From Candidatus Poribacteria bacterium (lineage in GTDB: Bacteria > Poribacteria > WGA-4E > WGA-3G): a stretch of DNA of 64,000 nucleotides. Numbering within the stretch: position 1 is the stretch's first letter; every line of letters begins with the position of its first letter. The DNA is taken from the NCBI GenBank assembly GCA_965214045.1, contig OZ243935.1, forward strand, positions 2,794,904 to 2,858,903, written 5' to 3'. This document shows positions 1 to 64,000 of this stretch, piece by piece. A program made the position numbers and the translations under genes. Below the pieces are notes generated by a model, which saw only the letters and a program-made list of their open reading frames with translations, was not told the origin of the DNA and searched no databases.

Positions 1-129
1 TCGTGATAAAATTACTGATAGCAACACGCCAACCGAAAACCAAGTTCGGAATAAAATGGAGAACGGCTTGAACACGAAAACCGTTAAATTCACAGAACCT
101 ATGACTTATCCGTAAGGTAAATTAAAAAA

Positions 130-885
130 ATGGCATCCGAAAAGACAGGTTTGACTCCTGCACAAAAAACGTTTTATCAAGAAAATGGGTATCTCGTTCT
201 TGAAAGTGTCTTCTCACAAGTAGAGTGTCAACGTTTTGTTGAGCACATGGAAGACCTTCACACAGGACGTAAGCAGCTCGAAGGGTTCTTCCAGCAGGAT
301 AAATACGGGTCTCGAACCTTTAATCAGCATCTCTACGACCCCTTCGTATTGGATCTGCTAATCCATCCTCGCTTACATAAGCCACTCGCGGACTGTTTCG
401 GTGGCGAGCCGGAAGGCATTCAAACGATGCATTTTTATGAGGGATCGGAGCATCCGCTGCATCAAGACCAGTATTATCTACCCGATTGTATGTCGGCATG
501 GATGGCAATGGTAAGTGTTGATGAAAACAATGGACCGCTGATCGTCCAGCCCGGTTCCAATAGAGGTAGATTGATTACGAAAAGTGATGTGCCTATGGCG
601 TTGCTCCCTGGGGAAACATACGAGTTGCAACAACACAACCGCTATTTCCCAACCGTCAAACAGGTTTTCCTCGAAAATGGGACTGACGCGGTTCAGGTTA
701 TGGTCAACGCTGGAGATGTAATCCTATTTGACGGAAAGTTAATCCACGGCGGCGCGCAGATTTTAAAGCCTGGAACACGTAGGCACGCGTTGGCATGCCA
801 TTATATCCCTTACGCCTCCGAAAACTGGGAACGCGATTGGCCCAGATTCTCATTCAATGGCAGTCGTCGGGTTCATTATCATTGA
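130..885 (+). CDS. Phytanoyl-CoA dioxygenase (PhyH) family Fe(II)/2-oxoglutarate oxygenase
   Basis: 251-aa ORF with the PhyH-like fold pattern (FYQENGYLVLESV..., HQDQYY, H-x-D...H arrangement). Recognised by eye. Confidence 0.65.
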   Translation: MASEKTGLTPAQKTFYQENGYLVLESVFSQVECQRFVEHMEDLHTGRKQLEGFFQQDKYGSRTFNQHLYDPFVLDLLIHPRLHKPLADCFGGEPEGIQTMHFYEGSEHPLHQDQYYLPDCMSAWMAMVSVDENNGPLIVQPGSNRGRLITKSDVPMALLPGETYELQQHNRYFPTVKQVFLENGTDAVQVMVNAGDVILFDGKLIHGGAQILKPGTRRHALACHYIPYASENWERDWPRFSFNGSRRVHYH

Positions 886-1047
886 CCCAAGTTACCACCT
901 TTTCTTAAGTTTAGTCTGCTCCTTGATCTATTGGGCATAAGAAGACATAAATATTGAAGAAAATGTTGTGATGAATATAATGGTCTCTGTATGGTTTTTG
1001 ATTGCGTAACAGTTTAGTTTTTTAATTTAAAATAGGGAGAAAAGATA

Positions 1048-3672
1048 ATGCGATGCCAATTGATTTTTGGGATCTGTTTAATTCTAATGGGTGCTTATTG
1101 CTTTTCGGTATCTGCTCAGGAAGCGGCACAACCCGCAAAATCTGCGACGCAGGAAGCACCCGCAAAAAAGAAAAAAGAGTTTGAAGATTTTGCTAAAGTT
1201 ACTGAGGACAGTAAAAGCTACGAGGGCTTTTTCAAATTATACCAGAAAAAAGAGAACCTCTATTGCGAAATTCAACCCTCCCAATTGGACAAACCGTTTC
1301 TCTGCATGATGAGCGTTGCGCGCGGCATGGGGGAAGGGCGTCTACTTTCAGGGATGACGCTGGAAGAGTGGATGCTCGTCTGGCGGCGTGTCGGTGATAG
1401 GGTACATCTGGTGCGAAAAAATGTGCGTTTCCGTGCTGATAAAGGGACACCGATTGCAGAAGCGGTTGACTTGGGGCACAACGACTCCGTGCTGTTTTCG
1501 CTCAAGATTGAAAGCATCCATCCGCAACGGAAGAGTGTGCTGGTGAACATCTCTCCCGTTTTTATATCCGACCTGCCGCCGCTGGCACGCAGGATTGCCC
1601 CTGATGCCCGCTTCGACAAAACGCGTAGCACGTGGGGAGCGGTCAAGGCGTTTCCGAAAAACGTTGAGTTGAAAGTCAATGCTGTATACAGTTCAGAAAG
1701 GAGTATGAGCACCATTCCCGACAGTCGTGGTATCCAGTTGACCCTGCACTACAGTCTCGCGGGACTTCCAGAAAACAATTATCGTCCCCGATTGGCTGAT
1801 GATCGTCTCGGACATTTTATGACAGCGGTCAAAGACTATTCGTCTCGAACCAGCGATGCCCCTTTTATCCGGTATGTCAACCGCTGGCATTTGGAGAAAG
1901 CGGACAAAGATGCAAAATTCTCACCCCCAAAAGAACCGATCATCTTCTACATCGAAAAAACCGTGCCGCACCGCTACCGACCCTATGTCCGACAAGGGAT
2001 TCTGGAGTGGAACAAGGCGTTTAAAAAAATAGGATTTGCGGATGCCATTGAAGCACGTATTCAGCAAGACCATGAGGACTGGGACCCTGAAGATGCACGG
2101 TATAACACGATTCGTTGGATGGTTGGCGCAGGGTTCGCAATCGGTCCCTCTCGCGTGAACCCGTTGACGGGGCAAATCCTGGATGCCGATATCCTTATCG
2201 GTGAGAGTTGGATCCGGTACTGGCAACGAGAGTATATGACCTTCTTTGATGAAGTGGCGTATGAACGCGATCACCCGATGGACCACTCTTCACGATTCCA
2301 ATGTCAGATCGCCACCGGCTTGGCGCGACAGATGGGCTTTATGGCGAGCGTCTTGCAGGCGCGGGATTTGACTGACGAAGACGGCGAACTACCAGAGGAA
2401 TTCATTGGGCAGGCACTCAAGACTTTAACGATGCACGAAGTCGGACATACGTTGGGATTCCGCCACAACTTTAAAGCGAGCACGATTTTCTCTCTTGATG
2501 ACCTAAACAAAAAAAGGGACGAAGCTCTTATCGGTTCCGTTATGGAATACGATGCTGTGAATATCGCGCCTGAAGGTCAAGAACAAGGAGATTACTATAC
2601 AAAGACGATCGGACCCTGGGATTACTGGGTGGTCGAGTACGCCTATAAACCCATTGATGCCAGCAAACCCGAAGGTGAATTGAAAGCGTTAGGTGAAATC
2701 GCTTCCCGTGTTGCGACATCAGATCTCACTTATGGAACAGATGAGGATGCTTATGGGTACCGTTTCAGGGATCTGGATCCACTGGTAAATCGGTGGGATC
2801 TTGGTGATGACCCGCTCGCGTTTGCCAGGCAACGGCGTGAAGTCGTCGTAGGACTCTGGGATAAGATCGCCGACAAAGTTACGAAAGAGGGGATGGGCTA
2901 TCAGCGTGTCAGGCGCGCCTTCGGAAGTCTGCTGTTTGAACACGGCTTCACAATGTATCTCGCAAGCCGATATATTGGTGGACAGTATCACCATCGCGAT
3001 CACCGAGGCGATGAGAATGGTCGTCTCCCCTTCGTGCCTGTGCCAGCCGCAAAACAACGCGAGGCACTCCAATTCATCAAAGAGCATGCACTTTCGGATA
3101 AAGCCTTCAGTTTCTCGCCCGAATTACTCAATAGCTTGGCAATCACCCGTTGGAGTGATTGGGGCGGAGATAGTTGGAATTCCTTACGTTTCGATTATCC
3201 CGTGCATGATGTCATTCTCCGAAATCAAACCCTCATCTTGGAGCGGTTGCTTTATCCGTCGGTGCTGTCCCGCGTTCAAGACGCTGAACTGAAGTTCCCT
3301 AAGGGTGAAGATGCGTTCACACTGCCGGAACTCTTTTCAGGCATTACGGATGCGGTTTGGGTTGAACTCGAAAAGGATGCGGGTGCGAAGCAGTGGTCGA
3401 ACTCGGATGCGTTTATCTCCAGTTTCCGTCGCGGTTTACAGCGTGAACACCTGAAACAACTCATCAAACTGGTGTTGGAAGCTGACAGTGGCACACCTGA
3501 GGATGCCAGATCGCTTGCACGTCTCCACCTCGGACAAATCAGGAGTAAGATACAGCGCGCGCTTCAAAATGCCAGAGGCACTCTTGACGATTACAGTTTT
3601 GCGCACCTTGAAGAATCACAAATTCGAGTCGAGAAAGCGTTGGATGCCAGTTTCCGGGTCGAGAAACGTTAG
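1048..3672 (+). CDS. Secreted zinc-dependent metalloprotease (met-zincin, DUF5117/DUF4953-type)
   Basis: 874 aa. N-terminal signal peptide (MRCQLIFGICLILMGAYCFSVSAQE). HExxH-containing block HEVGHTLGFRHNF, typical of DUF4953 met-zincins. RBS GGGAGAAAAG upstream of the ATG. Confidence 0.65.
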   Translation: MRCQLIFGICLILMGAYCFSVSAQEAAQPAKSATQEAPAKKKKEFEDFAKVTEDSKSYEGFFKLYQKKENLYCEIQPSQLDKPFLCMMSVARGMGEGRLLSGMTLEEWMLVWRRVGDRVHLVRKNVRFRADKGTPIAEAVDLGHNDSVLFSLKIESIHPQRKSVLVNISPVFISDLPPLARRIAPDARFDKTRSTWGAVKAFPKNVELKVNAVYSSERSMSTIPDSRGIQLTLHYSLAGLPENNYRPRLADDRLGHFMTAVKDYSSRTSDAPFIRYVNRWHLEKADKDAKFSPPKEPIIFYIEKTVPHRYRPYVRQGILEWNKAFKKIGFADAIEARIQQDHEDWDPEDARYNTIRWMVGAGFAIGPSRVNPLTGQILDADILIGESWIRYWQREYMTFFDEVAYERDHPMDHSSRFQCQIATGLARQMGFMASVLQARDLTDEDGELPEEFIGQALKTLTMHEVGHTLGFRHNFKASTIFSLDDLNKKRDEALIGSVMEYDAVNIAPEGQEQGDYYTKTIGPWDYWVVEYAYKPIDASKPEGELKALGEIASRVATSDLTYGTDEDAYGYRFRDLDPLVNRWDLGDDPLAFARQRREVVVGLWDKIADKVTKEGMGYQRVRRAFGSLLFEHGFTMYLASRYIGGQYHHRDHRGDENGRLPFVPVPAAKQREALQFIKEHALSDKAFSFSPELLNSLAITRWSDWGGDSWNSLRFDYPVHDVILRNQTLILERLLYPSVLSRVQDAELKFPKGEDAFTLPELFSGITDAVWVELEKDAGAKQWSNSDAFISSFRRGLQREHLKQLIKLVLEADSGTPEDARSLARLHLGQIRSKIQRALQNARGTLDDYSFAHLEESQIRVEKALDASFRVEKR

Positions 3673-3680
3673 GAGAACAA

Positions 3681-4607
3681 ATGGAAATTTCCCAGTATAT
3701 ACCTGACATGCAAACACCGGTGCCCCAATTTTACAACCGTATGACCGTCAATGTCCCGCATTGCTATCCAGTAAGAGAGGAAGAATTTGCGATTGCAATG
3801 CACCGAATTACAGCCGACAAAGCCGATATAAAGGAGGATGGCCTCGATTCCGAAGCTGCCTTTATCGCGGTAGCGGACGGTGTTATACAGGCGTTTATTC
3901 ACGTTGGTATCAGTCGATCTGGAGAAAATAGGGAGCAAAAATTAGGTGTTATTCGGTTTTTCGCTTACGAACGCGGTGCCCGGCGCGCTGGACAAGCCGT
4001 ACTGGAAACGGCGGAGGCGTATCTGAAAACGTTTAACGTTTCCCAAATTTCCGCTTTCCCACAGGAATGTCAGTATCGTTTCTATCATTTTGAACACGCC
4101 TATCTATCGGATGCGCTCGATCAAGTTCAAGGGCTCCTCGGATTTAACGGATACCGACGTTCGAGTGGCGAGGTGTTTTTAGATTGGGAAGACTATTCCG
4201 TTACACCCATCCCTTCAAGCCTACCGGTAACGCTTTCTGTCGAGTGGAAGGACGGACGCGGACAATTCCCAAATTGCACTGTGCTCGCCCACCAAAACGG
4301 TGAACAGGTCGGTATCTGTGAATCTGTTTGCGGTGGGGAGTTCTCCAGCCACACGGATGCGCAAGCCTGGCTGCATACGACGTGGCTCGGTATTGAGGAC
4401 GATTTTCAGAGGCAAGGTTTAGGGCGTTACCTGCTCCAATACGCACTTCAAGAGATGAAGAAAATCGGATACCGGCACGCCGCGATTAGTACTGCTTGGG
4501 ATAACCACCGGGCGTTCCTCTTTTACAGCAACTGTGGGTATCGGACCGTAGATTGGACCTACGAATTCGTCAAAGATCTCTCCGAAGCACCGACACACAA
4601 GTGGTAG
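3681..4607 (+). CDS. GNAT-family N-acetyltransferase (two acyl-CoA N-acyltransferase-like halves)
   Basis: 308 aa. C-terminal Q/R-x-x-G-x-G/A motif QRQGLGRYLLQYALQEMKKIGYRHAAIS typical of GNAT motif A. Starts 9 bp after the metalloprotease stop. Confidence 0.5.
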   Translation: MEISQYIPDMQTPVPQFYNRMTVNVPHCYPVREEEFAIAMHRITADKADIKEDGLDSEAAFIAVADGVIQAFIHVGISRSGENREQKLGVIRFFAYERGARRAGQAVLETAEAYLKTFNVSQISAFPQECQYRFYHFEHAYLSDALDQVQGLLGFNGYRRSSGEVFLDWEDYSVTPIPSSLPVTLSVEWKDGRGQFPNCTVLAHQNGEQVGICESVCGGEFSSHTDAQAWLHTTWLGIEDDFQRQGLGRYLLQYALQEMKKIGYRHAAISTAWDNHRAFLFYSNCGYRTVDWTYEFVKDLSEAPTHKW

Positions 4608-4756
4608 TTTGTAATTCAGGCAATCAGCACGCCCTTAACCGCAGCATTTCATTCCCTGTTATCTGGAAGCGATGTCGTCCTCGGAGAGATTAAACATACC
4701 CAAGTATTCGTCAAACGATCTTCCCCAAGGGATAATGTCTTTGTAATGGAAATCCA

Positions 4757-5800
4757 TTATTGCGCAGTTCGGACATTTACTTCTTGCAGGACTGCAACTG
4801 CACGCTGTGCCAATTCGGTCGTGGCATCACGCTTGACTGATCGGTTTAAGTGTAGGATGGCGCGTTCGTCCCCACCTCTCGCCAGCTCCAACGCTTCCTC
4901 AAACCCTTTGTTCCCGTAACTGAGATCCCTTGGCAGGACAGTCAGGTCACGATCTTTCCAATAATACTTCAACGCATCGGATTCCCAATTGCGGTAGACG
5001 TGTTCCCACGTAAGGGAGTTGAAGATGTTCAAGTGCGGTTCAAGCATGTGCTCAGCAATCGGGGCATCGGCAGCCTGATAGCGGTTGTCCAACGACACAC
5101 GAAGTCGATCCTCGGTCAAATTCGGGAGTGCCTTGTGAATGGTCAACGCAGGGAAGATGAGCGTATCGCCAACCTCATAATTCGTGGAATGCCATTCACC
5201 CAACAACTCGTCCTCATTAACGCACAGACTCCCAGCACCGAGCGAAAAGTGATGCTCCATGACTTTGTTAATCTTATGCGAACCCGGTAGGACAGCCAGA
5301 CCTCCCAACTCAATTGGACAATCTCCGATGGGTGCCCAACACGTATAGGTCTGGAAATTCCCTTGAAAGTGGACGAAGTCTTGGTGTATCGGTGTGGTGT
5401 GCGCCGTGTACTTAGGAAACCAGAGACGCGCAATTTTCTGTGGATGCGGTAGCACCTCTCTACCGACAATTTTCTCCACCATATCGACGACTTCGTGCCA
5501 GTGTCCGGAACGGTGAAACGCTTCTAACTTATACACCTCATGGTATACGTCTGTGTATTCGGGGTCACCCTCGGTACACTGGGTAGATACATCAGCAATG
5601 CCGTCCATCGGGTCGGTCCCCGCGACGAGCCAACCGCCTTCCTGCATCGTCGTTAGCATTTCTCGCCGCAACGCCCAGAGTTTGTCGGGATCTTGCAGCC
5701 TCTTGAAGAAGACATACCCTTCTTCCGATATCCGGTGACGTAATTCTTCCGGATCATTCATCGCATCGTTGGATACGCGAAGTTCTTTTAATGCCTCCAT
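4757..5800 (-). CDS. Phytanoyl-CoA dioxygenase family protein
   Basis: 347 aa. HQDFVHFQG...LPGSHK...TIHKALPN pattern (2-His-1-carboxylate plus C-terminal His) of PhyH-type oxygenases. Confidence 0.55.
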   Translation of the reverse strand: MEALKELRVSNDAMNDPEELRHRISEEGYVFFKRLQDPDKLWALRREMLTTMQEGGWLVAGTDPMDGIADVSTQCTEGDPEYTDVYHEVYKLEAFHRSGHWHEVVDMVEKIVGREVLPHPQKIARLWFPKYTAHTTPIHQDFVHFQGNFQTYTCWAPIGDCPIELGGLAVLPGSHKINKVMEHHFSLGAGSLCVNEDELLGEWHSTNYEVGDTLIFPALTIHKALPNLTEDRLRVSLDNRYQAADAPIAEHMLEPHLNIFNSLTWEHVYRNWESDALKYYWKDRDLTVLPRDLSYGNKGFEEALELARGGDERAILHLNRSVKRDATTELAQRAVAVLQEVNVRTAQ

Positions 5801-5993
5801 CTGACTTTCTCCTTCGGTTTACTCATGTTTGAGACTCATTTTTTAGATTTTGTCCCTAACAAAGTGCCTCTTCAGTGTATCTATCTGTTATCATAACCCA
5901 AGTTGCCACTTTCAAATAAGCGAGGTTATTTTCATCAGGTTTTGGGTTCATCGGATTTCTATCAGTAATTAGGGTATAGAAATCAAGAGTTGT

Positions 5994-6086
5994 TTACTCC
6001 AAAGCCCCAGCGGGGTGACATGTGTGTAGAAACTCACCGAATCCCAGGCTTAAAGCCCCAGCGGGGCGATATGTGTATAGAAACTT
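5994..6086. repeat. Two tandem copies of a ~35-bp element AAAGCCCCAGCGGGG(Y)GA(Y)ATGTGTRTAGAAACT with a ~17-bp spacer. Core CCCC-AGC-GGGG is a hairpin.
   Basis: Copies at 6001-6034 and 6052-6085. Same family as the 4-copy array at 31309-31506. Intergenic between two minus-strand genes. Confidence 0.7.
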
Positions 6087-6141
6087 GCGTTATTATAGTA
6101 TAACACGGATATAACGAGAAATCAATTTTTTTAGATCGCGC

Positions 6142-6969
6142 CTACACCCTATTTTTCTCAAGCCAATCAACAGCAAAGTCAACTACGGCAGATTGCGGCA
6201 TCAGTTGGCAATTCGCGTTGCCGACCTTACCGTGCCGAACCACCTTTCCCGCATCAGACCGCACAAAATCTTCACCGATCCGATCAAAATCCGAAGCGTC
6301 TACATCGATATTATCAAAGGTTGTCCATGCGCTTGAACCCGCCTGCGAAATCGGGGCACCCTCTCGGACGATGCGTTTGGTTGGGAAGTCTGCCAGGTAT
6401 TCTGCGAGATGTATGGATGTATTGTTTGAGTGCCCAACGCCGAGGAGCAGAACAGAACCGTGCAAGTCATAGATTCTACCAAGTGGTGAGTTTTCACCAA
6501 AGCCGAATGCCAAGGCGTGGTTATCTGTAACATAAGAGGCTTCGGGTCCGCTTGCACAAAACGAATTCTGTGGATGCATGCTGCGAAGAACACCTTTTTG
6601 CCTTCGGAACGTTTCGACAATTTTGCCCATTGAACGGGTCGGTGTCAAATCGGGATCGTAGGCAGGCATCGTCTCCCGTATTATTTGCCACCACGACGCC
6701 GGCACGGGCGGATTCTCCCACTGACTCGGATCGCTGAGGTCAGTCGAGTGAGTCGGCATCACAAGCGTGCCAGTTTCCCCTAATACTTCCTGAAGTGCGA
6801 TAATAACGGCAACAGGACCACCACAGACCCATCCCATTGCACTCAAGGACGAATGAACAAGTAAGACCATCCCTTTTTCGATACCGAGTGCTTTAAAATC
6901 AGCCTGTAGCGACTCGACCGTGACAGGTGTTTCCGTTTTGTGAACTACTTGACCTTCAGGCATTATCAA
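6142..6969 (-). CDS. AAC(3)-family aminoglycoside 3-N-acetyltransferase-like protein
   Basis: 275 aa. LVHSSLSAMGWVCGGPVAVIIALQEVLGETGTLVMPTHS, LLLGVGHSNNTSIHLAEY and HGKVGNANCQL blocks match the Antibiotic_NAT (AAC(3)) fold pattern. Confidence 0.75.
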   Translation of the reverse strand: MIMPEGQVVHKTETPVTVESLQADFKALGIEKGMVLLVHSSLSAMGWVCGGPVAVIIALQEVLGETGTLVMPTHSTDLSDPSQWENPPVPASWWQIIRETMPAYDPDLTPTRSMGKIVETFRRQKGVLRSMHPQNSFCASGPEASYVTDNHALAFGFGENSPLGRIYDLHGSVLLLGVGHSNNTSIHLAEYLADFPTKRIVREGAPISQAGSSAWTTFDNIDVDASDFDRIGEDFVRSDAGKVVRHGKVGNANCQLMPQSAVVDFAVDWLEKNRV

Positions 6970-6976
6970 TCACCCT

Positions 6977-7849
6977 TTATTTCGTCCCTATCGCAAGAAT
7001 ATGCGCACTCATACCAAGGAGCGAAGGCTCTGTTTCGACTTTGCGAATCAGATCTAAAACGACAGAACGCAGATCCGGATCCGTCCAATAATTTTTAAAC
7101 GACTCAAAAAGCCATGCCGGTCCTTCCACAGCAAGTGTCGCCTGATGCTGAAAACCTGCTTCGATAACTTCGGAACCGAGTTCTTCCGGACGGTGAAGAT
7201 AGGCATCTGTAAAGTACTTGAGGGTGTCAGTGAGGTTACGATGGTAACCCGTTTCAAGGTCGTTTTGAACGATGTCTCTATGAACAGGATCCCTGAATCC
7301 TCCCTCAAAAAAACTGTCGAGTAGAGACGCAAAGCGTGAGATACCCGCGGCAACCATAACACCACCGTTTCGCAGGACACGATACGCTTCTTTGAGTGCC
7401 AACAACCGTTCACTTTTATCAATCAGATGATAGAGAGGTCCCAATAACAGAACGGTGTCCGCTGACATCGACGAAAAACGGAGTTCTCGTGCGTCGCCAA
7501 GCGATATGCTGGCGATCGGATGATCTATCTGTTGGTTTGAGGCTTCTTTCGCTTGTTCAATGTGTAAATCCACAGGATCTACGAGGTGGACCTCATAGCC
7601 TACTTTTGCTAACCAACAGGCATAGGGACCCGAACCGCCACCGATGTCCAAAACCACTGCCGGCGGTGGGGGCAAATAGCGTGTGGTGATCTCTTGGGTC
7701 CGTACAAATTCCAACTGACCTTCAGTATTAGTCGTAAGTCTTTCCGATTCTTGTGTCTGTCTATAGAATGAAAGAATCTCGTCTGAAGGTTGATACAATT
7801 TCTTATTCCTTCTGAAACCCATTATCGGGTCTGTTTCACCCATGCCCAC
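6977..7849 (-). CDS. Class I SAM-dependent methyltransferase
   Basis: 290 aa. Motif I VLDIGGGSGPYACWLAKVGYEVHLVDP. The start may be at an internal Met (overlaps the upstream gene by 28 nt as drawn). Confidence 0.6.
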   Translation of the reverse strand: MGMGETDPIMGFRRNKKLYQPSDEILSFYRQTQESERLTTNTEGQLEFVRTQEITTRYLPPPPAVVLDIGGGSGPYACWLAKVGYEVHLVDPVDLHIEQAKEASNQQIDHPIASISLGDARELRFSSMSADTVLLLGPLYHLIDKSERLLALKEAYRVLRNGGVMVAAGISRFASLLDSFFEGGFRDPVHRDIVQNDLETGYHRNLTDTLKYFTDAYLHRPEELGSEVIEAGFQHQATLAVEGPAWLFESFKNYWTDPDLRSVVLDLIRKVETEPSLLGMSAHILAIGTK

Positions 7850-8580
7850 GTAGTCGCCAGTTTATCTTCTGGGTCAACAGAAAGCGGTTCGAGATCTAAG
7901 ACGTTGGTAACATCAACGTAATTCGCCTTTCCAAACCCACCGTCACCATCGTTTCCGTTTTTGGTGTTATCGCTGGCATTGCCTTCATCGAAAGTGTAAT
8001 GTGCGTTTAAGCCCTGTTCATCGCCGTTGAGCACCTTCATCATGAACTCGTTGATTTCTTCTTCGGTCCGAGCGACTTCCCAGATACGGATTTCATCAAT
8101 CGACCCTGTACAAAACCAATTTTGACTATCACCGACACCGATATACAGTGAAGCGTCGGTTGCCGCTAATTCCTTTGCTCCAAAAGGTGCTGCACCCTTC
8201 TCTTCCCCATCAATATATGTTCGCATCTCTTTACCGTCCCAAACCCCAGCGACATGTTGCCATTTGTTGGGCTCCAATCCAGGGACATCAAGGATTTTTG
8301 TGCCAGGCCAGAGGACAAAACGTAATCCGTTTCCATTTTGGACAATCTCTGGAAAGATGTAATCCCTTTGACCGCCCCAGTCCTTTGCAAGACACTCACC
8401 GACGGGTTTGCTCATGTTCATCCATGCTTCTATCGTTATCGCTGTTTTCGGATTTAAGCTGTCACTGTTTGGGACTTCAATAGCCGTCGCCCCATCTAAC
8501 GCCAGTGCCATATTTTTCGCCCATAGTGTGCTGGGCACTGTCAGACTGATAACGAGGGTCATAAAAAATAAAACTCTCAT
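7822..8580 (-). CDS. Secreted LamG / concanavalin-A-like lectin domain protein with conserved C-terminal tail ...KLATTWAWVKQTR
   Basis: 252 aa. Signal peptide MRVLFFMTLVISLTVPSTLWA. LamG-like block (DEIRIWEVARTEEEINEF). C-terminal tail shared with 62249..63025 and 22503..25526. Confidence 0.5.
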   Translation of the reverse strand: MRVLFFMTLVISLTVPSTLWAKNMALALDGATAIEVPNSDSLNPKTAITIEAWMNMSKPVGECLAKDWGGQRDYIFPEIVQNGNGLRFVLWPGTKILDVPGLEPNKWQHVAGVWDGKEMRTYIDGEEKGAAPFGAKELAATDASLYIGVGDSQNWFCTGSIDEIRIWEVARTEEEINEFMMKVLNGDEQGLNAHYTFDEGNASDNTKNGNDGDGGFGKANYVDVTNVLDLEPLSVDPEDKLATTWAWVKQTR

Positions 8581-8629
8581 AGTTTTCCTCCTGAGTTGCC
8601 AATTTCATCGATTAGCAATTAGAAATTAT

Positions 8630-9400
8630 TTATTTCACTTCTAAGTTTGGTGTGCGTCCACCAAATATAGCATGTCCAGCCTTCATCCAGAACATATCAA
8701 CATTGGTGAACCCAGCCTGTTCAAGCCATTTGAGTTGATCAAATATCGACGATGGTTTGTCAATCGAATCTGGATCGGGTTTGGATTGTGCGTAATGATT
8801 CCAGCCGAGTTCACAGAAGTAATCATAACCGCGTAGATCCCCGTCCAGATCGAGTGAACGTTGACGCACCGATTCGTCCCATGTATCCGCCGCAAGCTTT
8901 TGTCCAAACCCATCCATGGGTTCAGTCAGATCGGCAATAATGAAACTTCCACCCGGTACGAGTATGGTTGCTATGTCTTTGAACAACGCTTGTTTTTCAG
9001 TATCGTCCAAATGATGGATTGCGAGAGACGATACGACAGCATGGACAGGAAAAGGGAACTCACGCCAATCACTTGCAGCTAAATCGAATTGCTTTGCCTT
9101 AAAACGATCTCCATAAGCGATGAGTGCCTTTTCTGTGTGCGCGATCATTGTCGACGAGCCGTCTAAACCGTAGACGTGGCATTCCGGAAATTTGTCTAAC
9201 AAAGCCCGCGTGAGAAGTCCTTCCCCGCAGCAGAGATCCAGAATATACACGGATTCCGATGGGGGCGGAATTACCTCGCACATACAATTAATTTGGATCT
9301 CCCGATCAGGAACGAAGTATTTTCCGTAGTCAATGAAATCTTGGGAATTTTCCTCTCCCCATTGAGGCGTGATGATTGAGTCTTGCATAAAATTTACCAT
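8630..9400 (-). CDS. Class I SAM-dependent methyltransferase
   Basis: 256 aa. Motif I VYILDLCCGEGLLTRALLDKFPECHVYGLDGS. Motif post-I/II present. Confidence 0.6.
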   Translation of the reverse strand: MVNFMQDSIITPQWGEENSQDFIDYGKYFVPDREIQINCMCEVIPPPSESVYILDLCCGEGLLTRALLDKFPECHVYGLDGSSTMIAHTEKALIAYGDRFKAKQFDLAASDWREFPFPVHAVVSSLAIHHLDDTEKQALFKDIATILVPGGSFIIADLTEPMDGFGQKLAADTWDESVRQRSLDLDGDLRGYDYFCELGWNHYAQSKPDPDSIDKPSSIFDQLKWLEQAGFTNVDMFWMKAGHAIFGGRTPNLEVK

Positions 9401-9436
9401 GCGATGTCACGCTGGTTTTCCGCGTTTCAGTTTTCT

Positions 9437-10327
9437 CTATGATGCCAGATCGTCAAGCATCTGGCGGATGTTGTGTTCGCCACTATCAATAAACAGAGGG
9501 GCTAAGGGACCTCTACCATGCAAAGTTTGAAGTAGGGCATCAATCTGTATCATACGCTGTTGCGGTGTGCGGCACCTGAGCCATTTTTTTACGAAGTCGC
9601 GCGCGGGTCTCGGATTGCCAGTTCTGAGTGAACGGGTGCTTTTACGCCATGCCTGCCATCTGAAGGTATATTGACAGTTCGGGCATTCGAGCTTTTCGTC
9701 CTTCTTTTTTAAACTTTTCCGGTAATCCCGCCACCTACGTTTGTAGCCGCAGACCGTGCACTCGATATTACCGTGCTGATGGAGGGCAATACCTTGACAT
9801 TTGGGGCAGTGCAATTCAGGGCTGCGTTGCCGATGTCTGACAGTTTGAACCGGAGGCTCCGGTCTGCGGACGAGATCAAAACAGTGAGGACACGGTAAGA
9901 GAACGCGGGTTCTCAGGGATTGTTTGTAAGCTTCCGGGGACCATGTTTTCCCACAGGCACATCGGAACATAACTTCTTTATGTAGAACAGCATGACAGTC
10001 GAAACATCGTGGGACGTTTCGGAGTGCCTGACGACAGTCGCGCCAAAGTAGTCGCTCAGCACAGTGTGGGCAGCGAAACCAGTGTTCGTGTGTGCCACCT
10101 TCGCCAGAACTGAAGAGTGGGTCAATCCGACGTGCCACCTTTGTGCTGCACTTCGGGCAAGGCACACGTCCCCCTCGGTAAACATCGGCGACTGTAGCGA
10201 TGTCCATACACCGGGCGTAGAGTTCCCAGCCGACATCGTGTAGCAACGTATCATCGTAGATACCGAGCCGAGCATACCGGTAGAGCCGACGAATTTTGAT
10301 GGGTTTTACACGAGGTGCCCAGTCCAT
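9437..10327 (-). CDS. Hypothetical cysteine-rich protein with about seven CxxC zinc-ribbon-like pairs
   Basis: 296 aa. CPKCS, CPHCAE, CFDCHA, CPHCFD, CPKCQG, CTVCGY, CPNCQY. I recognise no family. Confidence 0.3.
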   Translation of the reverse strand: MDWAPRVKPIKIRRLYRYARLGIYDDTLLHDVGWELYARCMDIATVADVYRGGRVPCPKCSTKVARRIDPLFSSGEGGTHEHWFRCPHCAERLLWRDCRQALRNVPRCFDCHAVLHKEVMFRCACGKTWSPEAYKQSLRTRVLLPCPHCFDLVRRPEPPVQTVRHRQRSPELHCPKCQGIALHQHGNIECTVCGYKRRWRDYRKSLKKKDEKLECPNCQYTFRWQAWRKSTRSLRTGNPRPARDFVKKWLRCRTPQQRMIQIDALLQTLHGRGPLAPLFIDSGEHNIRQMLDDLAS

Positions 10328-10390
10328 AGTATTTCCTTCATTTCCTTTTCTAAGACATTCCCTCTTGCCCTGAGATTCTCGGTAACCCGC

Positions 10391-10597
10391 TCATACGGCT
10401 AACAACAACGCCTCAAAATGTTCTTCAGGGACTGGTAGCTCATCTTCTTCAAGTGCAACAATATAGCCCTCAATTGCCTCTCGAATACTGCTGACCACCT
10501 GTTGTTTGGTTTCAGCTTGACTGATACAACCGGGCAAACTGGGACATTCAGCAATCCAATAGCCATCTTCACCCGGATAAATAACCACTTGTCTCAT
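10391..10597 (-). CDS. HicB-family antitoxin (UPF0150)
   Basis: 68 aa. MRQVVIYPGEDGYWIAECPSLPGCISQAETKQQVVSSIREAIEGYI matches the HicB N-domain pattern. No adjacent HicA ORF of >=60 aa. Confidence 0.6.
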   Translation of the reverse strand: MRQVVIYPGEDGYWIAECPSLPGCISQAETKQQVVSSIREAIEGYIVALEEDELPVPEEHFEALLLAV

Positions 10598-10672
10598 TGT
10601 TTACCTCCAATACAAAAATCTTGCTTAGAGATCAATATTATGAAAAAACTCAATCTCTATCTATGCTATGAG

Positions 10673-11692
10673 TTACGCAGGAATTTGAACGACTTCACCG
10701 GTTTCAATGCTACGGCTAATCGCTTCCAAAACGCGCATGTTCTGGTAGGAATCTTCGAGGCTGGCGTGCGGTTGTGTTCCCGCCTGTAGCGATGCTGCCC
10801 AGTGTTGCATCTCTTCAAGATAGCCGGGTCTACCGATGCCGTGATATGCGGTGTTGAGATCCCATTCTTCGGTCGGTGTATCCGCATAACCGCCCCCCGC
10901 GTCGAGCCATGTCGGCATACGGTAACGGCGCAATCTGCGCGTCTCCAACACTTGGATCGCCTGATTGCCGGTGCCTTTCGCGAAAACCATGGCTTCTAAA
11001 ACCGGACCAGTACCAAGCGTCATTGTGCCGATACCGCCGTTCTCGTAACGAAGGTTCACGGACATTGAAACCGTACTCGATCCGGCATCAATTGCGCCTG
11101 TGGCGTAGACTTCGCTGACCTGTCCCATAAAGAAACGCATGCAATCGGTCGGATGGATCACCTGATCAAGCATAAAGGACCACGCAAACGGGGATCCGGC
11201 TTCTTGAAGACGCGGACCCGGAGCGAGGTAGCGGGTATGGTATTGGCAGGCTTCACCGAACGCTGCTTCATCCATCAACTGTTTGGCAATCTGGTGCGCA
11301 GGAGCATGCCGCCACATTGTGCCTACCATCCCTGTTTTGCCGCTCTCAACTGACGCATCGACGAGCATCTTTGCACCCTCAGCAGTGGTCGCGGGTGGCT
11401 TTTCGGTGTAGATGTGATAGCCGCGCTGGAGGCACGCAATACCGATGTCCCGATGCAGTTTATCCTCCGGTCTACCGACGACAGCCACTGCGTAGAGATC
11501 TTCATTTTTGAACATCTCATTGTAATCGGTGTAGTGCCGGAGTGCTCCGAACCTTCGAGCGTTCGACGCTGCTTTCTCTTCCACGAGGTCACAGGTCGCA
11601 ACAAATTCAAACGCTGGCACCATCGGTATGCACTGTTGCAATTGCGATGACATGCCACCACAGCCAATAAAAGCAATTCGGATTTTGTCCAT
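10673..11692 (-). CDS. Gfo/Idh/MocA-family NAD(P)-dependent oxidoreductase
   Basis: 339 aa. N-terminal Rossmann IRIAFIGCGGMSS. Family-typical EKP motif (YTEKPPA). Confidence 0.65.
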   Translation of the reverse strand: MDKIRIAFIGCGGMSSQLQQCIPMVPAFEFVATCDLVEEKAASNARRFGALRHYTDYNEMFKNEDLYAVAVVGRPEDKLHRDIGIACLQRGYHIYTEKPPATTAEGAKMLVDASVESGKTGMVGTMWRHAPAHQIAKQLMDEAAFGEACQYHTRYLAPGPRLQEAGSPFAWSFMLDQVIHPTDCMRFFMGQVSEVYATGAIDAGSSTVSMSVNLRYENGGIGTMTLGTGPVLEAMVFAKGTGNQAIQVLETRRLRRYRMPTWLDAGGGYADTPTEEWDLNTAYHGIGRPGYLEEMQHWAASLQAGTQPHASLEDSYQNMRVLEAISRSIETGEVVQIPA

Positions 11693-11895
11693 AATGTATT
11701 CTCCAATTCGCTTGTAGGAGCGACTTCTTACTGTATCCTATAGGACTTACGCAGTTGACCCGTTTTCGGCAGTCTTTGGTTCGTAGTAGCGCAATTTTGC
11801 GGCGTACTCGCCCAAATGCGACGTGCATTATTGCGCTTTCTTCGGGAATATTCGCTCAATTTTGGCATGAGAGCCAATTTTGCGTAAGTCCTGTC

Positions 11896-12462
11896 CTATT
11901 CAAAAAGTTGTGCAACCCGACAGGAAAACCCCAGCACGACATCCTCACCCGTAAGCGTGTCGGCACCCGTAAACACCTTAATATCTGTTGTAGAACGATA
12001 CACTGTTACTGTTTTCATAACGGATTCAACGACCCATACCATTTGGGTTCCGGCATCCAAGTAGGCTTGGACCTTTTCAGTGACGCGCCACTGGACATCT
12101 GTTGGCGAGACGACTTCGACGGCAAGATCAGGTGGAATTGGGGAGCCCTTACTTTCATCTTCAGGCAGGCGCGCGGTTGAAATAAATGCAACATCGGGTT
12201 TCATCCCGCGTTCTCCCACTTTGAATCCTGCTTCTACAAACACATCACCCAACTGATTTTCGCTTACATAAGTAAATAGATAGTGCGTGATTCTGGCACT
12301 AATCTTAGCGTGTCCTAATGACGGAGACGACAGCGGTACTAATTCTCCTTTAACATATTCATACCCCTCTATATCGCGTGAGAGAAATTCTTCCACTGTC
12401 ATTGTGGTGTGTTCGGGCGGGTGCATTTCTTGCCCGGCTTCGGCAGCTTCTTGTAAATCCAT
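11896..12462 (-). CDS. Uma2-family (DUF820) endonuclease
   Basis: 188 aa. MTVEEFL...YEYVKGELVPLSSPSLGHAKISARI...PDLAVEVVSPTD pattern characteristic of Uma2. Confidence 0.7.
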   Translation of the reverse strand: MDLQEAAEAGQEMHPPEHTTMTVEEFLSRDIEGYEYVKGELVPLSSPSLGHAKISARITHYLFTYVSENQLGDVFVEAGFKVGERGMKPDVAFISTARLPEDESKGSPIPPDLAVEVVSPTDVQWRVTEKVQAYLDAGTQMVWVVESVMKTVTVYRSTTDIKVFTGADTLTGEDVVLGFSCRVAQLFE

Positions 12463-12482
12463 TTTTCGTTCCTCCTTGCAAA

Positions 12483-13202
12483 CTATGCTATTCCTAATAT
12501 ATCTGCTAACTCATTAAAATCACTGGCGACGAGGTCCGACGGATGTGCATTTACGCCTTGAACTCTACCGGGTCCGTACTCCAGAGGACGCGGCACCAAC
12601 GCTGTTTGAAAACCAACGGCTTGCGAGGCTCGAAGATCATCAGGATGTGCGGCGACCATCATAACTTCGTTCGGAGACAAACCGAGCAGCGCGGCAGCAG
12701 TTTGGTAGACTTCGGGGTCAGGCTTGTAATGCCCCGTTAACTCAGCAGACAGGATGCAATCCCACGGTAGACCCCCAAATTTTGCCATATTGGTTAGCAA
12801 GGCAACGTTGCCGTTAGAGAGGGTCGCAACAATATATCGCTTACGGAGTCGTGTCAACCCGCTGACTGCATCGGGCCACGGTTTCAGTCGATGCCAAACC
12901 CGATTCAGATAGTCTTTATCCGCTTCGCTCAAACCTACAATGTTAAATTCATCAAGGAGGCTATCCAAAATGAGTCGATGCAGTGCGTCAATGTTCTGCC
13001 ACGGCAATTCACCGCGCCGAACTCTGTTCATCGCGGGACCGTAACCGGCGCGCCATTTCAAGGCGAATTGCGACCAATCAATGTCAATACCATGGGTGCC
13101 CCCGAATTCTTCGCCTTCGGCAACAATTGAGCTATACCAATCTACGACCGTGCCGAAGACATCAAAGGTGAGTGCTTTGACTTGAGTACGTGCGTTTTCC
13201 AT
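12483..13202 (-). CDS. HAD-superfamily hydrolase, type II (haloacid dehalogenase-like)
   Basis: 239 aa. HAD motif I LTFDVFGTVVDW. Downstream motifs present. Confidence 0.6.
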   Translation of the reverse strand: MENARTQVKALTFDVFGTVVDWYSSIVAEGEEFGGTHGIDIDWSQFALKWRAGYGPAMNRVRRGELPWQNIDALHRLILDSLLDEFNIVGLSEADKDYLNRVWHRLKPWPDAVSGLTRLRKRYIVATLSNGNVALLTNMAKFGGLPWDCILSAELTGHYKPDPEVYQTAAALLGLSPNEVMMVAAHPDDLRASQAVGFQTALVPRPLEYGPGRVQGVNAHPSDLVASDFNELADILGIA

Positions 13203-13314
13203 TGTGTTACGCCCCTTTCTGTTATCTGAGATTTGCCAAGAAGGGAGGGGCTATTTCTTTTCCATCTGAATTCACATCATACATCAATCCGCCTCAATTG
13301 TCTATTGAATTATT

Positions 13315-13704
13315 TCACATAAACGGGTTGTGTGCGACTTCCCAATAGAAACCGTCAGGGTCCTTGAAATAGCCTGAGTAGCCACCCCAAAACGCTTCTT
13401 GTCCGGGCTTAACAAGCTCAGCACCCGCCGCGACCGCCTCTGCTAAGGTCATATCTACCTCCTCTGGAGAGGCAACGTTATGTGCAAGTGTAAACCCTTG
13501 AAAGCCTGTGCCCTCAGGCGCGATTGTAATGTCTTCAGCCAGTTCGTTTCTCGGATAGAGCGCGAGCATCGTTCCACCCATTTCAAAAAACGCGATGCTC
13601 TCCGATTCGTCTTTTCGGGGTAATCCTAATCCCTTTTGGTAGAAATCAATGGAGCGTTCCAAGTCTTCAACACCAAGTGTAATAATAGTAATATGTGGTT
13701 TCAT
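13315..13704 (-). CDS. VOC / glyoxalase-family protein
   Basis: 129 aa. ITLGVEDLERSIDFYQKGLGL typical of the VOC beta-alpha-beta-beta-beta module. Confidence 0.55.
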   Translation of the reverse strand: MKPHITIITLGVEDLERSIDFYQKGLGLPRKDESESIAFFEMGGTMLALYPRNELAEDITIAPEGTGFQGFTLAHNVASPEEVDMTLAEAVAAGAELVKPGQEAFWGGYSGYFKDPDGFYWEVAHNPFM

Positions 13705-13803
13705 CTCAATTTCCTTTGCGGGTTTTCCAATGTATGTTGTTATTCTTCAAAACGGAATATTGCGTTGGAGGTGAGGGGCGGCACTTTCATGGGTACTCCT
13801 CTA

Positions 13804-13842
13804 AAAAAAGCACCCTGGCGTGAAATCGGACGCCAGAGTGCT
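13804..13842 (-). terminator. Rho-independent terminator downstream of the ECF sigma gene
   Basis: On the minus strand: GC-rich hairpin AGCACTCTGGCGT-ccgatttc-ACGCCAGGGTGCT followed by TTTTTTT. Confidence 0.5.
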
Positions 13843-13878
13843 AAAAGGGTTTATATTTAAAACCTAAGAACCTATATA

Positions 13879-14469
13879 TCATAAGCGGGTCCTGTAGGGT
13901 GCCAAAAATTTCCGGAGTTGTCGAATCGCAGCGTTTTTACGTGAGGCAACAGTGCCAATCGGACATTGAACGATCTCGGCAACTTCCTGATAAGACAATC
14001 CTTGAACTTCTGTTAGCCGAAACACTAATTGGTGTTCTTGCGACAGTTTGTTGATTGCCGCCTGAATTGCCTCGTAAGTCTCCTTGGCGATAAGCAACGC
14101 CTCTGGAGAGTAGTTGCTGTCTGCGATAGCAACCGCAATGGGGTGAGAGTTTTCATCTTCATCGCTATAGGGTGCATCCAAAGATTCGATCTGCGGTGTT
14201 CTCTGATCCTTCGCCAACTGCTTCAAACATACGTTCTTGGCGATGTGATAAAGGAACGTTCTAAATTTCGCAATAGGGCGATACGTTGGCACACAACGCC
14301 ATACCCTTAGAAACGTCTCTTGACAAAGGTCTTCCGCAACCGTCCGGTTTTTGACAAATCGATAGATAAAATTTAAAGTGTTTGTATAGTGTCGCTCGGT
14401 TAAAATTCGGAATGCATCTCTGTTCCCGTCCTGCACAGAGAGCATCAACTGTTCGTCAGTGTGTAACAT
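13879..14469 (-). CDS. ECF-subfamily sigma-70 factor
   Basis: 196 aa. Region 2 (FLRVWRCVPTY) and region 4 HTH (LSYQEVAEIVQCPIGTVASRKNAAIRQLRK). Confidence 0.75.
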   Translation of the reverse strand: MLHTDEQLMLSVQDGNRDAFRILTERHYTNTLNFIYRFVKNRTVAEDLCQETFLRVWRCVPTYRPIAKFRTFLYHIAKNVCLKQLAKDQRTPQIESLDAPYSDEDENSHPIAVAIADSNYSPEALLIAKETYEAIQAAINKLSQEHQLVFRLTEVQGLSYQEVAEIVQCPIGTVASRKNAAIRQLRKFLAPYRTRL

Positions 14470-14939
14470 GCTTGTCTCCTCAAAAGAGGAGCGTAATCAA
14501 GCGAAGGCGCGTAACCCTCCTTCCATCCCGTAATGGAAGATGCCTGCTTGTTCACTCCTCGGTCTGTGCCTTCTCCATAAATAAATCTTGGTCCAACAAC
14601 GGAACACGTTGGCAATTTTAGATGCCCGTGTCTTCAACGAGGTCCGGTCTCCCGAAGTACAATCTCGCTCATTTCCTCCGGTTCCATTGTTCCAAATTCT
14701 GCTGCTAATCGCCCAAGCGTGAGGCATTGCCTCTGTTAAATACGAAACATACTGACGCATTCTGAAACTCCTTTCTAAGTTTATTCGTCAGGCAGGGACA
14801 GCGTTCGATGCCCCTTTTTCGGTCAATTAAAAAAGATCGTCTATAGGTTAACCCGTATATTCTGAAACAATTCATTTAAAATTCAAAAAATATTTTTCGC
14901 CTTTAATCTCGATTTTCCAAAACATGCAAAGATATTCCG

Positions 14940-16070
14940 TTAAACCCGTGTTGGCTGAAATGGTTCTAAGGGCAATGATGGCTGTCCTGTGGTGATGAGT
15001 TCAGCAATAAGTTGTCCTGTAATCGGGGCAAGGAGAATACCATTTTTGAAATGACCCGATGCCAAAACGACGTTGTCATACCCGGGCAGATACCCAAGAA
15101 GCGGTCCCTTTTTGGCGTAAGGACGTAGACCGACCCATGTTTGCACAAAAGTGCTATCGGCAAGTTGGGGCGCGATGGCGATTCCTGCGTCAATCATCTG
15201 TTTGGCACCGTCCACGGTTGCGGTCTTGTCATAGCCGACAAATTCGACCGTCGCCCCGAGTAAGATTTTACCGTCCGCTCTCGGTACAATGTAGATACCA
15301 AGTCCATCAATGGTTCGCTCGAAAAGTGGGGGCATCGCTTCAACGAGGACGATCTGTCCTTTCGCAGGTTCAACGTGAATCGGAACATCGAGTTGAGCCG
15401 TAAGCGTCCCTGTCCAGCATCCGGCAGCAATTATGAACGTGTCGGCGTAATAGGTTTCACCGTTCACAACGACACCTACGACGTGTTCCGCACCGTCCTC
15501 CCTCATTCGGATAAAATCGGTGACAGGATTGCCTACTTGGAATTTCGCACCCAGTTTCGCTGCAGCCTTGGCGAGTGCAGTCACCATCTTCGGATTACGG
15601 ACTTGTGCATCTTCAGGGAACAGAACGCCACCCGCGATAGATTTTGAGAGGGCAGGCTCCAATTCCCATGCTTGTTCTGCTGTTAGAACTTCCGCTGAGA
15701 AGCCGCGCTTCACACGCCGGTCCGCAAGACCTATTAATCCTGCCGCTTCAGCTGAATCGAAGAATACCGACAGCGTTCCAGATTGGATCAACTCAATATC
15801 TATCTGGGTCTCTACTCGGAGTTCTTCCGCCAACGCTGGATAAAGTGCAAGGCTCGAACGGCATAGGATTGGATACGGCTCATGTGTTGAGGCGTGTGAG
15901 GTTAAAATTCCCGCACCCGCCCATGAGGCTTCTGTACCAACAGCGGATGCTTTATCGATCACCAACGATTTTACGTTTCGTTTGGCGAGATCGTAAGCAA
16001 TATTACACCCGATAATGCCCGCACCGATAATGATGACATCGGCATGATTTTGGCTCAAGGTATCCTCCAT
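14940..16070 (-). CDS. FAD-dependent oxidoreductase (glycine oxidase ThiO / D-amino-acid-oxidase-like)
   Basis: 376 aa. N-terminal dinucleotide motif DVIIIGAGIIGCNIAYDLAK. DAO-family length and C-terminal pattern. Confidence 0.6.
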   Translation of the reverse strand: MEDTLSQNHADVIIIGAGIIGCNIAYDLAKRNVKSLVIDKASAVGTEASWAGAGILTSHASTHEPYPILCRSSLALYPALAEELRVETQIDIELIQSGTLSVFFDSAEAAGLIGLADRRVKRGFSAEVLTAEQAWELEPALSKSIAGGVLFPEDAQVRNPKMVTALAKAAAKLGAKFQVGNPVTDFIRMREDGAEHVVGVVVNGETYYADTFIIAAGCWTGTLTAQLDVPIHVEPAKGQIVLVEAMPPLFERTIDGLGIYIVPRADGKILLGATVEFVGYDKTATVDGAKQMIDAGIAIAPQLADSTFVQTWVGLRPYAKKGPLLGYLPGYDNVVLASGHFKNGILLAPITGQLIAELITTGQPSLPLEPFQPTRV

Positions 16071-16289
16071 TTTGCCAGAGAATCAAACAACAACCCTTCA
16101 AAAAGAAAACGCCGACACCCACGAAATCCGAGACGCACTCATTACCGCTATTGAAAAACTTCAAACACTTCAAGACACACAGCACACAGTTCACAGAGGC
16201 ACTCGTTTATTTCCTACAACTCATTCTTCAAGGGAATCCATGTTTCGGGATTGAACGGGTTCGGGAAGTTGGCAAACAACTGCGTCTTT

Positions 16290-17432
16290 TCAATCTCTTT
16301 GAGGATGCGTTAGAAGATGCGAATGAATATCCTCAAGGCTTTCCGCGGTGAGGCTCTTTTCAAAGAGGGCATCGAGCACGTCAGTGTTCTCGATGGCGGA
16401 AATCTCGATGCGTATCGCTTCGGGAACGTTCTGAAACTGGTGTTGTAGGAACTTCAGGAGTGCCGCCTGTTTGGCGCGGGTTTCCCCTTGTTCGATGCCT
16501 TGTTCGATGCCTTGTTGAAGTCCGCGTTGTTCGCTGAGCTCTATAATGGATTCAGCCATGTCTACAATCTCCCTATTTTGCGTATGCGCTTGGGTGAGGA
16601 TATCGAGTAAGTCTTGGTGTTCACCAGCACTTCTGCGGTGGAGGATGAAGAGAAAGAGATACAAGATCGCCCGTGTATACTGATCCGGCGTGTTCGCCTG
16701 CAAGTCGGCAAGCCCTCGTAACGCCTCAAGGAGTGCGGCTCGCATGACAGATGGATCGGAGTTCTCGTGCTTCAGGACAGCCAAAAGCCACCCCAAGGGG
16801 TCCCCCGTTTGGGTCAACGCGTCGGGGTGCGTGGCTTTGACATCAAGCAGCAATGTGTCGAAAGTGGGGACGAACCGATTCAGCACTTCAGGGATGTCCA
16901 TGACAGCGGTCAAAGAGATCGGGACGTTCCATTCTCCTGTCCCGGTGTAAAAGACGATCGGCAAGATCGGGGTCAACTGCCACTCCGTCTGTGGTTGCGA
17001 TGCCGCTATCCACTGCCGGCGCTCCTCCATCCATATCTGCGTCATGTAAGACAGCACCCGCAAGCCCATGGACGGGTCCACGGTGGATTGGTGCTCTATC
17101 AGCAGGTAGATGATCACTTCCGGATGCGTCTGCCTCGGCGACCGAAACGGCACGCTGAAGACCATATCGGATTCTTGGGTCCGCAGTTCATCGGAGATGA
17201 AACTCCGGTTGAGTTGCTCGACCCGCGCAAAGTCAAGTGCCTCGGCGACATCACCGGCAACCATTTTCAGCAACGCTTCGAGATGTTCGCGCTGCCGGAG
17301 CAACCATTTCGCACTTCTATCCGGGAAGTGGTGGCTCGACATCTCCGACAACTCCCGAAGGTCTCGTTCTCTGAACATTTCTTCGCCTCTTCTGAAACGG
17401 ATACACCCTGACACGGGGCGCACGCTTCTCAC
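16290..17432 (-). CDS. Rpn-family recombination-promoting nuclease / putative transposase (PD-(D/E)XK, C-terminal DUF4351)
   Basis: 380 aa. DMVFSVPF...EVIIYLLIEHQSTVDPSMGLRVLSYMTQIW core. C-terminal QQGIEQGIEQGETRAKQAALLKFL repeat typical of DUF4351. Confidence 0.65.
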   Translation of the reverse strand: MRSVRPVSGCIRFRRGEEMFRERDLRELSEMSSHHFPDRSAKWLLRQREHLEALLKMVAGDVAEALDFARVEQLNRSFISDELRTQESDMVFSVPFRSPRQTHPEVIIYLLIEHQSTVDPSMGLRVLSYMTQIWMEERRQWIAASQPQTEWQLTPILPIVFYTGTGEWNVPISLTAVMDIPEVLNRFVPTFDTLLLDVKATHPDALTQTGDPLGWLLAVLKHENSDPSVMRAALLEALRGLADLQANTPDQYTRAILYLFLFILHRRSAGEHQDLLDILTQAHTQNREIVDMAESIIELSEQRGLQQGIEQGIEQGETRAKQAALLKFLQHQFQNVPEAIRIEISAIENTDVLDALFEKSLTAESLEDIHSHLLTHPQRD

Positions 17433-17570
17433 TTATATCGTATAATCTAACACACTTCAAGAACCCTTGTCAAGAAAAATCCCACTGTCTGAATCAGGAT
17501 TTACAGGATAAGAGGCGTTAGGGAAGATAGGAAGTGGGGAGTTGTCTGAGTAAACGAACGATCGGGTACC

Positions 17571-18359
17571 TTATTCCCCTTTCGCTTCGGATACCTTCTT
17601 CGCACGATACCGTTTCTTCTCATAATCCGGGTGCTTCTTGCGCCATTCCCGCATATACGCAGCCTTGCGGTGTCTGTAGTTCGGATTCTCTTTTTTCCAG
17701 GCGTTCCAGCGTTCTTTCTGTTGCTCTCGGTATGCCGGGTCTCCAGCATACTTCTTCCGGCGTGCGGCTTTGCGGGCTTCAGCGTATGCCGGGTCATTGG
17801 CATACCGCTCTTTGTCGTAATCGGGGTTCTTCGCGCGCCACGCCTGCTGTCGCTGTTTCTGTTTCGCTTTATACGCAGGATCGTTTTTACGGCGTTTCCG
17901 CTGGTATTCGCGTTCGTATGCCCGCTGCTTCTCCGTGCGACCTGTGCGTTTCTGCCTGCGTTTCATGGCGCGCTTCTCTGAAGACCTGCGTTGATACTCG
18001 CGTTCCTGTTCACGACGGACAGGATCGTTCTGAAATAGTTCTTTGAAGGTGTCGAGGGTCGGCGGTTTTGAGAGGCACGCCGTCTTGACCCACTGATAGA
18101 CAGCATCGGTGAGATACACCCATGCCCTGCGTCCATCAACCCGTGGAAATGTTTCAAGGTGTTGCTGATAGGCGGTGCGAGCGGCGGCTTCTGTGCTGAA
18201 GGTTTCAATGCCGAGGAGTTCGATCTCCTGATGGGTCACGGACTTCGCGGCTTTGATACGTGCGTAAAACGTGCGAGCCGTGCTCACACCGAGTTTACAG
18301 GCAGTGTCGTCTTGATACCGCCATGCATAGACGAAATGTTGGTGAGGGGATAAATCCAT
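17571..18359 (-). CDS. Hypothetical protein: N-terminal T5orf172 / GIY-YIG-like domain plus C-terminal K/R/E-rich periodic repeats ((N/G)DPAY, NPDY, NPNY, HPDY)
   Basis: The track ORF (17571..18539) begins at a TTG 1 nt from the upstream stop. A more plausible start is the internal Met at MDLSPHQHFVYAWRY (~18359). FVYAW...CKLGVST...EIELLGIE resembles T5orf172. Confidence 0.35.
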   Translation of the reverse strand: MDLSPHQHFVYAWRYQDDTACKLGVSTARTFYARIKAAKSVTHQEIELLGIETFSTEAAARTAYQQHLETFPRVDGRRAWVYLTDAVYQWVKTACLSKPPTLDTFKELFQNDPVRREQEREYQRRSSEKRAMKRRQKRTGRTEKQRAYEREYQRKRRKNDPAYKAKQKQRQQAWRAKNPDYDKERYANDPAYAEARKAARRKKYAGDPAYREQQKERWNAWKKENPNYRHRKAAYMREWRKKHPDYEKKRYRAKKVSEAKGE

Positions 18360-18382
18360 GGAGGTATCGGTAGAAGGTAAGG

Positions 18383-18412
18383 AAAGGCGCGGTTTCAGAC
18401 CGCGCCTTTTCC
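18383..18412 (-). terminator. Palindromic GC hairpin (AAGGCGCGGT-ttcag-ACCGCGCCTT) with flanking T-runs; probable terminator of the giant surface-protein gene
   Basis: Perfect 10-bp stem located 130 bp downstream of the 18541..22257 stop. T-rich on both sides. Confidence 0.4.
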
Positions 18413-18511
18413 AAAGCGTTTCGTAGGGGTTGGGTTTCCCAACCCGTGTGATTGTGGGAGCGAGGGATACCCCGCGACTCCCACTCCTGCAAATCTCTAA
18501 ATCCTGTAAAT

Positions 18512-18539
18512 CTGCTGATTGCCGACTGCTGACAGCCAA
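18512..18539. repeat. Heptamer tandem repeat (CTGCTGA/TTGCCGA/CTGCTGA/CAGCCAA)
   Basis: Member of the CTGACTG-type 7-mer repeat family seen at 46573, 50513, 51523, 55476 and 60531. Confidence 0.5.
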
Positions 18540-18540
18540 T

Positions 18541-21500
18541 TTACTTCAATATTACCATCTTGCGCATCAACGACATCGCGTCGGTTTCCAACTGGTAGAA
18601 ATAAATTCCGCTCGCAACCTGTTCGCCGAGCGCATTCCGACCGTCCCAATACGCCGCACGATCCCGACCCACGTAGTAGCCAGCTGACTGATGACCCAAC
18701 TGCAACGTCCGGATCACAGCACCTTGGGCGTTGTATATCGTGAGACGCACATCGGTATCTGTCGCCAACTCGTAGGGAATCCACGTCTCGGGGTTGAACG
18801 GATTCGGATAGTTCGCCAGCAACTGCGTCTGCTCTGGACGTGCCGTCGCGATGAGCTGCTGCAGGTAAATCAGCGTCCGCATCGCCGCAGGGGACCGATC
18901 CCCCGTCGCAATCAACAGATCGATCTGTTCTTGGAGAACATCTACCTGCACGGCACTCAACTGCATGCCAAGAACCGTCGGCGCACTCGCGGCACCCTCG
19001 TCACGGTTATCGAAAACGAGGAGGAGATCCAGGAAGTTGACCGTGCCGTCGTTGTTGACATCGTATTTCGCGTTGCTCGTTCCCATCGCCTCTGAGACTA
19101 AACCTGCGTCCATGTTATCCACAGTGCCGTCGCCATTAACATCGTATTTTGCGTTATCAGCGGTCGTCGTCGTTGTGGTTGTCGTTGTCGCCGCAGGTGC
19201 CGCGATGCTGTTGCTCAGCACCATGTCACCCGGACTCCCTAACCCGTCAACGACATTCGAGACACCAGACCCGTCAACCGACGAACTCTGGATCCTGCCA
19301 CGCGAGTTCGTCCAGAACAACTTGCCACGCGAACTATCGAGACCGATACCGATCGGCACCGCAAAGATCGAAGCGACATCCGTGATACCGCTACCGTTGA
19401 GATTCGCAGACTTGATCCGACCGCCATTTTCACCCGTCTCTTCCGTCCAGTAGACTTTACCGCCACCGATCACGAGACTCCCCGCAGCATCGGCACCATT
19501 GGAGATATTACGCACCTGTTTTTGACCCTTGAGACTCGCAAACCCGATGCCACCGTTGCTATGCGTCCAATACACATTACCCCCCGCAAGTCCGATATCC
19601 AGGGGACTCGTCAGGTTCTGGAGAACGTTTTCGACGCGTCCGGAACCATCAGCGTTCAGGCTCTGGATTCTGCCCCGTGAGTTCGTCCAGTAGAGGAGAT
19701 TCGCGGTGGTGTCGACGGTAATCCCCATCGGGACCGCCATGATGGCTTTGAGTTCCTTGATGCCGGTGCCGTCGAGATGTGCGCTGTTGATCGTGCCAGC
19801 ACTGTCACCCGTTTTCTCCGTCCAATAGACCGTATCGCCACCGATCGCGAGGCTCAGCGCGTTATCCACAGTCGGTGCGAACCGTTGCACGTCTGTATCC
19901 ACGAGTGCGTAAATCGCGCCATTGTCTACCCAGAGCATCGGTGGACGTTTCGCGGCTGCGGTATGCACAACCGGGCTGATCGTGTCGGAGCCTGTGTCGG
20001 TATCGCGTGTCGTCGGGGTCGCAGCACCACCACTCGCTGTGATCGTAAACGTAACGCGCCGCGTCACACCGCTCGCTTCCGCTTCAACCGTGCTACTTGC
20101 GCTGATCGGGGTATACGGTGCGCGTGCATAGCCGTTAGTATCGGTTTGGAGCGCGATCGCACGTCCGTTGCCGCGTTCTGAAAGCCGTCCCTGTCCCGTG
20201 CGGACTCTGAAGATAACTCTCGTCTCAGCGACGGCATCCCCGTCATCATCAAGAACTCTGACGAGCAGCGGTGCGTCGAGAGCCGTATTCGCTGTGCCGC
20301 TGCGTGTCGATTGACCGGCGATCTGGAGACTACTCGGTTCACTAACAGTTGGTGTGGTTGTTGTCGGTGTTGTCGGTGTTGTCGGGTCCGGTGTGGTATC
20401 AGTTGTCGTGGTAGTTGTTGCACCCGCGGTGAATGTAACCTGCCGGGACGTATACCCCGTGGCACTGACCGTCAAGATATAGGTGCCCGTGGCGGGAACT
20501 GAGACGATTGCCCGACCGCTCCCGGTCGTCAATATCTCACCGCTACCGACGCGAACGCCGCCACGGGTCACTGTAAACGCTACGGTGCGACTCGGCGCAG
20601 AACTTGCCCTTACGAGAATCTGTTGCTGGAGACCTGTCTGGGCACCGTCTTTAGAGACAGTGAGCGTGCCGAGTGCCTGTGGTGCTTCGACAGTCACAGA
20701 AATCTGTCTATCGGTATATCCACTCGCACTGACAGTGAGAATATAATTGGCTGCTGTCCTCGGAAGCGTAATCGTCCGAACCGTGCCGGAACCCGAGACC
20801 GCGCCACCTGCCGATGTGAAACCGGAACTGCCTTGGACCCGAACTGTTGCGGTGCCTGCCCCGACGGTAATATCCTGTGCGGAACCAGGCGCGCCACTGA
20901 GACTCGTTGACGAAACCGAAATGGTGTTGGTTGGCGGTGGTGTGTCGTCCTCATTACCACTACCGCCACTGCCTGCGTTTCCACTGCGATCGCTTCCAGT
21001 ATAGGTAAAGGATATCTCTGCGCCTTTCTTATTCGGATCCTGACCGGAAACAGTAGCTCTCACGACGCTGACACCTTTGTTACTGAGAAATACTCGCGCA
21101 ACTTTGGATCTTGCGAGGAACTTACCGGGGGGAGTTTCGGCCCCATCCGATGTTCTTTCAAATACAGTTCCAGGACCTGAAATAACTTCATATTGAATCA
21201 GAACAGTGTCCGAAGTATCGGTCCCTGTCAGATCAAAAAAATGATCTATCCGATAAGGTTCTGTTCCATGATATTTATCATCGTCTGGAGCATCAATACC
21301 CGTAACATTCTTATTCTCGTCCACGACATAAAGCGTAAACTCAATATAAGCTCGTTGCGAAGGAACTGTAGTCCACGGTGTGTCTTCTAAAGGGGTAGCA
21401 TCTGTGATTCTGACCTTATACGTTCCTGTTGTATCAGCCCCACCTGGAGTACATACTAAAGTGACCGACCTTGGAAGACCGTTAGGGTCAATTATAGGAT

Positions 21501-22257
21501 CTTCCTTTAGGTCTGTAATGGGGGTCTGGAAACTTGAAGCCTTCAGTTTGAAGGTCATCGCAGAGTCTGCCGAACCATCCTTGTTAACACTAATCGTGAT
21601 TCGCTCTTGATTGTAATGGTATCGTTTAGCGTCGAGTACGCGGGGTGCAAATTCCTCTTGTTCTATTCTTACTCGACTCCCTGCCTGAGCAGTGACCGGT
21701 CTGACATCATTCTCATCATTAAAATCACCATCTGCGGGGCTACTATTATCTACCCCCTCAACAGCATCTCTGTAGTAGTAAAGGGCAAGTCCGCTATTGT
21801 CGTAAGCATACTTACTGCTATCAGCAAATATGGCTGTGCTGTCTGGGGTTATATAATCACTGCCACGCTTTGCTCGTATAGGAGAAGCGTGACTCGTCGG
21901 AGCACGATCCTGTAAGGCACTGATGGTGGCAGTAGTCTCAGTATTTCGACGATCTACACCGTTCTTTGATGTGACAAGATACCCTTGGGCATCAATTCGC
22001 CGTGCCTCACCAGTTGTACCATCATCAATTAGCTTGTTATCACTGTTCCTGATAGGCGTGGTATTCGACCGAGTTCCGACAGTAAATGATATCTCAAACG
22101 GCCCGTCTGTTGCTGATTTCGTCTGGAGATCGCCAGATGTCTTCCTTAAAGGTAAGTGTTCTGCTTCTGCAACACCCTGCACACCCAACGCCAATACAAA
22201 TGCCATCAGCAGTCCGATATATCCCTTCCGTGTCAAAAATTGTGTCTTCACAATCAT
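18541..22257 (-). CDS. Giant secreted multidomain surface protein: Ig-like (Big) repeats, T/P-rich linker, YWTD-type beta-propeller repeats, two dockerin-type Ca-binding repeats, T9SS/FlgD-Ig-type C-terminal sorting domain
   Basis: 1238 aa. Signal peptide. Repeated ~90-aa Ig-like units (TGTYILTVSATGYTSRQVTF). Repeated (K/N)(V/L)YWT(D/E/N) blades. AKYDVNGDGTVDNMD and AKYDVNNDGTVNFLD. C-terminus LANYPNPFNPETWIPYEL...IYFYQLE. Confidence 0.7.
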   Translation of the reverse strand: MIVKTQFLTRKGYIGLLMAFVLALGVQGVAEAEHLPLRKTSGDLQTKSATDGPFEISFTVGTRSNTTPIRNSDNKLIDDGTTGEARRIDAQGYLVTSKNGVDRRNTETTATISALQDRAPTSHASPIRAKRGSDYITPDSTAIFADSSKYAYDNSGLALYYYRDAVEGVDNSSPADGDFNDENDVRPVTAQAGSRVRIEQEEFAPRVLDAKRYHYNQERITISVNKDGSADSAMTFKLKASSFQTPITDLKEDPIIDPNGLPRSVTLVCTPGGADTTGTYKVRITDATPLEDTPWTTVPSQRAYIEFTLYVVDENKNVTGIDAPDDDKYHGTEPYRIDHFFDLTGTDTSDTVLIQYEVISGPGTVFERTSDGAETPPGKFLARSKVARVFLSNKGVSVVRATVSGQDPNKKGAEISFTYTGSDRSGNAGSGGSGNEDDTPPPTNTISVSSTSLSGAPGSAQDITVGAGTATVRVQGSSGFTSAGGAVSGSGTVRTITLPRTAANYILTVSASGYTDRQISVTVEAPQALGTLTVSKDGAQTGLQQQILVRASSAPSRTVAFTVTRGGVRVGSGEILTTGSGRAIVSVPATGTYILTVSATGYTSRQVTFTAGATTTTTTDTTPDPTTPTTPTTTTPTVSEPSSLQIAGQSTRSGTANTALDAPLLVRVLDDDGDAVAETRVIFRVRTGQGRLSERGNGRAIALQTDTNGYARAPYTPISASSTVEAEASGVTRRVTFTITASGGAATPTTRDTDTGSDTISPVVHTAAAKRPPMLWVDNGAIYALVDTDVQRFAPTVDNALSLAIGGDTVYWTEKTGDSAGTINSAHLDGTGIKELKAIMAVPMGITVDTTANLLYWTNSRGRIQSLNADGSGRVENVLQNLTSPLDIGLAGGNVYWTHSNGGIGFASLKGQKQVRNISNGADAAGSLVIGGGKVYWTEETGENGGRIKSANLNGSGITDVASIFAVPIGIGLDSSRGKLFWTNSRGRIQSSSVDGSGVSNVVDGLGSPGDMVLSNSIAAPAATTTTTTTTTADNAKYDVNGDGTVDNMDAGLVSEAMGTSNAKYDVNNDGTVNFLDLLLVFDNRDEGAASAPTVLGMQLSAVQVDVLQEQIDLLIATGDRSPAAMRTLIYLQQLIATARPEQTQLLANYPNPFNPETWIPYELATDTDVRLTIYNAQGAVIRTLQLGHQSAGYYVGRDRAAYWDGRNALGEQVASGIYFYQLETDAMSLMRKMVILK

Positions 22258-22403
22258 ATCTCCTCTTTGATCTGTGGTATTCAGTTGTTGTCTGTTCTAA
22301 CGTGTGTTACTTGACAGCATCACTTGGCATCAACCTGTCTCAAAGGTTTGGATAGGACTCGGAGTAGATCACCCCGAGTTGAGACCCTATCCGCCAAGTA
22401 TCA

Positions 22404-22443
22404 TGAAAACAAAAAAGGCGATGAAGTTCCCTCCACCGCCTTT
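22404..22443 (-). terminator. Rho-independent terminator downstream of the lamin-tail-domain protein gene
   Basis: Minus strand: AAGGCGGTGGAGGGAACTTCATCGCCTT hairpin followed by TTTTTTGTTTTC. Confidence 0.5.
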
Positions 22444-22502
22444 CTTGCTGGTTAAGGTTAGTTCAAACAAATTTTATCCCTGAAATAACCTCTTTGTTGC
22501 TA

Positions 22503-25500
22503 CTACTCATTGGACGTTTTGAGTTCACCCCACGTGGCGGTGAGTTTGCCAGCAGCACCGATATGCCCTCTGAGGCGTGTGCCGTGGGTCAGCGTCTGAC
22601 GATTCCCATCGAGGGACACGTCTTCAATTTGGTAGTAGTATACGACATTGGGTTGCGCAGTGCTATCCGTGTAGGTATAGAACTGCTTCTCTGATGTTGT
22701 GCCAGCACCGGCGACCATTGTGGCATTGATGACTTGGAACTGTCCGTCGCGTTGCTGTGAACGCTTGATGAAGAATCCAGCGTTGTTCAGCTCTGACTGT
22801 GTGGACCAGGTAATCACCACTTGACCGGTCTCTGCGTTGCGCACCGGACGGAAGTGTGAGAGTTCAACGGGGAGTGCGCCACCGGCTCTGAAGCCCGGTG
22901 TACCGACATCGTTCATCGCACCGTAGTAACTGCTCGCCCGGACGTGTGTCGCTTGTGCGAAACTCGTATCGGAGGCGAGTGCCCAACTCTCCATCATTGC
23001 GCCGTCTTCTGGCTCCGCAGGACCGATAGAGACCGGAATGTGTCTACGGATAATAGAACTCCGTCCACCTTCATCACTCATCGGCAATGCCCAAGTAGCA
23101 GCACCATCAGCACCGAGGTTGCCTGCCATATCCGTGGCGGCTGTGTGAGCTGCCATGGCTTTCAAGTCAGACGCTTTCGCTGCGGCTTTCTGTGCTGCCG
23201 TTGCGGTTGCGGCGACGACTGTTGCCTTCGGAGCGGGGGGTGCGAGGACGATTTCAAACGCCATATCACTCAAGAGCGAGTAGCGGCGTTTCGTCACACC
23301 TGCGAGAATCAGTTCCGTCTGACCGGCTTGCCAGAGATTCAGAACCTGACCGCTCGCCGCAGGGACGTTATTCCGACCGATTTCCGTGACAACGAGGAGC
23401 GTTGACGGCGACTCATTCTGAGCACTCGGCATAATCTTCGTGCCTTCGGGGATCGTGAACATGATAGACGCACCGACAGAAACATCAGCATCTGCGACTG
23501 CGTTATTCACGGTCAACGTCCATCCGGAGAGATTGACCTCTTCCGTGCGGGAACCGTTGGAAATCTCAATCCACTGTGGCAGTGTGCCACCACCTGCGAA
23601 CATCACTTCACTGACATAGATAGCACCGACTGCTGGGACCATGACAGACGTATCCGCGGCTTTTGCGGCTGCGGCTGCATCTGCAGCGGCTTTCGCTTTT
23701 GCGGCGGCTTCCATCGCTGCCATTTCAGCAGGAGTCGTCTGATGGGCGGCTCCTGGTGTTCCGACACGGATACCTTGGATACCTAACTTGAAGTTGGCAC
23801 CCGGCGGCGTAGACGCCGTCCAACTCGAAGCCATTGTGCCGTCCGCGTATGCGCTTGTCGTCGCATCCATCACACGGCGCATCGAGACAATCGGCGTAAC
23901 AGGACCTGGAGCAACAGTGATCTCAATGTCTTCTTTTACTTCGAGAGGCGTGCCACTCGTCCCGCTTTGACCTTTACCCAGGATAGACCAATAAACATCC
24001 CTTGCGACTGCTGGGGCTGTGCCACCCGCAGCGACTGCGGCTGCAGCTATTGATGCTGCTGATGTTTTCGTACCGACACGGTCCTGGAGAACACCATCGG
24101 TATAGGACGCAGGCGGTGTCTCATTCGCGGCATAGAACCACAACTTCCATTTATTTTCACCAACAGCGATGGCGGTCGCAGTGCTATTCGCGATCTCTAT
24201 CCATTGACTCTTGGTAACAGGATTCAGACTCGAATCCGTGCCCCACATAATCTCACTGATATGGGCACTGCCTGCCGCCGTGCCATCATAAGAAACGAGA
24301 TCAATCGTCCCATTATTCAGAAGGAACGACTCTAAGTTCGGAACACTTCCAGAACCTCTGACATTGAATAACAATTGCGCATCTGACTGCTTGGCAGCGA
24401 TGTTCTCATCGTCTTTTTCATGAGAGGCGTTGATACCCGACCCAGCTTTATCTCTCGTCAGCAAGTAATAGCCATTCGCAGGAATCATCGCAGCTTCTTC
24501 GTGCCGTAAGGAAAGCGGAGTTCCGGCTGGTTTCGCTGCTGCTGCTGCTGCTGGATTGTTGGTCTTGACCATCAGAACATCTCTGCCTGCGACGAGAGCA
24601 CTGTCAGCCGCCCGAATATACATTTCTTGAGCACTACCAGCAGGAGGTTTCTCCATACCCGCAAAATCCGTGACTTTGATGGTAACATCCTTGGCACCTT
24701 CTGCCTTTGTTTTCAGAGTGACGAGATAGAGATGGACCATACCATCTCGCCAACTCGGAACACTCGCTTCCATCTCAATTCCGGCCTGGTTCGCATCCTG
24801 GGTTCTGTTAATAACCATTGGTGGCGTTACTGGCGATGCTAACTTAACAACCGAAGCAACAGTTGCGTTATCTCCAACGTCAATGAGGTCTTTGACAGCC
24901 TCTTTCGGTTTTTCGCTCAACAGCACATGAACCATAAATTCAGCGGAAGTGACCTCTGCGTAGGGTTCACCAACCCTTGCGATCTTCAAAACATCTGGTA
25001 GCAATGTGGGAGGGGTATTTTCAGCACCTGGATTTGCTGGATATAGATTAATAGTCGCCTTTAATTCGTTGCTCTTCTTATCCTTCAGTCTAATCGTGTC
25101 AGTAGCACCAATAGCCTTATCGGCTATGAACAACTCTAGAGAAGTTGTGCCTGCGTCGATAGTGTTAGGTGCAAACGTAAGGCTAACCATCTTAGTTTTA
25201 GAACCATCAACAGTAGGGGCCAATTTCTCAATGAATCCATTTTCACCATAAGCATTGACCGTAATTTCATCCGTAACCGTCACTGCCTCGGCGAAGTTGA
25301 GCGTCAACTCAAGTTCTGCCGTTGCATCGAACTCAAGTTGCAAGCCATCGGCATTGCCTATATCATTCATCATGTCAAGTGACACGCCGAAGTCCCCCGC
25401 TATTGCGGAAGGGGCGACAAAAGCCAAAGCAAGTATAGTGATTAAACTCATTAACGAAACTGTCATTTTCTTCGACAACATTCGTTTAATCTCCTTGTTC

Positions 25501-25526
25501 TTATGTGGAATAAAATTTTGAAACAT
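22503..25526 (-). CDS. Large secreted protein with two lamin-tail-domain-like (LTD) modules and a C-terminal beta-sandwich domain ending ...KLTATWGELKTSNE
   Basis: 1007 aa. Signal peptide. LTD-like blocks AHISEIMWG...QWIEIANST and IYVSEVMFAGGGTLPQWIEISNGSRTEEVNLSGWTL. C-terminal LPVELSHF...VITWSTQSELNNAGFFIKRS module. Confidence 0.55.
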   Translation of the reverse strand: MFQNFIPHKNKEIKRMLSKKMTVSLMSLITILALAFVAPSAIAGDFGVSLDMMNDIGNADGLQLEFDATAELELTLNFAEAVTVTDEITVNAYGENGFIEKLAPTVDGSKTKMVSLTFAPNTIDAGTTSLELFIADKAIGATDTIRLKDKKSNELKATINLYPANPGAENTPPTLLPDVLKIARVGEPYAEVTSAEFMVHVLLSEKPKEAVKDLIDVGDNATVASVVKLASPVTPPMVINRTQDANQAGIEMEASVPSWRDGMVHLYLVTLKTKAEGAKDVTIKVTDFAGMEKPPAGSAQEMYIRAADSALVAGRDVLMVKTNNPAAAAAAKPAGTPLSLRHEEAAMIPANGYYLLTRDKAGSGINASHEKDDENIAAKQSDAQLLFNVRGSGSVPNLESFLLNNGTIDLVSYDGTAAGSAHISEIMWGTDSSLNPVTKSQWIEIANSTATAIAVGENKWKLWFYAANETPPASYTDGVLQDRVGTKTSAASIAAAAVAAGGTAPAVARDVYWSILGKGQSGTSGTPLEVKEDIEITVAPGPVTPIVSMRRVMDATTSAYADGTMASSWTASTPPGANFKLGIQGIRVGTPGAAHQTTPAEMAAMEAAAKAKAAADAAAAAKAADTSVMVPAVGAIYVSEVMFAGGGTLPQWIEISNGSRTEEVNLSGWTLTVNNAVADADVSVGASIMFTIPEGTKIMPSAQNESPSTLLVVTEIGRNNVPAASGQVLNLWQAGQTELILAGVTKRRYSLLSDMAFEIVLAPPAPKATVVAATATAAQKAAAKASDLKAMAAHTAATDMAGNLGADGAATWALPMSDEGGRSSIIRRHIPVSIGPAEPEDGAMMESWALASDTSFAQATHVRASSYYGAMNDVGTPGFRAGGALPVELSHFRPVRNAETGQVVITWSTQSELNNAGFFIKRSQQRDGQFQVINATMVAGAGTTSEKQFYTYTDSTAQPNVVYYYQIEDVSLDGNRQTLTHGTRLRGHIGAAGKLTATWGELKTSNE

Positions 25527-25931
25527 AAACCTAAAACCTGTAAGAGTTGTTAGTTCTTAACCGATGCCTAACACCTCTTCTGAAATGAAGAACGGATCCA
25601 GGGATTGTAAATCCATTCACATTTGAACTTAACCTTTTATACCTTTTGTTAATTTCGGCAGAAGATCGGTCAGATTTTAAGGCATCCGCAGGAGTCAGAA
25701 ATGTCGCGAGCGGGAGATATACCTTAATATATACAGGATTTACGCAAAATTACAGAATTACGCGTACCACCACGCGGAGGGCGCGGTTTGATGAAAGGCC
25801 CCCACCAGGGAATTACGTAAGTCTTATAGATGGAGCGGCAGGAAGTGTTGAAGTTTCAATGAATATTAGGAGTCCTGATGTAGAAGGATTTCGCGTTTTT
25901 TGGTGAGTTATACATTTTTTTGTATTTTAAT

Positions 25932-25960
25932 TTGACAAAATGCGTTAAAAAGTGTATAAT
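25932..25960 (+). promoter_or_regulatory. Consensus sigma70 promoter, copy 1 (TTGACA-17 bp-TATAAT)
   Basis: TTGACA at 25932-25937, 17-bp spacer, TATAAT at 25955-25960. Confidence 0.55.
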
Positions 25961-26053
25961 TAATAAAATAAAGGGTTGAAACGCGAGTTTTTCACAATTT
26001 TCACTGTAAATTTCGCGTTTTTTGGTGAGTTATACATTTTTTTGTATTTTAAT

Positions 26054-26082
26054 TTGACAAAATGCGTTAAAGAGTGTATAAT
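26054..26082 (+). promoter_or_regulatory. Consensus sigma70 promoter, copy 2 (TTGACA-17 bp-TATAAT), proximal to the small HTH gene
   Basis: TTGACA at 26054-26059, TATAAT at 26077-26082. AAGGA RBS 9 nt before the ATG at 26141. Confidence 0.6.
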
Positions 26083-26140
26083 TAATAGCATAAAGGGTTG
26101 AAGCGCGATGTTTTTCACACAATTACGTAAGGAATGCACG

Positions 26141-26434
26141 ATGCGCCGCTTAAACACAAAGACGATTTTGACTGCCTGTGAGATGTCCTTCAACGGGAAA
26201 CCTGACCATGAAATAGCGGCTGATTTAGGTGCCTCTGTTTCAGCAGTCTCCCGGTGGCGGAAGCATGAGATATGGCAAGAGTTTGAGAAAGAGCTCATAT
26301 CGACACATAAGCAGTCGTTGTTAGAAGCGCATCGGTCAACAACCCTTGAAGAGAGCACACCTTCAGGTGTGCGAAACATGCAAAAGGTATATTTTGTTAG
26401 GTTCGGCAGTCCCTTCCCTCTCTTGGCTGCGTAA
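26141..26434 (+). CDS. Small helix-turn-helix protein (terminase-small-subunit / HTH_23-like N-terminus)
   Basis: 97 aa from the ATG at 26141 (the track ORF starts at 26108). ILTACEMSFNGKPDHEIAADLGASVSAVSRWRK is a typical HTH. Good RBS. Confidence 0.4.
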   Translation: MRRLNTKTILTACEMSFNGKPDHEIAADLGASVSAVSRWRKHEIWQEFEKELISTHKQSLLEAHRSTTLEESTPSGVRNMQKVYFVRFGSPFPLLAA

Positions 26435-26742
26435 ATTTTTCGCTCTTTCCTTTTTCAACGGGGCCTCACCCCTGATTCCCCTAATTTTCCCAAATATCCG
26501 CGTTCTCTACGATTCTGACAATCACCAAAATATTTATAGTAAAACCCACGATTAAGTTTACACGCTGTAATGTGCCGACCGTAGGTTTTCATTAGAAATT
26601 GCGTAAGTCCTATCTAAAACGCGTTTGCGTAAATCTATTGAATATGCCATAATAGATGTATTTTATTACCTATCCCCCGTCAAAGCCCCATGCTTTAGCT
26701 TGCGGGATGTAGACGGCGTTTAGGGGTGTCGTAAAAATAAAC

Positions 26743-26772
26743 TTGACAAAAACTCTAAAAATCCGGTATAAT
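26743..26772 (+). promoter_or_regulatory. Near-consensus sigma70 promoter (TTGACA-18 bp-TATAAT) with no convincing ORF downstream
   Basis: TTGACA at 26743-26748, TATAAT at 26767-26772. Downstream are paired stems (GGATAGG...CCTATCC, AACGG...CCGTT). Confidence 0.5.
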
Positions 26773-27102
26773 TATATTAATCGTTGGATAGGAAAGCAAG
26801 CACCTGCAAACCTTGCGGGTGTCCTATCCGCCTACTTGCTTGGGTTGAACGATGAACGGTTATTCCCGTTAATACCACATTCGGATTATACATTTTGGGT
26901 TATGATCCCCAGTTCGTTTCGTGATGAGTTCTGCCTCGCTTTATAGGATTGTGGCGGTGTTCCCTCCACAACTGCGAAAATGTCAGAACACTATAGAATC
27001 AAAGTATCGGTATATCTTAGGGAGTTTATCAAGATATTCCGTAGTCGGACGTTGGCTGGTCCCACAATCCTTTTGCAGATTGTGTCACCCGAGAAGTTTC
27101 TA

Positions 27103-27145
27103 TTCACGAAAAAAGCCCGATGAAACTTCACAAAAATCGGGGAGC
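27103..27145 (-). terminator. Rho-independent terminator on the minus strand (CCCCGAT-loop-ATCGGG followed by CTTTTTTC)
   Basis: Read on the minus strand the hairpin is followed by a T6 run. It lies 370 bp downstream of the PhyH paralog, or it ends an unannotated minus-strand sRNA. Confidence 0.45.
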
Positions 27146-27511
27146 GTGCTATAAGCCGTAAAAGTGTACCCACCGACTGAAACAGGATCGGCAGTTGAAG
27201 AAACCCCCTTGCTTCAGCTGGGGGAGCAGTCATGTGATGTCTTCAGCGGTAAGGTTGAATGAAGATTAAAGAATCAGATAATCGACGGCAATAAATGGTT
27301 TCCCTACTACGAACAGTTCGCTTGTAGTAGTACTATTTATAGCATGTAGACTTACGCACGATGCTCTTTTGTAGCGCAAACTGTTAGTTTGCGTCTCTGC
27401 GCGTATTACTTTTTTAGGGGTTCGTAATCTAACAGATCGGATTACGCTCAAAACTGCGGAAGTCCTGTTCTTATTGTAAAATCTCATCTACCAATTAGGG
27501 GATAAAATTCC

Positions 27512-28249
27512 TTAATTTTCTTCAGCTATAACATAAGGACGGTTGCCGATGGATGGCGGCTTCAACATCCGTTTCTGTTGCTCCGTTAACCCGTCGTATT
27601 TACTGATGTCGTAGTAGTTACCCGCCCACGCGGAGTGTCCAGGACTATATTTATAGAGCAATGACCGGCGTTGATGTTTTGCTGTCCACGGCATCGTCCC
27701 GTGAACGAGTGCTTCCGTGAAGAAGAGCACGTCTCCTGCTTCCAGTGCCGGTTGGACGACGTAGTGCGTTGAACGTTCAAATCGACGGACTTCCGATGGG
27801 ATTTCCCGGAGAAAGTTGCTCTTATGACTTCCCGGAATACAAGCGAAACCGCCCGCGCCTTCCGGTGCATCTGCCAAATTATAGGTCATCACGCATAACC
27901 CATTCCGCATAACCCCGTCTCGGTATTTGTACCAGTGATCGCCTTCGGGACCACCCGGTCTACCGCCATCTTCACCGCCATGTAATCCACCGCGTCCTTG
28001 TCCCGCTTCCAAGAAGATGGCGTAGTCGTGGTCGAGACGAACGTGCGGACCCAATAAGTCTATGAGATACGGCAGGATCTTCGGATGATCGATCAATCTC
28101 CTAAACGGATCACCCCAGAGACTTGGCGGTCCTTGACGTTCTGTATTATCGATAATCTCGTTCATTTCAGCGACTTCATCATCGGTCAAGACGTTCTTTA
28201 TGATAAGGTAGCCTTCAAGGTCTACTGTAAATTTTTCTTCACCAGTCAT
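27512..28249 (-). CDS. Phytanoyl-CoA dioxygenase family protein (tandem paralog 1)
   Basis: 245 aa. PhyH pattern (HVRLDHDY...IPGSHK...HGTMPW). ~80% identical to 28445..29179. Confidence 0.65.
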   Translation of the reverse strand: MTGEEKFTVDLEGYLIIKNVLTDDEVAEMNEIIDNTERQGPPSLWGDPFRRLIDHPKILPYLIDLLGPHVRLDHDYAIFLEAGQGRGGLHGGEDGGRPGGPEGDHWYKYRDGVMRNGLCVMTYNLADAPEGAGGFACIPGSHKSNFLREIPSEVRRFERSTHYVVQPALEAGDVLFFTEALVHGTMPWTAKHQRRSLLYKYSPGHSAWAGNYYDISKYDGLTEQQKRMLKPPSIGNRPYVIAEEN

Positions 28250-28302
28250 TTGTAGAAACTCCTTCGTCAGTAATCAGCAGTATTTACAATAATGGTAGGT
28301 GC

Positions 28303-28345
28303 GGTTTGATGAAGTTTAAATAAATAGTTCGGTAATTCTATGTTT
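28303..28345. repeat. Dispersed ~43-bp element GGTTTGATGARTTTTAAATAAATAKTTCGGTAATTCYAT (copy 1)
   Basis: Near-identical copy at 31183-31225. Confidence 0.6.
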
Positions 28346-28444
28346 CCCCCAGGCCCGGTAGGGTCTTTCACGCAACCGCACCGGTCATCATTAGGAAATT
28401 ACCGAATTAAATTCTGAATCTTCATGTAACCGCACCGGATTTCT

Positions 28445-29179
28445 TCAATCTTCTTCTATCACGCGAGGACGGCGTCCGATGGATGGTGGCAACAACATCC
28501 GTTTCTGCTGCTCCGTCAACCCATTGTATTTGCTGATGTCGTAATAGTTCTCCGCCCATGAAGAGTGTCCGGGACTGTATTTATAGAGCACAGACCGACG
28601 TTCATGATCGGCTGTCCACGGCATCGTTCCGTGGATAAGTGCTTCTGTGAAAAAGATTACATCTCCCGCTTCAGCAGGCGGTTGGAGGACGTAGTGTGCC
28701 GGACGCTCGAATCGGCGGACTTCTGTAGGGATTTCCGGTCCAAAGTTGGTTTTATGGCTTCCGGGAATACAGGCGAACCCACCTGCACCTGCTGGCGCAT
28801 CTGCCAGATTATAGGTCATCACGGACAGTCCATTCCGCATAACCCCGTCTCGGTATTTGTACCAGTGATCGCCGACGTTTCCACCAGCGCGTCCACCGTC
28901 CTCACCACCGTGCAGTCCGCCGCGACCTTGCCCTTTCTCCATGAAGAGGGCATAGTCGTGGTCAAGTCGGACATACGGTCCGAGCAGTTCGATGAGATAG
29001 GGTAAGATTTTCGGGTGATCGATGAGCCGTTTGAACGGTTCACCCCAGAGACTCGGCGGTCCTTCGATATCTCCGTTGTCGATAATAGCGTTCATCTCAG
29101 CGATTTCATCGTCGGTCAGAACGTTCTTTATAACGAGATAGCCTTCGAGGTCTACCTGAAATTTTTCTTCACCAGTCAT
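28445..29179 (-). CDS. Phytanoyl-CoA dioxygenase family protein (tandem paralog 2)
   Basis: 244 aa. Collinear paralog of 27512..28249. Confidence 0.65.
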   Translation of the reverse strand: MTGEEKFQVDLEGYLVIKNVLTDDEIAEMNAIIDNGDIEGPPSLWGEPFKRLIDHPKILPYLIELLGPYVRLDHDYALFMEKGQGRGGLHGGEDGGRAGGNVGDHWYKYRDGVMRNGLSVMTYNLADAPAGAGGFACIPGSHKTNFGPEIPTEVRRFERPAHYVLQPPAEAGDVIFFTEALIHGTMPWTADHERRSVLYKYSPGHSSWAENYYDISKYNGLTEQQKRMLLPPSIGRRPRVIEED

Positions 29180-29655
29180 TATGTAGAAACTCCTTTGTCA
29201 ATAATCAGCAGAATAGCCATCAGATATCAGCAGTCAGTCTCCAGTGTTCGATTGTGATTGACGACAGTCCATTATAGCATTACCCAAATATTTCGTAAAC
29301 TTCATAAAACTGTAGAGTATGGGCATTTATAGTAAAACCTAAAAATATGTAGACAGTTTTCCAATAAACAAGCACCCACCACCGCTGGCGAGGGGGTTTT
29401 TGATAGGGCGTTTCCTCAATTTCCTCTTGTATCCTCGCCTCTTTGGAGTGTCTCATCGATTCTAAACTGTACTATAATTTTCCTGTAGGAGGGATCTCCG
29501 AATCCCGACTCCTGTTGTCCCCCTGATAAGGGGGATTGAGGGGGTTGGTTTCCCCTGTAGAAAGGGAGTTTTGCTTGGTTGTTTCTGTGGATTTCTACTG
29601 ACTCTTACGTGAACCGTGGAATGTGACGTTTTATGTTTTTTTAACGATTGCCCTT

Positions 29656-30888
29656 TCAACTCATTTTCCGATCTTTCGGTGCAGTCACTTCAAAATCGAA
29701 ACCGCCAAGCACATCGCCGTTCACCTCCACCTCGAAACGGTGCCAACCGAGACACGCCTTTCCGTCCGCGTGTTGCTTGAGCGATGGCAACGGAAACAAA
29801 GATTTTTCGTAAGCGACGCGTTGTCTCGGCTTCAACTTCCTCTGACTGAGACGATAACGTTTCCGCGTGATGTGTCCTGTCGGACGCTTGTAAGCGACTG
29901 CGTAGTACGTAAGAATCGTTTGCTCAACATCGGAGTCGCTCTGTAGACTGAACGAAAAATCGAAAACTTCATTGATTGGAAGGAGCTGACGTTCAGGTTT
30001 CAGTTCGGTGAGTGAGAGGTCTGCCTTACCTAACTTCGGGACGGCTCCCATACCGAGGAGTTTAAAAGCGCGTGCATCCCCAATCTTCACCTGATATTTC
30101 AGAGCCTGCCGGAGAATTTTCTTCATCTCTGACCGTCCGTCCTGATCCCAGCGTTCCAGTGTGGTATATCCTACTTCTGGATAGTCCTTGACGATGTCGC
30201 GTATATCAGTAGCGACCTGTTCCCGAACACGCGCATCTGAATCGTCTTTGAGTATTTCCAGAAGTGCCAAGATCGGTTGCGGATCTTGGATAAACGGACG
30301 CAGCCATTTTTGGTGTATGCCGCGTGTGCAGAGCGATGCCGCCACGAACAGACGAAGGTTTGCGTTGTCGTCCGTGACCCATTCACCGAAACGTTCAAAG
30401 CACCGATTCGGATCTTCGATGATAAACGCACGGATATCACCGCCACGGGTACACCGATGTTTTGAGAGTTCGCGGAAAGCGTCCAACGATGCATCGAAAT
30501 CCGCGGGTCCGTGAAGACTGACAAAGTGCGCAATCGGTCGCAGGCTCGTCTCGACTTCGGGAGTCGGGTGTCGCATCGGTTCCGGTGGAGCCTCGGTCTC
30601 GACAAACACCATCAAGATAGCGAGTGCATCGGAATAGTCCTCTGGTAGATACTGACGCAGGACGCGACCGATAGCTTTCGTCACGTTATAGATCGTCTGA
30701 CCTTCCATCTCCGTCTGGACATCCGAAACGAAGGCAGGCACATCGAACTCAGGATAGATCCGCTGAATCTTTTTACCGATGACCAAACCGTCCTGTGTAA
30801 GATCGAATAATATGCGTTGATCTCTCATGTTCAATAGATTTTTTTCTTTGGATGTCGGTGATTTCCGTGAATGTGAGAATGATAACAT
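29656..30888 (-). CDS. HEAT/ARM-repeat protein, possibly DNA-alkylation-repair-like (AlkD-like). Start uncertain; the internal Met at ~30828 is plausible.
   Basis: 410 aa. Helical repeat composition. Weak resemblance to DNA alkylation repair enzyme family proteins. No catalytic motif recognised. Confidence 0.3.
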   Translation of the reverse strand: MLSFSHSRKSPTSKEKNLLNMRDQRILFDLTQDGLVIGKKIQRIYPEFDVPAFVSDVQTEMEGQTIYNVTKAIGRVLRQYLPEDYSDALAILMVFVETEAPPEPMRHPTPEVETSLRPIAHFVSLHGPADFDASLDAFRELSKHRCTRGGDIRAFIIEDPNRCFERFGEWVTDDNANLRLFVAASLCTRGIHQKWLRPFIQDPQPILALLEILKDDSDARVREQVATDIRDIVKDYPEVGYTTLERWDQDGRSEMKKILRQALKYQVKIGDARAFKLLGMGAVPKLGKADLSLTELKPERQLLPINEVFDFSFSLQSDSDVEQTILTYYAVAYKRPTGHITRKRYRLSQRKLKPRQRVAYEKSLFPLPSLKQHADGKACLGWHRFEVEVNGDVLGGFDFEVTAPKDRKMS

Positions 30889-31182
30889 ATCCGACGAATG
30901 GGTGTCAATTATTAGTTAACGCCAGTTTGAAAATAAACCTGTAGGTGTTTTTGATAGGGTGTTTCCTACAGGTAGAGCGGTAAATACACACCAAAAGTCT
31001 TAGTATTGGGACGAATATGCCACTTTTCAAGACACTTTCTGCCTCAATACCGGTAGCGAAACCCGACAGTCCACTTTTATCAAACTCACGTTAGATAAAC
31101 AATTGGCAACTTAGGTTGTTATAGTAAAACTGAAAAACAAGGCGATCCTTTAGAGAGCAGCAACCTTCTGCTTCACTGGCGG

Positions 31183-31225
31183 GGTTTGATGAGTTTTAAT
31201 AAAATATTTCGGTAATTCCATTTGA
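31183..31225. repeat. Dispersed ~43-bp element GGGGTTTGATGAGTTTTAATAAAATATTTCGGTAATTCCAT (copy 2)
   Basis: Matches 28303-28345. Confidence 0.6.
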
Positions 31226-31308
31226 AAAAACGATTGTAGAGGGTTTTTGCTTGGGTGTTTCTTGGTTTTGTGCCTACCCGCACATTACTTCAGGTTTTCG
31301 TCAGCGAT

Positions 31309-31506
31309 TGTTGCTTATTCCCAAGCCCCAGCGGGGCAGCATGTCTGTAGCAACGCGTCCGACCGCACGTCTAAAGCCCCAGCGGGGCGACATGTCTGTA
31401 GCAGCGCGACCAGTCCTATTTTCCCAAGCCCCAGCGGGGCGGCATGTCTGTAGCAGCGCGATCAGTCCTATTTCCCAAGCCCCAGCGGGGCGACATGTCT
31501 GTAGCT
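31309..31506. repeat. Tandem array (3.5-4 units, period ~51-52 bp) of AAGCCCCAGCGGGGCGACATGTCTGTAGCAGCGCG with ~16-bp TCCTATTTCCC-type linkers
   Basis: Copies at 31323, 31374, 31426 and 31477. Linkers are nearly identical to each other, so this is not CRISPR-like. Same family as 5994-6086. Confidence 0.8.
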
Positions 31507-31806
31507 GTAAGGCTTCAGATGCGTTTATTTGTGAGTCTCCGTTGTGGAAAAAAATAATTTGGCGGAAAGTGTAACATTTTTCGTTGCAACGATTATTGGT
31601 TTTCTTTTTTCTGAAAACATAACATACTATAAGGGTAACATGTATAAAGGCAAAGAGTCAAGGGCACATTAGATTTTTGAATTGTCTAAATTCGGATTAC
31701 CATAGACTTTGGGGGGGATTTTTGCTGGAAGTTTTACATACAGGAAAAAGATGCTACGATTCTACAAACGGTGGCATCTTTTCTGTTGTGAGATTGGCTG
31801 CTGAGT

Positions 31807-32892
31807 TCAACTTAACGCTTGTTGTAGACTTGCTTCAACCCCTTCAGCTGGTAATAGGCGTATCATTTCATCTGCCATCGCTTTTCCACCTACTTCTCCT
31901 GTTCTTCCTTCGTATTCACCATCCTTGCGCCAATCTATTTCTGATGCAGCTTTTACTAAACGTCTGACGTTGTCCCAATTCATACCTATTTCCTCGTTGT
32001 AGCTCCGCGAGAAAATTTGTGCCCCGGTATACGACCAAGCTATCAGACCTGTGAGCTCAAGGAGTTTGTACTCAAAAGCGTTTCTGCGACTGCCCTTTAT
32101 TTCAGGATCATCGAGTTTTTCAATATCTGCCCATTCTTCATGAAGATGGTCAGCGATTATCGTCCAGAGCTCGGACATGTACTCGGTTTTCTGATCAACA
32201 TCTAAATCTTGAACTCCTCCGAGTCCAAATAGGCGCGTAACTTGCTTTGCCACACTATGGAGAGCAAATAGATGTGTACGCTGCATTGATGTCTTTGTAA
32301 TCCTTCCTTTAAAGGGACTGTCATCTCGTTCATTAAGTTCCCATCCGACTTGTGCTTCTGGTTTCCCTTCAAGGTAAGCTGTTAGAGGTTTGGGTACTCC
32401 TTTTTGGTTGTCGTTGACATTGATGAATTCTTTTGCTTCTTGTTCAGGAGTGAGATTTGGAAGCAGAATGAAGGAAACTTCGCGTACATCACTGTCAGAT
32501 TCATACAGCTCTACAAAGCCACCAAGACGATGTTGTCCATCAAGGATAGCGGCTTTTCCTCGAATGATAAGTTTTCCAGTATTTTGTCCTTCCCCATTTG
32601 GTTTGAATTGCCAGTTACCACGTCCGGAGAGCAGAACGGGTGGAACTATACTATCGGGGTATTCTGTGAGAAACTTCGCGACCTGTTTCATACGAGTTAG
32701 TGAACCAGGTCTCTGGTAACCCTCTTCCACGATTTCATTAAGACAAGTTTTACGACTGGATTCAATAACGGGGACAAATGTCACGTTCTTAACCTTATCA
32801 GATTTAATTGTTCCAAATAAGTACTTCTGATTGCCTTGAGTCTTCAGAATGACTCCTTTTATTTCCCCAATTGTATTCGTTTTATTAGTCAT
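31807..32892 (-). CDS. DGQHR-domain protein (DndB-like)
   Basis: 361 aa. Contains AILDGQHRLGG, the signature of the DndB/DGQHR family. Last gene of the minus-strand defense cluster. Confidence 0.7.
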   Translation of the reverse strand: MTNKTNTIGEIKGVILKTQGNQKYLFGTIKSDKVKNVTFVPVIESSRKTCLNEIVEEGYQRPGSLTRMKQVAKFLTEYPDSIVPPVLLSGRGNWQFKPNGEGQNTGKLIIRGKAAILDGQHRLGGFVELYESDSDVREVSFILLPNLTPEQEAKEFINVNDNQKGVPKPLTAYLEGKPEAQVGWELNERDDSPFKGRITKTSMQRTHLFALHSVAKQVTRLFGLGGVQDLDVDQKTEYMSELWTIIADHLHEEWADIEKLDDPEIKGSRRNAFEYKLLELTGLIAWSYTGAQIFSRSYNEEIGMNWDNVRRLVKAASEIDWRKDGEYEGRTGEVGGKAMADEMIRLLPAEGVEASLQQALS

Positions 32893-32936
32893 TGATTAAT
32901 TCTCCTCAATGCAAGTGCGGTGTCGGTTTAACGGAA

Positions 32937-33227
32937 TCATTCTAACGTTTCAACCTCGTAAGGTGCCATCTGTGTCGCATCCGTTTTGCGGACGCGAAAT
33001 TGGATGTCCTTAAAGAGTCCATCATTATTTTTTCTCAAGCTTTCAAGGGATTCCCCTAAGGAACGTGCTGATATGTAGAAGATATACTCAAGGTCATTGC
33101 TGATTTTTTTTACGTGAAGAATAGGGGCATACCCCTTAAATGTCAAAACAACATCCGGTTCAGAGATAATTTCCAATTCTATCCATCCGGTCCCGACTTT
33201 TAAAGGCGGTGGTAATTCTTGAGGCAT
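32937..33227 (-). CDS. Hypothetical small protein (96 aa) within the defense cluster
   Basis: ORF only. 8-bp gap to the upstream gene. No recognisable motif. Confidence 0.3.
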   Translation of the reverse strand: MPQELPPPLKVGTGWIELEIISEPDVVLTFKGYAPILHVKKISNDLEYIFYISARSLGESLESLRKNNDGLFKDIQFRVRKTDATQMAPYEVETLE

Positions 33228-33235
33228 AGTTTCTC

Positions 33236-33751
33236 CTATAGATCATGCAGTGCTTCGGCAAGCTGATTTTGAATCGCTTGTTCCTCTGTAACAGGTTCGG
33301 ATTGCAGTAGGTCGTCAAGGGCATCAGAAAGGTTCCATATCGGGCTTTCGGAGCCTTCGTTTAGCATTTTCACGATGTGGGGGACACCTGCAGCTGCCAG
33401 ACCGTTGGCGATGTCCATCATGCGACGCGGCTTAAGGACAACCTCTAAGTTTCCTTCAACGGCTATCGCAATTAACATGATCGCTTGCGCCTGCCAGCCA
33501 TCCGTGTCAAAAATATTACCGCTAATGATGCTAACAGTGTCCTTTTTCTTTTTTGTTAAATGCATCGGTTTAAGATTCTGACGCGCTGCCAGCGAGAGTC
33601 CGGCAAACCAGAGATCCACCTTTCGTGGAAACGGAGTCTTAGCGGCTTTCGCACCTGCTCCCGTTTGGCAGTAATGATCGTAGTCATCCCGCTGTATAGT
33701 AGGTGATATGATTTGCATATTGCGAAAAGGATTATCGTAGTGTTGTGCCAT
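33236..33751 (-). CDS. Hypothetical protein (171 aa) within the defense cluster
   Basis: ORF tightly packed between the DndD-like and the 96-aa gene (9-bp and 8-bp gaps). No recognisable motif. Confidence 0.35.
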   Translation of the reverse strand: MAQHYDNPFRNMQIISPTIQRDDYDHYCQTGAGAKAAKTPFPRKVDLWFAGLSLAARQNLKPMHLTKKKKDTVSIISGNIFDTDGWQAQAIMLIAIAVEGNLEVVLKPRRMMDIANGLAAAGVPHIVKMLNEGSESPIWNLSDALDDLLQSEPVTEEQAIQNQLAEALHDL

Positions 33752-33760
33752 AGTGATCTC

Positions 33761-35884
33761 CTAAGATTCCGGCTGGATTTCTACCTCAACATCCGTGCGT
33801 CGCTTGCAGCGTTCACATTCTCCGAGGTCCTGGCACTCACACCGGAGTGCCTGCGGTTCATTTATATGTGGATCGTTTACTAATATAGTGGGGTAGTGTG
33901 CCGAATTTGTAATGGTGATGATACGTCCTGCTTCATCTGCTATAATATCTTCACAGTCTTTAATTTCGGAACGCGTCAGAAAGAGGATCAGTTGTGCACT
34001 TTCTTGAACAGCTGTTTTGAGAACGGAACGTTTGACAAACCCGTCCATCATTCCGAGGGGTGTATCAATCACGTTTGGTGCTATAACTTCACTGACTTTG
34101 GTGAGGGCGAGAATAAACGCTACCGTCAATGCTCTCCGAGAGGCACCATTTAAATCTTCCCTGGGGTTCAAAGCGCGTTTATTGGGTCCATAGACGAGAA
34201 TATTAAAATCTGGACTGATTTCTGCTTTCTGGATGATTGCTCCCTGTTCAGCGTCCGCGCCGATCATTTCCAGAAAAAATGTGTTCATCAACCGACTCAC
34301 TTCTTGCAATTCTTCGTTTGTGATTCGTTCGTATGAATTTTCAAGGATTTGCTCTATATCGCGCGTGGCATCTAATCTGGCTAATATTCCTTCCCCTCTT
34401 CTCTGTTTACTTATAAGGTTATTATGTGTTGCTGTTAAGGATCTCTGACTTTTTTTCAGGCGGTCAAGTTCTATTTCGTGCTCTATATGGGTACCGTTCA
34501 AAGAATCGCGTTGAGCAATATAGTCTTGCTTAGTGGCGCGAAGTTCTTGAATGTCGGTATCCCCTATACTCTCAAGTTGGACTTCCAATACGCTGAGTTC
34601 TTTTTCCAATTCTACGCGTCGAGCTTCAAGTTCATCGCGAAGGATTGCGTTTCTCTTGTATTCAGCGATCCAGTGTTGCTCATGGCTAATCTCTATCGGT
34701 TTCAGCTCCAATGAACCGAAATAAAGACCGGTCAGACGTGTTTGAAGTTCATCTGTTTCCCGACTCTCGCTAATGAGTCGTTCGATATGCGCTCTGCGCC
34801 GCTGTCCGTCTTCCGAGTGTTGATCCAGGGACTCTCCACAAATGCAGGCAGGACCTGTGAGTCGTTCTTCAAGCACAGGAATCGTTGTTTTCGGCAGTTT
34901 ACCCTGGTTGCTGAGTTCATCCAATTTCTCAAAACTTTTTTCCAAAACCGGGGCGAGCAGATCTCGGAATAGCGGCGGCTTTCTGAAGAATTGTGACTGC
35001 TCAGAAACCAGTTTTTCCTCTTGATTTTTGATTCTTTTTAGTTCTGCTTCTGATTTTTGCAGTCCGCGATTAAGTTCTTCTTGGTCCCCCTTAAGCAACG
35101 CTGCTTCAATGTCTTTATCAATTTCCGTTAGACTGTGATTGACTGCATCAAATTGAAGTTTCGCATCATCTCTTTCCTTTTCAAGACGTTCAACCTTTTC
35201 ATCTATCTCCCCCAATTCTGTAGCGATTTCGACAAGTTCTGTATCGGTTCCGATATTCTTTGAATCTCTATTGAGTCCAGCCATTGTCTTTTTCAAGTGA
35301 TCGAGAGCAGTCTCAATCACATCAAGGCCTAACAATGATTGAATGGCTTCCTGAACCTGTTTACGCTTATCTGTTCGTGAGTCTGCTTCAATGAAACTCA
35401 GTGCCCTGTCTCCGTCGGTGAAAAATACTTCACGCAAATTAGAGGGGACCAGGAGTCTGGCGATCTGTGCATCTGGTGTAGGTATTGGGGTGCTCCCAGT
35501 TTCTGTCAGTTCAAACAATTCTATTTTCGGGTTTTGTCTGAGCCCCTCGGTTGTCTCCTCTACGGAACGAATGAGGCAGTAGCGACTTGTCTTATTTCTA
35601 TTTGCCTCTGATGCAGGTGTTTCAAAATCGACTTGCACAGATATCGGAATTGCTTGACCATCAGGGACATCCCAATCAATTGGAAATAGTCGGTGTCCTC
35701 TACCTTTATCCGGTAGGGCATCATCGCCGTAGAGAGCCCATTGTAGCGCGTTTAAAATGGTCGTTTTTCCGCTCTCATTGGAGGCGCGAATGACCGTGAG
35801 TTTTCTGTCGTCACTGGTCGAAAAATCTAATCTTAGGTCTCGTAGCAGTCGAAAGTTTTGAAATCTTGCCCTGATGAGTTTCAT
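33761..35884 (-). CDS. DndD-like SMC/ABC-type ATPase
   Basis: 707 aa. N-terminus MKLIRARFQNFRLLRDLRLDF...LTVIRASNESGKTTILNALQWALYGD matches the DndD/AAA_23 Walker A region. Long coiled-coil middle. C-terminal signature/D-loop region. Confidence 0.65.
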   Translation of the reverse strand: MKLIRARFQNFRLLRDLRLDFSTSDDRKLTVIRASNESGKTTILNALQWALYGDDALPDKGRGHRLFPIDWDVPDGQAIPISVQVDFETPASEANRNKTSRYCLIRSVEETTEGLRQNPKIELFELTETGSTPIPTPDAQIARLLVPSNLREVFFTDGDRALSFIEADSRTDKRKQVQEAIQSLLGLDVIETALDHLKKTMAGLNRDSKNIGTDTELVEIATELGEIDEKVERLEKERDDAKLQFDAVNHSLTEIDKDIEAALLKGDQEELNRGLQKSEAELKRIKNQEEKLVSEQSQFFRKPPLFRDLLAPVLEKSFEKLDELSNQGKLPKTTIPVLEERLTGPACICGESLDQHSEDGQRRRAHIERLISESRETDELQTRLTGLYFGSLELKPIEISHEQHWIAEYKRNAILRDELEARRVELEKELSVLEVQLESIGDTDIQELRATKQDYIAQRDSLNGTHIEHEIELDRLKKSQRSLTATHNNLISKQRRGEGILARLDATRDIEQILENSYERITNEELQEVSRLMNTFFLEMIGADAEQGAIIQKAEISPDFNILVYGPNKRALNPREDLNGASRRALTVAFILALTKVSEVIAPNVIDTPLGMMDGFVKRSVLKTAVQESAQLILFLTRSEIKDCEDIIADEAGRIITITNSAHYPTILVNDPHINEPQALRCECQDLGECERCKRRTDVEVEIQPES

Positions 35885-36126
35885 TGCGTAACCTCTGTCG
35901 TTGGGTTATCTGTATCACGTTTCCTCGCGAGAAAATCGCCAGCCTTATGGCATGCTTGGTTTACCTGTTTTTGAATGGTTGTTCTTTGTGCTTGATGTTC
36001 TCTCTCGGCACTGAGGATTTCAACGATTGCCTCAAGCACTTTTTTCCTGTAGCCGTCGCATCTTTCCTCAATAGATTCACATTCATTGAGAATCATCTTT
36101 ACCATTTTTTCCTTGTTATATGACAT
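35881..36126 (-). CDS. Hypothetical small protein (81 aa), translationally coupled (ATGA overlap) to the DndD-like ATPase
   Basis: ORF only. 4-bp overlap with the downstream gene start. Confidence 0.3.
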   Translation of the reverse strand: MSYNKEKMVKMILNECESIEERCDGYRKKVLEAIVEILSAEREHQAQRTTIQKQVNQACHKAGDFLARKRDTDNPTTEVTQ

Positions 36127-36137
36127 AATCTCCTCCG

Positions 36138-38282
36138 TTATACGTAAAGGGTTCTAACCAGTTGGTCGATGTGGCTTAAGGGTCCATCAGGTCTACCAAA
36201 GTTCTTCGCAAGGTAAGCGAACGCTTGAATCCGTTTGAGTTCGGACGCTATTAAGGCATGTGCGCGAGTGTCCAGATTATCCAAATCCGGGGGTAGCGCG
36301 ATAAAATCGTGGATTTCACTGTGCGTTTTGCTGGTCTTACTACACGTGCGGAGCAGCCTCCCGCGCCGCTGCGTCCACTGCCGTTCCACTGTGGTGCTCG
36401 CCAAAATAAAAGCCTTCTCAATTTCTGGGATATTCACGCCTTCATCAAGTACACGCTTTGCGGTTAAGACACGCAGCGTTCCTTCTTGAAAGGACTGAAT
36501 AATCTGTGCGGTTTTTTTACGGTCACCTGTTTCTTTGTAGGTCAGTTGATGAAACAGCACCCCGTGTCTGTTCAGTAAGGCGTTAACAGCTTTCAGCTGC
36601 TGCGGTGCCTTGTCAGAGGCGTAAATCAAGGTATGCTGGAGTTTGTTGAAATCTTCGCGTTGCGTTAAGACATCTTCTAACACGGCGACCTTATTTTCTG
36701 CGTTCTCCAAAAGTGCCCGACGGTCTCGGAGCAATTTCATAAGGTACACATTGTCCGCATCCTCGTTCTCCTGCATCCACGCATTTTTCCTGATCTCTTC
36801 CGTGAGAGCATACCACTCCTCCATTTCGTCCTCTGTGAGTTCTACCGGATGCACGTAGTATTCGTATTCAACGAGGCATCTGCCGATGGCTTCCTCAAGT
36901 GTGAACTCAAAAACAATAGGTCCGAAAAACGCAAATAACTGATCCGTGCCTTCTTCATCGTATTGACGGATCGGAGTTGCGGATAAACCTAATCGATAAT
37001 CGAAAAATTCAGGCGGATCGGTGATGAATCCTTCACTTCCGAGATTGTGGACTTCATCAGCAATGAGTAAGGTTTTACAATCGAATTTCTTCAGTTCCTC
37101 TTTAAAATTAGGACTGCAAAGGGTCTTATGAGAAACAATGGCGATCTCAATGTCGCTACTACCGAATCGAAGCCTCCGCTCAAGTTTCTTAAGTTCAGCT
37201 GCACGTCCCCTTGCTCCATTCACCTCAGTCAGATTAACTGGCTTCAGCCCAAAGGATGAAATTTCATCACACCACTGTTGGATGAGGGGTATATAGGGCG
37301 CGGCAACGACGATAAGCAGTGGTTTCTCCGTCTCATAGAGTCTATGTGCACAAATCATGGCAGCGATGGTTTTTCCTGAACCTGTTGCCATTTCTAATAT
37401 CCCTTGATGACCGCCTTCACACCACGCTTTCACAGCTCTCCCTTGATGTTCAAAGTCACCCTCCTCAAATTCCAGATATGATGGTATTGTAAATGAAGGA
37501 CGGGGCACCTTAAAGTCGTAAGTTGTAGAAGCTTCCTGTATAGCAGCAGCTTCCGCTTTGTAGAGTGTGTGAAAGTCGTCCTCTGTCGGTGGGATATCGG
37601 AGTTATAGGTTTTCAACAGATTTTCCTTAATTGCTTGTGGTATCGGAATCACAGTGCACGTCTCATCGTAATTCGTCCAAAATTGCTTGAACTGATCGCA
37701 CAATTTTTCTGTAATATAGTATTGGTTACCATCTTCCCACGATTTGGAGATGGACATCTGCTCAATATTTTTCTGAATACCGGCGTAGGTCATATTGCTG
37801 GAGCCGTGTGCTGCGATAACATCGTCACCCTCGTGAAAGAGCCAGACCTTGGGGTGGAAAAGCGCATCTTTCATCAAAGCGATTTTGATTTCCACGCGTC
37901 TGTGACGCAGCATCCATGAGAGGCATTTCAGCGTATGCTGCGCAATAGCGTTTTCGGTAACAACAAAATCTTCTAAAGCTGTGTTGACGATATCCTCTAC
38001 GGAGGCTACGCCTTCTGCTATTGCCGCTTTGTCTTCAGGGCGGAGCAGCGGACTGATAATCAGACGCAAACTTTCGTCTGCACAGTTTATGAACGTTGCT
38101 AATCCTGGCGCAAGGGACACCAGAATTTCACTCGAAAAGAAACCTATCATGCAATCAACATGCGTAGCAGACTGAAAGCACGGAATTAGGACATCTTCTG
38201 TCGCGGGATCCTTTGGCAACATGTAAAGGGGTCGAATATCGGGTATCGCCCGAAGTGTCATCCCATGATTTTTTCTTTTCAT
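36138..38282 (-). CDS. Phospholipase-D-family nuclease domain fused to an SF2 (DEAD/DEAH) helicase
   Basis: 714 aa. N-terminal HxK...GSxN (HPKVWLFHEG...GSSNMTYAG). Helicase motifs I MATGSGKTIAAM, II IADEVHN, VI QRRGRLLR. Confidence 0.65.
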   Translation of the reverse strand: MKRKNHGMTLRAIPDIRPLYMLPKDPATEDVLIPCFQSATHVDCMIGFFSSEILVSLAPGLATFINCADESLRLIISPLLRPEDKAAIAEGVASVEDIVNTALEDFVVTENAIAQHTLKCLSWMLRHRRVEIKIALMKDALFHPKVWLFHEGDDVIAAHGSSNMTYAGIQKNIEQMSISKSWEDGNQYYITEKLCDQFKQFWTNYDETCTVIPIPQAIKENLLKTYNSDIPPTEDDFHTLYKAEAAAIQEASTTYDFKVPRPSFTIPSYLEFEEGDFEHQGRAVKAWCEGGHQGILEMATGSGKTIAAMICAHRLYETEKPLLIVVAAPYIPLIQQWCDEISSFGLKPVNLTEVNGARGRAAELKKLERRLRFGSSDIEIAIVSHKTLCSPNFKEELKKFDCKTLLIADEVHNLGSEGFITDPPEFFDYRLGLSATPIRQYDEEGTDQLFAFFGPIVFEFTLEEAIGRCLVEYEYYVHPVELTEDEMEEWYALTEEIRKNAWMQENEDADNVYLMKLLRDRRALLENAENKVAVLEDVLTQREDFNKLQHTLIYASDKAPQQLKAVNALLNRHGVLFHQLTYKETGDRKKTAQIIQSFQEGTLRVLTAKRVLDEGVNIPEIEKAFILASTTVERQWTQRRGRLLRTCSKTSKTHSEIHDFIALPPDLDNLDTRAHALIASELKRIQAFAYLAKNFGRPDGPLSHIDQLVRTLYV

Positions 38283-38318
38283 ATTGGTTTACAGGTATAG
38301 AAATTGATGTGATTAAAA

Positions 38319-39572
38319 TCAGTGTTGGTTTGCCCCTTTGCGAGCGTTACATTGTCTGCAAAGTGTTTGGGCGTTTTCAAGAGTTGTTTTCCCACCATCC
38401 GCGTGAGGAGTTATGTGATCAGCTTCCATTTTATCAAATTCGATTTTTTGGTTGCATCCTTGACAAGTCTCATTGTCTCTACGCCAAATCACAATTCGTT
38501 CGTCACGAGAGAAAGCACGTTGTGAGTCTTTTCGCACTAAGTGCTGGATGTCTCGGAGGAATCGTCTTTTATATACTTCATGTCGCTTTTCGAGGTTAGG
38601 TTTTGTCCCACCTGAGCGGATGAAAGCTTCAATGTAATCATACATATCTCTATCCCAAAGACTTTTGCCTGCAGCAAGTAATTCACTGGGATCTGATATA
38701 ACTGACCGCCTCTCTTCTTCAAAGGCAACGTAAAAATCAGCGAAGTCAATCTCGTGATCTCGGATAACATAGGACTTATTCATTTCCGAAATTAGTAAAT
38801 ATAAGTCTACAAAGCCCCACTTAACGTCCATGTCGGGAGGACGATTTTCCAAAACTTTTTCCATATATCCTAAGTGCCGTCGAACTTTTTTGGCAACAGA
38901 TCCATTGTGGTCAAAATTCTGATTATTCCTGTACATTTTGGTGAGACTCGGTGCCTTGACATCCGTTGGTCCTTGTGCTATCTCCAGACGCGTTACTACA
39001 GCGGCCAGGTCATGCCACCCAAATCTCTTTTCTGAAAGGAAGGTTAATGGAAAAACACGATGGTTATCTCCTAAGTTTGCTATGAAATCTCGCATTTTAC
39101 CCGGCATAGCGTTTCGTTTTTCTACAGGATTCAAAGACAGTCCTTCTTGCAATCTTAGAAAAAGATCTCGTATATCTAAATCTGATGCATCCTCAACCTC
39201 AACTAAATTAAGCTCAAATATTGCAAATTGATCCTGAATATCGCTTGGCAATTCTGAGAATTTCTTACCTGATAAGTCCCCAAAATTAGGTATGTCTCTT
39301 GATGCTTCACCCAGGACATACTGATCATCATGGAAATCCCAAATAGCATTCAGCCTTTGCTGTCCATCAACAACCTCATGCTCATACTCAGAATCAGACG
39401 ATACTCGGAGGTAAAATTTGGGCATATCATATTGTCGAAGTATTGAGTCAATAAGCAATTGCTTTTTTGCCTCATTCCAAACTGGAGTCCGCTGATACTG
39501 AGGTCTTGGATTTATCTTTGGCTTCCTTCTGGCAATTGTTTCAATTGTCCAATGTCTTGGTCGAGTTTTCAT
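38319..39572 (-). CDS. DUF262 (ParB-like, DGQQR motif) plus C-terminal HNH nuclease; GmrSD / SspE-like
   Basis: 417 aa. N-terminal VVDGQQRLNAI. C-terminal CQGCNQKIEFDKMEADHITPHADGGKTTLENAQTLCRQCNARKG. Confidence 0.65.
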   Translation of the reverse strand: MKTRPRHWTIETIARRKPKINPRPQYQRTPVWNEAKKQLLIDSILRQYDMPKFYLRVSSDSEYEHEVVDGQQRLNAIWDFHDDQYVLGEASRDIPNFGDLSGKKFSELPSDIQDQFAIFELNLVEVEDASDLDIRDLFLRLQEGLSLNPVEKRNAMPGKMRDFIANLGDNHRVFPLTFLSEKRFGWHDLAAVVTRLEIAQGPTDVKAPSLTKMYRNNQNFDHNGSVAKKVRRHLGYMEKVLENRPPDMDVKWGFVDLYLLISEMNKSYVIRDHEIDFADFYVAFEEERRSVISDPSELLAAGKSLWDRDMYDYIEAFIRSGGTKPNLEKRHEVYKRRFLRDIQHLVRKDSQRAFSRDERIVIWRRDNETCQGCNQKIEFDKMEADHITPHADGGKTTLENAQTLCRQCNARKGANQH

Positions 39573-39621
39573 GGGTCAGCCCTACTCCGATTGCATAAAT
39601 AGATTCTGTGCAGTAGAAATA

Positions 39622-40473
39622 TCACTTATGGCACGCCAAACACGGTTCCTCATCATCCTCATCGTCAAGCACATCCGTGAAGATTTGCACCAAACGTTGA
39701 TTCGGTCTCTCGGATCGCTTGGCGGCAAGGGCTGCTGTAGCCTCCGCCTTAATCTGCGCGACACGCTCCGGTCGCGACAACTCCGCTAAACTCTCGCCTT
39801 GACACCACGTGAATTGTTGATCTGTCCTGGCATTTTCATTAGGCTCTTCTTCATATTTCCTCGCGAGCGCAAAGAGATCAGGATGCTTTTCTAATAAGCC
39901 GACCCACTCGGCTTTACGCTGGAAGAAACAGAAATAACACCCGGAACGCGTCCGCCACTCGTAATACGTCGGAAGCCCGAGCCCGCTCTCCTCCAGAATC
40001 CGATAGACATCCTCTTTCGTGATGCCGTCCTCTTTGAACGGATACTTCGGTTCAATGTTCCGTAAATCCGTGGTTCTCAGCGGTTTGTAACCCGTCCTGT
40101 CTTCGTCTGCACGGATGGCGATGTAGTGATACGCTTTGTCTGCGCCGATGTATTCCTCGAAAGGTATGATTTTCAGGTTAGCTGTGCACCAGCGGACTTG
40201 GGAGGACGGCAAGAGCCCCCCGTATAAGGCTAACCAGTGGTCAAAACTGCGGTCTTCATTCGGATCCGGATTCATATTGAGACGGACAATCGGTTTGCCG
40301 AGATGCGCTTCTAACCGATCCAGGTATTCATACGTCTCTGGAAGTTCCTTACCTGTATCCGAGAAAAAGTATTCCATCTCTATTTCCGGTTTTTCTCTAC
40401 GCATGTAAACCGCGAGGGCGGAACTGTCTTTGCCGCCAGAGAGTCCGAGGACGTGTCGGATATTTTCTGCCAT
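39622..40473 (-). CDS. PAPS-reductase-family ATP pyrophosphatase (SspD/DndC-like)
   Basis: 283 aa. PP-loop LSGGKDSSALAVYM. C-terminal CxxC (CLACHK). Confidence 0.65.
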   Translation of the reverse strand: MAENIRHVLGLSGGKDSSALAVYMRREKPEIEMEYFFSDTGKELPETYEYLDRLEAHLGKPIVRLNMNPDPNEDRSFDHWLALYGGLLPSSQVRWCTANLKIIPFEEYIGADKAYHYIAIRADEDRTGYKPLRTTDLRNIEPKYPFKEDGITKEDVYRILEESGLGLPTYYEWRTRSGCYFCFFQRKAEWVGLLEKHPDLFALARKYEEEPNENARTDQQFTWCQGESLAELSRPERVAQIKAEATAALAAKRSERPNQRLVQIFTDVLDDEDDEEPCLACHK

Positions 40474-40546
40474 GTCTCCTCCTACGAGTCAGTTGTGCAG
40501 AGGCGTATAAAACACGAGGCACAACCGAACAGGGTATGCTACGGTG

Positions 40547-43500
40547 TTAAATTGCCCTTTCGTTCTCAAATGCCTGCATCAGTTTTTGTGAGATACGCGC
40601 CAAAACAGCGAGTCGGAATCCGTGATTTTTCTCTGCGTCCAGTTCATCAAAAGCCGTCTCAATCGCGCGTTCCAATCCAACTGCCTGTGCCTCGGCAGTT
40701 GCGGGTAAAGTGACGACCTGTTCTTGTTCGGGTTGGTTTCGGGTTGTAATACCGATCCGAATCGCTTCACCTGTCGAGGTTTCAGTATGACCGGGTTGAT
40801 CGTAAGACACGGCTTCAAGGTGTCGGAACTTCCGTGCAAGATGTGAAAGATTATTTTGGAATTGGGCTTTATCTGTGTCTAACCATTTATCCGGCGGTTT
40901 TTTCGCGAGATAACTCGCGAGAGCGACAAGCCAGCTTTTGAAATCGTGTCCACCGCTATGGATGTTGATTAAGAATCCCTTGAGGTCGGTTTCGATCGCG
41001 ACCGGTAACAGGACTTCAGCTCTACAGACGAGGGCATCGCGGAGTGTCTCTGATGTGAGATCAAACGCTGTCGCTAACATCTCCTCAAGAGAATCCAATA
41101 GACGGTCGTATGCCTGATTTAACTCGGATAACGCCCCTTGCAGCGTCCCGAAAAATTGTGAAACGCCGTGGGGATCCGTTGCTGTCTCTGCCTTAAAAGC
41201 CGGGAACCCGAGTGCTGCTGGCAGCTGTTTAAAGAGGAGTTCATCAGGTTCGCGTGCATTTCCGAGGGTGGCACGGAGATTTTGAGCAGCTTCACTGAGT
41301 TCTTGCGTGGTCCGCGTGTACTGCGGGAGTTCGCTGATCGTCTGGACCAACGGCACGACAACCGTCAAGAGATCCGGTTTTTCAGAGGCTTCAGCGGTAT
41401 CGAGCGCGCCTAAAAATTGGGGGAACAGGTCGGCACGGATATCCGTCATCCGAAAACGTTTCAGTTCAAAGCGTTCTGGTCTTTTAATTAACCTTTCAAA
41501 GACGGGGATCGTCCAGTTCGGGATGAAGGATCCGTTTTCATAGAGGGCGATCTCTGTTTTGTAGTGAAGTATCACCGCACATAACAGGATAGGCAGCGGT
41601 CCCTCGCGGGCACCAATAGGCGGTTTCATCAGGTCTGTGTAGAGGTTAGGCAACGGCTGCCGTCTGTCTTCACACGTTTCAAGGAACTGCTCAATCGCTT
41701 CCCATATCGGTCGGACATCGTTTGTCGCGTCAGGTGAGGGCGGATGAAACCGCCACATATCCGATCCTGGAATTTGACGATGGATGCCTGTTTCTAAGAG
41801 AAGCGACCGGTAGATACTCATTTCAGCGGGGTAACCCTCTATACCGAGATTATCTTCGGCTTCCTTTTCAAGCATCGCTTGGATGAGTTTCCGCCTCGCG
41901 GTTGTAACAGCACCGGAGACTTTCCGTCTGTTAATGAGTTCGTGCCGAATCACAGGCGTTTTGGGGTAGACAGCATCGCAGATTTCTGAGAGATATCCAT
42001 TTCTCTCACGCAGCGACTTGATGGGGATCTCTTTTCCCTTATGATACCATTGACACGGATTGTCAGTACCGCCTTTACCTTTAAAGAGTGACGTTACTTC
42101 TTCAGATACACTGCGTTCCGCTTCTGAGGAACGGATTGCGAGTTCACGTCTGGCGGTTTTATCGCCTTCAAGTTCTTCCGTATTCTGCGAGACCCAGTGC
42201 AAACACGCAAGTTCTCTGACGGCACCGTATAGCGTATCTGTGGATGTTGGCATCGCAAGGAGTACCTCCTCGCGGCTTTCGAGGTTTTCACGTTTCGCTT
42301 TTTCGAGGATTTGCTTACCTTCGTTTTCATCCCCCGGCAATGCATAGAGCACAAGTCCATCTGCCGAATCAAGAGGTGCTGCGAGGGTATCCTCAAAGTT
42401 GTCAAGGTCTGTATAACGCACTGTGAAATAGCGGAGGGTGCCTTTCTCAAAAAGATGTCTGCGTGCGATGAGAGGGCGCGGCGGTATGAAATCTGACAAA
42501 TAGGTCATCAATCTTTCGTTTCGATTGAGCTGCCCTTCTGCATGCTGGAGCCGCTCTTCGATATTAATATCGCTGCCTTCCCAGAGCGCATAGGTCTTAT
42601 TATGCCGCCGATGGATCACAATTGAACGGGCTTGGATGTCTTCAAGTGTCCTGCTAAATTCCTCCTTAAATCCTGCCGTCTGATCGTCTAAAGCATAACG
42701 GAGGACCCCTTCTGAAGCGTTTAGGTTTCTACTGACTTCTCCGACAATCCCAAGCAGACCGATGGTTTTGATGAGTTTCACGAGCAGCGGCGATGGATCC
42801 GCCAATCGGTTGATAGCCATCTCAACTTCGAGCCACCGGTCCCCTTCGCGCGAGGTATAGAGTCGGTTTCCCAGACTGAGCTGGAGATAATCGTAGAGGT
42901 CGGGGATTGAAAACATCGGCAGCGTGTTCCCGTCATAAGACCGGTTTTCCAGAAAATCGCGGAGTCCATGCGGTTCAACTGCATTCAGGAAAGCAAAGAG
43001 AGAGCGTTCATTTTGTGCGAATTTTCGGAAAACGGGTCCGATGAGGAGTGCTACAGTTGGGTGAAGCGGTAGACAATTTCGGAGCAACTCGCGAAAGGCA
43101 GCCGCATCGCCGAATGGATTGAGATTGAGATCAGAGGCAGGCAGCAGCTGCAGGTCTCCGATACCTTCCGTGTCCTTGTTTTGGATAGCGGAGCCAATGA
43201 GTTGAAGGATTTGATCTGCCGGTTCCACGAAGGCGAGATCTTCAAACCGTCCTTGAACCTTTGCCCATTCCTCGCGTTGTGAGGCTGCTGCTCTGTTTGC
43301 ATAGTGTTCAAAAGCTTGATGCAAGATAGTCATGAAAAAGAGGGGTGTCTCTGCACTCCGTGTCGCAAATTCAGCGAGGGTTTGTAGCACAAACACATCG
43401 CCTTGCGCAGGATGTTGTGCGGCGTGTTCAAGGAACTTGCCAAGTTCGTCAACCACGAGTAACAAACCGCCACCGCCTTTTTTCTTGATTGTCAGTGTTG

Positions 43501-44056
43501 CAGATTCAAAAAGTGCTGTGACTTCAGTTGCTGACAAGGGATTGCCGTTTTTCTCTGTTTTCAAGAGTGCTTGGATGTCTTTTCGCAGGGAGTGTCTTGC
43601 GGTGATATGAAAGGTTTGAAGTCCGTGTTCTAATCCTTGCAAGAGGGCGTGTGTAATGGATGCGCGTTCGCCAGAGATAAGCACTGGACAAAAACCAACT
43701 GCCGTTTTTTCTCTGTTCCCGTTTAGGCTCAAAAAACGTTCGTATAATGGCGGATCGCTGTGTTTGAGTAATTTCAGAGCGTGTTTTGTTGTGGCGGTGT
43801 CAGTGTTTCCGAAGAGTTTTGCGGCGAAGAGTGCGAACGCAGATTTCCCCGCTCCGTAAGGACCCGTGAGGGACCACGCTTTTGATGTCGCCTCGTTCTC
43901 TCGTGCTGTGATAAGCCGAGCAAGGGTCTCCCGTGCTTTGACAGTCACAACGTAGCCATCTAAGGCGTTTTCGGTATAGAAATCGCGTGCCAGATGAACA
44001 GAACGTTGAAAGCGTTTGGTGATGTGAAAAATATCTGACAAGGGTGTGTTAGCCAT
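40547..44056 (-). CDS. Large P-loop ATPase (SspC/BrxC-like, DUF499-type)
   Basis: 1169 aa. Walker A LTGPYGAGKSAFALF (~aa 66). Walker B LLLVVDELGKF (~aa 210). 8-bp overlap with the upstream DUF4007 gene. Confidence 0.55.
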   Translation of the reverse strand: MANTPLSDIFHITKRFQRSVHLARDFYTENALDGYVVTVKARETLARLITARENEATSKAWSLTGPYGAGKSAFALFAAKLFGNTDTATTKHALKLLKHSDPPLYERFLSLNGNREKTAVGFCPVLISGERASITHALLQGLEHGLQTFHITARHSLRKDIQALLKTEKNGNPLSATEVTALFESATLTIKKKGGGGLLLVVDELGKFLEHAAQHPAQGDVFVLQTLAEFATRSAETPLFFMTILHQAFEHYANRAAASQREEWAKVQGRFEDLAFVEPADQILQLIGSAIQNKDTEGIGDLQLLPASDLNLNPFGDAAAFRELLRNCLPLHPTVALLIGPVFRKFAQNERSLFAFLNAVEPHGLRDFLENRSYDGNTLPMFSIPDLYDYLQLSLGNRLYTSREGDRWLEVEMAINRLADPSPLLVKLIKTIGLLGIVGEVSRNLNASEGVLRYALDDQTAGFKEEFSRTLEDIQARSIVIHRRHNKTYALWEGSDINIEERLQHAEGQLNRNERLMTYLSDFIPPRPLIARRHLFEKGTLRYFTVRYTDLDNFEDTLAAPLDSADGLVLYALPGDENEGKQILEKAKRENLESREEVLLAMPTSTDTLYGAVRELACLHWVSQNTEELEGDKTARRELAIRSSEAERSVSEEVTSLFKGKGGTDNPCQWYHKGKEIPIKSLRERNGYLSEICDAVYPKTPVIRHELINRRKVSGAVTTARRKLIQAMLEKEAEDNLGIEGYPAEMSIYRSLLLETGIHRQIPGSDMWRFHPPSPDATNDVRPIWEAIEQFLETCEDRRQPLPNLYTDLMKPPIGAREGPLPILLCAVILHYKTEIALYENGSFIPNWTIPVFERLIKRPERFELKRFRMTDIRADLFPQFLGALDTAEASEKPDLLTVVVPLVQTISELPQYTRTTQELSEAAQNLRATLGNAREPDELLFKQLPAALGFPAFKAETATDPHGVSQFFGTLQGALSELNQAYDRLLDSLEEMLATAFDLTSETLRDALVCRAEVLLPVAIETDLKGFLINIHSGGHDFKSWLVALASYLAKKPPDKWLDTDKAQFQNNLSHLARKFRHLEAVSYDQPGHTETSTGEAIRIGITTRNQPEQEQVVTLPATAEAQAVGLERAIETAFDELDAEKNHGFRLAVLARISQKLMQAFENERAI

Positions 44057-45032
44057 AACACCTCTCTAAAAGTTCCATTTCATTAAGATCTCTCTGTCGA
44101 TACAGTTGTTTCAGACCCGTCGTTTCATCGTATTCAAACGCGCCATCTGTGAGTTCTGCGAGGTCCTCAAGATAGACCGTCAGGGTATCCTCATCTAATC
44201 TGAAAACGCGTCCAGGACTCGATGGGGCATACATCAGTTCTGAGAACGCCAGTGAGTTTCTCTGGGAGAATTCGTTCGCCGAAAACGTGTCTTGTGCCCA
44301 AGGGTATGGATGTTTCCAAAATGTGTTCAATGCCCAGGCGACGACTGCCGTGGAAAGTGTTTCTTTTTCGCCACGCTGGAATTCATAACCATCTCCACCC
44401 ATTAATTCCGAGATCAGGTTCAACTCGACGAGCGGGCAGTCGAAGGTATCTTCAACGACAGCAGTGGTATCGCGTGATTGACAGTAAGTTCGGAGAAAAC
44501 AATTGACATCGCGCCGGAGTGTATTGTCGGAGACCAACCGCATCCCGGGTCTCTGTTGCTGTGCCCACCTGTAGACCTTTTGTGTAAATATATCCGGCAT
44601 AAACGGATTATCTGTTAAAATATTGAATGCCCAATACCAGGCTGTGGCTTGGGTGCCGCCTGTTGCGATCTGGTAGTGGATGATCCATAGCGTCGCCGGG
44701 TCTTCAAGGTATGGGTCGAATCCTTCTTCAGCAAAAATGTCTTTACCGAGTTGAGTCGGTGCAAATTGCCCGCGTCGGGACTGGGCGGTATCCTCTTTGA
44801 TGAGTCGAGTTGCCCGACACCAATGCCGAATGGAGTCCACCATGTTTTTTCCGACCCCTAAAGTAACGGAAGCATCCGCAGCTGAAAAAATGGTCGGATT
44901 TTCTATCACGGCATCAACGCCTTTCTTCAACCATGTATAGCGAAAAGGGAAGGTCTGGTGTCCTGAAAAAGAGGGGGAGATCGGTGGGATGTTACGCATA
45001 ACCTGCCCCCCTGGAGTATCTGGGCGGGTCAT
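44049..45032 (-). CDS. DUF4007-family protein (SspB-like)
   Basis: 327 aa. N-terminus SFSGHQTFPFRYTWLKKG matches the DUF4007 signature as I recall it. First gene of the operon. Confidence 0.5.
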   Translation of the reverse strand: MTRPDTPGGQVMRNIPPISPSFSGHQTFPFRYTWLKKGVDAVIENPTIFSAADASVTLGVGKNMVDSIRHWCRATRLIKEDTAQSRRGQFAPTQLGKDIFAEEGFDPYLEDPATLWIIHYQIATGGTQATAWYWAFNILTDNPFMPDIFTQKVYRWAQQQRPGMRLVSDNTLRRDVNCFLRTYCQSRDTTAVVEDTFDCPLVELNLISELMGGDGYEFQRGEKETLSTAVVAWALNTFWKHPYPWAQDTFSANEFSQRNSLAFSELMYAPSSPGRVFRLDEDTLTVYLEDLAELTDGAFEYDETTGLKQLYRQRDLNEMELLERCYG

Positions 45033-45159
45033 GCGAAAAGCAGGACGCGTCGAGCGTAACGCGGAACAATGAAAATAGCCCTTCGGTTAAGCGAGCGCGC
45101 GGGATAGCGGCAGCTGCAATAAAGGATTTATATTGTGTTTTACTTAATTTTTGTAAAGT

Positions 45160-45169
45160 GGGGGGGGGG
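45160..45169. repeat. G10 homopolymeric tract ~130 bp upstream of the defense operon start
   Basis: GTGGGGGGGGGGT read directly at 45160-45169 in the 460-bp intergenic region. Confidence 0.85.
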
Positions 45170-45491
45170 TAGATTGGCTTGTTAAATCAGGTGCCCAGAC
45201 GGCTTCCGGGGGTACGAATAACCTCTTGAGGCAAGGATTCTTATCAAGCATACGTGCTATTCTGATTATAGTGTTCATATCTCGATTTTTCATTCGCTTT
45301 ATTGATTAAGTACAGAGTGATGGGAATATTCAGATTTTTGTTCCTGATGTCAAGTTTACTTAAAATTTTAGCACGGATTCGTATTAAATGTCAAATTTTT
45401 TTGCTTTACTGCATCTATCATTAGTTTTTAGAATTTTATATGGATCGGATGTTCTAAAAGTTTAAGGGATATCGCAGGAAAAATTGGAGGG

Positions 45492-46385
45492 TTAGTAAAT
45501 TGAAAGTTCTCGGTAGTTTCCTTGAAACACTTCCCTAACATGCCAACCAATGAACTGTACCTCTGGATAATGGGATTGTCTTTGCGGGAGAAGAAGCGTT
45601 TTGCCGTGATACCGCTGCAGCCATTCCTTAAAGCCTTTTGTTCCGTGCGCGTCATCTGATACAAGGATTTGTCGTTGCTTGGATAGCGTAAAAGCTCCGC
45701 GATCAAATAATTCGTGATGTAACACGCATAAAGCAAGGCCATTCACTGCTTCACTGGGACCGCCATGCGATTTCCATTTGATATGTGCAGCTTCTAACGC
45801 GATAGGCGTATTTCCTAATTTCACATCGAAGCCGCATACTGCACATTTACGCTCGTAAGCTCTTAGGATGTTTTCTCGGAAATTGAGAGAGCGTCTTTTC
45901 GTCTCAAAAACTTGGAATGGTGGTTGAATGTTGACAGCTTGTAAAATTTCGCTGTGGCGTGTGAGAGGGAAGTGATCATCCAGCAAATCGTAGATTATTT
46001 CAAAGGCGAGTCTTGAATCGTTTTGAAGTTGATTTGCGATTGATTTAGGGAAACCACCGACTCCATGATGTCGTAAATCGGTTACGTAGGCATCTCCACT
46101 GGAAGTTTGTCGAATTCGATCGGTATTCCTTATCTCCCAGATTTCGTCGTTTTGCAGCCGCCAAAATGGGTGTTGAGGATGATAACTTTTGCGCCACGGT
46201 CCAAATTCTCTCAGCAAATTGCGAAGATCGTCCTCTGTAGCCTCAAATGAAATGTGTTTATCTTCACCGCTCAGCAATTTTCCGATTGCATACAATATTA
46301 ACAGTGGCTTGTGGGCTGCCCTTTGGTCGCCTCTTTTCCATACATTCAGATTCTGGAATTTATGAATGATTTCTTCTCGTGTCAT
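45492..46385 (-). CDS. HNH endonuclease with an N-terminal DNA-binding/sensor domain (type IV restriction-like)
   Basis: 297 aa. C-terminal CAVCGF...LEAAHIKWKSHGGPSEAVNGLALCVLHHELFDRGAF HNH motif. N-terminal HKPLLILYAIGKLL domain of unknown specificity. Confidence 0.6.
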   Translation of the reverse strand: MTREEIIHKFQNLNVWKRGDQRAAHKPLLILYAIGKLLSGEDKHISFEATEDDLRNLLREFGPWRKSYHPQHPFWRLQNDEIWEIRNTDRIRQTSSGDAYVTDLRHHGVGGFPKSIANQLQNDSRLAFEIIYDLLDDHFPLTRHSEILQAVNIQPPFQVFETKRRSLNFRENILRAYERKCAVCGFDVKLGNTPIALEAAHIKWKSHGGPSEAVNGLALCVLHHELFDRGAFTLSKQRQILVSDDAHGTKGFKEWLQRYHGKTLLLPQRQSHYPEVQFIGWHVREVFQGNYRELSIY

Positions 46386-46572
46386 TTGCAGTGGACCCCG
46401 TCGAGCAATTTACCAAGTTGCCTCCGCAATTCTGCCATAGAAACTTCTTCTCCGCTTGTTATCATCAATGGACCTGACGCAAACATATCTCAAAGTATAC
46501 CACAGACTTGGCGACACGTCAAAAGTTTTCGTTAGTTGTTCAGGGGTATTTATTGTTACGAGCCCCCTCTTA

Positions 46573-46607
46573 CCGACTGCCGACTGCCAACTGCTGATTG
46601 CCATTCT
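46573..46607. repeat. Heptamer tandem repeat (CCGACTG x2, CCAACTG, CTGATTG, CCATTCT)
   Basis: Read directly. Intergenic between divergent genes. Confidence 0.6.
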
Positions 46608-46754
46608 TGTAGGACGGAACTCCGATTCCCGACTTTTCGCAGCAATCGGACAAAAACCCGAAAACGAAATCGCGCTGCCTCGGCTCCGTTTCTTATGGAT
46701 TTTCATGTTGGAATCTGATATAATTGTCGGAGCCACTTAAAGGAGCGTAAAAAA

Positions 46755-48353
46755 ATGAGATGGTTTGAGACCCGCGGGCCTGTCTATCTTGAGGATAACT
46801 ACGTCGTCGCACGCGGAGCGGAACTCTCGGATTTTGTGAATCGACTCACAAAAGGGAGGTATATTGTCCTCTTTGCACCGCGCCAGACAGGCAAGACCAC
46901 ATTTTTCCAAAACGCGCTCAGCACGCTTGAAGACCAAGAGCGGCTCTATGTGCCGATACAGCTTAATTTTGAGGGGTATGTAGACAGTGACGCGACCCTT
47001 TTTTATCCATCCCTCTGTTATGAAATATGTAAGAAAATTAAAAACGTCTTTCACAAACGCCAAGAGAATCTGCCCGATAAGCTCAATCGTTTTTTAGCGA
47101 GTGCGGAGATTACCGAACACATTTCGATGCGAAAGTTTTTTGAGGACCTTGGGAGTCTATTGGAAAATCAGCGGTTTGTTATGGTGATTGATGAGTTTGA
47201 TGGTATCCCCCAAGACGCGATCAGAGGATTTCTGCATTCGCTTCGTCAAATTTACCTTTCCGGACGGACTCGCTGTCCGCATAGCATCGGCATCGTCGGG
47301 GTCAAGAACATCACACAACTCAACTATGATCGCTCTATCTCCCCCTTTAATATACAAGACGAATTCAAATTGCCTAATTTCACAATTGAACAGGTGCAAG
47401 AATTATTTTTACAATATACCGATGAAGTTGGGCAACCTATCACCCCTGACACTATTGAAGCGATTCACAAACAGACGGCTGGACAGCCTGTGCTGGTCAA
47501 TCGATTCGCACAAATTCTTACCGAGGAATTAGACATTCCGAAAAGCGAACCGATTACAACGGAACACTTCTCAGACGCATATATGCAGCTCCTTCGAGAA
47601 GGACACACGAATATTGATCACCTGATAACCAATATCCGTCGGGATCGACGGTTTGAGAGGCTCCTCATGGCAATTGCTTCCTATGATGAAGGTATAAGAT
47701 TTAACATTTACAATGAACGCATCAATGAACTCGCTACTTACGGTGTCATTGCGGAAGGTGCTGACGGTATGTGTGAAATTATCAATCCAATCTATCACTA
47801 TGGTATTATACATGCATTCAAACCGATAGTGAATGGACTCGAACGGGAGTATCTACCAGAAGGCAACCGCACCGGCTTTCAGGAGTATCTCACACCGGAC
47901 GGGCAGATTCAGATGGCAGCACTCCTTGATAACTTCCGGGACTTTATCGCCCGGGCAGGCTTCAAAATCTTACAAGTCCCGGATACGCCTCAGGAATATG
48001 TTGGACAGCATCTGCTCTTTGCCTATCTTGAGCAGTGTGTTCAAAGTGTCGGCGGAACGATGTACCTTGAGGTGCAAACCGGGCGTGGCAGAATGGATCT
48101 TCTCATCCATCATAACCATCGAAAATATATAGTTGAGACGAAAATATGGGGCGGGGATTCCCGGTATCAGGCGGGCAAAGCACAACTGGCAGCGTATGCA
48201 AAATTAGAGAGCGCAGCGGAAGGATATTATGTCGTGTTCGACCATTGCAGCACACCGGAACCGCGCGTGGAAACAGAAATATTAGATGGATTCGCAATTC
48301 GGAGTTACGTAATTCCTGTGACGCAAGAACGCCCTTCAGACGAACGATGTTAA
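46755..48353 (+). CDS. AAA-like (AAA_35-type, APRQTGKT P-loop) ATPase with C-terminal PD-(D/E)XK-like nuclease motif
   Basis: 532 aa. RYIVLFAPRQTGKTTFFQ. C-terminal MDLLIHHNHRKYIVETKIWG (D...ExK). Paralog of 52479..54125. Confidence 0.55.
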   Translation: MRWFETRGPVYLEDNYVVARGAELSDFVNRLTKGRYIVLFAPRQTGKTTFFQNALSTLEDQERLYVPIQLNFEGYVDSDATLFYPSLCYEICKKIKNVFHKRQENLPDKLNRFLASAEITEHISMRKFFEDLGSLLENQRFVMVIDEFDGIPQDAIRGFLHSLRQIYLSGRTRCPHSIGIVGVKNITQLNYDRSISPFNIQDEFKLPNFTIEQVQELFLQYTDEVGQPITPDTIEAIHKQTAGQPVLVNRFAQILTEELDIPKSEPITTEHFSDAYMQLLREGHTNIDHLITNIRRDRRFERLLMAIASYDEGIRFNIYNERINELATYGVIAEGADGMCEIINPIYHYGIIHAFKPIVNGLEREYLPEGNRTGFQEYLTPDGQIQMAALLDNFRDFIARAGFKILQVPDTPQEYVGQHLLFAYLEQCVQSVGGTMYLEVQTGRGRMDLLIHHNHRKYIVETKIWGGDSRYQAGKAQLAAYAKLESAAEGYYVVFDHCSTPEPRVETEILDGFAIRSYVIPVTQERPSDERC

Positions 48354-48413
48354 CCTACCCAAGCCCTTCAGTTTTTAGATTTACGATGCGTTAATTATAT
48401 TTTTACGCTTACT

Positions 48414-49133
48414 ATGCACATTGAAACACTCGATTACCCTTTCATCCATATCCCCGCTGGCGAATTCACGATGGGGACGATTCCGACCGGAATGCGGAAA
48501 ACCGATCCAGAGGAACCACAACGAAGCGTTCTGCTCGATGCTTACGCCATCGGGATGTATCAGGTCACGAACGCACAATACACGCGGTTTGTTGACGAAA
48601 CAGGGAACCCACAACCGCTGTTCTGGACGGAAGAACATCTCAACGCTCCCGATTTTCCTGTCGTCGGGGTGAGTTGGCAGGATGCGACGAATTTTTTGGA
48701 ATGGCTCAATGGACTTGAAAACATGGCGTATCGCTTGCCGTCGGAAGCAGAATGGGAGAAAGCGGCACGCGGCACGGATGCTCGGGAGTATCCGTGGGGC
48801 GATGTATGGGATGCGAGTCGAGCGAACACGTCGGAATCGGGGAATAAGCGGTTGGTGCCGGTTGGGAGTTATCCTGAAGGTGTGAGTCCTTACGGGTGCT
48901 ACGATATGGCGGGGAACGCCTACGATTGGTGTAGCGACTGGTTTCACATGGAGACGTATAAATACTCGCCTACAGAGAATCCGTTGGGGGCGAGTGAAGG
49001 TCGCCGTAAAGTGATTCGCGGCGGTTCGTGGATTGCGCGTGGGGAGTTCGCCTCGCGGTGTGCCAGCCGTGCGGCGTATGAACCGATCCAAGCGATCCAT
49101 AGCGTCAGTTTCCGGATTGCCATGGACCTTTAA
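48414..49133 (+). CDS. Formylglycine-generating-enzyme (SUMF1/FGE) family protein
   Basis: 239 aa. YRLPSEAEWEKAARG and RGGSW...FRIAMDL blocks typical of the FGE-sulfatase domain. Confidence 0.7.
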   Translation: MHIETLDYPFIHIPAGEFTMGTIPTGMRKTDPEEPQRSVLLDAYAIGMYQVTNAQYTRFVDETGNPQPLFWTEEHLNAPDFPVVGVSWQDATNFLEWLNGLENMAYRLPSEAEWEKAARGTDAREYPWGDVWDASRANTSESGNKRLVPVGSYPEGVSPYGCYDMAGNAYDWCSDWFHMETYKYSPTENPLGASEGRRKVIRGGSWIARGEFASRCASRAAYEPIQAIHSVSFRIAMDL

Positions 49134-49176
49134 ATTGGGCAACCCTATAAGGAAGATTTTCAACCAAGAAGTGTCT

Positions 49177-49279
49177 ATAATCCTGAGAATCCTTGAATCC
49201 TGAAAATCCTGATTCTGACAATAAATATACCAGATTACATCCGCGAAATCCGTATAATCCGCTACAATCCGCGATTCAG
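49177..49279. repeat. Two adjacent octamer-type tandem repeat blocks: (AATCCTGA)x4 then (AATCCGC-n)x4
   Basis: ataATCCTGAgAATCCTTGAATCCTGAaAATCCTGAttctgac ... ATCCGCGAAATCCGTATAATCCGCTACAATCCGCGATTC. Confidence 0.7.
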
Positions 49280-49282
49280 ATA

Positions 49283-50377
49283 AATATGCACAAAAAACCT
49301 TTACACAAACACTACCAAGATTTTCGGGATGCGTTGTTGGTATGGTTCAAGGATTATCAGCGCGATATGCCGTGGCGACGCACAGATGACCCTTACCGAA
49401 TTTGGGTCTCTGAAGTGATGCTCCAACAGACGCAAGTCAAGAAGGTTGTCGGATACTATGAGCGATTCATCGCACAGTTTCCAGATGTGCAGCACTTAGC
49501 CGCCGCACCGCTACAGGATGTCCTAAAGGTGTGGGAAGGTTTAGGGTATTACGCCAGGGCGCGGAATCTCCACAAAGCGGCGCAGCTTATCGTGGATGAA
49601 CTGGACGGGAAAATACCTGTGGATTATGCGACCTTTCGGAAGTTGCCGGGTGTCGGGGATTATAGTGCAGCGGCGGTACAGAGTATCGCTTTTAATGCAC
49701 CGTATGCCGCAGTAGACGGGAACATCAAACGCGTCCTGGCGCGTCTGTTTCTAATGGAGTCCCCGATTAACGACGCGAAGTCGGCGAAGGCGTTTCAGCA
49801 GAAAGCAGATGAACTCTTGGATCCGAATGCACCCGGATTTTTCAATCAGGCGATGATGGAGTTAGGGGCAATGGTGTGTCGTCCGCAATCGCCGACCTGC
49901 CTCGTCTGTCGGGTGAATTCGTTTTGTGAGGCGTTCCACACGGCACGACAAGATGAATTTCCGTATCGGCGCGAGACGAAACCTGTCCCGGAACACCATC
50001 TCGCTGTTGGGGTTATCTATAAGGATAACGAGGTTTTACTTACGCAGCGGCAATTGGACGGTCTGCTCGGTGGACTCTGGGAGTTTCCGGGTGGACAACT
50101 TACCGAAGGTGAGACCGCGGAGGCGGCTTGCATCCGACATATTGATGATGTCGTCAATCTCTCTGTCACCAATGTCCGGTATCTCGCGCAGGTCAGGCAC
50201 GCCTACACCCATTTCAAGGTTGTTGTGGACGTGTTTCGGTGCGATTATCAGGCGGGTGAAGTGGTTCTAAAGGGTCCGCGGGATGCAAAGTGGATCGAGG
50301 TTACGGCACTGCGGGAGTATCCGCTCCCACGTGTGACGCATAAGTTTTTGGAAAAATTAGTTGGGGGAGAAACGTAA
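49283..50377 (+). CDS. mutY: A/G-specific adenine DNA glycosylase MutY (HhH-GPD plus [4Fe-4S] plus C-terminal NUDIX-like domain)
   Basis: MutY N-terminus pattern (RDMPWRRTDDPYRIWVSEVMLQQTQV). VCRPQSPTCLVCRVNSFCEAF cluster loop. The start is chosen at the ATG at 49283 because upstream sequence is short tandem repeats. Confidence 0.75.
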   Translation, partial: NMHKKPLHKHYQDFRDALLVWFKDYQRDMPWRRTDDPYRIWVSEVMLQQTQVKKVVGYYERFIAQFPDVQHLAAAPLQDVLKVWEGLGYYARARNLHKAAQLIVDELDGKIPVDYATFRKLPGVGDYSAAAVQSIAFNAPYAAVDGNIKRVLARLFLMESPINDAKSAKAFQQKADELLDPNAPGFFNQAMMELGAMVCRPQSPTCLVCRVNSFCEAFHTARQDEFPYRRETKPVPEHHLAVGVIYKDNEVLLTQRQLDGLLGGLWEFPGGQLTEGETAEAACIRHIDDVVNLSVTNVRYLAQVRHAYTHFKVVVDVFRCDYQAGEVVLKGPRDAKWIEVTALREYPLPRVTHKFLEKLVGGET

Positions 50378-50512
50378 TTATTATTGTAGGAACGCAATTT
50401 ATTGCGCTTTGAAACAGGCGATGAAGGGTTCCCTACTATGAGCTTGTATATAGCCATCAGCTATCGGCTTTCAGCCATCAGAAAGAGATATGTCTTCATC
50501 AGAATCCTCTTA

Positions 50513-50553
50513 CTGACTGCTGACTACTGATAGCCGACTGCTAATTACTAATT
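50513..50553. repeat. Heptamer tandem repeat (CTGACTG, CTGACTA, CTGATAG, CCGACTG, CTAATTA, CTAATT)
   Basis: Read directly between convergent genes. Confidence 0.6.
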
Positions 50554-51516
50554 TGCGCCGAAACGTGCTTCGTATTTCTCCCAGACTTCATCGGGGAGCG
50601 GTGTGCTGGCGGCTCGGACGTTCGCTTCGAGTTGCTCGACGTTCAAACTCCCGATGTTGTTACCCTGAATCCGTTCTTCTTTCAGACAGAACTGAAGCGC
50701 GAGTTGAAGCAAACTTATGCCTTCTTCAACGCACCATTCCCAAATTGGGTATGCTGCTGCAACATCACCTTCTTTTTTCCAGCGCCCTCTTTCAATCTCA
50801 GCGTCGATATCCACACCTGTAAGGATACCGCGCAGGATCGACCAACCGTTCATGACCCCGATGTCTGCTTCAGCAGCAGCGGGAAGGATGTCGTCAGCGG
50901 CGTTCTGCCGGACGAGATTGTAGTCGTTGAAGCAGAGGATAAGGTCAACATCGCCTGTTGCCATCGCCTTGAGATGGAAATCATGGGGACGCATCCCGTA
51001 TCCGAGATGACGGACAAGTCCACGCGCTTTACACTGAAGCAAGCCGTCGAGCGTGCCGCCCTTCTCTAGCGTCGGATCGATCTCGCTTGGGTCGTGGATA
51101 AGCATGCCGTCGAAATAGTCCGTGCCGAGAAGTTCGAGTTGATCTTCGAGGTCGGCGATTGCGCGTTCGGCGGAATAGTTGGGTCTGCCATCTCCGTAGC
51201 CACCCCAATCGGCGGCAGAATGGCAGCAAAGCCTTCCGGTGATGATGACGTCCTCGCGTGGGATCTCCTTCAACGCCAAACCGAGTTTCCGCATTGAATC
51301 CCCATAACAGCGTGCGCAATCGAAGTGGTTCACACCGATGGACACCGAGTGTTTCACAAGTGCGACAGCCTCTTCGTCTGAGACGAAACCGAAGTTGTTT
51401 CCAAACCCTTGTGTGCCGAACGGAATAACAGGGATGCTGAGTTCCGTTCGTCCGAGTCGTCGCCTCGGAATTGTGGGAAGATCTTGATTGGTTTCCATAA
51501 AATTCCTTTCTGTCAA
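50548..51516 (-). CDS. Aldo/keto reductase family oxidoreductase
   Basis: 322 aa. AKR (beta/alpha)8 pattern with catalytic D-Y-K-H. FDCARCYGDSMRKLG. Confidence 0.65.
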   Translation of the reverse strand: MTERNFMETNQDLPTIPRRRLGRTELSIPVIPFGTQGFGNNFGFVSDEEAVALVKHSVSIGVNHFDCARCYGDSMRKLGLALKEIPREDVIITGRLCCHSAADWGGYGDGRPNYSAERAIADLEDQLELLGTDYFDGMLIHDPSEIDPTLEKGGTLDGLLQCKARGLVRHLGYGMRPHDFHLKAMATGDVDLILCFNDYNLVRQNAADDILPAAAEADIGVMNGWSILRGILTGVDIDAEIERGRWKKEGDVAAAYPIWEWCVEEGISLLQLALQFCLKEERIQGNNIGSLNVEQLEANVRAASTPLPDEVWEKYEARFGAN

Positions 51517-51522
51517 TTGGGT

Positions 51523-51550
51523 GTCAGCGGTCAGCAGTCAGCAGCCGGTA
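51523..51550. repeat. Heptamer tandem repeat (GTCAGCG, GTCAGCA x2, GCCGGTA; reverse complement of the CTGCTGA type)
   Basis: Read directly. Confidence 0.6.
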
Positions 51551-51619
51551 AGAGGATATCGTTAAACGAATACCTCTTAACTGATCACCGATCGCTGATG
51601 GTTTCCGATAGCCATGCCG

Positions 51620-52246
51620 CTAATATTGGTCTGAACCCTCAAGTGGGAGTGAGACTGCCCAGATGTTCCGGTACCGAACGTCATTGCCGTGGTCTTGCAG
51701 TTTGAGTGGACCCGGTGTAGAGGCTTCTGAATCGATACTCCCGCCGGTTGTGCCAGCGAGTTGTGCGTTGTTGATGATGACTAAGCCGTTCTGAATGACA
51801 GTTATCCGAGGACCTTCAGTCATTTCGCCTGCGTCGTTGAAACGCGGCGCGCGGAAGGTGATGTCGTAGGTCTGCCACTCAAGCGGTGGTTTGCAAGCGT
51901 TGACGAGCGGTGCAAATTGGTTGTAAATCGCGCCGCAGTCGCCCATCCCAGGGACTTCGATGCCGTAAGAATCCAAGACTTGAACTTCATATCTGCCTTG
52001 AAGGAAGACACCGCTGTTGCCTTTTGCCTGTCCGGTTGCTTCGGGCATATCGGGGCATCTGAATTCGACATGAACGAAATGATCCGTGAAGGTTTCCTTG
52101 CTGATGACATCACCGGAGCGCGGGACGACGAGCATTGCGTCGCCTTCGACTTGCCAACCCGGTTCGCTGCCATCTAAGCTGGTCCAGTTGCTGAGGTCTG
52201 TGCCGTCAAAGAGGATGACAGCGGATTCTGGAGGAGTTTGTGTCAT
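51620..52246 (-). CDS. DUF1080 (3-keto-disaccharide hydrolase-like) domain protein
   Basis: 208 aa. LFDGTDLSNWTSLDG...WQVEGDAMLVV...GNSGVFLQGRYEVQVLDS is the DUF1080 signature. Confidence 0.65.
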   Translation of the reverse strand: MTQTPPESAVILFDGTDLSNWTSLDGSEPGWQVEGDAMLVVPRSGDVISKETFTDHFVHVEFRCPDMPEATGQAKGNSGVFLQGRYEVQVLDSYGIEVPGMGDCGAIYNQFAPLVNACKPPLEWQTYDITFRAPRFNDAGEMTEGPRITVIQNGLVIINNAQLAGTTGGSIDSEASTPGPLKLQDHGNDVRYRNIWAVSLPLEGSDQY

Positions 52247-52478
52247 GAGGTTTCCTTTCGCATGCTGTGCATGGGTAAATTGATGTAGTGAAAAAACATT
52301 TTTTTATTTTAACGAAATTCGCTTTTTTGTCAAGGAATTATGGGTTTCACGGCAAGGCTATTTATGGTAAACCAGAAAAATAAGCAGACATTCTCCCCCC
52401 CGGGTAGGCGAGGTTTCTAACCTCGCCGATGCAGCGTGTCAAAGTAATTCTAAAATCTACCATAAATGACGCTGGGTT

Positions 52479-54125
52479 TCACGGTTGAGATGGGAGTGCC
52501 TGAAGGACAGGAATAACGTAACTGTGAATCGTCCGACCGTCTACTATATCCGTTTCCGTTCGGGGATCCGGATTTTCGCGGTAATCAAACACCACATAGT
52601 AGCCTTCTGTTACATTTTCGGACTTGAGATATCTTGCGAGTTGCTGTTTGCCTGCCTGGTAATTTCGTTCGCTGCGCCATACCTTCGTTTCGACAATGTA
52701 GGTCTGTCTGCTGTACGAAATGACAAGATCCGCTCTGCCTCTGCCGGTTGGGACTTCAAGGTACATAGCAGCACCAACGATTTTCACAAACTCGTTGAGA
52801 TAAGCGAAGAGGAGATATTGCCCTACGAATTCTTGGGGTGTATCCGGGACTTGGAGTATTCTGAATCCTGCGCGTGCGATGAAGTCCTTAAAATTTTCGA
52901 GGAGCCTTGGCATTTGAAGCTGCCCGGTCGAGGCGATATATTCTGAAAAGTCGATAGGACCGTCTTCAGGGAAGTATTCGTCCTCAAGTCCGTTTATCAA
53001 AGGCTTAAGTGCTTGAATGAGGCAATGGAGATAGATAGGGTTAAGGATCTCACATGTTTGGTCTTGTCCTCTCGTAATAACGCCGTAAGTTGCGAGTTCA
53101 CTAATCGTTTCGTTGTGAAGCGTGAAATCATATCTGCTCCCATAGAAAGCAATACGCATGAGCATTCTTTCAAAGCGTGGGTCTCTACGTACATTTGTAA
53201 TTAGGTGTTCAATGTTAGTGTTTCTCTCCTCGATGAGTCGTGTGTGTGCCTGTGAAAAGTGCGACGCATGAATCGTTTCGCTTTTGGGGATGCTGAGTTC
53301 CTCAGTGAGGATCTGAGCGAACCTATTTACGAGGAAAGGTTGCCCTGCTGTCTGTTTATGGATCGTTTCAATGACTTTGGGGGCGAATTGTTGTCCGACC
53401 TCGTCGGTGTACTGGGTAAGGAGTTCACGGATCTGTTCTAAAGTGAAGTTTGGGAGTGTGAACTCATCCTGTATGTTGAACGGCGAGATGGATCGATCGT
53501 AGTTGAGTTGTGTGATGTTTTTAACCCCGACAATGCCGACGCTATACGGAGAACGGGCTTCGCGTCCAGTGAGATATATCCGGCGGAGCGAACGGAGAAA
53601 TCCGTTGATAGCGTCCTGTGGGATACCGTCGAATTCGTCGATGATAAGGATGACCCGTTGGTTTGCCGCTAAGGCGGTGAACTCTTCAAAAAATTCACGC
53701 ATCGAAATGTGGTTGGTTATCTGGGCATTCGTCAGAAAGGTGTCCAGTGCTTGAAAAACTCGCTCACCGCGTTCTCGAAATACTTTTCGGATCTCTTTGC
53801 AAATTTCTTTACACAACGAATCGTAAAAATCGGCGGGTGTTATCTCTTCGTATTCCTCGAAGTTGAGTTGTATTGGAAAATGGTCCGTTCCTTCGACTGC
53901 GAGTGCCTTGAGTGCATCTTGGAAAAATGTGGTTTTACCGGTCTGTCGTGGTGCGAATAGGACGATGTATCGTCCCTGCTTAACGCGGTCGATGAAATCG
54001 GAAAGTTCCTCATGCCGAGCAACGACGTAATTATCTTTGGAATTAACGGGACCTTGGGTTCCAAATCGTCTCATGTTTTTCTCCTGTTGTCTTGGGTGCA
54101 AACATTGTATCAGATTTCCGCGCAA
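52479..54125 (-). CDS. AAA-like (AAA_35-type) ATPase with C-terminal PD-(D/E)XK-like motif; inverted paralog of 46755..48353
   Basis: 548 aa. RYIVLFAPRQTGKTTFFQ. C-terminal ADLVISYSRQTYIVETKVW. ~60% identity to its paralog over the full length. Confidence 0.55.
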   Translation of the reverse strand: MRGNLIQCLHPRQQEKNMRRFGTQGPVNSKDNYVVARHEELSDFIDRVKQGRYIVLFAPRQTGKTTFFQDALKALAVEGTDHFPIQLNFEEYEEITPADFYDSLCKEICKEIRKVFRERGERVFQALDTFLTNAQITNHISMREFFEEFTALAANQRVILIIDEFDGIPQDAINGFLRSLRRIYLTGREARSPYSVGIVGVKNITQLNYDRSISPFNIQDEFTLPNFTLEQIRELLTQYTDEVGQQFAPKVIETIHKQTAGQPFLVNRFAQILTEELSIPKSETIHASHFSQAHTRLIEERNTNIEHLITNVRRDPRFERMLMRIAFYGSRYDFTLHNETISELATYGVITRGQDQTCEILNPIYLHCLIQALKPLINGLEDEYFPEDGPIDFSEYIASTGQLQMPRLLENFKDFIARAGFRILQVPDTPQEFVGQYLLFAYLNEFVKIVGAAMYLEVPTGRGRADLVISYSRQTYIVETKVWRSERNYQAGKQQLARYLKSENVTEGYYVVFDYRENPDPRTETDIVDGRTIHSYVIPVLQALPSQP

Positions 54126-54347
54126 AAATCAATTATGGATGTTTTGGAATCAGGGCGATTCAATTTTCCGTTTTCTACGAGTGGCATGGGAGAAGTTAAG
54201 AATCGGAGATCGCTTTTGTGGGATAGCCGGAAACGGACAAAAAACTTTTCAAAAAAAGGAAGGTTGTGATATAATGGAATTGTATTTGGGCGTGTTCGGT
54301 AGACGCGCTGCAGTCATAGAGAAAAGGAAATTGAGAAGCGAAGCGTT

Positions 54348-55439
54348 ATGCTAAAACCGAAACCCAGCATTGACACGATTCAACCCTATCAGGGTGGTAA
54401 ACCGATTGAAGAGGTCCGACGCGAGTTGGGCATTACCGATATTATTAAACTGGCATCTAACGAGAATCCGTTAGGTCCCTCACCGTTGGCGATGCAGGCG
54501 ATCTCAGAGAGTGCCACACAGGTGCACCTCTACCCTGACGGGAACGCCTATTATCTTAAAGAAGATCTCGCAGAATCTCTCGGAATATCTGCTGAACATC
54601 TGATTTTAGGGAACGGCTCGAACGATGTACTACAACTCGTTGCCGAAGCTTATGTTGCACCGGGTGATGAGGTCATCTATGCCGCTGGAGCATTCGTTGT
54701 CTATAGTGTCGTGACAAAGTTGTGCAGTGCGACAGCAGTCGTCGTGCCGATGGTGGAGCATACACATAACCTGTCCGCTATGGCGGCAGCAATTACCGAT
54801 AAGACGAAAGTCATCTTCGTGGCGAATCCGAACAACCCTACTGGCACGATGGTCACAGCAGGCGGGACAGCGGCGTTTATGGAACAGGTACCTGACGATG
54901 TGCTCGTCGTTTTTGACGAAGCCTATTACGAATACGTTGACCGTTCAGACTATCCACAGACCCTCCCTTATGTGCTGGAGGGACGAAACTTCGTCATCAC
55001 ACGAACATTTTCCAAAATTTATGGGCTGGCTGGGCTTCGCATCGGATACGGTATCGCGCCACCACCGTTGGTTGAGACGTTAAATCGGATACGCCAACCC
55101 TTCAATTGTAGCTTAGTCGGACAAGCGGCGGCGCGAGCGGCACTCAAGGATACTGCCCACGTTACAAGGAGCCGAGAACAGAACGCTATCGGTAAAGCCT
55201 TTCTCTACGACGCGTTTGACGACATGGGACTCCGTTATGTGGAAACCGAAGGCAATTTCATCATGTTGCACCTCGAACAATCGGGAGCAGACATCGCCGA
55301 CGTTCTGCTAAAAGAAGGGGTCATCGTGCGTCCAATCGAGGGCTACGGTTACCCAAATGCAGTGCGTGTAACGATCGGCACACAACAGGAAAACGAAAAA
55401 TTTATTGACGCATTGACAAAATGTAAAGATTTAAAATAA
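54348..55439 (+). CDS. hisC: Histidinol-phosphate aminotransferase
   Basis: 363 aa. IKLASNENPLGPSP. PLP-lysine region FSKIYGLAGLRIGYGIA. Confidence 0.75.
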   Translation: MLKPKPSIDTIQPYQGGKPIEEVRRELGITDIIKLASNENPLGPSPLAMQAISESATQVHLYPDGNAYYLKEDLAESLGISAEHLILGNGSNDVLQLVAEAYVAPGDEVIYAAGAFVVYSVVTKLCSATAVVVPMVEHTHNLSAMAAAITDKTKVIFVANPNNPTGTMVTAGGTAAFMEQVPDDVLVVFDEAYYEYVDRSDYPQTLPYVLEGRNFVITRTFSKIYGLAGLRIGYGIAPPPLVETLNRIRQPFNCSLVGQAAARAALKDTAHVTRSREQNAIGKAFLYDAFDDMGLRYVETEGNFIMLHLEQSGADIADVLLKEGVIVRPIEGYGYPNAVRVTIGTQQENEKFIDALTKCKDLK

Positions 55440-55475
55440 TCCATGTAGGGTCAGGTCTTGTGCCTGCCCACGCAT

Positions 55476-55503
55476 TGCTGACTGACAACCGATAACTGAC
55501 AAC
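55476..55503. repeat. Heptamer tandem repeat (TGCTGAC, TGACAAC, CGATAAC, TGACAAC)
   Basis: Read directly between hisC and ispG. Confidence 0.55.
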
Positions 55504-55514
55504 TATTAAAAAAC

Positions 55515-56630
55515 ATGAAAGAATTGCTACAAATCAACAACAAGCGTCCGACGCGAAAAATTATGGTAGGAAACGTCCCGATTGGCGGTGGGAATCCCAT
55601 CTCCATCCAGACGATGACGACAACGCTGACGCGCGATGTCGATGCCACATTGGCACAAGTGGAGCGGTGTGCGGAGGCGGGTGCACAGATTGTCCGCGTC
55701 GCTGTTCCCGAAGAACCGGACGCCAAGGCACTCAGTACACTTGTAAAACGTGCCTCTGTGCCTATCGTTTCGGATATCCATTTCAACTACGGATACGCAC
55801 TCGTAGCAGTAGACGCAGGGGTCGCAAAGGTTCGCATTAATCCGGGTAACATCGGTAATGAGAAACGGATCGCTGAAGTCCTGTCTGCGGCGAAAGCGGC
55901 GAATATCCCTATCCGTATCGGGGTCAACGAAGGATCGCTGGAACGGGATCTTTTAGAGAAATATCCATCACCGACAGCAGAAGCGTTGGTAGAGAGCGCA
56001 ATGCGGCACGTCAAGATTTGTGAGGAACACGATTTCAGAGACATCGCCATCTCCGTGAAGTCGAGTGATCCGCTTCGGATGATAGCAGCGAACCGTCAGT
56101 TTGCCGCGAAAGTTCCCTACCCTTTACATCTCGGTGTGACGGAAGCCGGTACACCTCGGCGCTCGCATGTCAAATCGACACTCGGCATTGGAACGCTTTT
56201 GATGGACGGGATTGGGGACACCATCCGTATCTCAATTACCGGTGACCCAGTGGAGGAGGTTTTGACTGCTAAAGAACTCCTGCGGGCATTAGGAATGGCG
56301 GATGACATGTTAGACGTTGTTTCCTGTCCGTTCTGTGGGCGCGGCGACCCCACAGCGGATTATGAGAATATTGTGGCTGTCGCTGAGGAACTTTTAGAAA
56401 AACACGGCATCAAAATCCCTGTCGCTGTGATGGGGTGTGAAGTGAACGGACCCGGTGAGACGCGCAATGCTGAAGTCGGCATCCATTTGGGGGGCAAGGA
56501 GCTTGCGGTCCTAAAGGTTCGTGGTGAACGGGTACGCACCTTCCGAGGTAAAGACGAGGTCAACCCGGAATTTTTGGCAAATGCGTTGTTAGAAGCGGCA
56601 CAACAGTTAGAAGCGAGTGGTGAAAAATAG
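55515..56630 (+). CDS. ispG: 4-hydroxy-3-methylbut-2-en-1-yl diphosphate synthase (flavodoxin)
   Basis: 371 aa. RRPTRKIMVGNVPIGGGNPISIQTMTTT N-terminus. C-terminal CPFCGR [4Fe-4S] ligands. Confidence 0.8.
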   Translation: MKELLQINNKRPTRKIMVGNVPIGGGNPISIQTMTTTLTRDVDATLAQVERCAEAGAQIVRVAVPEEPDAKALSTLVKRASVPIVSDIHFNYGYALVAVDAGVAKVRINPGNIGNEKRIAEVLSAAKAANIPIRIGVNEGSLERDLLEKYPSPTAEALVESAMRHVKICEEHDFRDIAISVKSSDPLRMIAANRQFAAKVPYPLHLGVTEAGTPRRSHVKSTLGIGTLLMDGIGDTIRISITGDPVEEVLTAKELLRALGMADDMLDVVSCPFCGRGDPTADYENIVAVAEELLEKHGIKIPVAVMGCEVNGPGETRNAEVGIHLGGKELAVLKVRGERVRTFRGKDEVNPEFLANALLEAAQQLEASGEK

Positions 56631-56652
56631 TCATTTTATAATGACTTAGACC

Positions 56653-58182
56653 TTGATGGTGGACGGGGTTGGAACGATGCACAAAAACGCAATAATTAAA
56701 AAAATTCCTGTGCAGATTGGGTTGCTCGCGCTATTTTTCTGCGTTTACCATCTATTCTTGTATTACAGCATGCGCGAGAGGTCTATCAATCTGGGTGCGG
56801 TGCGATTTGAAAAACACATTTTGCCCCTTTATGCCGAACCGAGTTTTGACGTGAGTTGGTGGATATTGCCTGCCCTCGTGATATGTATCGGTTTTCTATA
56901 TATTTGTCAGAGGTGCCTGCTTTCGGGGACATCCACTCGTCGCTTACTCTGGATAGCGGTTGCTTGCTTCATTGCCATTAACATGAGTGTTGCCCAAATT
57001 GATGGCTACCGAGAGATTGAACGAGATGGCGAAACGGAGCGGGTCTTGACCCTTTTAGAGCCGTATACGCGGACTTCGTTGGAGTATTACGGCGATGTGC
57101 CGCGGGTTGACGAACTCGGGATCCGTAGGTTTCTCAGGGATTATAGTAAACCGGAAGTGTTTAACACACTCTCAGGACACACCCGCACCCATCCGCCGGG
57201 CGGTGTGCTTTTCTTATGGCATGTTAGCGGACTCTTCGGTTACAATCTCATATCGGCATCGTTGGTTACAATTTTCTTTACTGCCATCACAGTTATACCG
57301 ATCTACCACCTCGGCGAACATCTCTACGGTGAAAAGGTCGGTCGGTACGCGCTGCTCCTTTTTCTCATCACCCCCAACTTTGTGATGTTCACCGGCACGT
57401 CAATGGACGGTCCCTTCAGTGTCTTCCCGATCCTGAGTGTTTACCTGTTTTATAGAGCACGAGATCGGGAAACCATACCGGACCAAAGATGGCATGAATT
57501 CCGTCCTTATAGCTTACTAACGGGGCTTACGCTTGCGCTTGGGATGTTCATGACCTATGCGACGGTCGTTGTGGGGGTCTTTTTGTGTGTTGTCGCCTTA
57601 CTGGAACGGAAGCAATTCGTGCAGTATCTGAAGGTCTTGCTATTCGCGGCTTCGGGATTTATCGGATTTTACCTATTGCTTTTCGTCCTGACCGGATTCC
57701 GTCCAATCGATGCACTCTGGGCGGCTATCAAGAAAGATGAGATGGGTATGGGGACAGGTTATGAAAGCATTGAGCGTTATTTTCACCTGAGTTTCGCGAA
57801 CCTGTTTGCATTCCTCATCGGCGTGGGACTACCGATAACGACCCTCTGGCTGCGGGAACTCGTTGCATCAGTGAAAGAATGGCGGCAGAATACTCAGGCA
57901 TCAGTGCCGGAGCGAAATGGCAGTCGTATCCCTTGGATACTCCGCCATGATGACGCGTTGGACAGTTTCATCGTTGGTTTCCTAATCACGCTCCTCTTCT
58001 TCACATTCTCGACACTATTTACGATGGAGGTCGAGCGGATATGGATTTTCATGGTACCGTTTTTCGTCATTCCGGTCGCTAAACACCTCACAGCGCGTCC
58101 GATGTCGGATTTCTATTGGGCCGCCGGTATACTCGTTGGGCAACTGATCTTGGGAGAAGCCCTGCTTTATACGTATTGGTAG
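56653..58182 (+). CDS. Polytopic integral membrane protein, possibly a GT-C-fold glycosyltransferase (PMT/ArnT-like)
   Basis: 509 aa. ~11-13 hydrophobic helices. Located beside GT4, deacetylase and uppP genes. Family not confirmed. Confidence 0.35.
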   Translation: MMVDGVGTMHKNAIIKKIPVQIGLLALFFCVYHLFLYYSMRERSINLGAVRFEKHILPLYAEPSFDVSWWILPALVICIGFLYICQRCLLSGTSTRRLLWIAVACFIAINMSVAQIDGYREIERDGETERVLTLLEPYTRTSLEYYGDVPRVDELGIRRFLRDYSKPEVFNTLSGHTRTHPPGGVLFLWHVSGLFGYNLISASLVTIFFTAITVIPIYHLGEHLYGEKVGRYALLLFLITPNFVMFTGTSMDGPFSVFPILSVYLFYRARDRETIPDQRWHEFRPYSLLTGLTLALGMFMTYATVVVGVFLCVVALLERKQFVQYLKVLLFAASGFIGFYLLLFVLTGFRPIDALWAAIKKDEMGMGTGYESIERYFHLSFANLFAFLIGVGLPITTLWLRELVASVKEWRQNTQASVPERNGSRIPWILRHDDALDSFIVGFLITLLFFTFSTLFTMEVERIWIFMVPFFVIPVAKHLTARPMSDFYWAAGILVGQLILGEALLYTYW

Positions 58183-58464
58183 GAAGTGGTAGTCCGTCGC
58201 CAGTTCTCGGTTTTCACCTCACAAAGGGTGATTCTTCGTAGTGTAGGAAACTGTTGGTATCCTGCACACCCCTTGCTTACGGGCGGTAGCGGGTGGCACA
58301 ACCTAACAGATTATGCTACAATAGGTTCAAAACCGTTAGCCCGTAAGCGTAGCGGAGGGCGGATTTGAGGGGCGCACGTCAAAGTTGAGACGTCCGTTGT
58401 TCCCCCGCAAGGTAAAATTAAAAATCCGCAAGGTAAAATTAAAGTTCTTTATGTCATTGATTCC

Positions 58465-59538
58465 ATGACAAAGGACGGTGCCGAATCGCAACTGCTCAAG
58501 ACATTAGATCGATTGCCACCGGAGCAGTATGAAGTGTCCGTCGTATTAAGCCGCGCCGAAGGAGAACGCGTCAGAGAACTCGCCGCACTACCGTGTGTGC
58601 GGGAGGTCGCAACACTCACAAGTGACAGCAGACGCATGAAGTTACTCGAAAAAGCGTTTGCACTCGGTGGGATCATCAACGCTTTTGAACCCGACATTGT
58701 GCATAGCTGGTTATGGTATTCCAATTTCCTCTGCGGACTCTCCCGTAAATTCGGGTTGTGGCGACAGATTCCGTTCATCGCTTCACAGCGCGGCGACTAC
58801 CACGCCAGGTACGGCAAGTTTCGGCTCTATCTTACCGAAAAACTCATCTACAATACCGCCGATGTCCTTCTGACGAATTCAGCGCAGATCCAACGGCATC
58901 TCCACCAGCGGTATCCAAGCAAAAACATTGTGAGCATCCCGAATTTATTGGAATTACCCGCCGAGGAATGGTCTCAGCAACGCCGAGATCACACCAGAGA
59001 GAAGTTAATAATAAGCGTCGGACGGCTCGCACCGGAAAAGGGGCATCGGTATCTGATTGAGGCGTTAAATTTGTTGGACCGAGAAGATGTCGCATGGCGA
59101 TGCACGTTTCTCGGTGAGGGAGAGTTAGAAGCGGAACTCCGTGCGCTTGTGGCAGAATACGGACTCTCGGAACGGGTGACGTTTCCGGGGTTTTGTGAGG
59201 ATGTTTTTTCTCTGCTTTTGACGGTAGATGTCTTTGTGCTTCCGTCGCTGCACGAGAGTTCACCAAACGCATTGATTGAAGCGATGGGGATCGGAATGCC
59301 GTGCATCGCCTCGGATGTCGGGGGCATCGTGGATCTGATAGAAGATGAGAAGAACGGTATCCGGGTGCCGCCACAGGATCCGACGGCGTTAGCAGCTGCC
59401 CTGCATCGGGTGTTGACGGAACTGGACTTCGCGAGTGAATTGGGTAAAAATGCCCGCGCAACAATTCAGGAGAAGTTTGACAGTACGGTATCTGTTCGGA
59501 AATTGGAAGAAGTTTATGCAAAAGTTATCAGTTCGTAG
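58465..59538 (+). CDS. Glycosyltransferase family 4 (GT-B, group 1)
   Basis: 357 aa from the ATG. C-terminal E-x7-E region LPSLHESSPNALIEAMGIGMPCIASDVGGI. The in-frame upstream sequence encodes KIKVLYVIDS (conserved GT4 N-terminal strand) without a canonical start codon. Confidence 0.65.
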   Translation: MTKDGAESQLLKTLDRLPPEQYEVSVVLSRAEGERVRELAALPCVREVATLTSDSRRMKLLEKAFALGGIINAFEPDIVHSWLWYSNFLCGLSRKFGLWRQIPFIASQRGDYHARYGKFRLYLTEKLIYNTADVLLTNSAQIQRHLHQRYPSKNIVSIPNLLELPAEEWSQQRRDHTREKLIISVGRLAPEKGHRYLIEALNLLDREDVAWRCTFLGEGELEAELRALVAEYGLSERVTFPGFCEDVFSLLLTVDVFVLPSLHESSPNALIEAMGIGMPCIASDVGGIVDLIEDEKNGIRVPPQDPTALAAALHRVLTELDFASELGKNARATIQEKFDSTVSVRKLEEVYAKVISS

Positions 59539-59593
59539 GTCGGGTAGAACGACAGCAAAACCCGACAACTCTATCCTGAAAACCATAAAATAG

Positions 59594-60505
59594 ATGCGTA
59601 ATTTTATTAAGAATGTAATCGCAATTTTTATTTATGTGTCGTGGATACCGATTCTCATTCGGGAGTGGGTCTGTCGGCATCGGGTGGCGATCCTCCTGTA
59701 TCACGACCCGAAACCAGCGATTTTCCTGAAACATATATCCTACCTCTCGCGCCACTACACGATTATCTCACTGGATACCCTCGTCGCTGCTGTTCATCGA
59801 CAGGATTTCTCAGAGATCCCCGCAAAAAGCGTTGTGATTACGATCGACGATGGACACGCTGGCAATATCGCACTCCTGCCGATTTTCAAGCAGTACCGCA
59901 TTCATCCAACGCTCTACGTCTGCACGCAGATTATTGACACGCACCGACATTTCTGGTTCAAGATAGACGGACAATCTAAAGCAGAGAAGGAAAGACTGAA
60001 AAGGCTCCCAAATGCAGAACGGTTGATGCACCTCAAGCGGACATCTAACTTTGAACCTGAAAAGGTGTATCCAGACAGACAGGCACTCACCAGCGCAGAA
60101 ATGAAAGAGATGGCAGCGAGTGCCGATTTTCAACCGCATACTCGATTCCATCCGATCCTACCGCGCTGTACAGAAGCCGAATGTGAGAAAGAAATACTTG
60201 GAAGCAAAACGGACTTAGAAACGCTTTTCGGGGTTGCGTGTTCGCATTTCAGTTATCCGAACGGCGATTACACAGAACGCGAGATTGAGATGGTAAAAGC
60301 CGGTGGATTCCGTTCAGCACGCACGACGGATATCGGATGGAACACGTTGGAAACGTCGCCGTATCAACTAAAGGCGATTCCGATCACCGATGACGCTGGA
60401 CTGATTCTCTTCCGTTCAGAACTCACAACGATTCCGCAACGGCTCAGCAGATGGGTGAATTCTTTATTATATGGCAGTCAGCAATCAGTAAGAGAATCTT
60501 CTTAA
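59594..60505 (+). CDS. Polysaccharide deacetylase (CE4) family protein
   Basis: 303 aa. NodB-like motif VVITIDDGHAGN. TM anchor at the N-terminus. Confidence 0.6.
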   Translation: MRNFIKNVIAIFIYVSWIPILIREWVCRHRVAILLYHDPKPAIFLKHISYLSRHYTIISLDTLVAAVHRQDFSEIPAKSVVITIDDGHAGNIALLPIFKQYRIHPTLYVCTQIIDTHRHFWFKIDGQSKAEKERLKRLPNAERLMHLKRTSNFEPEKVYPDRQALTSAEMKEMAASADFQPHTRFHPILPRCTEAECEKEILGSKTDLETLFGVACSHFSYPNGDYTEREIEMVKAGGFRSARTTDIGWNTLETSPYQLKAIPITDDAGLILFRSELTTIPQRLSRWVNSLLYGSQQSVRESS

Positions 60506-60614
60506 ACGAAAACCTCTTACCTGACTGCTGAAAGGGTTTTCGTAGAAAACCCGACCCGACGGAAACCGACCGCCAAGTACCTGACGGCTAATTGCTATTA
60601 TACGGAGATGTCGC

Positions 60615-61298
60615 GTGACAGAATGGCACCGTGCCTACATCCAGAATGCTTACCGCGAATTAGAAAATGGCACAACGCGGAGGCAACTCGATACTTTGAA
60701 GATTAATACTGCCGGTAAGAGGGTATTGGATGTCGGGTGTGGACCGGGGAATCTGCTTGTTGCCCTCTCCACCGATGCTCCAGAACTCCTTGTCGGTATC
60801 GATGTGGATGCGATTTTCTTGGCGACCGGACGTTCTCAAATTGGGAAGTTCATGGAGCCGTCTTCTACAGAGCCTGCCTTGCTACATGCGGCACTTCCAA
60901 ACCTACCTTTTGCAGATGAATCTTTTGATCTCGTCACCTGTTTCCTCGTCATGCCGCATGTCCCTGACGATAGGATTGCCTTAACTGAGCTTGCACGGGT
61001 TTTGAAACCCGGAGGCACGCTCGCGATCTCTGGACACGGATTCGGGTTCCCGCTTCGGTATCTCAAACGTTTCAAGCTGAAACCGTTACAAATGTATCTC
61101 GCCAGTCTGATTTATGGATGCACTGGGAAAAAGTGGATTCGGAACACATTGCAAAACGATAGGAAAGTCTGTGAAACCTTAGAGAGTATCGGTGTGGTGC
61201 CAGAGATACGACACTACAACAGAAAGGTGCTTGGATGCGTCGCAACTTACTGGATCAAAGCGATTAAGAGTGAAGTTAACCCCAAAGCGACGCAATAG
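60615..61298 (+). CDS. Class I SAM-dependent methyltransferase
   Basis: 227 aa. Motif I VLDVGCGPGNLL. Motif III region VLKPGGTLAIS. Confidence 0.6.
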   Translation: MTEWHRAYIQNAYRELENGTTRRQLDTLKINTAGKRVLDVGCGPGNLLVALSTDAPELLVGIDVDAIFLATGRSQIGKFMEPSSTEPALLHAALPNLPFADESFDLVTCFLVMPHVPDDRIALTELARVLKPGGTLAISGHGFGFPLRYLKRFKLKPLQMYLASLIYGCTGKKWIRNTLQNDRKVCETLESIGVVPEIRHYNRKVLGCVATYWIKAIKSEVNPKATQ

Positions 61299-62086
61299 TA
61301 GGAGAAAGCTGAGAATTTGCCTCGGTTGAGTATGACTAACAGGAACCGCAACGCGATATAACCGACGATAAACGAGGCGAGCATTCCAGTTCCCACGATG
61401 TGAAACGGGATCTCGGTGTCTCCGATGTCCCGGATTTTGAGTGCAACCGCACCGAGTATCGCAGGAATTGAGAGGAGGAAGGAGTATTCCGCGGCAGTTT
61501 TTGCAGGAATCCCTAAAAATAGTGCCAACGAGATTGTCGTGCCGGAACGAGATATACCCGGTGTGATTGCGCATCCTTGTGCGATTCCGATGAGCGGTGC
61601 GTGCCACGTTTTCAACTTTTCGGCTGGGTCGTCAGGAGTATCCGTTTTCTTTCTGCGGAGTCGCGGTAATTGGAGGATAACACCGGTGAGGATTAGCATG
61701 ATGCTCACGAGGCGTACCTCATCGAAAAAAGACTCTAATTGGGTCTTGAAGACCACTGCGATGATTCCCGTTGGAATAGAGCCCAGAAGTATCAGCCATA
61801 TAAACTTCAGTTCTGCCGACGTGTTGAGCGTTGCCTTCGGTTGTTGCCAGAATTGTGTATTTCCCAGTGCAGAAAGTCCACCGATGACTAACCTCCCTAT
61901 TGCGGCACGATATACGACGAGCACAGCGGCTAATGTTCCAACGTGAAGCATCACATCGAAAAAGACGAGAGGTTCCTTTAATCCGAGAAATTGTTGCGCC
62001 AGGACAAGGTGTCCTGAACTACTGACGGGTAGGAATTCGGTTAAACCTTGTAAAATCCCAAGAAGGATTGCTTCAAGAAATGTCAT
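61247..62086 (-). CDS. uppP: Undecaprenyl-diphosphate phosphatase
   Basis: 279 aa. MTFLEAILLGILQGLTEFLPVSSSGHLVL N-terminus and PGISRSGTTIS motif are diagnostic of UppP/BacA. Confidence 0.8.
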   Translation of the reverse strand: MTFLEAILLGILQGLTEFLPVSSSGHLVLAQQFLGLKEPLVFFDVMLHVGTLAAVLVVYRAAIGRLVIGGLSALGNTQFWQQPKATLNTSAELKFIWLILLGSIPTGIIAVVFKTQLESFFDEVRLVSIMLILTGVILQLPRLRRKKTDTPDDPAEKLKTWHAPLIGIAQGCAITPGISRSGTTISLALFLGIPAKTAAEYSFLLSIPAILGAVALKIRDIGDTEIPFHIVGTGMLASFIVGYIALRFLLVILNRGKFSAFSYYCVALGLTSLLIALIQ

Positions 62087-62248
62087 GCCGTTATTGTAGC
62101 ACTAAAGACCTTGACTTTCAAGGTGAAATTGAAAACAGATTTCCACCATTCACCAACGGCTTGATATAATTCTGGGACTGTTGTATAATGGATTGACGGT
62201 GTTCCAGATTTATGTTAAAATGTTAAAAATGCTTAAGGAGGCACAAGG

Positions 62249-63025
62249 ATGCGTAGAAATTTATTCCTGTTGGGGCTGACAGCAATCTGTGTATTTGCAG
62301 TGAGTCTCTCAGATGCTTTCGAGGAAGAAGATATCCTCGTCTATTACTCTTTTGACAAGCTGAGCGGTAATAAGGTCACTGATGATTCTGGCAACGGAAA
62401 TGACGCTGAATTGGTCGGAAAGGGCTCGCCTGTTGATGGGGCATTCAATAAAGCCATCCAGCTCAACGGTGGTGTCGTTGTCATGGAACAGAATGACTTT
62501 ATCGTTCCAATCGGTGAGAAGACAGAGATTACAATGGAAGCGTGGTTTTACCTGAACCAGCACGCCTCGTATGATGGGATTATCTCGATTGAAGCCGCTG
62601 CCGGTGGCTGTTGTGAATTTCGGACGATGGTCAATCCCGCTTTCAACCCGTTTTGGGATGCTGGGCATCACGCCGATAAAAGTCTCGGCAACTTCAAATT
62701 TGAATTAAAAGAGTGGTACCACTACGTTTTGGTTGCCGATGGGAAAGATGGCAAAATCTATGTCAACGGTAAATTTATCGGTGAACAGCCAGAGAATTTT
62801 AAGTGGCCCAAGTTCAAAGAGGCAGCGATCTACATCGGTGCTGGCGAAAATCCAAACCTCCATAAAGTCGAAGATGCAATCATCGATGAGGTCGTCATAT
62901 ACGCGGCGGCGTTGACTGAAGAAGAGGTGAGGGAAAATATGGAACTGAGCATACCGGTGGTGCTCGCCGTTGAAGCCCGCGATAAGTTGGCGGTGACATG
63001 GGGAGAACTGAAAACCGATTTCTAA
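62249..63025 (+). CDS. Secreted LamG / concanavalin-A-like lectin domain protein ending ...KLAVTWGELKTDF
   Basis: 258 aa. Signal peptide MRRNLFLLGLTAICVFAVSLSDA. LamG-like block (EWYHYVLVADGKDGKIYVNGKFIGEQ). RBS AAGGAGG. Confidence 0.5.
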   Translation: MRRNLFLLGLTAICVFAVSLSDAFEEEDILVYYSFDKLSGNKVTDDSGNGNDAELVGKGSPVDGAFNKAIQLNGGVVVMEQNDFIVPIGEKTEITMEAWFYLNQHASYDGIISIEAAAGGCCEFRTMVNPAFNPFWDAGHHADKSLGNFKFELKEWYHYVLVADGKDGKIYVNGKFIGEQPENFKWPKFKEAAIYIGAGENPNLHKVEDAIIDEVVIYAAALTEEEVRENMELSIPVVLAVEARDKLAVTWGELKTDF

Positions 63026-63081
63026 AATAATTTGTAGGGTGAGGCACTTCCACCTCAGCCCTACACCCATTCGGAGACGCT

Positions 63082-63474
63082 ATGAAATTAGGATTCTTAT
63101 CAAAAATTTTTGAAGGTGCGCTGAGTATTGAAAAAACATATAACCAATGCGATCAGGCACTCGGCGAACTAAAAGCCTACAACGAAAAATGTAAAGAGGC
63201 GGATTTTCAGATCTCGACTGAGGACAAAGAGGCATTAGACGAGGTTGTCAACACGGCTATTACAAATGCTACCCGTATCATTGATAAAGAAGGCGATCGG
63301 AATTGGCCCGGTGTGTTTCGGGAAATGCGCACGAATTTGGCACACCTCTATTTGGAACTTGACGAACACGATAAAGTTCGAGAGGAATGTGAACGCCTCC
63401 AAGGCTATGGCGAAGCCGGTAGACTCGATGCCGATGAGGTACTGCAGAGCCTCAAGGAGAAAGAGGATTCTTAA
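63082..63474 (+). CDS. Hypothetical acidic alpha-helical protein (130 aa)
   Basis: ORF only. No recognisable motif. Confidence 0.3.
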   Translation: MKLGFLSKIFEGALSIEKTYNQCDQALGELKAYNEKCKEADFQISTEDKEALDEVVNTAITNATRIIDKEGDRNWPGVFREMRTNLAHLYLELDEHDKVREECERLQGYGEAGRLDADEVLQSLKEKEDS

Positions 63475-63581
63475 TGTTCTTTGCAGTATTGTAGTTCCAA
63501 GCAACACACCGGGACGGATATACGCCGAGGCACGTTTTTGCACAAGCGACCTCATCGAACCGCAAGGAAAATTAAAGAGGC

Positions 63582-64000
63582 ATGCAATTCCTGAACCCTG
63601 CCGCGTTTTATCTGCTGGGTGTTATTCCAATAGTGATGGCACTTCACTTTCTGAAATTACGTCGTCACACCCGTGTTGTTTCCAGCATTATGTTTTGGCT
63701 CTCCACTGACGAAGACCAGAGAGCAAATGTCCCTTTCCAACGAATCCGCAACCTACTTCTCCCACTCCTACAGGTGCTGTTTTTGTTACTCCTTGTGTGC
63801 AGCATCGCGCGCCCCGCCCTGCGTAGACCCGGATTTATGCCCGGCAAAGCAATTCTCATCGTTGATAATTCCGCAAGTATGTCGTCAAAAGAGATGGGAC
63901 AAACACGCCTCACACTCGCGAAACAGGAAGCACAGCAATACATTGAAAGGGTTTCCGCGAGCGGTGGGATGATGCTCATGGTGACGAACTCCCCTGAAAC
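63582..64000 (+). CDS. BatA/aerotolerance-type N-terminal TM plus VWA domain protein (5' fragment; runs off the window end)
   Basis: My own translation from the ATG at 63582 (RBS AAGGAAAATTAAAGAGG). MQFLNPAAFYLLGVIPIVMALHFLKLRRH...AILIVDNSASMS matches the BatA N-terminus plus VWA MIDAS start. The ORF is open to the window end. Confidence 0.5.
   Translation, partial: MQFLNPAAFYLLGVIPIVMALHFLKLRRHTRVVSSIMFWLSTDEDQRANVPFQRIRNLLLPLLQVLFLLLLVCSIARPALRRPGFMPGKAILIVDNSASMSSKEMGQTRLTLAKQEAQQYIERVSASGGMMLMVTNSPE

What the first reader, a model, noticed from the sequence alone, without database searches (positions are those of the whole stretch)
31807..46385. 14.6-kb low-GC, single-strand defense island combining an Ssp-like phosphorothioation core with DGQHR/DndD, PLD-helicase and two HNH nucleases
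Twelve tightly packed minus-strand genes carry recognisable defense families. In order they are: HNH endonuclease, DUF4007, a 1169-aa P-loop ATPase, a PAPS-reductase PP-loop protein, DUF262-HNH, a PLD-SF2 helicase, an 81-aa ORF, a DndD-like SMC ATPase, 171-aa and 96-aa ORFs, and a DGQHR protein.

Gaps between genes are 4-60 bp, with 8-bp and 4-bp overlaps. The region looks AT-richer than its flanks and is bounded by repeat arrays at 31.3 kb and 46.6 kb.

The DUF4007 / ATPase / PAPS-reductase / DUF262-HNH order matches what I recall of SspB-SspC-SspD-SspE (single-strand DNA phosphorothioation plus a PT-sensing nuclease). I do not recognise the remaining gene set as any single described architecture. 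Possibilities include an SspFGH-like, Dnd-like or Dpd-like accessory module, or a new one.
Basis: partly seen in the sequence, partly recalled or inferred. Interest (0 to 1): 0.85.

Follow-up and report, generated by a model that had tools for sequence, protein, structure and literature searches.

The report
Ssp phosphorothioation operon fused to Pbe
A sponge-symbiont (Poribacteria) genome carries one long operon that joins the SspBCD enzymes, which put sulfur into the DNA backbone, to the PbeABCD anti-virus module and three extra sulfur-reading or nuclease genes; every part is a known kind, but the Ssp-Pbe pairing is conserved in many genomes and I found no description of it.

Summary
The gene content is real. 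Eleven ORFs, plus a possible 49-aa one, lie head-to-tail on the minus strand at 31807-46385.

HMMs and fold searches give this order:
- SBD-HNH, a PT-DNA-binding restriction endonuclease
- SspB, SspC, SspD
- a 417-aa DUF262-HNH
- PbeA (HKD + SF2 helicase), PbeB (81 aa), PbeC (CxC ABC ATPase), PbeD (171 aa, DndE fold)
- a 96-aa ORF
- a DGQHR/DndB-like protein

The DUF262-HNH is not an SspE orthologue. It is a compact analogue that sits in the SspE slot, and four of five sampled relatives lie right after ssp genes.

Of 37 loci fetched with PbeA, 30 carry an SspD-type gene and 25 carry all of SspBCD. In 18, sspD directly abuts pbeA. These loci span sponge-symbiont phyla, and a cultured Sphingomonadaceae plasmid has sspABCD-pbeABCD.

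The locus sits at a conserved chromosomal site. The window has its own insertion (DUF262-HNH) and a clean deletion of a 455-aa gene.

Verdict: a new variant of known kinds, an Ssp writer coupled to Pbe and other readers. GC depression is mild and the "bounding repeats" are not boundaries.

The parts
46494..46522 (-). Sigma-70-like promoter candidate for the SBD-HNH gene (TTGACG-17-TATACT)
   Evidence: Consensus scan, 10 of 12 matches with TG. Function is inferred only.
45492..46385 (-). SBD-HNH: a phosphorothioated-DNA-binding restriction endonuclease (297 aa)
   Evidence: NCBIfam NF045808 scores 322.9 bits against a cut-off of 180. Pfam finds HNH_2. phmmer matches the ScoMcrA sulfur-binding domain 5zmm/5zmo at residues 18-98, and the TagI HNH domain. 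Among 15 orthologues, H24-K25-P26, P72-F73-W74 and the HNH residues C180, C183, H200, N214 and H222 are invariant.
45365..45394 (-). Best sigma-70-like promoter of the 16-kb region (TTGACA-18-TAAAAT with TG); likely operon promoter
   Evidence: 11 of 12 matches. The site is near-invariant in 7 related loci, although the adjoining sspB coding sequence is only about 70% identical.
45144..45293 (-). Candidate 49-aa small ORF or leader peptide ending in PPPLYKN, spanning a poly-C tract
   Evidence: In-frame ORFs of 46-50 aa ending PPPLYK[RNQ]* occur in 6 of 13 examples, despite indels in the middle of the ORF. In the other 7, the poly-C length shifts the frame. There is no Rfam, Pfam or PADLOC hit. 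Status unresolved.
45046..45063 (-). Terminator-like hairpin plus T-run, 14 nt upstream of the sspB ATG
   Evidence: Found by the pattern scan. The equivalent hairpin and U-run is the only well-kept helix in the 8-locus leader alignment. A role in attenuation is inferred.
44049..45032 (-). SspB (DUF4007, 327 aa): DNA-recognition and nicking subunit of the PT writer
   Evidence: Pfam DUF4007 288 bits. PADLOC SspB 320 bits. Solved SspB 6juf/6lb9, E 9e-34.
40547..44056 (-). SspC (1169 aa): large P-loop ATPase of the PT writer
   Evidence: PADLOC SspC 1081 bits; the BrxC model scores lower, at 669 bits. Walker A motif GPYGAGKS at residue 65. Overlaps sspB by 8 bp.
39622..40473 (-). SspD (283 aa): PP-loop PAPS-reductase-type sulfurtransferase
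   Evidence: PADLOC SspD 376 bits over the full model length. Pfam PAPS_reduct. SGGKDS motif at residue 12.
38319..39572 (-). DUF262-HNH (417 aa): GmrSD/SspE-type nuclease inserted in the SspE slot; window-specific among the PbeA loci
36138..38282 (-). PbeA (714 aa): HKD/PLD nuclease fused to an SF2 helicase
   Evidence: PADLOC PbeA 657 bits. TIGR04095 dnd_restrict_1 378 bits, which is below its 600-bit cut-off. Pfam finds ResIII, DEAD and Helicase_C, plus PLDc_2 at 25.8 bits, just below its 27-bit cut-off. GSGKT and DEVH motifs are present. An HPK...DD...HGSSN motif is kept in nearly all full-length homologues checked, one exception.
35881..36126 (-). PbeB-position small protein (81 aa)
   Evidence: It lies between pbeA and pbeC and overlaps pbeC by 4 bp. 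A homologous ORF of 71-94 aa is present in all 37 loci at 34-83% identity. No HMM matches it. Size and position match the 66-aa PbeB of Xiong 2019.
33761..35884 (-). PbeC (707 aa): CxC-type ABC ATPase, paralogue of DndD
   Evidence: PADLOC PbeC 182 bits; the DndD models score lower, at 114 bits. Walker A SGKT at residue 38 and a C-I-C motif at residue 347, mid-protein, where PMC10853773 places the coiled-coil apex.
33236..33751 (-). PbeD (171 aa): DndE-fold protein
32937..33227 (-). 96-aa ORF, first gene of the Ssp-linked '96 aa / 455 aa / DGQHR' module
   Evidence: Conserved at 56-96% identity in 11 loci. The same small gene precedes the 455-aa and DGQHR genes directly after sspD in loci that lack Pbe (L039, L041). 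No family or PDB hit.
32910..32924 (.). Scar of a clean deletion of the 455-aa gene
   Evidence: The L001 alignment breaks here. L001 positions 15334-16671 (the 455-aa ORF) have no counterpart in the window, while the flanking o96 and DGQHR genes are 96% and 94% identical at protein level.
31807..32892 (-). DGQHR / DndB-superfamily protein (361 aa)
   Evidence: TIGR03187 scores 115 bits against a cut-off of 58.85. Pfam DndB scores 60.7 against 29.1. DGQHR motif at residue 118. It is below the cut-offs for TIGR04172 (43 against 450) and DpdB (40 against 300).
31318..31505 (.). Tandem repeat of 51 bp, 3.7 copies, each with a GCCCC-AGC-GGGGC hairpin, downstream of the operon
   Evidence: TRF score 267. 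Pattern search finds four copies here, one more at 6003-6031, and none in shuffled sequence. A syntenic copy occurs in L001. It is not CRISPR-like, because the stretches between the hairpin cores resemble each other. It is not shown to be a boundary.

Best explanation
This is a composite phosphorothioate (PT) restriction-modification locus, built around one long operon on the minus strand.

**Writer.** SspB, SspC and SspD install a sulfur on the DNA backbone at a short motif. The sulfur would come from a housekeeping IscS-type cysteine desulfurase encoded outside the window. That mark labels host DNA as self.

**Readers and effectors.** Three modules are attached to the writer.
1. PbeABCD. The CxC ABC ATPase (PbeC) and the DndE-fold protein (PbeD) scan DNA. 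The HKD-nuclease/SF2-helicase (PbeA) acts on DNA that lacks the mark. The small PbeB is an essential accessory or regulator.
2. A compact DUF262-HNH in the SspE slot. It most likely acts like SspE: PT-sensing by the DGQQR NTPase domain licenses the HNH nickase.
3. A separately transcribed SBD-HNH enzyme upstream. It binds PT-DNA and probably restricts DNA that carries foreign PT patterns.

**Accessory genes.** The terminal 96-aa and DGQHR genes are the remnant of a third Ssp-linked module whose 455-aa member has been deleted here. The DGQHR protein probably still acts as a DndB-like regulator or DNA-binding NTPase.

**What is shown and what is inferred.**
- Shown: the identity of each part, gene order, conservation of the Ssp-Pbe junction, and the window-specific insertion and deletion.
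- Inferred: that Pbe reads Ssp-made PT, the modified motif, the activities of both HNH proteins, and the role of DGQHR.
For: **Part identities.**
- SspB, SspC and SspD are identified by HMM scores of 320, 1081 and 376 bits.
- PbeA scores 657 bits and PbeC 182 bits. PbeC carries the CxC motif.
- The SBD-HNH matches NF045808 at 323 bits and the ScoMcrA sulfur-binding domain.
- The DUF262-HNH has a GmrSD/SspE-type fold.

**Operon structure.** Gene spacing from sspB to DGQHR is -8 to +73 bp. One strong, conserved promoter lies upstream of sspB.

**Ssp-Pbe linkage across genomes.**
- Of 37 loci found through PbeA, 30 have an SspD-type gene within 10 kb, 25 have all of SspBCD, and 18 have sspD directly abutting pbeA on the same strand.
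- Linkage persists with very divergent Ssp alleles (SspC 23-30% identical) and in rearranged orders, in Latescibacterota, Dehalococcoidia, Caldilineaceae, Oleispirillum and Acidobacteriota.
- Plasmid CP099618.1 from a cultured Sphingomonadaceae has sspA-B-C-D-pbeA-B-C-D with overlapping stop and start codons.

**Published support.**
- Pbe antiviral activity needs PT in host DNA, and 320 of 553 pbeAC pairs lacked a dnd partner (PMC6459918).
- 83.9% of sspBCD clusters lack sspE or sspFGH (PMC8092258).

**The sspD-pbeA slot and the accessory modules.**
- The slot holds a true SspE in L009 (942 bits).
- Homologues of the DUF262-HNH sit right after ssp genes in 4 of 5 sampled contexts.
- The 96-aa / 455-aa / DGQHR module follows sspD directly in loci without Pbe.
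Against: - No experiment links Pbe to Ssp-type single-strand PT. Published Pbe work used Dnd (GpsATC).
- No cysteine desulfurase gene is in the window.
- Rakesh et al. (PMC10853773) argue that CxC/Pbe systems also occur without any PT genes and may act by suicide rather than by restriction.
- The DUF262-HNH lacks the GHKL partner that accompanied it in three of the five sampled contexts. The DGQHR module lacks its 455-aa member. Both may therefore be crippled here.
- A PT-cutting SBD-HNH next to a PT writer is paradoxical. NEB found fewer than 3.6% of such enzymes near dnd clusters (PMC7461809). In the window the Tyr of the ScoMcrA sulfur pocket is His.
- The loci sampled are biased: they were found with a PbeA query of one clade.
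Confidence: 0.62

Rival explanations
1. Simple stacking. The locus is a defence hotspot where independent systems have piled up without functional coupling. These would be an orphan or epigenetic SspBCD, a self-sufficient CxC/Pbe system, a stand-alone type IV DUF262-HNH and a stand-alone type IV SBD-HNH.
For: - The site is hypervariable between relatives. L042 has DUF262-HNH plus a GHKL ATPase and no Pbe. L047 has GIY-YIG, DndB and a TGT gene. L009 has SspE.
- sspBCD is only 69-76% identical at the nucleotide level where the flanking Pbe and SBD-HNH genes are 82-95%. This indicates cassette exchange.
- Pbe/CxC systems occur without PT genes (PMC10853773), and 2 of the 37 loci have no ssp or dnd gene nearby.
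- GC content differs between modules.
Against: - sspD abuts pbeA with gaps under 400 bp, co-oriented, in 18 genomes. The linkage survives rearrangement and deep Ssp divergence across at least 6 lineages and on a plasmid.
- A single conserved promoter lies upstream and no strong internal terminators were found.
- Published Pbe activity depends on PT.
- Every inserted module is of a PT-related family (DUF262, SBD, DGQHR), not a random draw of defence systems.
Confidence: 0.2
2. The Pbe part belongs to the writer, not the reader. PbeC and PbeD are paralogues of DndD and DndE. They would give the SspD sulfurtransferase a second DNA-recognition and nicking route, changing the motif, strand pattern or density of PT. 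PbeA would serve only as a translocase.
For: - PbeD has the DndE fold.
- PbeC is the sister clade of DndD (PMC10853773).
- Three loci (L012, L015, L020) have SspD and PbeABCD but no detectable SspB or SspC within 10 kb.
- Xiong 2019 saw no cleavage of viral DNA.
Against: - In H. jeotgali, dndCDEA alone made PT, and the pbe genes were needed only for defence (PMC6459918).
- PbeA keeps an HKD-like nuclease motif in nearly all full-length homologues checked, one exception.
- 25 loci keep a complete SspBCD alongside Pbe.
Confidence: 0.08
3. A partly decayed locus. The window copy is a recombinant remnant, so only SspBCD, or nothing, is active. The DUF262-HNH lacks its GHKL partner, the DGQHR module lacks its 455-aa putative nuclease, and there is no SspA.
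For: - The 455-aa gene has been cleanly deleted relative to L001.
- The usual GHKL neighbour is missing.
- The poly-C tract in the leader varies in length between genomes.
Against: - All eleven ORFs are intact, with catalytic motifs preserved.
- Pairs of 96-aa and DGQHR genes without the 455-aa gene recur independently in L004, L021 and L030.
- Poribacteria loci never carry sspA next to sspBCD. The literature shows that IscS can substitute for SspA (PMC8092258).
Confidence: 0.1

Closest known systems
SspABCD-SspE (Xiong et al. 2020) and SspABCD-SspFGH (Wang et al. 2021, PMC8092258)
   Same: The SspB (DUF4007), SspC and SspD trio is in the same order, with an sspB/sspC overlap. The desulfurase is supplied in trans, as in E. 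coli 3234/A. A DUF262-plus-HNH protein lies directly after sspD, where sspE lies.
   Different: - There is no SspE orthologue. The protein here is 417 aa, matches no SspE HMM and carries PF01844 HNH, not the DUF1524 domain reported for SspE.
- There is no SspFGH.
- The main downstream partner is PbeABCD.
- There is an upstream SBD-HNH and a downstream DGQHR gene.
- The modified motif is unknown.
DndCDEA-PbeABCD of Haloterrigena jeotgali (Xiong et al. 2019, PMC6459918), equivalent to the CxC ABC-ATPase/DndE-anchored systems of Rakesh et al. 2024 (PMC10853773)
   Same: The four-gene order and sizes match: 714/81/707/171 aa here, against a helicase-nuclease, a 66-aa protein, a CxC ATPase and a 152-aa protein there. 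The window shares the HKD plus SF2 helicase, the CxC motif and the DndE fold of PbeD. In classical Dnd-Pbe plasmids a DGQHR protein is also a neighbour (L050).
   Different: The writer is SspBCD (ring ATPase plus triple-wHTH SspB), not DndCDE(A). PbeD and PbeB are too divergent for the existing HMMs. The DGQHR protein belongs to a different subfamily from TIGR04172.
SBD-HNH PT-dependent type IV restriction enzymes (ScoMcrA, SprMcrA, EcoWI; PMC7461809)
   Same: It has an N-terminal sulfur-binding wHTH domain and a C-terminal HNH domain. It passes the NCBIfam PT-DNA_restrict model.
   Different: It is conserved immediately upstream of a PT writer in at least 14 loci, whereas such enzymes were reported near dnd clusters in fewer than 3.6% of cases. 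It has no SRA domain. The pocket Tyr of ScoMcrA is variable among orthologues and is His here.
GmrSD-family enzymes (GmrSD, BrxU, SspE, DndI)
   Different: It is much shorter and carries a classical HNH (PF01844) domain, not DUF1524. Its family is mostly Ssp-linked and was paired with a GHKL ATPase in three of the five contexts sampled; that partner is missing in this window.
DndB / DpdB DGQHR proteins
   Same: A DGQHR motif and the DndB Pfam domain, in a genomic association with PT genes.
   Different: It scores below the equivalog cut-offs for DndB-type DGQHR protein 1 and for DpdB. It normally travels with a 96-aa and a 455-aa protein directly after sspD. I did not find that three-gene module described.

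Membership tests
SspABCD PT-modification system | SspB: DUF4007 protein | tested here: met
   Pfam DUF4007 288 bits; PADLOC SspB 320 bits; solved SspB 6juf, E 9e-34.
SspABCD PT-modification system | SspC: ATPase of about 1100 aa with a Walker A motif, encoded after sspB | tested here: met
   PADLOC SspC 1081 bits, full length; GPYGAGKS motif; 8-bp overlap with sspB.
SspABCD PT-modification system | SspD: PAPS-reductase PP-loop protein | tested here: met
   PADLOC SspD 376 bits; SGGKDS motif.
SspABCD PT-modification system | SspA cysteine desulfurase in the cluster | tested here: not met
   tblastn with the L017 SspA finds nothing in the 64-kb window. The literature accepts IscS acting in trans (PMC8092258).
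SspABCD PT-modification system | Single-strand PT at a defined motif (CpsCA in the model systems) | not testable with these tools
   Needs LC-MS/MS or PT-sensitive sequencing.
SspE | N-terminal DUF262 domain with a DGQQR motif | tested here: met
SspE | Sequence membership: match to SspE profiles, about 770 aa with a DUF1524-type C-terminus | tested here: not met
   None of the ten PADLOC SspE models matched by the L009 SspE is hit at E<=0.01, while the L009 SspE scores 942 bits. BLASTP against the L009 SspE is not significant. The protein is 417 aa and its nuclease domain is PF01844 HNH.
SspE | Encoded directly downstream of sspD | tested here: met
   A 49-bp gap separates it from sspD. In 4 of 5 sampled homologues the gene is Ssp-adjacent.
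SspE | PT-stimulated GTPase that licenses nicking | not testable with these tools
   Requires a biochemical assay.
PbeABCD (CxC ABC-ATPase/DndE system) | PbeA: HKD/PLD nuclease fused to an SF2 helicase | tested here: met
   PADLOC PbeA 657 bits. Pfam finds ResIII, DEAD and Helicase_C, plus PLDc_2 at 25.8 bits, just below its 27-bit cut-off. The HPK...HGSSN motif is conserved.
PbeABCD (CxC ABC-ATPase/DndE system) | PbeB: small protein encoded between pbeA and pbeC | tested here: met
   An 81-aa ORF in this position, present in all 37 loci. The test rests on position and size only; no profile matches it.
PbeABCD (CxC ABC-ATPase/DndE system) | PbeC: ABC ATPase with a CxC Zn-hook in the coiled coil | tested here: met
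   PADLOC PbeC 182 bits, above the DndD models at 114 bits. C-I-C motif at residue 347.
PbeABCD (CxC ABC-ATPase/DndE system) | PbeD: cognate of DndE | tested here: met
PbeABCD (CxC ABC-ATPase/DndE system) | Paired with dndCDE(A), as in the described system | tested here: not met
   No DndC, DndD or DndE assignment: the weak DndC hits of SspD and DndD hits of PbeC are outscored by SspD and PbeC models. The neighbour is sspBCD.
SBD-HNH PT-dependent restriction endonucleases | Sulfur-binding domain plus HNH domain | tested here: met
   NF045808 scores 323 bits against a cut-off of 180. ScoMcrA SBD alignment; HNH residues invariant.
SBD-HNH PT-dependent restriction endonucleases | Intact sulfur-recognition pocket (HR/HK and YP motifs) | tested here: inconclusive
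   The HK-P and P-F-W residues are invariant. The position aligned to the ScoMcrA Tyr is His in the window and varies among orthologues as Y, H, F, Q or D.
DndB/DGQHR family | DGQHR domain | tested here: met
   TIGR03187 scores 115 bits against 58.85. Pfam DndB scores 60.7 against 29.1. The motif is at residue 118.
DndB/DGQHR family | Equivalog membership (TIGR04172 Dnd-associated DGQHR protein 1, or DpdB) | tested here: not met
   43 bits against a cut-off of 450, and 40 bits against 300.
SspFGH / DndFGH | Walker-A SspF/DndF protein and FtsK-like SspH/DndH protein | tested here: not met
   No PADLOC hit to SspF, SspG, SspH or DndF-H was listed for any of the 11 proteins. For PbeA and PbeC only the best 25 of 28 and 75 hits were displayed.
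Dpd 7-deazaguanine system | DpdA (TGT-like) protein together with DpdB | tested here: not met
   No TGT-family protein was found among the island proteins. DGQHR is far below the DpdB cut-off. A TGT gene does occur at the same chromosomal site in relative L047.

The most novel reading that the evidence does not exclude
SspBCD is a hub writer with several undescribed reader and effector partners. These partners would explain most 'orphan' sspBCD clusters and 'solitary' pbeAC pairs. They would be:
- Ssp-Pbe, a seven- or eight-gene PT restriction-modification operon in which a CxC-ATPase/DndE/HKD-helicase machine reads single-strand PT.
- A compact DUF262-HNH, with or without a GHKL ATPase.
- A '96-aa / 455-aa putative nuclease / DGQHR' module.

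An SBD-HNH enzyme conserved next to the writer would use self-PT as a licensing signal, not as a restriction target.

The operon would be gated by a polyproline leader peptide whose poly-C tract phase-varies upstream of a terminator.
Probability: 0.25. Interest if true: 0.75.

Novelty: new variant of a known kind. Interest (0 to 1): 0.6.

Why it matters
Two open puzzles in PT biology meet here.

1. About 84% of sspBCD clusters have no known restriction partner (PMC8092258).
2. More than half of pbeAC pairs have no dnd partner (PMC6459918). This has fuelled doubt that Pbe is a PT-dependent restriction module at all (PMC10853773).

A conserved sspBCD-pbeABCD operon suggests that part of each group is the missing partner of the other. 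It also makes the idea testable, because the same operon sits on a plasmid of a cultured Sphingomonadaceae isolate.

The locus further shows a PT-binding nuclease kept next to a PT writer, against the expectation from earlier neighbourhood surveys. It points to two more candidate Ssp-coupled modules.

The finding is incremental, not categorical. Every domain is known, and nothing here is experimentally shown.

Tried and rejected
**Searches that found nothing.**
- Megablast of the island against E. coli genomes: no match.
- Exact-sequence look-ups of window proteins. Identical proteins P0001 and P0241 exist on a 4.82-Mb NCBI/ENA contig, but P0001 had no gene position on record; P0241 was not looked up.
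- Rfam, on the whole window and on the sspB leader.
- Pfam, PADLOC and NCBIfam on the 81-, 96- and 171-aa ORFs; also Pfam at E<=10.
- Profile searches against PDB sequences for PbeD, the 96-aa family and the 455-aa family. Only fold search resolved PbeD.
- A consensus RNA structure for the leader: weak at -6 kcal/mol, and only the terminator helix is kept.
- PADLOC on flanking window proteins: no convincing extra defence genes.
- Literature searches for any named Ssp-Pbe combination: none in the held library. Krishnan et al. 2020 is not held, so a mention there cannot be excluded.

**Readings rejected.**
- SspFGH, DndFGH and Dpd.
- BREX: the BrxC model scores well below SspC, and SspD matches the BrxP model only weakly (41 bits against 376 for SspD).
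- A CRISPR array for the 51-bp repeats, because the stretches between the hairpin cores resemble each other.
- A mobile island bounded by repeats. There is no tRNA, no integrase-family match among the flanking proteins scanned, and the flanks are syntenic in relatives that hold the same locus.

Full report
**What is in the sequence.**

The region 31807-46385 holds eleven ORFs on the minus strand. In transcription order they are:

| Coordinates | Length |
|---|---|
| 45492-46385 | 297 aa |
| 44049-45032 | 327 aa |
| 40547-44056 | 1169 aa |
| 39622-40473 | 283 aa |
| 38319-39572 | 417 aa |
| 36138-38282 | 714 aa |
| 35881-36126 | 81 aa |
| 33761-35884 | 707 aa |
| 33236-33751 | 171 aa |
| 32937-33227 | 96 aa |
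| 31807-32892 | 361 aa |

From sspB onward, spacing runs from -8 to +73 bp. The first gene is separated from sspB by 459 bp.

The island is 46.4% GC against 49.3% for the rest of the window, and this is uneven. sspBCD are 50-51.5%. DUF262-HNH is 41%, DGQHR 43% and SBD-HNH 44%.

The 31.3-kb repeat is real: 3.7 copies of 51 bp, each with a GCCCC-AGC-GGGGC hairpin. The '46.6-kb array' is 2 copies of 14 bp. There is no tRNA.

**Identity of the parts.**

- *SspBCD.* PADLOC, Pfam and NCBIfam identify SspB (DUF4007; 320 bits), SspC (1081 bits, well above BrxC) and SspD (376 bits; SGGKDS motif). SspB also matches the solved SspB structure 6juf at E 9e-34.
- *PbeA.* The 714-aa protein scores 657 bits against PbeA. 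Pfam finds ResIII, DEAD and Helicase_C, plus PLDc_2 just below its cut-off. It has GSGKT and DEVH motifs, and an HPK...DD...HGSSN motif kept in nearly all full-length homologues checked, one exception.
- *PbeC.* The 707-aa protein scores 182 bits against PbeC, above DndD. It carries a C-I-C motif at residue 347, mid-protein; PMC10853773 places the CxC Zn-hook of these ABC ATPases at the coiled-coil apex.
- *PbeB.* The 81-aa ORF sits between pbeA and pbeC. This reproduces the published PbeA-B-C-D order and sizes; PbeB is 66 aa and PbeD 152 aa in PMC6459918.
- *SBD-HNH.* The first gene is not a generic HNH. It passes NCBIfam NF045808, 'phosphorothioated DNA-binding restriction endonuclease', at 323 bits against a cut-off of 180. 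Its N-terminus aligns to the ScoMcrA sulfur-binding domain. HNH residues and most pocket residues are invariant in 15 orthologues. The position aligned to the ScoMcrA Tyr is variable and is His here.
- *DGQHR.* The last gene is a DGQHR/DndB-superfamily protein. It is below the cut-offs for the Dnd-associated DGQHR-1 equivalog and for DpdB.

**The DUF262-HNH is an SspE analogue, not SspE.**

No PADLOC SspE model matches it. The 774-aa gene in the same slot of locus L009 scores 942 bits against SspE, and the two proteins share no significant BLASTP similarity.

Its own family is large. Five homologues at 52-79% identity were sampled, and four lie immediately after ssp genes:
- L042: SspB-C-D, DUF262-HNH, then an 827-aa protein.
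- L044.
- L045 (Anaerolineae).
- L047.

In three of these four the next gene is a 720-830-aa protein with a weak GHKL (HATPase_c_3) match. The window has the nuclease but not that partner.

**Comparative evidence for an Ssp-Pbe unit.**

A scan of one genome per GTDB species with PbeA returned 37 loci. Most are Candidatus Poribacteria MAGs, so the window is from a sponge symbiont. The rest are Latescibacterota, Dehalococcoidia/Chloroflexota, Caldilineaceae, Rhodospirillaceae, Oleispirillum and Acidobacteriota.

| Feature within the 37 loci | Count |
|---|---|
| SspD-type gene within 10 kb | 30 |
| All of SspBCD | 25 |
| sspD directly upstream of pbeA, same strand, gap under 400 bp | 18 |
| Insert of 0.5-2.7 kb between sspD and pbeA (SspE in L009) | 6 |
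| SBD-HNH | 13 |
| 96-aa gene | 13 |
| DGQHR | 9 |

Linkage persists with very divergent Ssp alleles (SspC 23-30% identical, with sspA present) and with ssp downstream or inverted.

Outside metagenomes, plasmid CP099618.1 of a cultured Sphingomonadaceae encodes these genes with overlapping stop and start codons:
1. cysteine desulfurase
2. DUF4007 protein
3. a 1100-aa protein
4. PAPS reductase
5. PbeA (48% identical)
6. a 74-aa protein
7. an AAA ATPase
8. a 148-aa protein

More distant PbeA genes (about 30% identical) show the classical context. One example runs dndC-D-E-desulfurase ... PbeA-B-C, 'phosphorothioation-associated protein 4', 'DGQHR protein 1'.

I found no paper in the held library that names or describes an Ssp-Pbe pairing. 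Krishnan et al. 2020 could not be read.

**The locus is a variable site, not a fresh island.**

The flanks are syntenic with L001, L002, L003, L014, L023, L042 and L047:
- 27.5-30.9 kb: two PhyH paralogues and a 410-aa gene.
- 48.4-50 kb: an FGE-sulfatase and a MutY-like gene.

Against these relatives the window shows four differences.
1. An inserted DUF262-HNH at about 38.3-39.6 kb.
2. An inserted AAA_35 ATPase gene at 46.4-48.4 kb.
3. A clean 1.34-kb deletion of a 455-aa gene between the 96-aa and DGQHR genes. The scar is at 32910-32924, and the neighbouring genes are 96% and 94% identical to L001.
4. An sspBCD cassette only 69-76% identical at the nucleotide level. The Pbe genes are 82-85% identical. 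SBD-HNH plus the leader are up to 93%, and the right flank 97%.

The breaks lie at the 5' end of sspB and at the sspD/pbeA junction. This is what exchange of the writer cassette would produce.

**The 96-aa / 455-aa / DGQHR module.**

DGQHR homologues at 56-69% identity were traced to other contigs.
- In a Gemmatimonadetes MAG and a metagenome contig the order is (SspA-)SspB-SspC-SspD, 96/97-aa gene, 455/458-aa gene, DGQHR. No Pbe is present.
- A third context keeps the 458-aa and DGQHR pair beside degraded ssp genes.

This is therefore a separate Ssp-linked module. It is not SspFGH, which has a Walker A SspF and an FtsK-like SspH.

The 455-aa family has no Pfam, PADLOC or PDB sequence match. 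It does have an invariant C-terminal block, PSxENE...EYTxRxGIDA...E-x-E...H-x-H...CWD. That suggests, but does not show, a restriction-endonuclease-like domain. It is missing in the window and, independently, in L004, L021 and L030.

**Regulatory features.**

- The best promoter-like site of the 16-kb region is TTGACA-18-TAAAAT with TG, at 45394-45365. It lies upstream of sspB and is near-invariant in seven other loci.
- SBD-HNH has its own candidate promoter at 46522-46494.
- The roughly 330-nt leader holds an invariant block, TAACAAGCC...C(8-14)ACTTTACAAA..TAAG. A hairpin plus T-run follows just before sspB.
- A 46-50-aa ORF ending PPPLYK[RNQ]* is kept in frame in 6 of 13 examples, despite indels in its middle. 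In the other 7 the poly-C length shifts the frame.

Three explanations for the leader ORF remain open: a polyproline leader peptide with attenuation, a phase-variable tract, or homopolymer sequencing noise over non-coding DNA.

**How it most likely works.**

- Established knowledge: SspBCD with a desulfurase installs single-strand PT. SspE is licensed by PT-stimulated GTP hydrolysis (PMC13251355). Pbe protection requires PT in host DNA, and PT-modified virus escapes (PMC6459918).
- Shown here: the parts, and their conserved physical coupling.
- Inferred: Ssp-made PT is the self mark read by PbeABCD and by the DUF262-HNH. SBD-HNH targets DNA with other PT patterns. Its sequence does not co-vary with the SspBC allele: L014 is 95% identical in SBD-HNH but 59% in SspC. 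DGQHR acts as a DndB-like regulator or NTPase.

The main rival is plain stacking of independent systems in a hotspot. The variability of the site and the existence of PT-less CxC systems support it. The tight, widely conserved sspD-pbeA junction and the PT-related nature of every inserted gene argue against it.

**Verdict.**

The locus is not a categorically new system. It is an apparently undescribed, conserved combination of known modules, with two further candidate Ssp partners seen in relatives. Interest is moderate to high for PT and defence specialists, and the idea can be tested in a cultured strain.

Noticed in passing
window 45033-45394 (minus strand): A conserved leader lies upstream of sspB. 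It has a near-invariant promoter, a 49-aa ORF ending in PPPLYKN that spans a poly-C tract varying from 8 to 14 C between genomes, and a hairpin plus T-run just before the sspB ATG. The leader is 90-92% identical to L002 and L014, although the adjoining sspB coding sequence is only about 70% identical.
   Followed up: partly
window 32910-32924, compared with L001 15334-16671: A clean deletion of a conserved 455-aa gene between the 96-aa ORF and the DGQHR gene. The same gene is independently absent in L004, L021 and L030. Its family has an invariant C-terminal block (GIDA...E-x-E...DHGHP..LVxCWD) and no database match.
   Followed up: partly
window 39.6-45.0 kb, compared with its flanks: The sspBCD cassette is 69-76% identical at the nucleotide level to every relative. 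Adjacent pbeABCD is 82-85% identical and SBD-HNH plus the leader is up to 93%. The sharp breaks at the sspB 5' end and at the sspD/pbeA junction suggest replacement of the writer (specificity) cassette.
   Followed up: partly
window 46755-48353 (+) and 52479-54125 (-): Two paralogous AAA_35 (PF14516) ATPase genes. The first is a window-specific insertion between SBD-HNH and the FGE-sulfatase gene. Its C-terminus shows a weak Cas4-like/PD-(D/E)xK match in PADLOC (E about 1e-3).
   Followed up: partly
window 31318-31505 and 6003-6031; L001 20220-20246: A 51-bp tandem repeat family with a GCCCC-AGC-GGGGC hairpin followed by CATGTCTGTAGC. It looks REP-like. It occurs downstream of the operon and once elsewhere in the window, and a copy lies at the syntenic place in L001.
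   Followed up: partly
L047 (GCA_022826425.1, JAJDUV010000022.1) 2428-17642: The same chromosomal site (FGE-sulfatase and MutY-like flank) in another genome holds, in order: SBD-HNH, SspB, SspC, SspD, DUF262-HNH, a GIY-YIG-like gene, a 470-aa DndB protein, DUF6884, and further on a TGT (DpdA-like) gene. This would be a possible Ssp plus Dpd-like combination.
   Followed up: no
L042 9286-11769; L044 9290-11749; L045 9560-11719: A protein of 720-830 aa with a weak GHKL (HATPase_c_3) match always follows the Ssp-linked DUF262-HNH in these three loci. This is a candidate two-gene Ssp effector module with no PADLOC model.
   Followed up: partly
L048 (plasmid CP099618.1) 3208-14306: A cultured Sphingomonadaceae leaf isolate carries an eight-gene sspABCD-pbeABCD operon on a 126-kb plasmid. 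All genes are annotated only generically. It is a ready experimental model.
   Followed up: partly
window 25888-26119: A 122-bp tandem duplication (1.9 copies, 95% identical) lies in an AT-rich intergenic stretch; GC is about 41% over 25-27 kb.
   Followed up: no
window 27512-28249 and 28445-29179: Two tandem PhyH-family dioxygenase paralogues flank the locus. Relatives carry two or three copies at the same place (for example L014 and L042).
   Followed up: no
alignment A8 positions 398-415, compared with PDB 6lba_A 520-537: The DHGHPxxQxxLVxCWD block of the 455-aa family matches an 18-residue stretch of a solved 'protein kinase family protein'. The match is not significant (E 0.44), and I do not know what that domain is.
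   Followed up: no

What the first reader, a model, noticed from the sequence alone, without database searches (positions are those of the whole stretch)
31807..36126. DGQHR (DndB-like) plus DndD-like SMC ATPase module with three small unknown ORFs
A DndD-type ATPase and a DGQHR protein are the hallmarks of Dnd-type systems. Here there is no DndC, DndA or DndE. Instead an 81-aa ORF is translationally coupled upstream, and 171-aa and 96-aa ORFs are wedged between the two, with 8-9-bp spacings.

This could be an SspFGH-like or other PT-sensing / modification-regulating module. It could also be a distinct ATPase-sensor pair of unknown function. The small proteins carry no motif I recognise.
Basis: inference. 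Interest (0 to 1): 0.75.

Follow-up and report, generated by a model that had tools for sequence, protein, structure and literature searches.

The report
Ssp-linked PbeABCD plus DGQHR remnant
The five genes are real, but they are the tail of one long phosphorothioate-defence operon.

Summary
All five ORFs exist at the stated coordinates on the minus strand. Each has homologues, and dN/dS is 0.1-0.4. They are not one self-contained DGQHR/DndD module.

They end a roughly 13.5-kb co-directional cluster: sspB-sspC-sspD, a DUF262(DGQQR)-HNH gene, then pbeA-like (HKD nuclease + SF2 helicase, 36138-38282, outside the finding). The five ORFs follow:
- **81 aa:** PbeB, the small protein.
- **707 aa:** PbeC, a CxC-type ABC ATPase with a conserved CICGE hook.
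- **171 aa:** PbeD, a divergent relative of TIGR04062.

This part is the described PbeABCD / "CxC ABC-ATPase" system. Here it is coupled to Ssp rather than Dnd, and that pairing recurs in other genomes.

The 96-aa and DGQHR genes belong to a different module, 96 aa - 455 aa - DGQHR. The 455-aa protein is a GHKL ATPase with a likely nuclease tail. This trio sits beside sspBCD in many lineages, with or without Pbe. In the window the 455-aa gene has been cleanly deleted, leaving a 44-bp scar. I found the trio in no family library or paper available to me.

The SspFGH reading is rejected. Verdict: a known kind in a new pairing, plus a truncated candidate new Ssp partner module.

The parts
45365..45394 (-). 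Promoter-like site upstream of sspB (TTGACA-18-TAAAAT, 11 of 12 positions, TG extension). It is a candidate operon promoter.
   Evidence: This is a consensus match only, and function is inferred.
44049..45032 (-). sspB (327 aa, DUF4007). Its 3' end overlaps the start of sspC by 8 nt.
   Evidence: Pfam DUF4007 7e-86.
40547..44056 (-). sspC (1169 aa, BrxC-like ATPase).
   Evidence: PADLOC SspC, E=0, 1081 bits.
39622..40473 (-). sspD (283 aa, PAPS-reductase-type ATP pyrophosphatase, the DndC counterpart).
   Evidence: PADLOC SspD 2.8e-113; Pfam PAPS_reduct.
38319..39572 (-). DUF262 (GmrSD_N, motif VDGQQRL) fused to a C-terminal HNH nuclease, 417 aa. It is a compact protein with SspE/DndI-like architecture.
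   Evidence: Pfam GmrSD_N 1.7e-16 and HNH 4.7e-13; motif read. Absent from L001, L003 and L013.
36138..38282 (-). pbeA-like gene: HKD/PLD nuclease domain plus SF2 helicase, 714 aa. It is the missing first gene of the module and lies outside the finding's coordinates.
   Evidence: PADLOC PbeA 6.4e-198; TIGR04095 dnd_restrict_1 8e-113 (below its cut-off of 600); Pfam PLDc_2, ResIII, Helicase_C.
35881..36126 (-). pbeB-like small protein, 81 aa. Its stop overlaps the pbeC start.
   Evidence: Lies between PbeA and PbeC in every Pbe locus examined. 73-79% identical in L001-L003. 35% identical (1e-17) to the 74-aa gene in the same position on plasmid CP099618.1. dN/dS 0.13-0.43. No library hit.
33761..35884 (-). 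pbeC-like CxC-clade ABC ATPase, 707 aa. It has Walker A NESGKTT, a CICGE hook at residues 345-349, signature LNGASRRAL, Walker B VIDTPLG, and a C-terminal Cys tail.
   Evidence: PADLOC PbeC 5.5e-54 and Pfam AAA_23. The motifs are conserved in 7 orthologues.
33236..33751 (-). pbeD-like gene, 171 aa. It is a divergent relative of TIGR04062, 'DNA phosphorothioation-associated protein 4'.
   Evidence: A family profile (A5) hits canonical PbeD proteins at 3e-12 to 2e-9 (for a nominal database of 1,000 sequences; 14 were actually searched), and hhalign gives 95.9%. The Pontibrevibacter target is TIGR04062 at 6.7e-48. There are 306 and 260 homologues.
32937..33227 (-). 96-aa protein of unknown fold, the first gene of the 96 aa - 455 aa - DGQHR module.
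   Evidence: 107 homologue clusters; alignment A8. Always found next to the 455-aa and/or DGQHR gene. dN/dS 0.13-0.18.
32893..32936 (-). Deletion scar. It keeps the first ~30 nt (including the ATG that overlaps the 96-aa stop) and the last ~20 nt of the region that holds a 455-aa GHKL-ATPase gene in relatives. About 1.33 kb is missing.
   Evidence: Alignment against the 5' and 3' junctions of L001 and L002. The 455-aa gene is present in L001, L002, L003, L013, L027 and L035.
31807..32892 (-). DGQHR (ParB-superfamily, DndB-like) protein, 361 aa. It is the last gene of the cluster.
   Evidence: TIGR03187 4.2e-33; Pfam DndB 1.7e-16. Orthologues are 49-95% identical.
31736..31789 (-). Hairpin followed by a U-run just after the DGQHR stop. 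It is the likely operon terminator.
   Evidence: RNA fold -15.6 kcal/mol, z = -2.8, 0 of 200 shuffles as stable.

Best explanation
Window 31736-45394 (minus strand) is one compact phosphorothioate (PT) defence operon built from separable modules. The module assignments below rest on tool results. Every mechanistic step is inferred from the cited papers on homologous systems, and nothing was assayed here.

1. **SspBCD.** It writes single-strand PT marks on host DNA, using a cysteine desulfurase encoded elsewhere.
2. **DUF262(DGQQR)-HNH protein.** It has the architecture of an SspE/DndI-type PT-sensing NTPase-nickase.
3. **PbeABCD-type system (36138-38282 plus 33236-36126).** The CxC ABC ATPase (707 aa) and its small partner PbeD (171 aa) would form the DNA-scanning core. 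The HKD nuclease/SF2 helicase PbeA would be the effector that blocks replication of unmarked DNA. The 81-aa PbeB would be the small regulatory subunit.
4. **Third Ssp-linked module.** The 96-aa and DGQHR genes are its outer two genes. In relatives its middle gene encodes a 455-aa GHKL/MORC-like ATPase, followed by a coiled coil and a probable PD-(D/E)xK-like domain. I infer a ParB-like NTPase acting as PT or DNA sensor plus a GHKL clamp-nuclease effector, that is, a 'split SspE'. In this genome the effector gene has been lost, so module 4 is probably disabled or reduced to a DndB-like regulatory role.
For: **Gene identities.**

**PbeC.** It has the CxC hook of the clade defined in PMC10853773, conserved in 7 orthologues.

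**PbeD.** Homology to PbeD of canonical Dnd-Pbe and archaeal Pbe loci is shown, and the Pontibrevibacter target is confirmed as TIGR04062.

**PbeB.** Homology to the equivalent gene of a cultured Ssp-Pbe plasmid. Gene sizes match the published PbeB (66 aa) and PbeD (152 aa) (PMC6459918).

**Ssp-Pbe adjacency.** It recurs in L001, L003, L013, L025, L026, L027, L029 and L012.

**Module 4 is separable.** The trio sits next to sspBCD without Pbe in L004, L008, L009, L010, L015 and L018. Pbe occurs without the trio in L025, L026 and L029.

**The 455-aa protein.**
- AlphaFold model with pLDDT 91.
- Foldseek agrees on the GHKL fold.
- Invariant residues include N31 and G71, with D70 nearly invariant, in the N-terminal domain, and E335, E337, K344, D368, E388, E390 in the tail.

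**Deletion.** The scar is shown.

**Selection and operon structure.** All genes are under purifying selection. Gaps between genes are at most 73 bp, with one promoter-like site and one terminator.
Against: - No biochemical or phage-challenge data exist for any Ssp-linked Pbe system or for the trio.
- I could not reproduce the published claim that PbeD is a DndE-type double ribbon-helix-helix protein. The AlphaFold model is poor (pLDDT 52), there is no sequence or profile link to Pfam DndE or PDB, and hhalign against two DndE sequences gave nothing.
- PbeB and PbeD miss every library model at its cut-off.
- A canonical Dnd-Pbe plasmid has another DGQHR protein (TIGR04172) beside PbeABCD, so a functional link between DGQHR proteins and Pbe cannot be excluded.
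- Forms with 96 aa + DGQHR and no GHKL gene also exist in L020 and L021, so the pair may work without the 455-aa protein.
- No SspA is in the window.
Confidence: 0.72

Rival explanations
1. The five genes form one self-contained sensor pair in which the DndD-like ATPase and the DGQHR protein work as a complex, assisted by three small subunits.
For: All five genes are co-directional and tightly spaced. A different DGQHR protein (TIGR04172) lies beside PbeABCD on plasmid NZ_CP049815. Four Poribacteria loci keep Pbe and the DGQHR module adjacent.
Against: The two halves occur apart. Pbe occurs without the DGQHR gene in L025, L026 and L029. 96 aa/455 aa/DGQHR occurs without Pbe in six loci. Synonymous divergence from L001 is 0.10-0.13 for the DGQHR half and 0.48-1.0 for the Pbe half, so the halves have different histories. 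PbeA, a core member, lies outside the proposed module.
Confidence: 0.1
2. The module is an SspFGH-type restriction partner of SspABCD.
For: It lies directly downstream of sspBCD, as sspFGH does (PMC8092258).
Against: That paper reports that SspF, SspG and SspH show no significant homology to annotated genes, apart from a Walker A motif in SspF and an FtsK/SpoIIIE-like C-terminus in SspH. The window genes are HKD-SF2 helicase, CxC ABC ATPase and DGQHR, with strong PbeA and PbeC hits. No SspF/G/H model appears in the PADLOC tables, although the PbeC table was cut at 25 of 75 families.
Confidence: 0.03
3. The DGQHR protein, with the 96-aa protein, is a DndB-like transcriptional or NTP-dependent regulator of the ssp/pbe operon. 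The GHKL gene is an optional add-on, so the window's two-gene form is fully functional.
For: DndB is a DGQHR regulator of dnd genes (cited in PMC10853773). The 96 aa + DGQHR pair without a GHKL gene recurs in L020 and L021. The window's DGQHR gene keeps all invariant residues, and dN/dS is 0.19.
Against: The protein misses the DndB equivalog model (no TIGR03233 hit). In most loci it is translationally coupled to the GHKL gene. In L019 and L020 a gene with a weak nuclease-type Pfam match lies directly downstream of the DGQHR gene (HSDR_N_2, barely above its cut-off, and HEPN_Swt1, below its cut-off). This pattern would fit a sensor with interchangeable effectors better than a regulator.
Confidence: 0.15

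Closest known systems
PbeABCD (Xiong et al. 2019, PMC6459918), also called the CxC ABC-ATPase-centred system (Rakesh, Aravind and Krishnan 2024, PMC10853773)
   Same: The gene order and sizes match: HKD-SF2 helicase (714 aa), small protein (81 vs 66 aa), CxC ABC ATPase (707 aa), small partner (171 vs 152 aa). PADLOC gives strong PbeA and PbeC hits. The CxC hook is present. PbeD homology holds at profile level.
   Different: It is joined to SspBCD (single-strand PT) instead of DndCDEA or a methylase. PbeB and PbeD are a divergent subclade that misses the NCBIfam and PADLOC models. A DUF262-HNH gene lies between sspD and pbeA. I found no paper in the searchable library that describes an Ssp-Pbe pairing.
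SspABCD-SspE and IscS-DndBCDE-DndI (PT-sensing DUF262 NTPase + HNH-type nickase; PMC9646914, PMC11662687)
   Same: A ParB-superfamily NTPase-like protein is encoded next to PT-writing genes and paired with a nuclease. The window's 417-aa gene has the same DGQQR + HNH logic in one chain. The 96 aa/GHKL/DGQHR trio would have that logic split over several chains.
   Different: The DGQHR protein is a separate polypeptide of the DndB/DGQHR branch, not DUF262. Its partner in relatives is a GHKL ATPase with a different, probably PD-(D/E)xK-like, domain. That partner is absent from the window.
DndB, DpdB and TIGR04172 'DNA phosphorothioation-associated DGQHR protein 1'
   Same: The DGQHR domain is shared (TIGR03187 115 bits; Pfam DndB 61 bits).
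   Different: It scores far below every equivalog cut-off: TIGR04172 43 vs 450, DpdB 40 vs 300, and no TIGR03233 hit. Its neighbours differ too: there is no DpdA, no DndCDE, and no 174-aa membrane partner as on NZ_CP049815.
Prokaryotic MORC/MutL-like GHKL ATPases of restriction-type conflict systems. This lead comes from my own knowledge of work by Iyer, Abhiman and Aravind (2008) and was not read here.
   Different: No Pfam HATPase_c model detects it. It is small, has a coiled coil and its own C-terminal domain, and is tied to a DGQHR protein and sspBCD. The gene is not in the window.
SspABCD-SspFGH (PMC8092258)
   Same: It occupies the position downstream of sspBCD and has a presumed restriction role.
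   Different: The proteins are unrelated (see the rival explanation).

Membership tests
PbeABCD / CxC ABC-ATPase system | PbeA: HKD (PLD) endonuclease domain fused to an SF2 helicase | tested here: met
   Window 36138-38282: PADLOC PbeA 6.4e-198; Pfam PLDc_2 (25.8 bits, just under its cut-off of 27), ResIII, DEAD, Helicase_C; TIGR04095 378 bits, below its cut-off of 600.
PbeABCD / CxC ABC-ATPase system | PbeB: small, fast-evolving protein encoded between PbeA and PbeC | tested here: met
   The 81-aa ORF is in that position. It is 35% identical (1e-17) to the 74-aa gene in the same position of the Ssp-Pbe plasmid CP099618.1. Equivalents of 71-88 aa occur in L025-L027. There is no hit to any library model. 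Disorder was not assessed.
PbeABCD / CxC ABC-ATPase system | [quoted passage not shown] | tested here: met
   PADLOC PbeC 5.5e-54. CICGE at residues 345-349, midway between the Walker A and signature/Walker B motifs, is invariant in 7 orthologues. Zinc binding was not tested.
PbeABCD / CxC ABC-ATPase system | PbeD: ~150-aa partner encoded directly after PbeC (TIGR04062 dnd_assoc_4) | tested here: met
   Profile A5 of the 171-aa family hits PbeD of Halobaculum (3e-12), Halococcus (1.4e-9) and Pontibrevibacter (2.3e-9); these E-values are for a nominal database of 1,000 sequences, and 14 sequences were actually searched. hhalign gives 95.9%, E 6e-9. The window protein itself does not reach the TIGR04062 model.
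PbeABCD / CxC ABC-ATPase system | PbeD is a DndE cognate with two ribbon-helix-helix domains (PMC10853773) | tested here: inconclusive
   The AlphaFold model has pLDDT 52. Its secondary-structure order, strand-helix-15-residue loop-helix, then strand, helices and a long C-terminal helix, is compatible but unreliable. There is no link to Pfam DndE or PDB. hhalign against two DndE sequences gave 0.15%.
PbeABCD / CxC ABC-ATPase system | Coupled to DndCDEA or a cytosine methylase as the modification arm | tested here: not met
   The modification genes here are sspB, sspC and sspD. No dndC/D/E or methylase is in the operon.
PbeABCD / CxC ABC-ATPase system | PT-dependent block of viral DNA replication | not testable with these tools
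   This needs expression and phage challenge.
SspABCD-SspFGH | Homologues of SspF (Walker A protein), SspG and SspH (FtsK/SpoIIIE-like C-terminus) | tested here: not met
   No SspF/G/H model is in the PADLOC tables (the PbeC table is truncated). The domain content differs from the description in PMC8092258. No direct alignment to the FF-93 proteins was made.
DndB (TIGR03233) / DGQHR_dnd_1 (TIGR04172) / DpdB (NF041060) | Score above the equivalog cut-off of the family model | tested here: not met
   TIGR04172 43 vs 450; DpdB 40 vs 300; no TIGR03233 hit. Only the general DGQHR domain model is passed, at 115 vs 58.85.
96 aa - GHKL(455 aa) - DGQHR trio (unnamed, defined here) | All three genes present and translationally coupled | tested here: not met
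   The middle gene is replaced by a 44-bp scar in the window. It is intact in L001, L002, L003, L004, L008, L009, L010, L013, L018, L027 and L035.
96 aa - GHKL(455 aa) - DGQHR trio (unnamed, defined here) | Adjacent to sspBCD | tested here: met
   This holds for the window and for every trio or duo locus with enough flanking sequence, except L006/L007.
SspE / DndI (applies to the neighbouring 417-aa gene) | N-terminal DUF262 with a DGQQR motif plus a C-terminal HNH-type nuclease | tested here: met
   GmrSD_N 1.7e-16, HNH 4.7e-13, motif VVDGQQRL. The C-terminal domain is a classical HNH, not DUF1524, and the protein is about 200-350 aa shorter than SspE or DndI.

The most novel reading that the evidence does not exclude
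The 96 aa - GHKL/nuclease - DGQHR trio may be a new restriction or sensor partner of SspABCD, alongside SspE and SspFGH. In this reading a DGQHR ParB-like NTPase reads PT-marked DNA and controls a MORC-like GHKL clamp that carries a nuclease domain. The SspBCD-PbeABCD pairing would be a further undescribed way of reading single-strand PT. The window would then capture a natural effector knockout of the trio inside a three-layer PT defence operon.
Probability: 0.4. Interest if true: 0.65.

Novelty: new variant of a known kind. Interest (0 to 1): 0.5.

Why it matters
PT-based immunity is currently described as Dnd + DndFGH/DndI/PbeABCD and Ssp + SspE/SspFGH. This locus shows two further things.

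- **PbeABCD also pairs with the Ssp writer.** Hundreds of related PbeD clusters exist, all of those inspected were Ssp-linked, and one lies on a plasmid of a cultured Sphingomonadaceae strain. This may explain some of the "solitary" pbeAC loci reported in 2019. It also raises the question of how a system first tied to double-strand GpsATC marks reads single-strand PT.
- **An unannotated three-gene module recurs next to sspBCD.** It has no Pfam, PADLOC or PHROG match for two of its three proteins and occurs in Poribacteria, Gemmatimonadetes and other lineages. It is a concrete candidate for a new PT-dependent effector.

For the window itself the message is more modest: most of the finding is a known system, and the unusual part is truncated.

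Tried and rejected
- **171-aa structure.** The 27-sequence alignment gave pLDDT 52, too poor for a fold search, so none was run on it.
- **Linking the 171-aa family to DndE.** PDB profile searches, a Pfam scan of 80 remote members, a PADLOC scan of 27 members and hhalign against two DndE sequences all gave nothing.
- **96-aa family.** No hit in Pfam, PADLOC, PHROGs, NCBIfam or PDB profiles.
- **455-aa family.** No hit in Pfam, PADLOC, PHROGs, NCBIfam or PDB by sequence. Only the fold search worked.
- **afdb50 fold library.** It was unavailable.
- **Literature.** Searches for DGQHR+SspABCD, DndB+GHKL and SspABCD+MORC found nothing relevant. sspBCD+pbeA found only a review table and an unrelated paper.
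- **SspA.** I looked for it in the window and found none; 54348-55439 is a class I/II aminotransferase.
- **Plus-strand ORFs inside 31807-36126.** All are at most 109 aa and lie within the minus-strand genes, so I did not pursue them.
- **L034.** It looked like a decayed copy, but the contig has 5x coverage, so the frameshifts may be assembly errors.

Full report
**Observation**

The 81-aa stop overlaps the 707-aa start (ATGA). The next gaps are 9, 8 and 44 bp, and each start has a GGAG-type ribosome-binding site.

The 707-aa protein is DndD-like (PADLOC PbeC 5.5e-54, DndD 2.3e-33). The 361-aa protein carries a DGQHR domain (TIGR03187 4e-33).

The small ORFs are genuine genes:
- The 171-aa and 96-aa families have 306 and 107 homologue clusters.
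- The 81-aa ORF is conserved in syntenic loci.
- dN/dS against related loci is 0.12-0.43 for all of them.

The genes are the last five of a co-directional, tightly packed cluster (gaps at most 73 bp):
- sspB (DUF4007, 7e-86)
- sspC (PADLOC E=0) and sspD (2.8e-113)
- a 417-aa DUF262 protein with a DGQQR motif and a C-terminal HNH
- a 714-aa HKD/PLD nuclease + SF2 helicase at 36138-38282, which hits PADLOC PbeA at 6.4e-198

A promoter-like site lies upstream of sspB. A hairpin with a U-run follows the DGQHR stop. The statement "no DndC" is therefore misleading, because SspD is the DndC counterpart of the Ssp pathway. The best relatives are Candidatus Poribacteria genomes.

**Three of the five genes are PbeB, PbeC and PbeD**

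Xiong et al. (PMC6459918) defined PbeABCD as a helicase, a 66-aa protein, an SMC-like ATPase and a 152-aa protein. Rakesh, Aravind and Krishnan (PMC10853773) redefined these as HKD-SF2 helicase, a small fast-evolving protein, a CxC-hook ABC ATPase and a DndE cognate. The window matches gene for gene.

- **PbeC.** It has CICGE at residues 345-349 between its ATPase half-sites. This motif, Walker A, the signature motif and Walker B are all conserved in seven orthologues.
- **PbeD.** The 171-aa family profile hits PbeD proteins of archaeal and Dnd-linked Pbe loci (3e-12 to 2e-9 for a nominal database of 1,000 sequences; hhalign 95.9%). One of these, from Pontibrevibacter, is TIGR04062 "DNA phosphorothioation-associated protein 4".
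- **PbeB.** The 81-aa protein is 35% identical to the equivalent gene of an SspABCD-PbeABCD cluster on Sphingomonadaceae plasmid CP099618.1.

I could not confirm the published DndE-fold claim for PbeD.

**Ssp-Pbe coupling recurs**

Eight independent loci with members of this PbeD family carry ssp genes next to the Pbe genes. I found no paper that describes this pairing.

**The 96-aa and DGQHR genes belong to another module**

In the three closest genomes (L001-L003), and also in L013, L027 and L035, a 455-aa gene lies between them with overlapping stops and starts.

The same trio sits beside sspBCD with no Pbe genes in L004, L008, L009 (Gemmatimonadetes, with sspA), L010, L015 and L018. Pbe occurs without the trio in L025, L026 and L029. 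The two halves also differ in divergence from L001: dS is 0.10-0.13 for the trio genes and 0.48-1.47 for the Pbe and Ssp genes.

In the window, the 44 bp between the two genes keep the first ~30 nt and the last ~20 nt of the 455-aa gene region. This is a clean ~1.33-kb deletion.

**What the lost gene encodes**

The 455-aa family (92 clusters) has no sequence-level annotation. It nevertheless models at pLDDT 91.
- A coiled coil follows, then an alpha/beta domain with invariant E335, E337, K344, D368, E388 and E390, and a weak NucS match. I read that domain as PD-(D/E)xK-like. This is inference.

The DGQHR protein falls far below the DndB, DpdB and TIGR04172 cut-offs. In other lineages the gene directly downstream of the DGQHR gene has a weak nuclease-type Pfam match: HEPN_Swt1 in L020 (below its cut-off) and HSDR_N_2 in L019 (barely above it). 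That would fit a sensor with interchangeable effectors.

**Mechanism (inferred)**

1. SspBCD marks host DNA.
2. The DUF262-HNH protein, PbeABCD and, in relatives, the trio each read that mark.
3. For Pbe, the ABC ATPase-PbeD pair would scan DNA and PbeA would act on unmarked DNA.
4. For the trio, the ParB-like NTPase would sense and the GHKL-nuclease would execute.
5. In the window the trio lacks its effector.

**Verdict**

This is a known system in a new pairing, plus a truncated candidate new module.

Noticed in passing
window 38319-39572 (-): A 417-aa DUF262 (motif VVDGQQRL) + HNH protein lies between sspD and pbeA. It is a compact gene with SspE/DndI-like architecture and is absent from the otherwise syntenic L001, L003 and L013.
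   Followed up: partly
window 45492-46385 (-): A 297-aa HNH_2 protein lies just upstream of sspB. It is 65% identical to a gene in L004 that carries the ScoMcrA sulfur-binding domain (PF26340) plus HNH_2, so it is probably a PT-binding type IV restriction enzyme.
   Followed up: partly
window 46755-48353 (+) and 52479-54125 (-): Two paralogous AAA_35 ATPases flank the island side of the window. The first also has weak, sub-threshold matches to PD-(D/E)xK-type nuclease models (Pfam PDDEXK_9 and NERD, and PADLOC Cas4) in its C-terminal part. They may be further defence genes.
   Followed up: no
window 31807-40473 compared with L001: Synonymous divergence is mosaic: 0.10-0.13 for the 96-aa and DGQHR genes, 0.48-1.0 for the pbe genes and 1.47 for sspD. 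This points to recent recombinational exchange of the distal module among Poribacteria.
   Followed up: partly
L031 (NZ_CP049815.1 64932-66727): On a canonical DndBCDEA-PbeABCD plasmid, a convergent pair lies next to PbeD: a 174-aa hydrophobic, possibly membrane protein plus TIGR04172 'DGQHR protein 1'. A second DGQHR pair (163 aa with a weak GIY-YIG match + 422 aa) follows the trio in L008. DGQHR proteins with small partners seem to be a recurring accessory of PT islands.
   Followed up: partly
L020 559-2872, L021 1948-3326, L019 1655-3970: Some DGQHR orthologues (49-52% identity) lack the GHKL gene. L020 has a HEPN_Swt1-like 308-aa gene downstream and L019 has an HSDR_N_2 416-aa gene downstream. 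L020 also has a full-length SspE-like gene next to sspD.
   Followed up: partly
L006 and L007 (about 2500-11650 and 800-9940): A distant 100-aa + 455-aa pair (30% identity) sits after a split PLD protein, an SF2 helicase, a HATPase_c_3 protein and a SWIB protein, separated from them by an insertion-sequence element. No DGQHR or ssp gene is visible.
   Followed up: no
window 33761-33880 (-), C-terminus of PbeC: There is a conserved Cys-rich tail (RCECx6CxxCxRR) in addition to the CICGE hook. It may be a second zinc site. I did not see it mentioned in the passages of the two Pbe papers that I read.
   Followed up: no
L001 11426-15028: Between the DGQHR gene and the flanking HEAT-repeat gene, L001 carries a Type ISP-like coupler/methylase fragment and an IS605 OrfB/TnpB gene that the window lacks. 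The island sits in a conserved chromosomal context (PhyH, HAD, ankyrin genes) in L026, L034 and L035.
   Followed up: no
window 16290-17432 (-): A YhgA-like transposase (Transposase_31, 1.2e-27) lies about 14 kb beyond the island.
   Followed up: no

What the first reader, a model, noticed from the sequence alone, without database searches (positions are those of the whole stretch)
36138..38282. PLD-nuclease / SF2-helicase fusion embedded between the two PT-related modules
A single 714-aa protein carries the HxK...GSxN phospholipase-D nuclease signature at its N-terminus and complete DEAD/DEAH helicase motifs I, II and VI. This nuclease-translocase architecture is typical of restriction-like effectors (DISARM DrmC, Dpd helicases and similar).

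Its position suggests it is the effector for one of the flanking sensor modules.
Basis: seen in the sequence. Interest (0 to 1): 0.55.

Follow-up and report, generated by a model that had tools for sequence, protein, structure and literature searches.

The report
PbeA nuclease-helicase of Ssp-linked Pbe defence
The gene is real, but it is an ordinary member of a described family: PbeA, the nuclease-motor subunit of the four-gene PbeABCD anti-virus system. The only unusual point is that here it sits behind an SspBCD DNA-sulfur-marking module rather than the Dnd module with which it was characterised.

Summary
The 714-aa ORF (36138-38282, minus strand) exists and carries one HKD (PLD) nuclease motif plus a complete SF2 motor. 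H143, K145, G160, S161, N163 and helicase motifs I, II, III and VI are invariant or nearly so across more than 100 relatives at 30-57% identity.

It is not an orphan effector lying between two modules. It is PbeA (PADLOC E = 6e-198), the first gene of a contiguous pbeABCD cassette:
- PbeB: 81 aa.
- PbeC: ABC ATPase with an invariant CxC Zn-hook.

The cassette follows sspBCD. The 417-aa DUF262-HNH gene between sspD and pbeA is a local insertion into a variable slot; one relative carries a true SspE there.

The sspBCD-pbeABCD arrangement recurs in 30 of 37 related genome loci from several phyla, on plasmids of cultured Sphingomonadaceae and Rhizobium, and in 14 of 43 informative metagenome loci (8 were Dnd-linked). 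The papers I could search pair Pbe only with Dnd or with methylases.

Most likely role: an ATP-driven translocating nuclease, dimeric through its PLD domain, directed by PbeC-PbeD against DNA that lacks the Ssp phosphorothioate mark. The protein is a known kind. The system pairing is a modest and possibly undescribed variant.

The parts
36138..38282 (-). pbeA: 714-aa HKD(PLD) nuclease fused to an XPB-like SF2 translocase. The probable true start is Met8, at nt 38261.
   Evidence: ORF. PADLOC PbeA PDLC02707, E = 6.4e-198, residues 20-694. Pfam ResIII, DEAD, Helicase_C and PLDc_2. AF2 pLDDT 92.4. Foldseek top hit SauUSI 7clg. Start inferred from orthologue lengths and the L014 junction.
37593..38258 (-). 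PLD-fold nuclease domain of PbeA (about residues 9-230) with a single HKD motif.
   Evidence: PLDc_2 at 123-202. phmmer match of residues 88-187 to SauUSI 7clg_A. Beta/alpha elements E19-E213 of the model.
37794..37856 (-). Catalytic signature H143-x-K145 ... G160-S161-x-N163.
   Evidence: H143, K145, G160 and N163 are invariant and S161 is 98% conserved in 101-127 diverse homologues. It is the only such motif in the protein.
36318..37457 (-). SF2 motor of PbeA (residues 276-655): Q motif Q280, motif I 300-305, motif II DEvH 409-412, motif III SAT 434-436, motif VI QRRGRlLR 638-645.
   Evidence: Closest solved sequences are XPBII 6p4f (E = 8e-27) and Rad25/XPB 2fwr.
35881..36126 (-). pbeB: 81-aa small helical protein. 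It lies 11 nt after pbeA and overlaps pbeC by 4 nt.
   Evidence: Present directly after pbeA in every related genome locus that has downstream flank. Conserved IEERCxGY and TNIQ motifs. No HMM hit.
33761..35884 (-). [quoted passage not shown]
   Evidence: PADLOC PbeC 5.5e-54 against DndD 2.3e-33. AAA_23. C347 and C349 invariant in 35 orthologues.
33236..33751 (-). pbeD: 171-aa protein with the DndE fold.
32937..33227 (-). Conserved 96-aa ORF directly after pbeD, function unknown (possible accessory gene).
   Evidence: tblastn at 56-96% identity in the same position in 13 related loci. No PADLOC hit.
31807..32892 (-). DGQHR-domain (DndB/ParB-like) accessory gene.
   Evidence: NCBIfam TIGR03187 DGQHR 4.2e-33. 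Pfam DndB 1.7e-16. A close homologue lies downstream of pbeD in 9 related genome loci. A different DGQHR protein follows pbeD in the Dnd-linked plasmid locus L041.
38319..39572 (-). 417-aa DUF262 (DGQQR motif) + HNH gene inserted in the variable slot between sspD and pbeA. Candidate second effector with an SspE/DndI-like architecture.
   Evidence: Pfam GmrSD_N 1.7e-16 and HNH 4.7e-13. PADLOC NsnA 2.2e-28, no SspE model hit. Absent from this junction in the 37 related genome loci. The slot holds a true SspE in L009 and other cargo elsewhere.
39622..40473 (-). sspD (PAPS-reductase-type sulfurtransferase).
   Evidence: PADLOC SspD 2.8e-113. Pfam PAPS_reduct.
40547..44056 (-). sspC (large ATPase).
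   Evidence: PADLOC SspC E = 0, 1081 bits.
44049..45032 (-). sspB (DUF4007 DNA-binding subunit).
   Evidence: Pfam DUF4007 7e-86. PADLOC SspB 4.5e-96.
45365..45394 (-). Best sigma-70-like promoter match upstream of sspB (TTGACA-18-TAAAAT with TG). A possible single promoter for sspBCD through pbeABCD.
   Evidence: Consensus scan only: 11 of 12 matches. The scan reported no convincing minus-strand terminator inside the genes downstream of it. Weak evidence.

Best explanation
The ORF is pbeA, the enzymatic subunit of a PbeABCD module (also described as the 'CxC ABC-ATPase/DndE-centred system'). Here that module is joined to an SspBCD phosphorothioate (PT) writer in one co-oriented, tightly spaced gene string.

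Proposed mechanism:
1. SspBCD, with a cysteine desulfurase encoded elsewhere, marks host DNA with PT.
2. The PbeC dimer (ABC ATPase with coiled coil and Zn-hook) and the DndE-fold protein PbeD scan or loop DNA and report whether the mark is present.
3. On unmarked (invader) DNA they license PbeA.
4. PbeA uses its XPB-like SF2 motor to translocate on duplex DNA. Two copies bring their single HKD half-sites together to form one PLD active site, which nicks or cuts DNA and stops phage replication.
5. PbeB is a small regulatory or adaptor subunit.

Shown here: the identity of all four Pbe proteins, conservation of the nuclease and motor residues, the fold matches, and the conserved linkage to SspBCD.

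Inferred: PT dependence (taken from the archaeal Dnd-linked prototype), dimerisation, DNA cleavage, and the order of events.
For: Identity:
- PADLOC PbeA 6.4e-198 over the full length, PbeC 5.5e-54, SspB/C/D 4.5e-96 / 0 / 2.8e-113.
- Catalytic H, K, G, S, N residues and helicase motifs I, II, III and VI are invariant in 101-127 homologues at 30-57% identity.
- The AF2 model (pLDDT 92.4) matches SauUSI, a PLD-nuclease plus SF2 ATP-dependent restriction enzyme, over 725 columns at E = 3e-22, and then XPB helicases.
- The PbeC CxC motif is invariant.

Linkage:
- pbeA-B-C-D is contiguous in every related genome locus with enough flank, and 30 of 37 loci have SspB, SspC or SspD within 10 kb.
- The same pairing occurs in an overlapping eight-gene operon on the plasmid of a cultured Sphingomonadaceae and, with a permuted gene order, on a Rhizobium plasmid.
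- 14 of 43 informative metagenome loci are Ssp-linked, against 8 Dnd-linked. One distant example was verified with PADLOC.
- Partner type is consistent within PbeA clades.

Literature:
- dndCDEA-pbeABCD from a haloarchaeon gives about 10^4-fold protection. All four pbe genes are needed, and protection requires the PT mark itself (PMC6459918).
- PbeA was reinterpreted as an HKD endoDNase plus SF2 helicase, PbeC as a CxC ABC ATPase and PbeD as a DndE cognate, with DNA cleavage predicted (PMC10853773).
Against: - No experiment exists for any Ssp-linked Pbe system.
[quoted passage not shown] Both results sit badly with a simple 'cut unmodified DNA' model.
- No cysteine desulfurase (SspA) lies in the window, so PT writing here depends on an unseen gene.
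- PLDc_2 scores just below Pfam's gathering threshold (25.8 against 27), and TIGR04095 is below NCBI's cut-off (378 against 600).
- Dimerisation and complex formation were not modelled.
- The metagenome sample was ranked by similarity to an Ssp-linked query, so the 14:8 ratio is biased.
Confidence: 0.6

Rival explanations
1. Abortive-infection effector. PbeA is kept inactive by the small protein PbeB. A phage factor removes or modifies PbeB, and PbeA then cuts the host's own DNA, killing the cell before the phage matures. The PT mark is secondary.
For: Proposed as an alternative in PMC10853773 (read). About 58% of PbeAC pairs in the original survey lacked dndCD within 10 kb (PMC6459918). 20 of 43 informative metagenome loci here showed no Ssp or Dnd partner, and solitary cassettes occur on plasmids. 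This shows that Pbe can exist without a linked PT writer.
Against: In the tested system defence was lost when PT was abolished, and PT-modified virus escaped, which indicates self/non-self marking (PMC6459918). In this clade pbeABCD is almost always fused to sspBCD, sometimes with overlapping stop and start codons. PbeB here is fairly well conserved (34-83% identity) rather than rapidly evolving.
Confidence: 0.2
2. Non-nucleolytic blocker. PbeA acts only as a translocase or remodeller that stalls phage replication, and the HKD site is not used to cut DNA (or it acts on another phosphodiester substrate).
For: No viral DNA cleavage or degradation was seen by Southern blot up to 6 h, and pbeBCD without pbeA kept low-level resistance (PMC6459918).
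Against: H143, K145, G160 and N163 are invariant in more than 100 homologues down to 30% identity, which implies selection on catalysis. The closest structural relative, SauUSI, is a PLD-type restriction endonuclease. Nicking or rare cuts would be invisible on the published blot.
Confidence: 0.15
3. One reading: a stand-alone effector serving one of two flanking 'sensor' modules (DGQHR/DndD, or the SspE-like DUF262-HNH gene), analogous to DISARM DrmC or the Dpd helicases.
For: Gene order in the window places it between the DUF262-HNH gene and the DndD-like gene. A DGQHR gene lies downstream here and in 9 relatives.
Against: The DUF262-HNH gene is a window-specific insertion into a slot that holds unrelated cargo elsewhere. 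A DGQHR gene is missing from most relatives. There are no DrmC or Dpd helicase HMM hits. The invariant partners are PbeB, PbeC and PbeD.
Confidence: 0.05

Closest known systems
PbeA of DndCDEA-PbeABCD (Haloterrigena/Natrinema jeotgali A29; Xiong et al. 2019, PMC6459918), equivalent to the 'HKD endoDNase-SF2 helicase' of the CxC ABC-ATPase/DndE systems (PMC10853773)
   Same: Same three-domain architecture (PLD + ResIII/DEAD + Helicase_C). Full-length PADLOC PbeA match. Same four-gene cassette with a small PbeB, a CxC ABC ATPase (PbeC) and a DndE-fold PbeD.
   Different: The partner modification module is SspBCD (single-strand PT writer, with no DndD or DndE) rather than DndCDEA. PbeA identity to Dnd- or methylase-linked examples is only about 31%. 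This cassette has extra genes: an inserted DUF262-HNH gene, a 96-aa ORF and a DGQHR gene. There are no experimental data for this pairing.
SauUSI (PDB 7CLG), ATP-dependent Type IV restriction endonuclease
   Same: N-terminal PLD nuclease followed by an SF2 motor. It is the best whole-length structural match (E = 3e-22), and the PLD regions match at sequence level.
   Different: 15-16% identity. The SauUSI chain on record is 953 aa and extends beyond PbeA. From my own knowledge, that extension is a C-terminal modified-cytosine recognition domain, SauUSI works alone, and it attacks modified DNA. PbeA depends on PbeBCD, and in the prototype it spares PT-modified DNA.
Archaeal XPB(-Bax1) helicase-nuclease machine (PDB 6P4F, 5TNU, 2FWR)
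   Same: The motor core is the closest solved sequence relative (E = 8e-27, residues 404-649 including the inter-lobe insertion). In both cases a helicase is coupled to a nuclease.
   Different: In XPB-Bax1 the nuclease is a separate protein of a different fold and the role is DNA repair. PbeA fuses a PLD nuclease in cis and sits in a defence operon.
TIGR04095 'DNA phosphorothioation system restriction enzyme' (NCBIfam)
   Same: Strong match to the helicase half (E = 8e-113, residues 277-699). Relatives on plasmids carry this name.
   Different: The score of 378 bits is below the curated 600-bit cut-off. This Ssp-linked clade is therefore annotated only as 'DEAD/DEAH box helicase family protein' or 'hypothetical protein'.
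SspABCD-SspE and SspABCD-SspFGH PT defence systems (PMC8092258, PMC9646914)
   Same: Same modification module, with one or more restriction modules attached to it. Stacking of two effectors on one SspBCD has a precedent (SspE + SspFGH give additive protection).
   Different: The restriction module here is PbeABCD, which is unrelated to SspE and SspFGH. It brings its own ABC-ATPase/DndE pair.

Membership tests
PbeA / PbeABCD (CxC ABC-ATPase-DndE system) | PLD(HKD) + ResIII/DEAD + Helicase_C in one polypeptide, with a full-length match to PbeA models | tested here: met
   Pfam. PADLOC PbeA E = 6.4e-198, residues 20-694 of 714.
PbeA / PbeABCD (CxC ABC-ATPase-DndE system) | Small protein PbeB encoded directly after pbeA | tested here: met
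   An 81-aa ORF lies 11 nt downstream, and orthologues are present in every related locus with flank. Membership rests on position, size and synteny, because no PbeB HMM matched.
PbeA / PbeABCD (CxC ABC-ATPase-DndE system) | [quoted passage not shown] | tested here: met
   PADLOC PbeC 5.5e-54. C347-x-C349 at mid-protein is invariant in 35 orthologues.
PbeA / PbeABCD (CxC ABC-ATPase-DndE system) | PbeD: small DndE-like protein after pbeC | tested here: met
PbeA / PbeABCD (CxC ABC-ATPase-DndE system) | Adjacent dndCDEA modification genes, as in the prototype | tested here: not met
   The adjacent modification genes are sspB, sspC and sspD. No DndC, DndD or DndE was found in the 37 related genome loci. 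The literature already accepts Pbe cassettes without dnd (PMC6459918, PMC10853773), so this does not exclude membership. It defines a variant.
PbeA / PbeABCD (CxC ABC-ATPase-DndE system) | PT-dependent protection against viruses, requiring all four genes | not testable with these tools
   Needs plaque assays and LC-MS detection of PT.
NCBIfam TIGR04095 dnd_restrict_1 | Score at or above the curated cut-off (600 bits) | tested here: not met
   377.8 bits, E = 8e-113, covering residues 277-699 only.
PLD-superfamily nucleases (Nuc / BfiI / SauUSI type) | HxK...G(S/T)xN catalytic motif, conserved | tested here: met
   H143, K145, G160 and N163 are invariant and S161 is 98% conserved.
PLD-superfamily nucleases (Nuc / BfiI / SauUSI type) | Pfam PLDc_2 at or above the gathering score | tested here: not met
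   25.8 bits against 27. Close homologues carry a precomputed PF13091 hit.
PLD-superfamily nucleases (Nuc / BfiI / SauUSI type) | PLD fold | tested here: met
   The whole-length Foldseek top hit is SauUSI 7clg, and there is a sequence match to the SauUSI PLD region.
PLD-superfamily nucleases (Nuc / BfiI / SauUSI type) | Two HKD halves forming one active site (here by homodimerisation) | not testable with these tools
   There is only one HKD per chain. No multimer prediction or model coordinates were available.
DISARM DrmC | Match to DrmC models | tested here: not met
   No DrmC family among the 23 PADLOC families at E <= 0.001.
Dpd (7-deazaguanine) system helicases | Match to Dpd helicase models, with dpd genes nearby | tested here: not met
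   No Dpd hit for this protein. Only the DGQHR neighbour weakly hits DpdB (4.7e-09).
Type I / III restriction R subunits | Full-length match to HsdR or Res, with a PD-(D/E)xK nuclease | tested here: not met
   Only partial, weak motor-domain hits (REase_I 1.6e-06, hsdR 4.6e-07). The nuclease domain is PLD-type.

The most novel reading that the evidence does not exclude
SspBCD-PbeABCD is a distinct and widespread PT-based defence configuration that has not been characterised. In it, a CxC-ABC/DndE scanning pair that has no counterpart in the Ssp writer reads the Ssp mark (or its absence) and directs the PbeA nuclease-motor. In the sampled public data it is at least as common as the Dnd-linked form, which is the only one tested. 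It would account for part of the roughly 84% of sspBCD clusters reported to have no known restriction partner.
Probability: 0.45. Interest if true: 0.5.

Novelty: new member of a known kind. Interest (0 to 1): 0.35.

Why it matters
- For annotation: the gene should be called pbeA, and its neighbours pbeB, pbeC and pbeD, rather than 'DEAD/DEAH helicase', 'hypothetical' or 'DndD'.
- For biology: the Pbe mechanism is still called obscure in a 2025 review (PMC12707154), and 83.9% of sspBCD clusters have no assigned restriction partner (PMC8092258).
- The recurrent sspBCD-pbeABCD operon also occurs in cultured Sphingomonadaceae and Rhizobium strains. It offers a tractable bacterial system for testing whether PbeA cuts DNA and how a DndE/ABC pair reads a mark it did not write.
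- The variable slot between sspD and pbeA shows how further effectors (SspE, DUF262-HNH, GHKL ATPases) are stacked onto one modification module.

Tried and rejected
- Sequence-only identification of PbeD failed: Pfam, NCBIfam, PADLOC, phmmer against PDB, and a profile search against PDB gave nothing meaningful. Only the structure comparison worked.
I re-did it with proteins from a dedicated homologue search.
- The look-up of encoding contigs with the 714-aa translation found nothing, probably because the gene is called from Met8. A 100% identical PbeD lies on a 4.82-Mb contig.
- The Krishnan et al. 2020 NAR paper, which first described the CxC systems, is not held. I therefore cannot exclude that it mentions the Ssp linkage.
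- Protein comparison failed because of a coordinate error. PADLOC scans of the pasted sequences replaced it.
- The first conservation script was spoiled by an empty sequence and was repeated.
- Composition gave no sign that the cassette or the inserted gene is compositionally foreign.
- I found no transposon-like scars at the DUF262-HNH junctions.
- Rejected readings: DrmC-like or Dpd-like (no HMM support), Type I/III R subunit (wrong nuclease fold, partial hits only), and a SauUSI-type stand-alone Type IV enzyme. PbeA is shorter than SauUSI (714 against 953 aa), so it has no room for an extra recognition domain, and it is always found with PbeBCD.
Full report
**Observation.** The ORF at 36138-38282 is real. 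It lies on the minus strand and encodes 714 aa.
- Pfam finds ResIII (278-439), DEAD and Helicase_C (531-646) above threshold. PLDc_2 at 123-202 scores 25.8 bits, just below its 27-bit gathering score.
- The PLD signature is H143-P-K145 ... G160-S-S-N163. It is the only HxK and the only G[ST]xN in the protein.
- In an alignment of 127 family representatives at 32-57% identity, and a second of 101 sequences, H143, K145, G160 and N163 are invariant and S161 is 98% conserved. Motif I (TGxGKT, 300-305), motif II (DExH, 409-412), motif III (SAT, 434-436) and motif VI (QxxGRxxR, 638-645) are also conserved. The Asp position of the textbook HKD motif (residue 150) is variable.
- Orthologues are mostly 707-708 aa and start at the equivalent of Met8. 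The closest relative has a good ribosome-binding site before that ATG. The real start is therefore probably nt 38261.

**Identity.**
- PADLOC matches the protein end to end to PbeA (PDLC02707, E = 6.4e-198).
- NCBIfam's TIGR04095 'DNA phosphorothioation system restriction enzyme' matches residues 277-699 at E = 8e-113. The score of 378 bits is below the 600-bit curated cut-off. This explains why relatives in GenBank are labelled only 'DEAD/DEAH box helicase family protein' or 'hypothetical'.
- The family is large. 1,620 cluster representatives (50% identity clusters) match at E <= 1e-30, and most of the 150 listed are full length at about 700 aa.
- An AlphaFold2 model built on the 101-sequence alignment is confident (mean pLDDT 92.4, pTM 0.72). 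Its best match among solved structures, over 725 alignment columns, is SauUSI (7clg, E = 3e-22), an ATP-dependent restriction endonuclease made of a PLD nuclease and an SF2 motor. XPB helicases follow.
- At sequence level the motor is closest to archaeal XPBII (E = 8e-27), and residues 88-187 match the SauUSI PLD region.

**The gene is part of a four-gene cassette, not an isolated effector.**
- *pbeB* (35881-36126, 81 aa) lies 11 nt after pbeA and overlaps the next gene by 4 nt.
- *pbeC* (33761-35884, 707 aa) scores better against PbeC models (5.5e-54) than against DndD models (2.3e-33). It has a C347-I-C349 motif at its midpoint that is invariant in 35 orthologues. This is the 'CxC' Zn-hook that PMC10853773 uses to separate these ATPases from DndD.
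- This reproduces the published composition. Xiong et al. 2019 defined pbeABCD as a PLD-ResIII-helicase protein, a 66-aa protein, an AAA_23 ATPase and a 152-aa protein (PMC6459918). PMC10853773 re-annotated them as an HKD endoDNase-SF2 helicase, a small protein, a CxC ABC ATPase and a DndE cognate.

**Context.** Upstream on the same strand lie sspB (DUF4007), sspC and sspD (PADLOC 4.5e-96, 0 and 2.8e-113).
- A scan of one genome per species returned 37 loci with PbeA at 56-91% identity. Most are Candidatus Poribacteria. Others are Latescibacterota, Dehalococcoidia and other Chloroflexota, Rhodospirillaceae, Oleispirillum and Acidobacteriota.
- Mapping the window's proteins onto them shows pbeA-B-C-D contiguous wherever flank exists, and SspB, SspC or SspD within 10 kb in 30 of 37 loci. 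The usual order is sspB-C-D immediately followed by pbeA.
- The window is therefore probably from a Poribacteria genome. A 100% identical PbeD sits on a 4.82-Mb contig.
- The best promoter-like site lies upstream of sspB, and the scan reported no convincing terminator inside the gene string. This is weak evidence.
- No cysteine desulfurase (SspA) is present in the window. The literature accepts that IscS encoded elsewhere can supply this function (PMC8092258).

**The 417-aa gene between sspD and pbeA (38319-39572) is a local insertion.**
- It has a DUF262 domain with the DGQQR motif plus an HNH domain. It hits NsnA, but no SspE model.
- In most relatives sspD abuts pbeA.
- Where there is a gap, the cargo differs: a bona fide 774-aa SspE in L009 (PADLOC 7.7e-284); MzaB-like GHKL ATPases with a 162-aa partner in L007 and L034; another large protein in L015; and a small protein plus a DGQHR protein in L029.
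- The junction between the modification and Pbe modules is thus a slot for additional effectors. The window's occupant has the same domain logic as the PT-sensing nickases SspE and DndI (PMC9646914, PMC11662687).

**How general is the Ssp-Pbe pairing?**
- On plasmids, a cultured Sphingomonadaceae carries cysteine desulfurase-sspB-C-D-pbeA-B-C-D as an overlapping eight-gene operon (47.6% PbeA identity).
- Rhizobium indigoferae has pbeB-C-D-A convergent with sspA-B-C-D at only 31% PbeA identity.
- Pontibrevibacter has the classical dndBCDE ... pbeABCD arrangement plus a DGQHR gene. Halobaculum pairs pbeABCD with methyltransferases. Pseudanabaena and Lactiplantibacillus cassettes have no annotated PT or methylase partner within the stretch shown.
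- A metagenome scan with the diverse alignment gave 80 loci at 28-62% identity. Of the 43 with at least 6 kb outside the cassette, 14 are Ssp-linked, 8 are Dnd-linked, 1 has Halobaculum-like methylases, and 20 show none of these. No locus had both Ssp and Dnd.
- A distant human-gut example was confirmed with PADLOC: SspB 3e-63, SspC 8e-126, SspA 1e-37, PbeA 6e-254, PbeC 2e-124, with a BrxP/SspD-like PAPS reductase.
- A rough neighbour-joining tree puts the window in a large all-Ssp clade. At least three further Ssp-linked clades are interleaved with Dnd- and methylase-linked ones. The sample is ranked by similarity to an Ssp-linked query and the tree has no support values, so these are indications, not frequencies.

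**Literature position.**
- The papers I could search describe Pbe only with Dnd, with methylases, or solitary (PMC6459918, PMC10853773, PMC12707154).
- The Ssp papers list SspE and SspFGH as partners and report that 83.9% of 2,678 sspBCD clusters have neither (PMC8092258).
- Only two papers contain both 'sspBCD' and 'pbe'. I did not open them. Their titles are a methods review and an optical-mapping study.
- Krishnan et al. 2020 is not held, so prior mention of the pairing cannot be excluded.

**Mechanism.** What is shown:
- a conserved, apparently catalytically competent HKD site;
- a complete XPB-like motor;
- obligatory co-occurrence with a Zn-hook ABC ATPase, a DndE-fold protein and a small protein;
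- tight linkage to a PT writer.

From the prototype experiments (PMC6459918): all four genes are needed, the PT mark itself (not the Dnd proteins) is required, PT-modified virus escapes, and viral DNA replication is blocked.

I infer that PbeC-PbeD scan DNA for the mark and license PbeA on unmarked DNA. PbeA would then translocate and, as a PLD-mediated dimer like SauUSI, nick or cut.

Against a simple restriction model, the prototype showed no visible degradation of viral DNA and no toxicity when PT was lost. The abortive-infection model (PbeB as a releasable inhibitor, PMC10853773) and a non-nucleolytic blocking model therefore remain open. A 2025 review still calls the restriction event obscure (PMC12707154).

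**Verdict.** Its interpretation is partly right (a restriction-like nuclease-translocase in a PT context). It is wrong about the gene's status (a known PbeA within pbeABCD), its comparators (DrmC, Dpd) and its refutation criterion (single-HKD nucleases dimerise). The protein is a new member of a known family. The system-level pairing with SspBCD is a modest, possibly undescribed variant that recurs widely.

Noticed in passing
window 45492-46385 (-): A 297-aa protein matches NCBIfam NF045808 'phosphorothioated DNA-binding restriction endonuclease' (323 bits, cut-off 180; SBD-HNH type). It sits directly upstream of the PT writer sspBCD, and homologues occupy the same position in about 13 related loci. 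A PT-dependent nuclease next to a PT writer looks paradoxical. It presumably targets a foreign PT sequence context rather than the host's own.
   Followed up: partly
window 38319-39572 (-): A 417-aa DUF262 (DGQQR motif) + HNH protein is inserted between sspD and pbeA. It has an SspE/DndI-like architecture but hits no SspE HMM, and it is about half the size of SspE. The slot holds a true SspE, GHKL ATPases or a DGQHR protein in other genomes.
   Followed up: partly
window 32937-33227 (-): An unannotated 96-aa ORF immediately after pbeD is conserved at 56-96% identity in the same position in 13 related loci. It has no PADLOC match. It may be a fifth gene of the cassette in this clade.
   Followed up: partly
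window 31807-32892 (-): A DGQHR-domain (DndB/ParB-like) gene lies downstream of the Pbe cassette. A close homologue is there in 9 related Ssp-linked loci, and a different DGQHR protein ('DNA phosphorothioation-associated DGQHR protein 1') follows pbeD in a Dnd-linked plasmid locus. It appears to be a recurrent accessory of Pbe systems whatever the writer.
   Followed up: partly
window 29656-30888 (-): A 410-aa ORF with no Pfam, NCBIfam or PADLOC match is conserved (81-86% identity) downstream of the DGQHR gene in three Poribacteria loci.
   Followed up: no
window 33761-33850 (-), C-terminus of PbeC: PbeC ends with a conserved Cys cluster (C682-x-C684 ... C690-x-x-C693) in addition to the mid-protein CxC hook. 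This may be a second zinc-binding element.
   Followed up: no
window 46755-48353 (+) and 52479-54125 (-): Two proteins of 532 and 548 aa each carry the same AAA_35/AAA_16/AAA_22 ATPase domains. They flank the island on the sspB side. Their function is unknown.
   Followed up: no
window 49193-50377 (+): An HhH-GPD + NUDIX_4 protein (by my reading a MutY-type glycosylase) is labelled 'Type II nicking endonuclease' by a PADLOC model (2.3e-32). This is a likely false defence call.
   Followed up: no
window 16290-17432 (-): A YhgA-like (Transposase_31) gene lies about 12 kb from the low-coordinate end of the defence island.
   Followed up: no
window 18541-25526 (-): Two very large proteins (1,238 and 1,007 aa) carry Dockerin, FlgD-Ig, LDL-receptor-repeat and Lamin-tail domains, suggesting secreted or surface proteins.
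   Followed up: no
L019 15022-16912; L029 7505-9407: In Latescibacterota relatives the cassette is accompanied by a DUF262-only (NsnA-like) protein plus a SIR2/ThsA-like protein after pbeD (L019), or by a small protein plus a DGQHR protein in the sspD-pbeA slot (L029).
   Followed up: no
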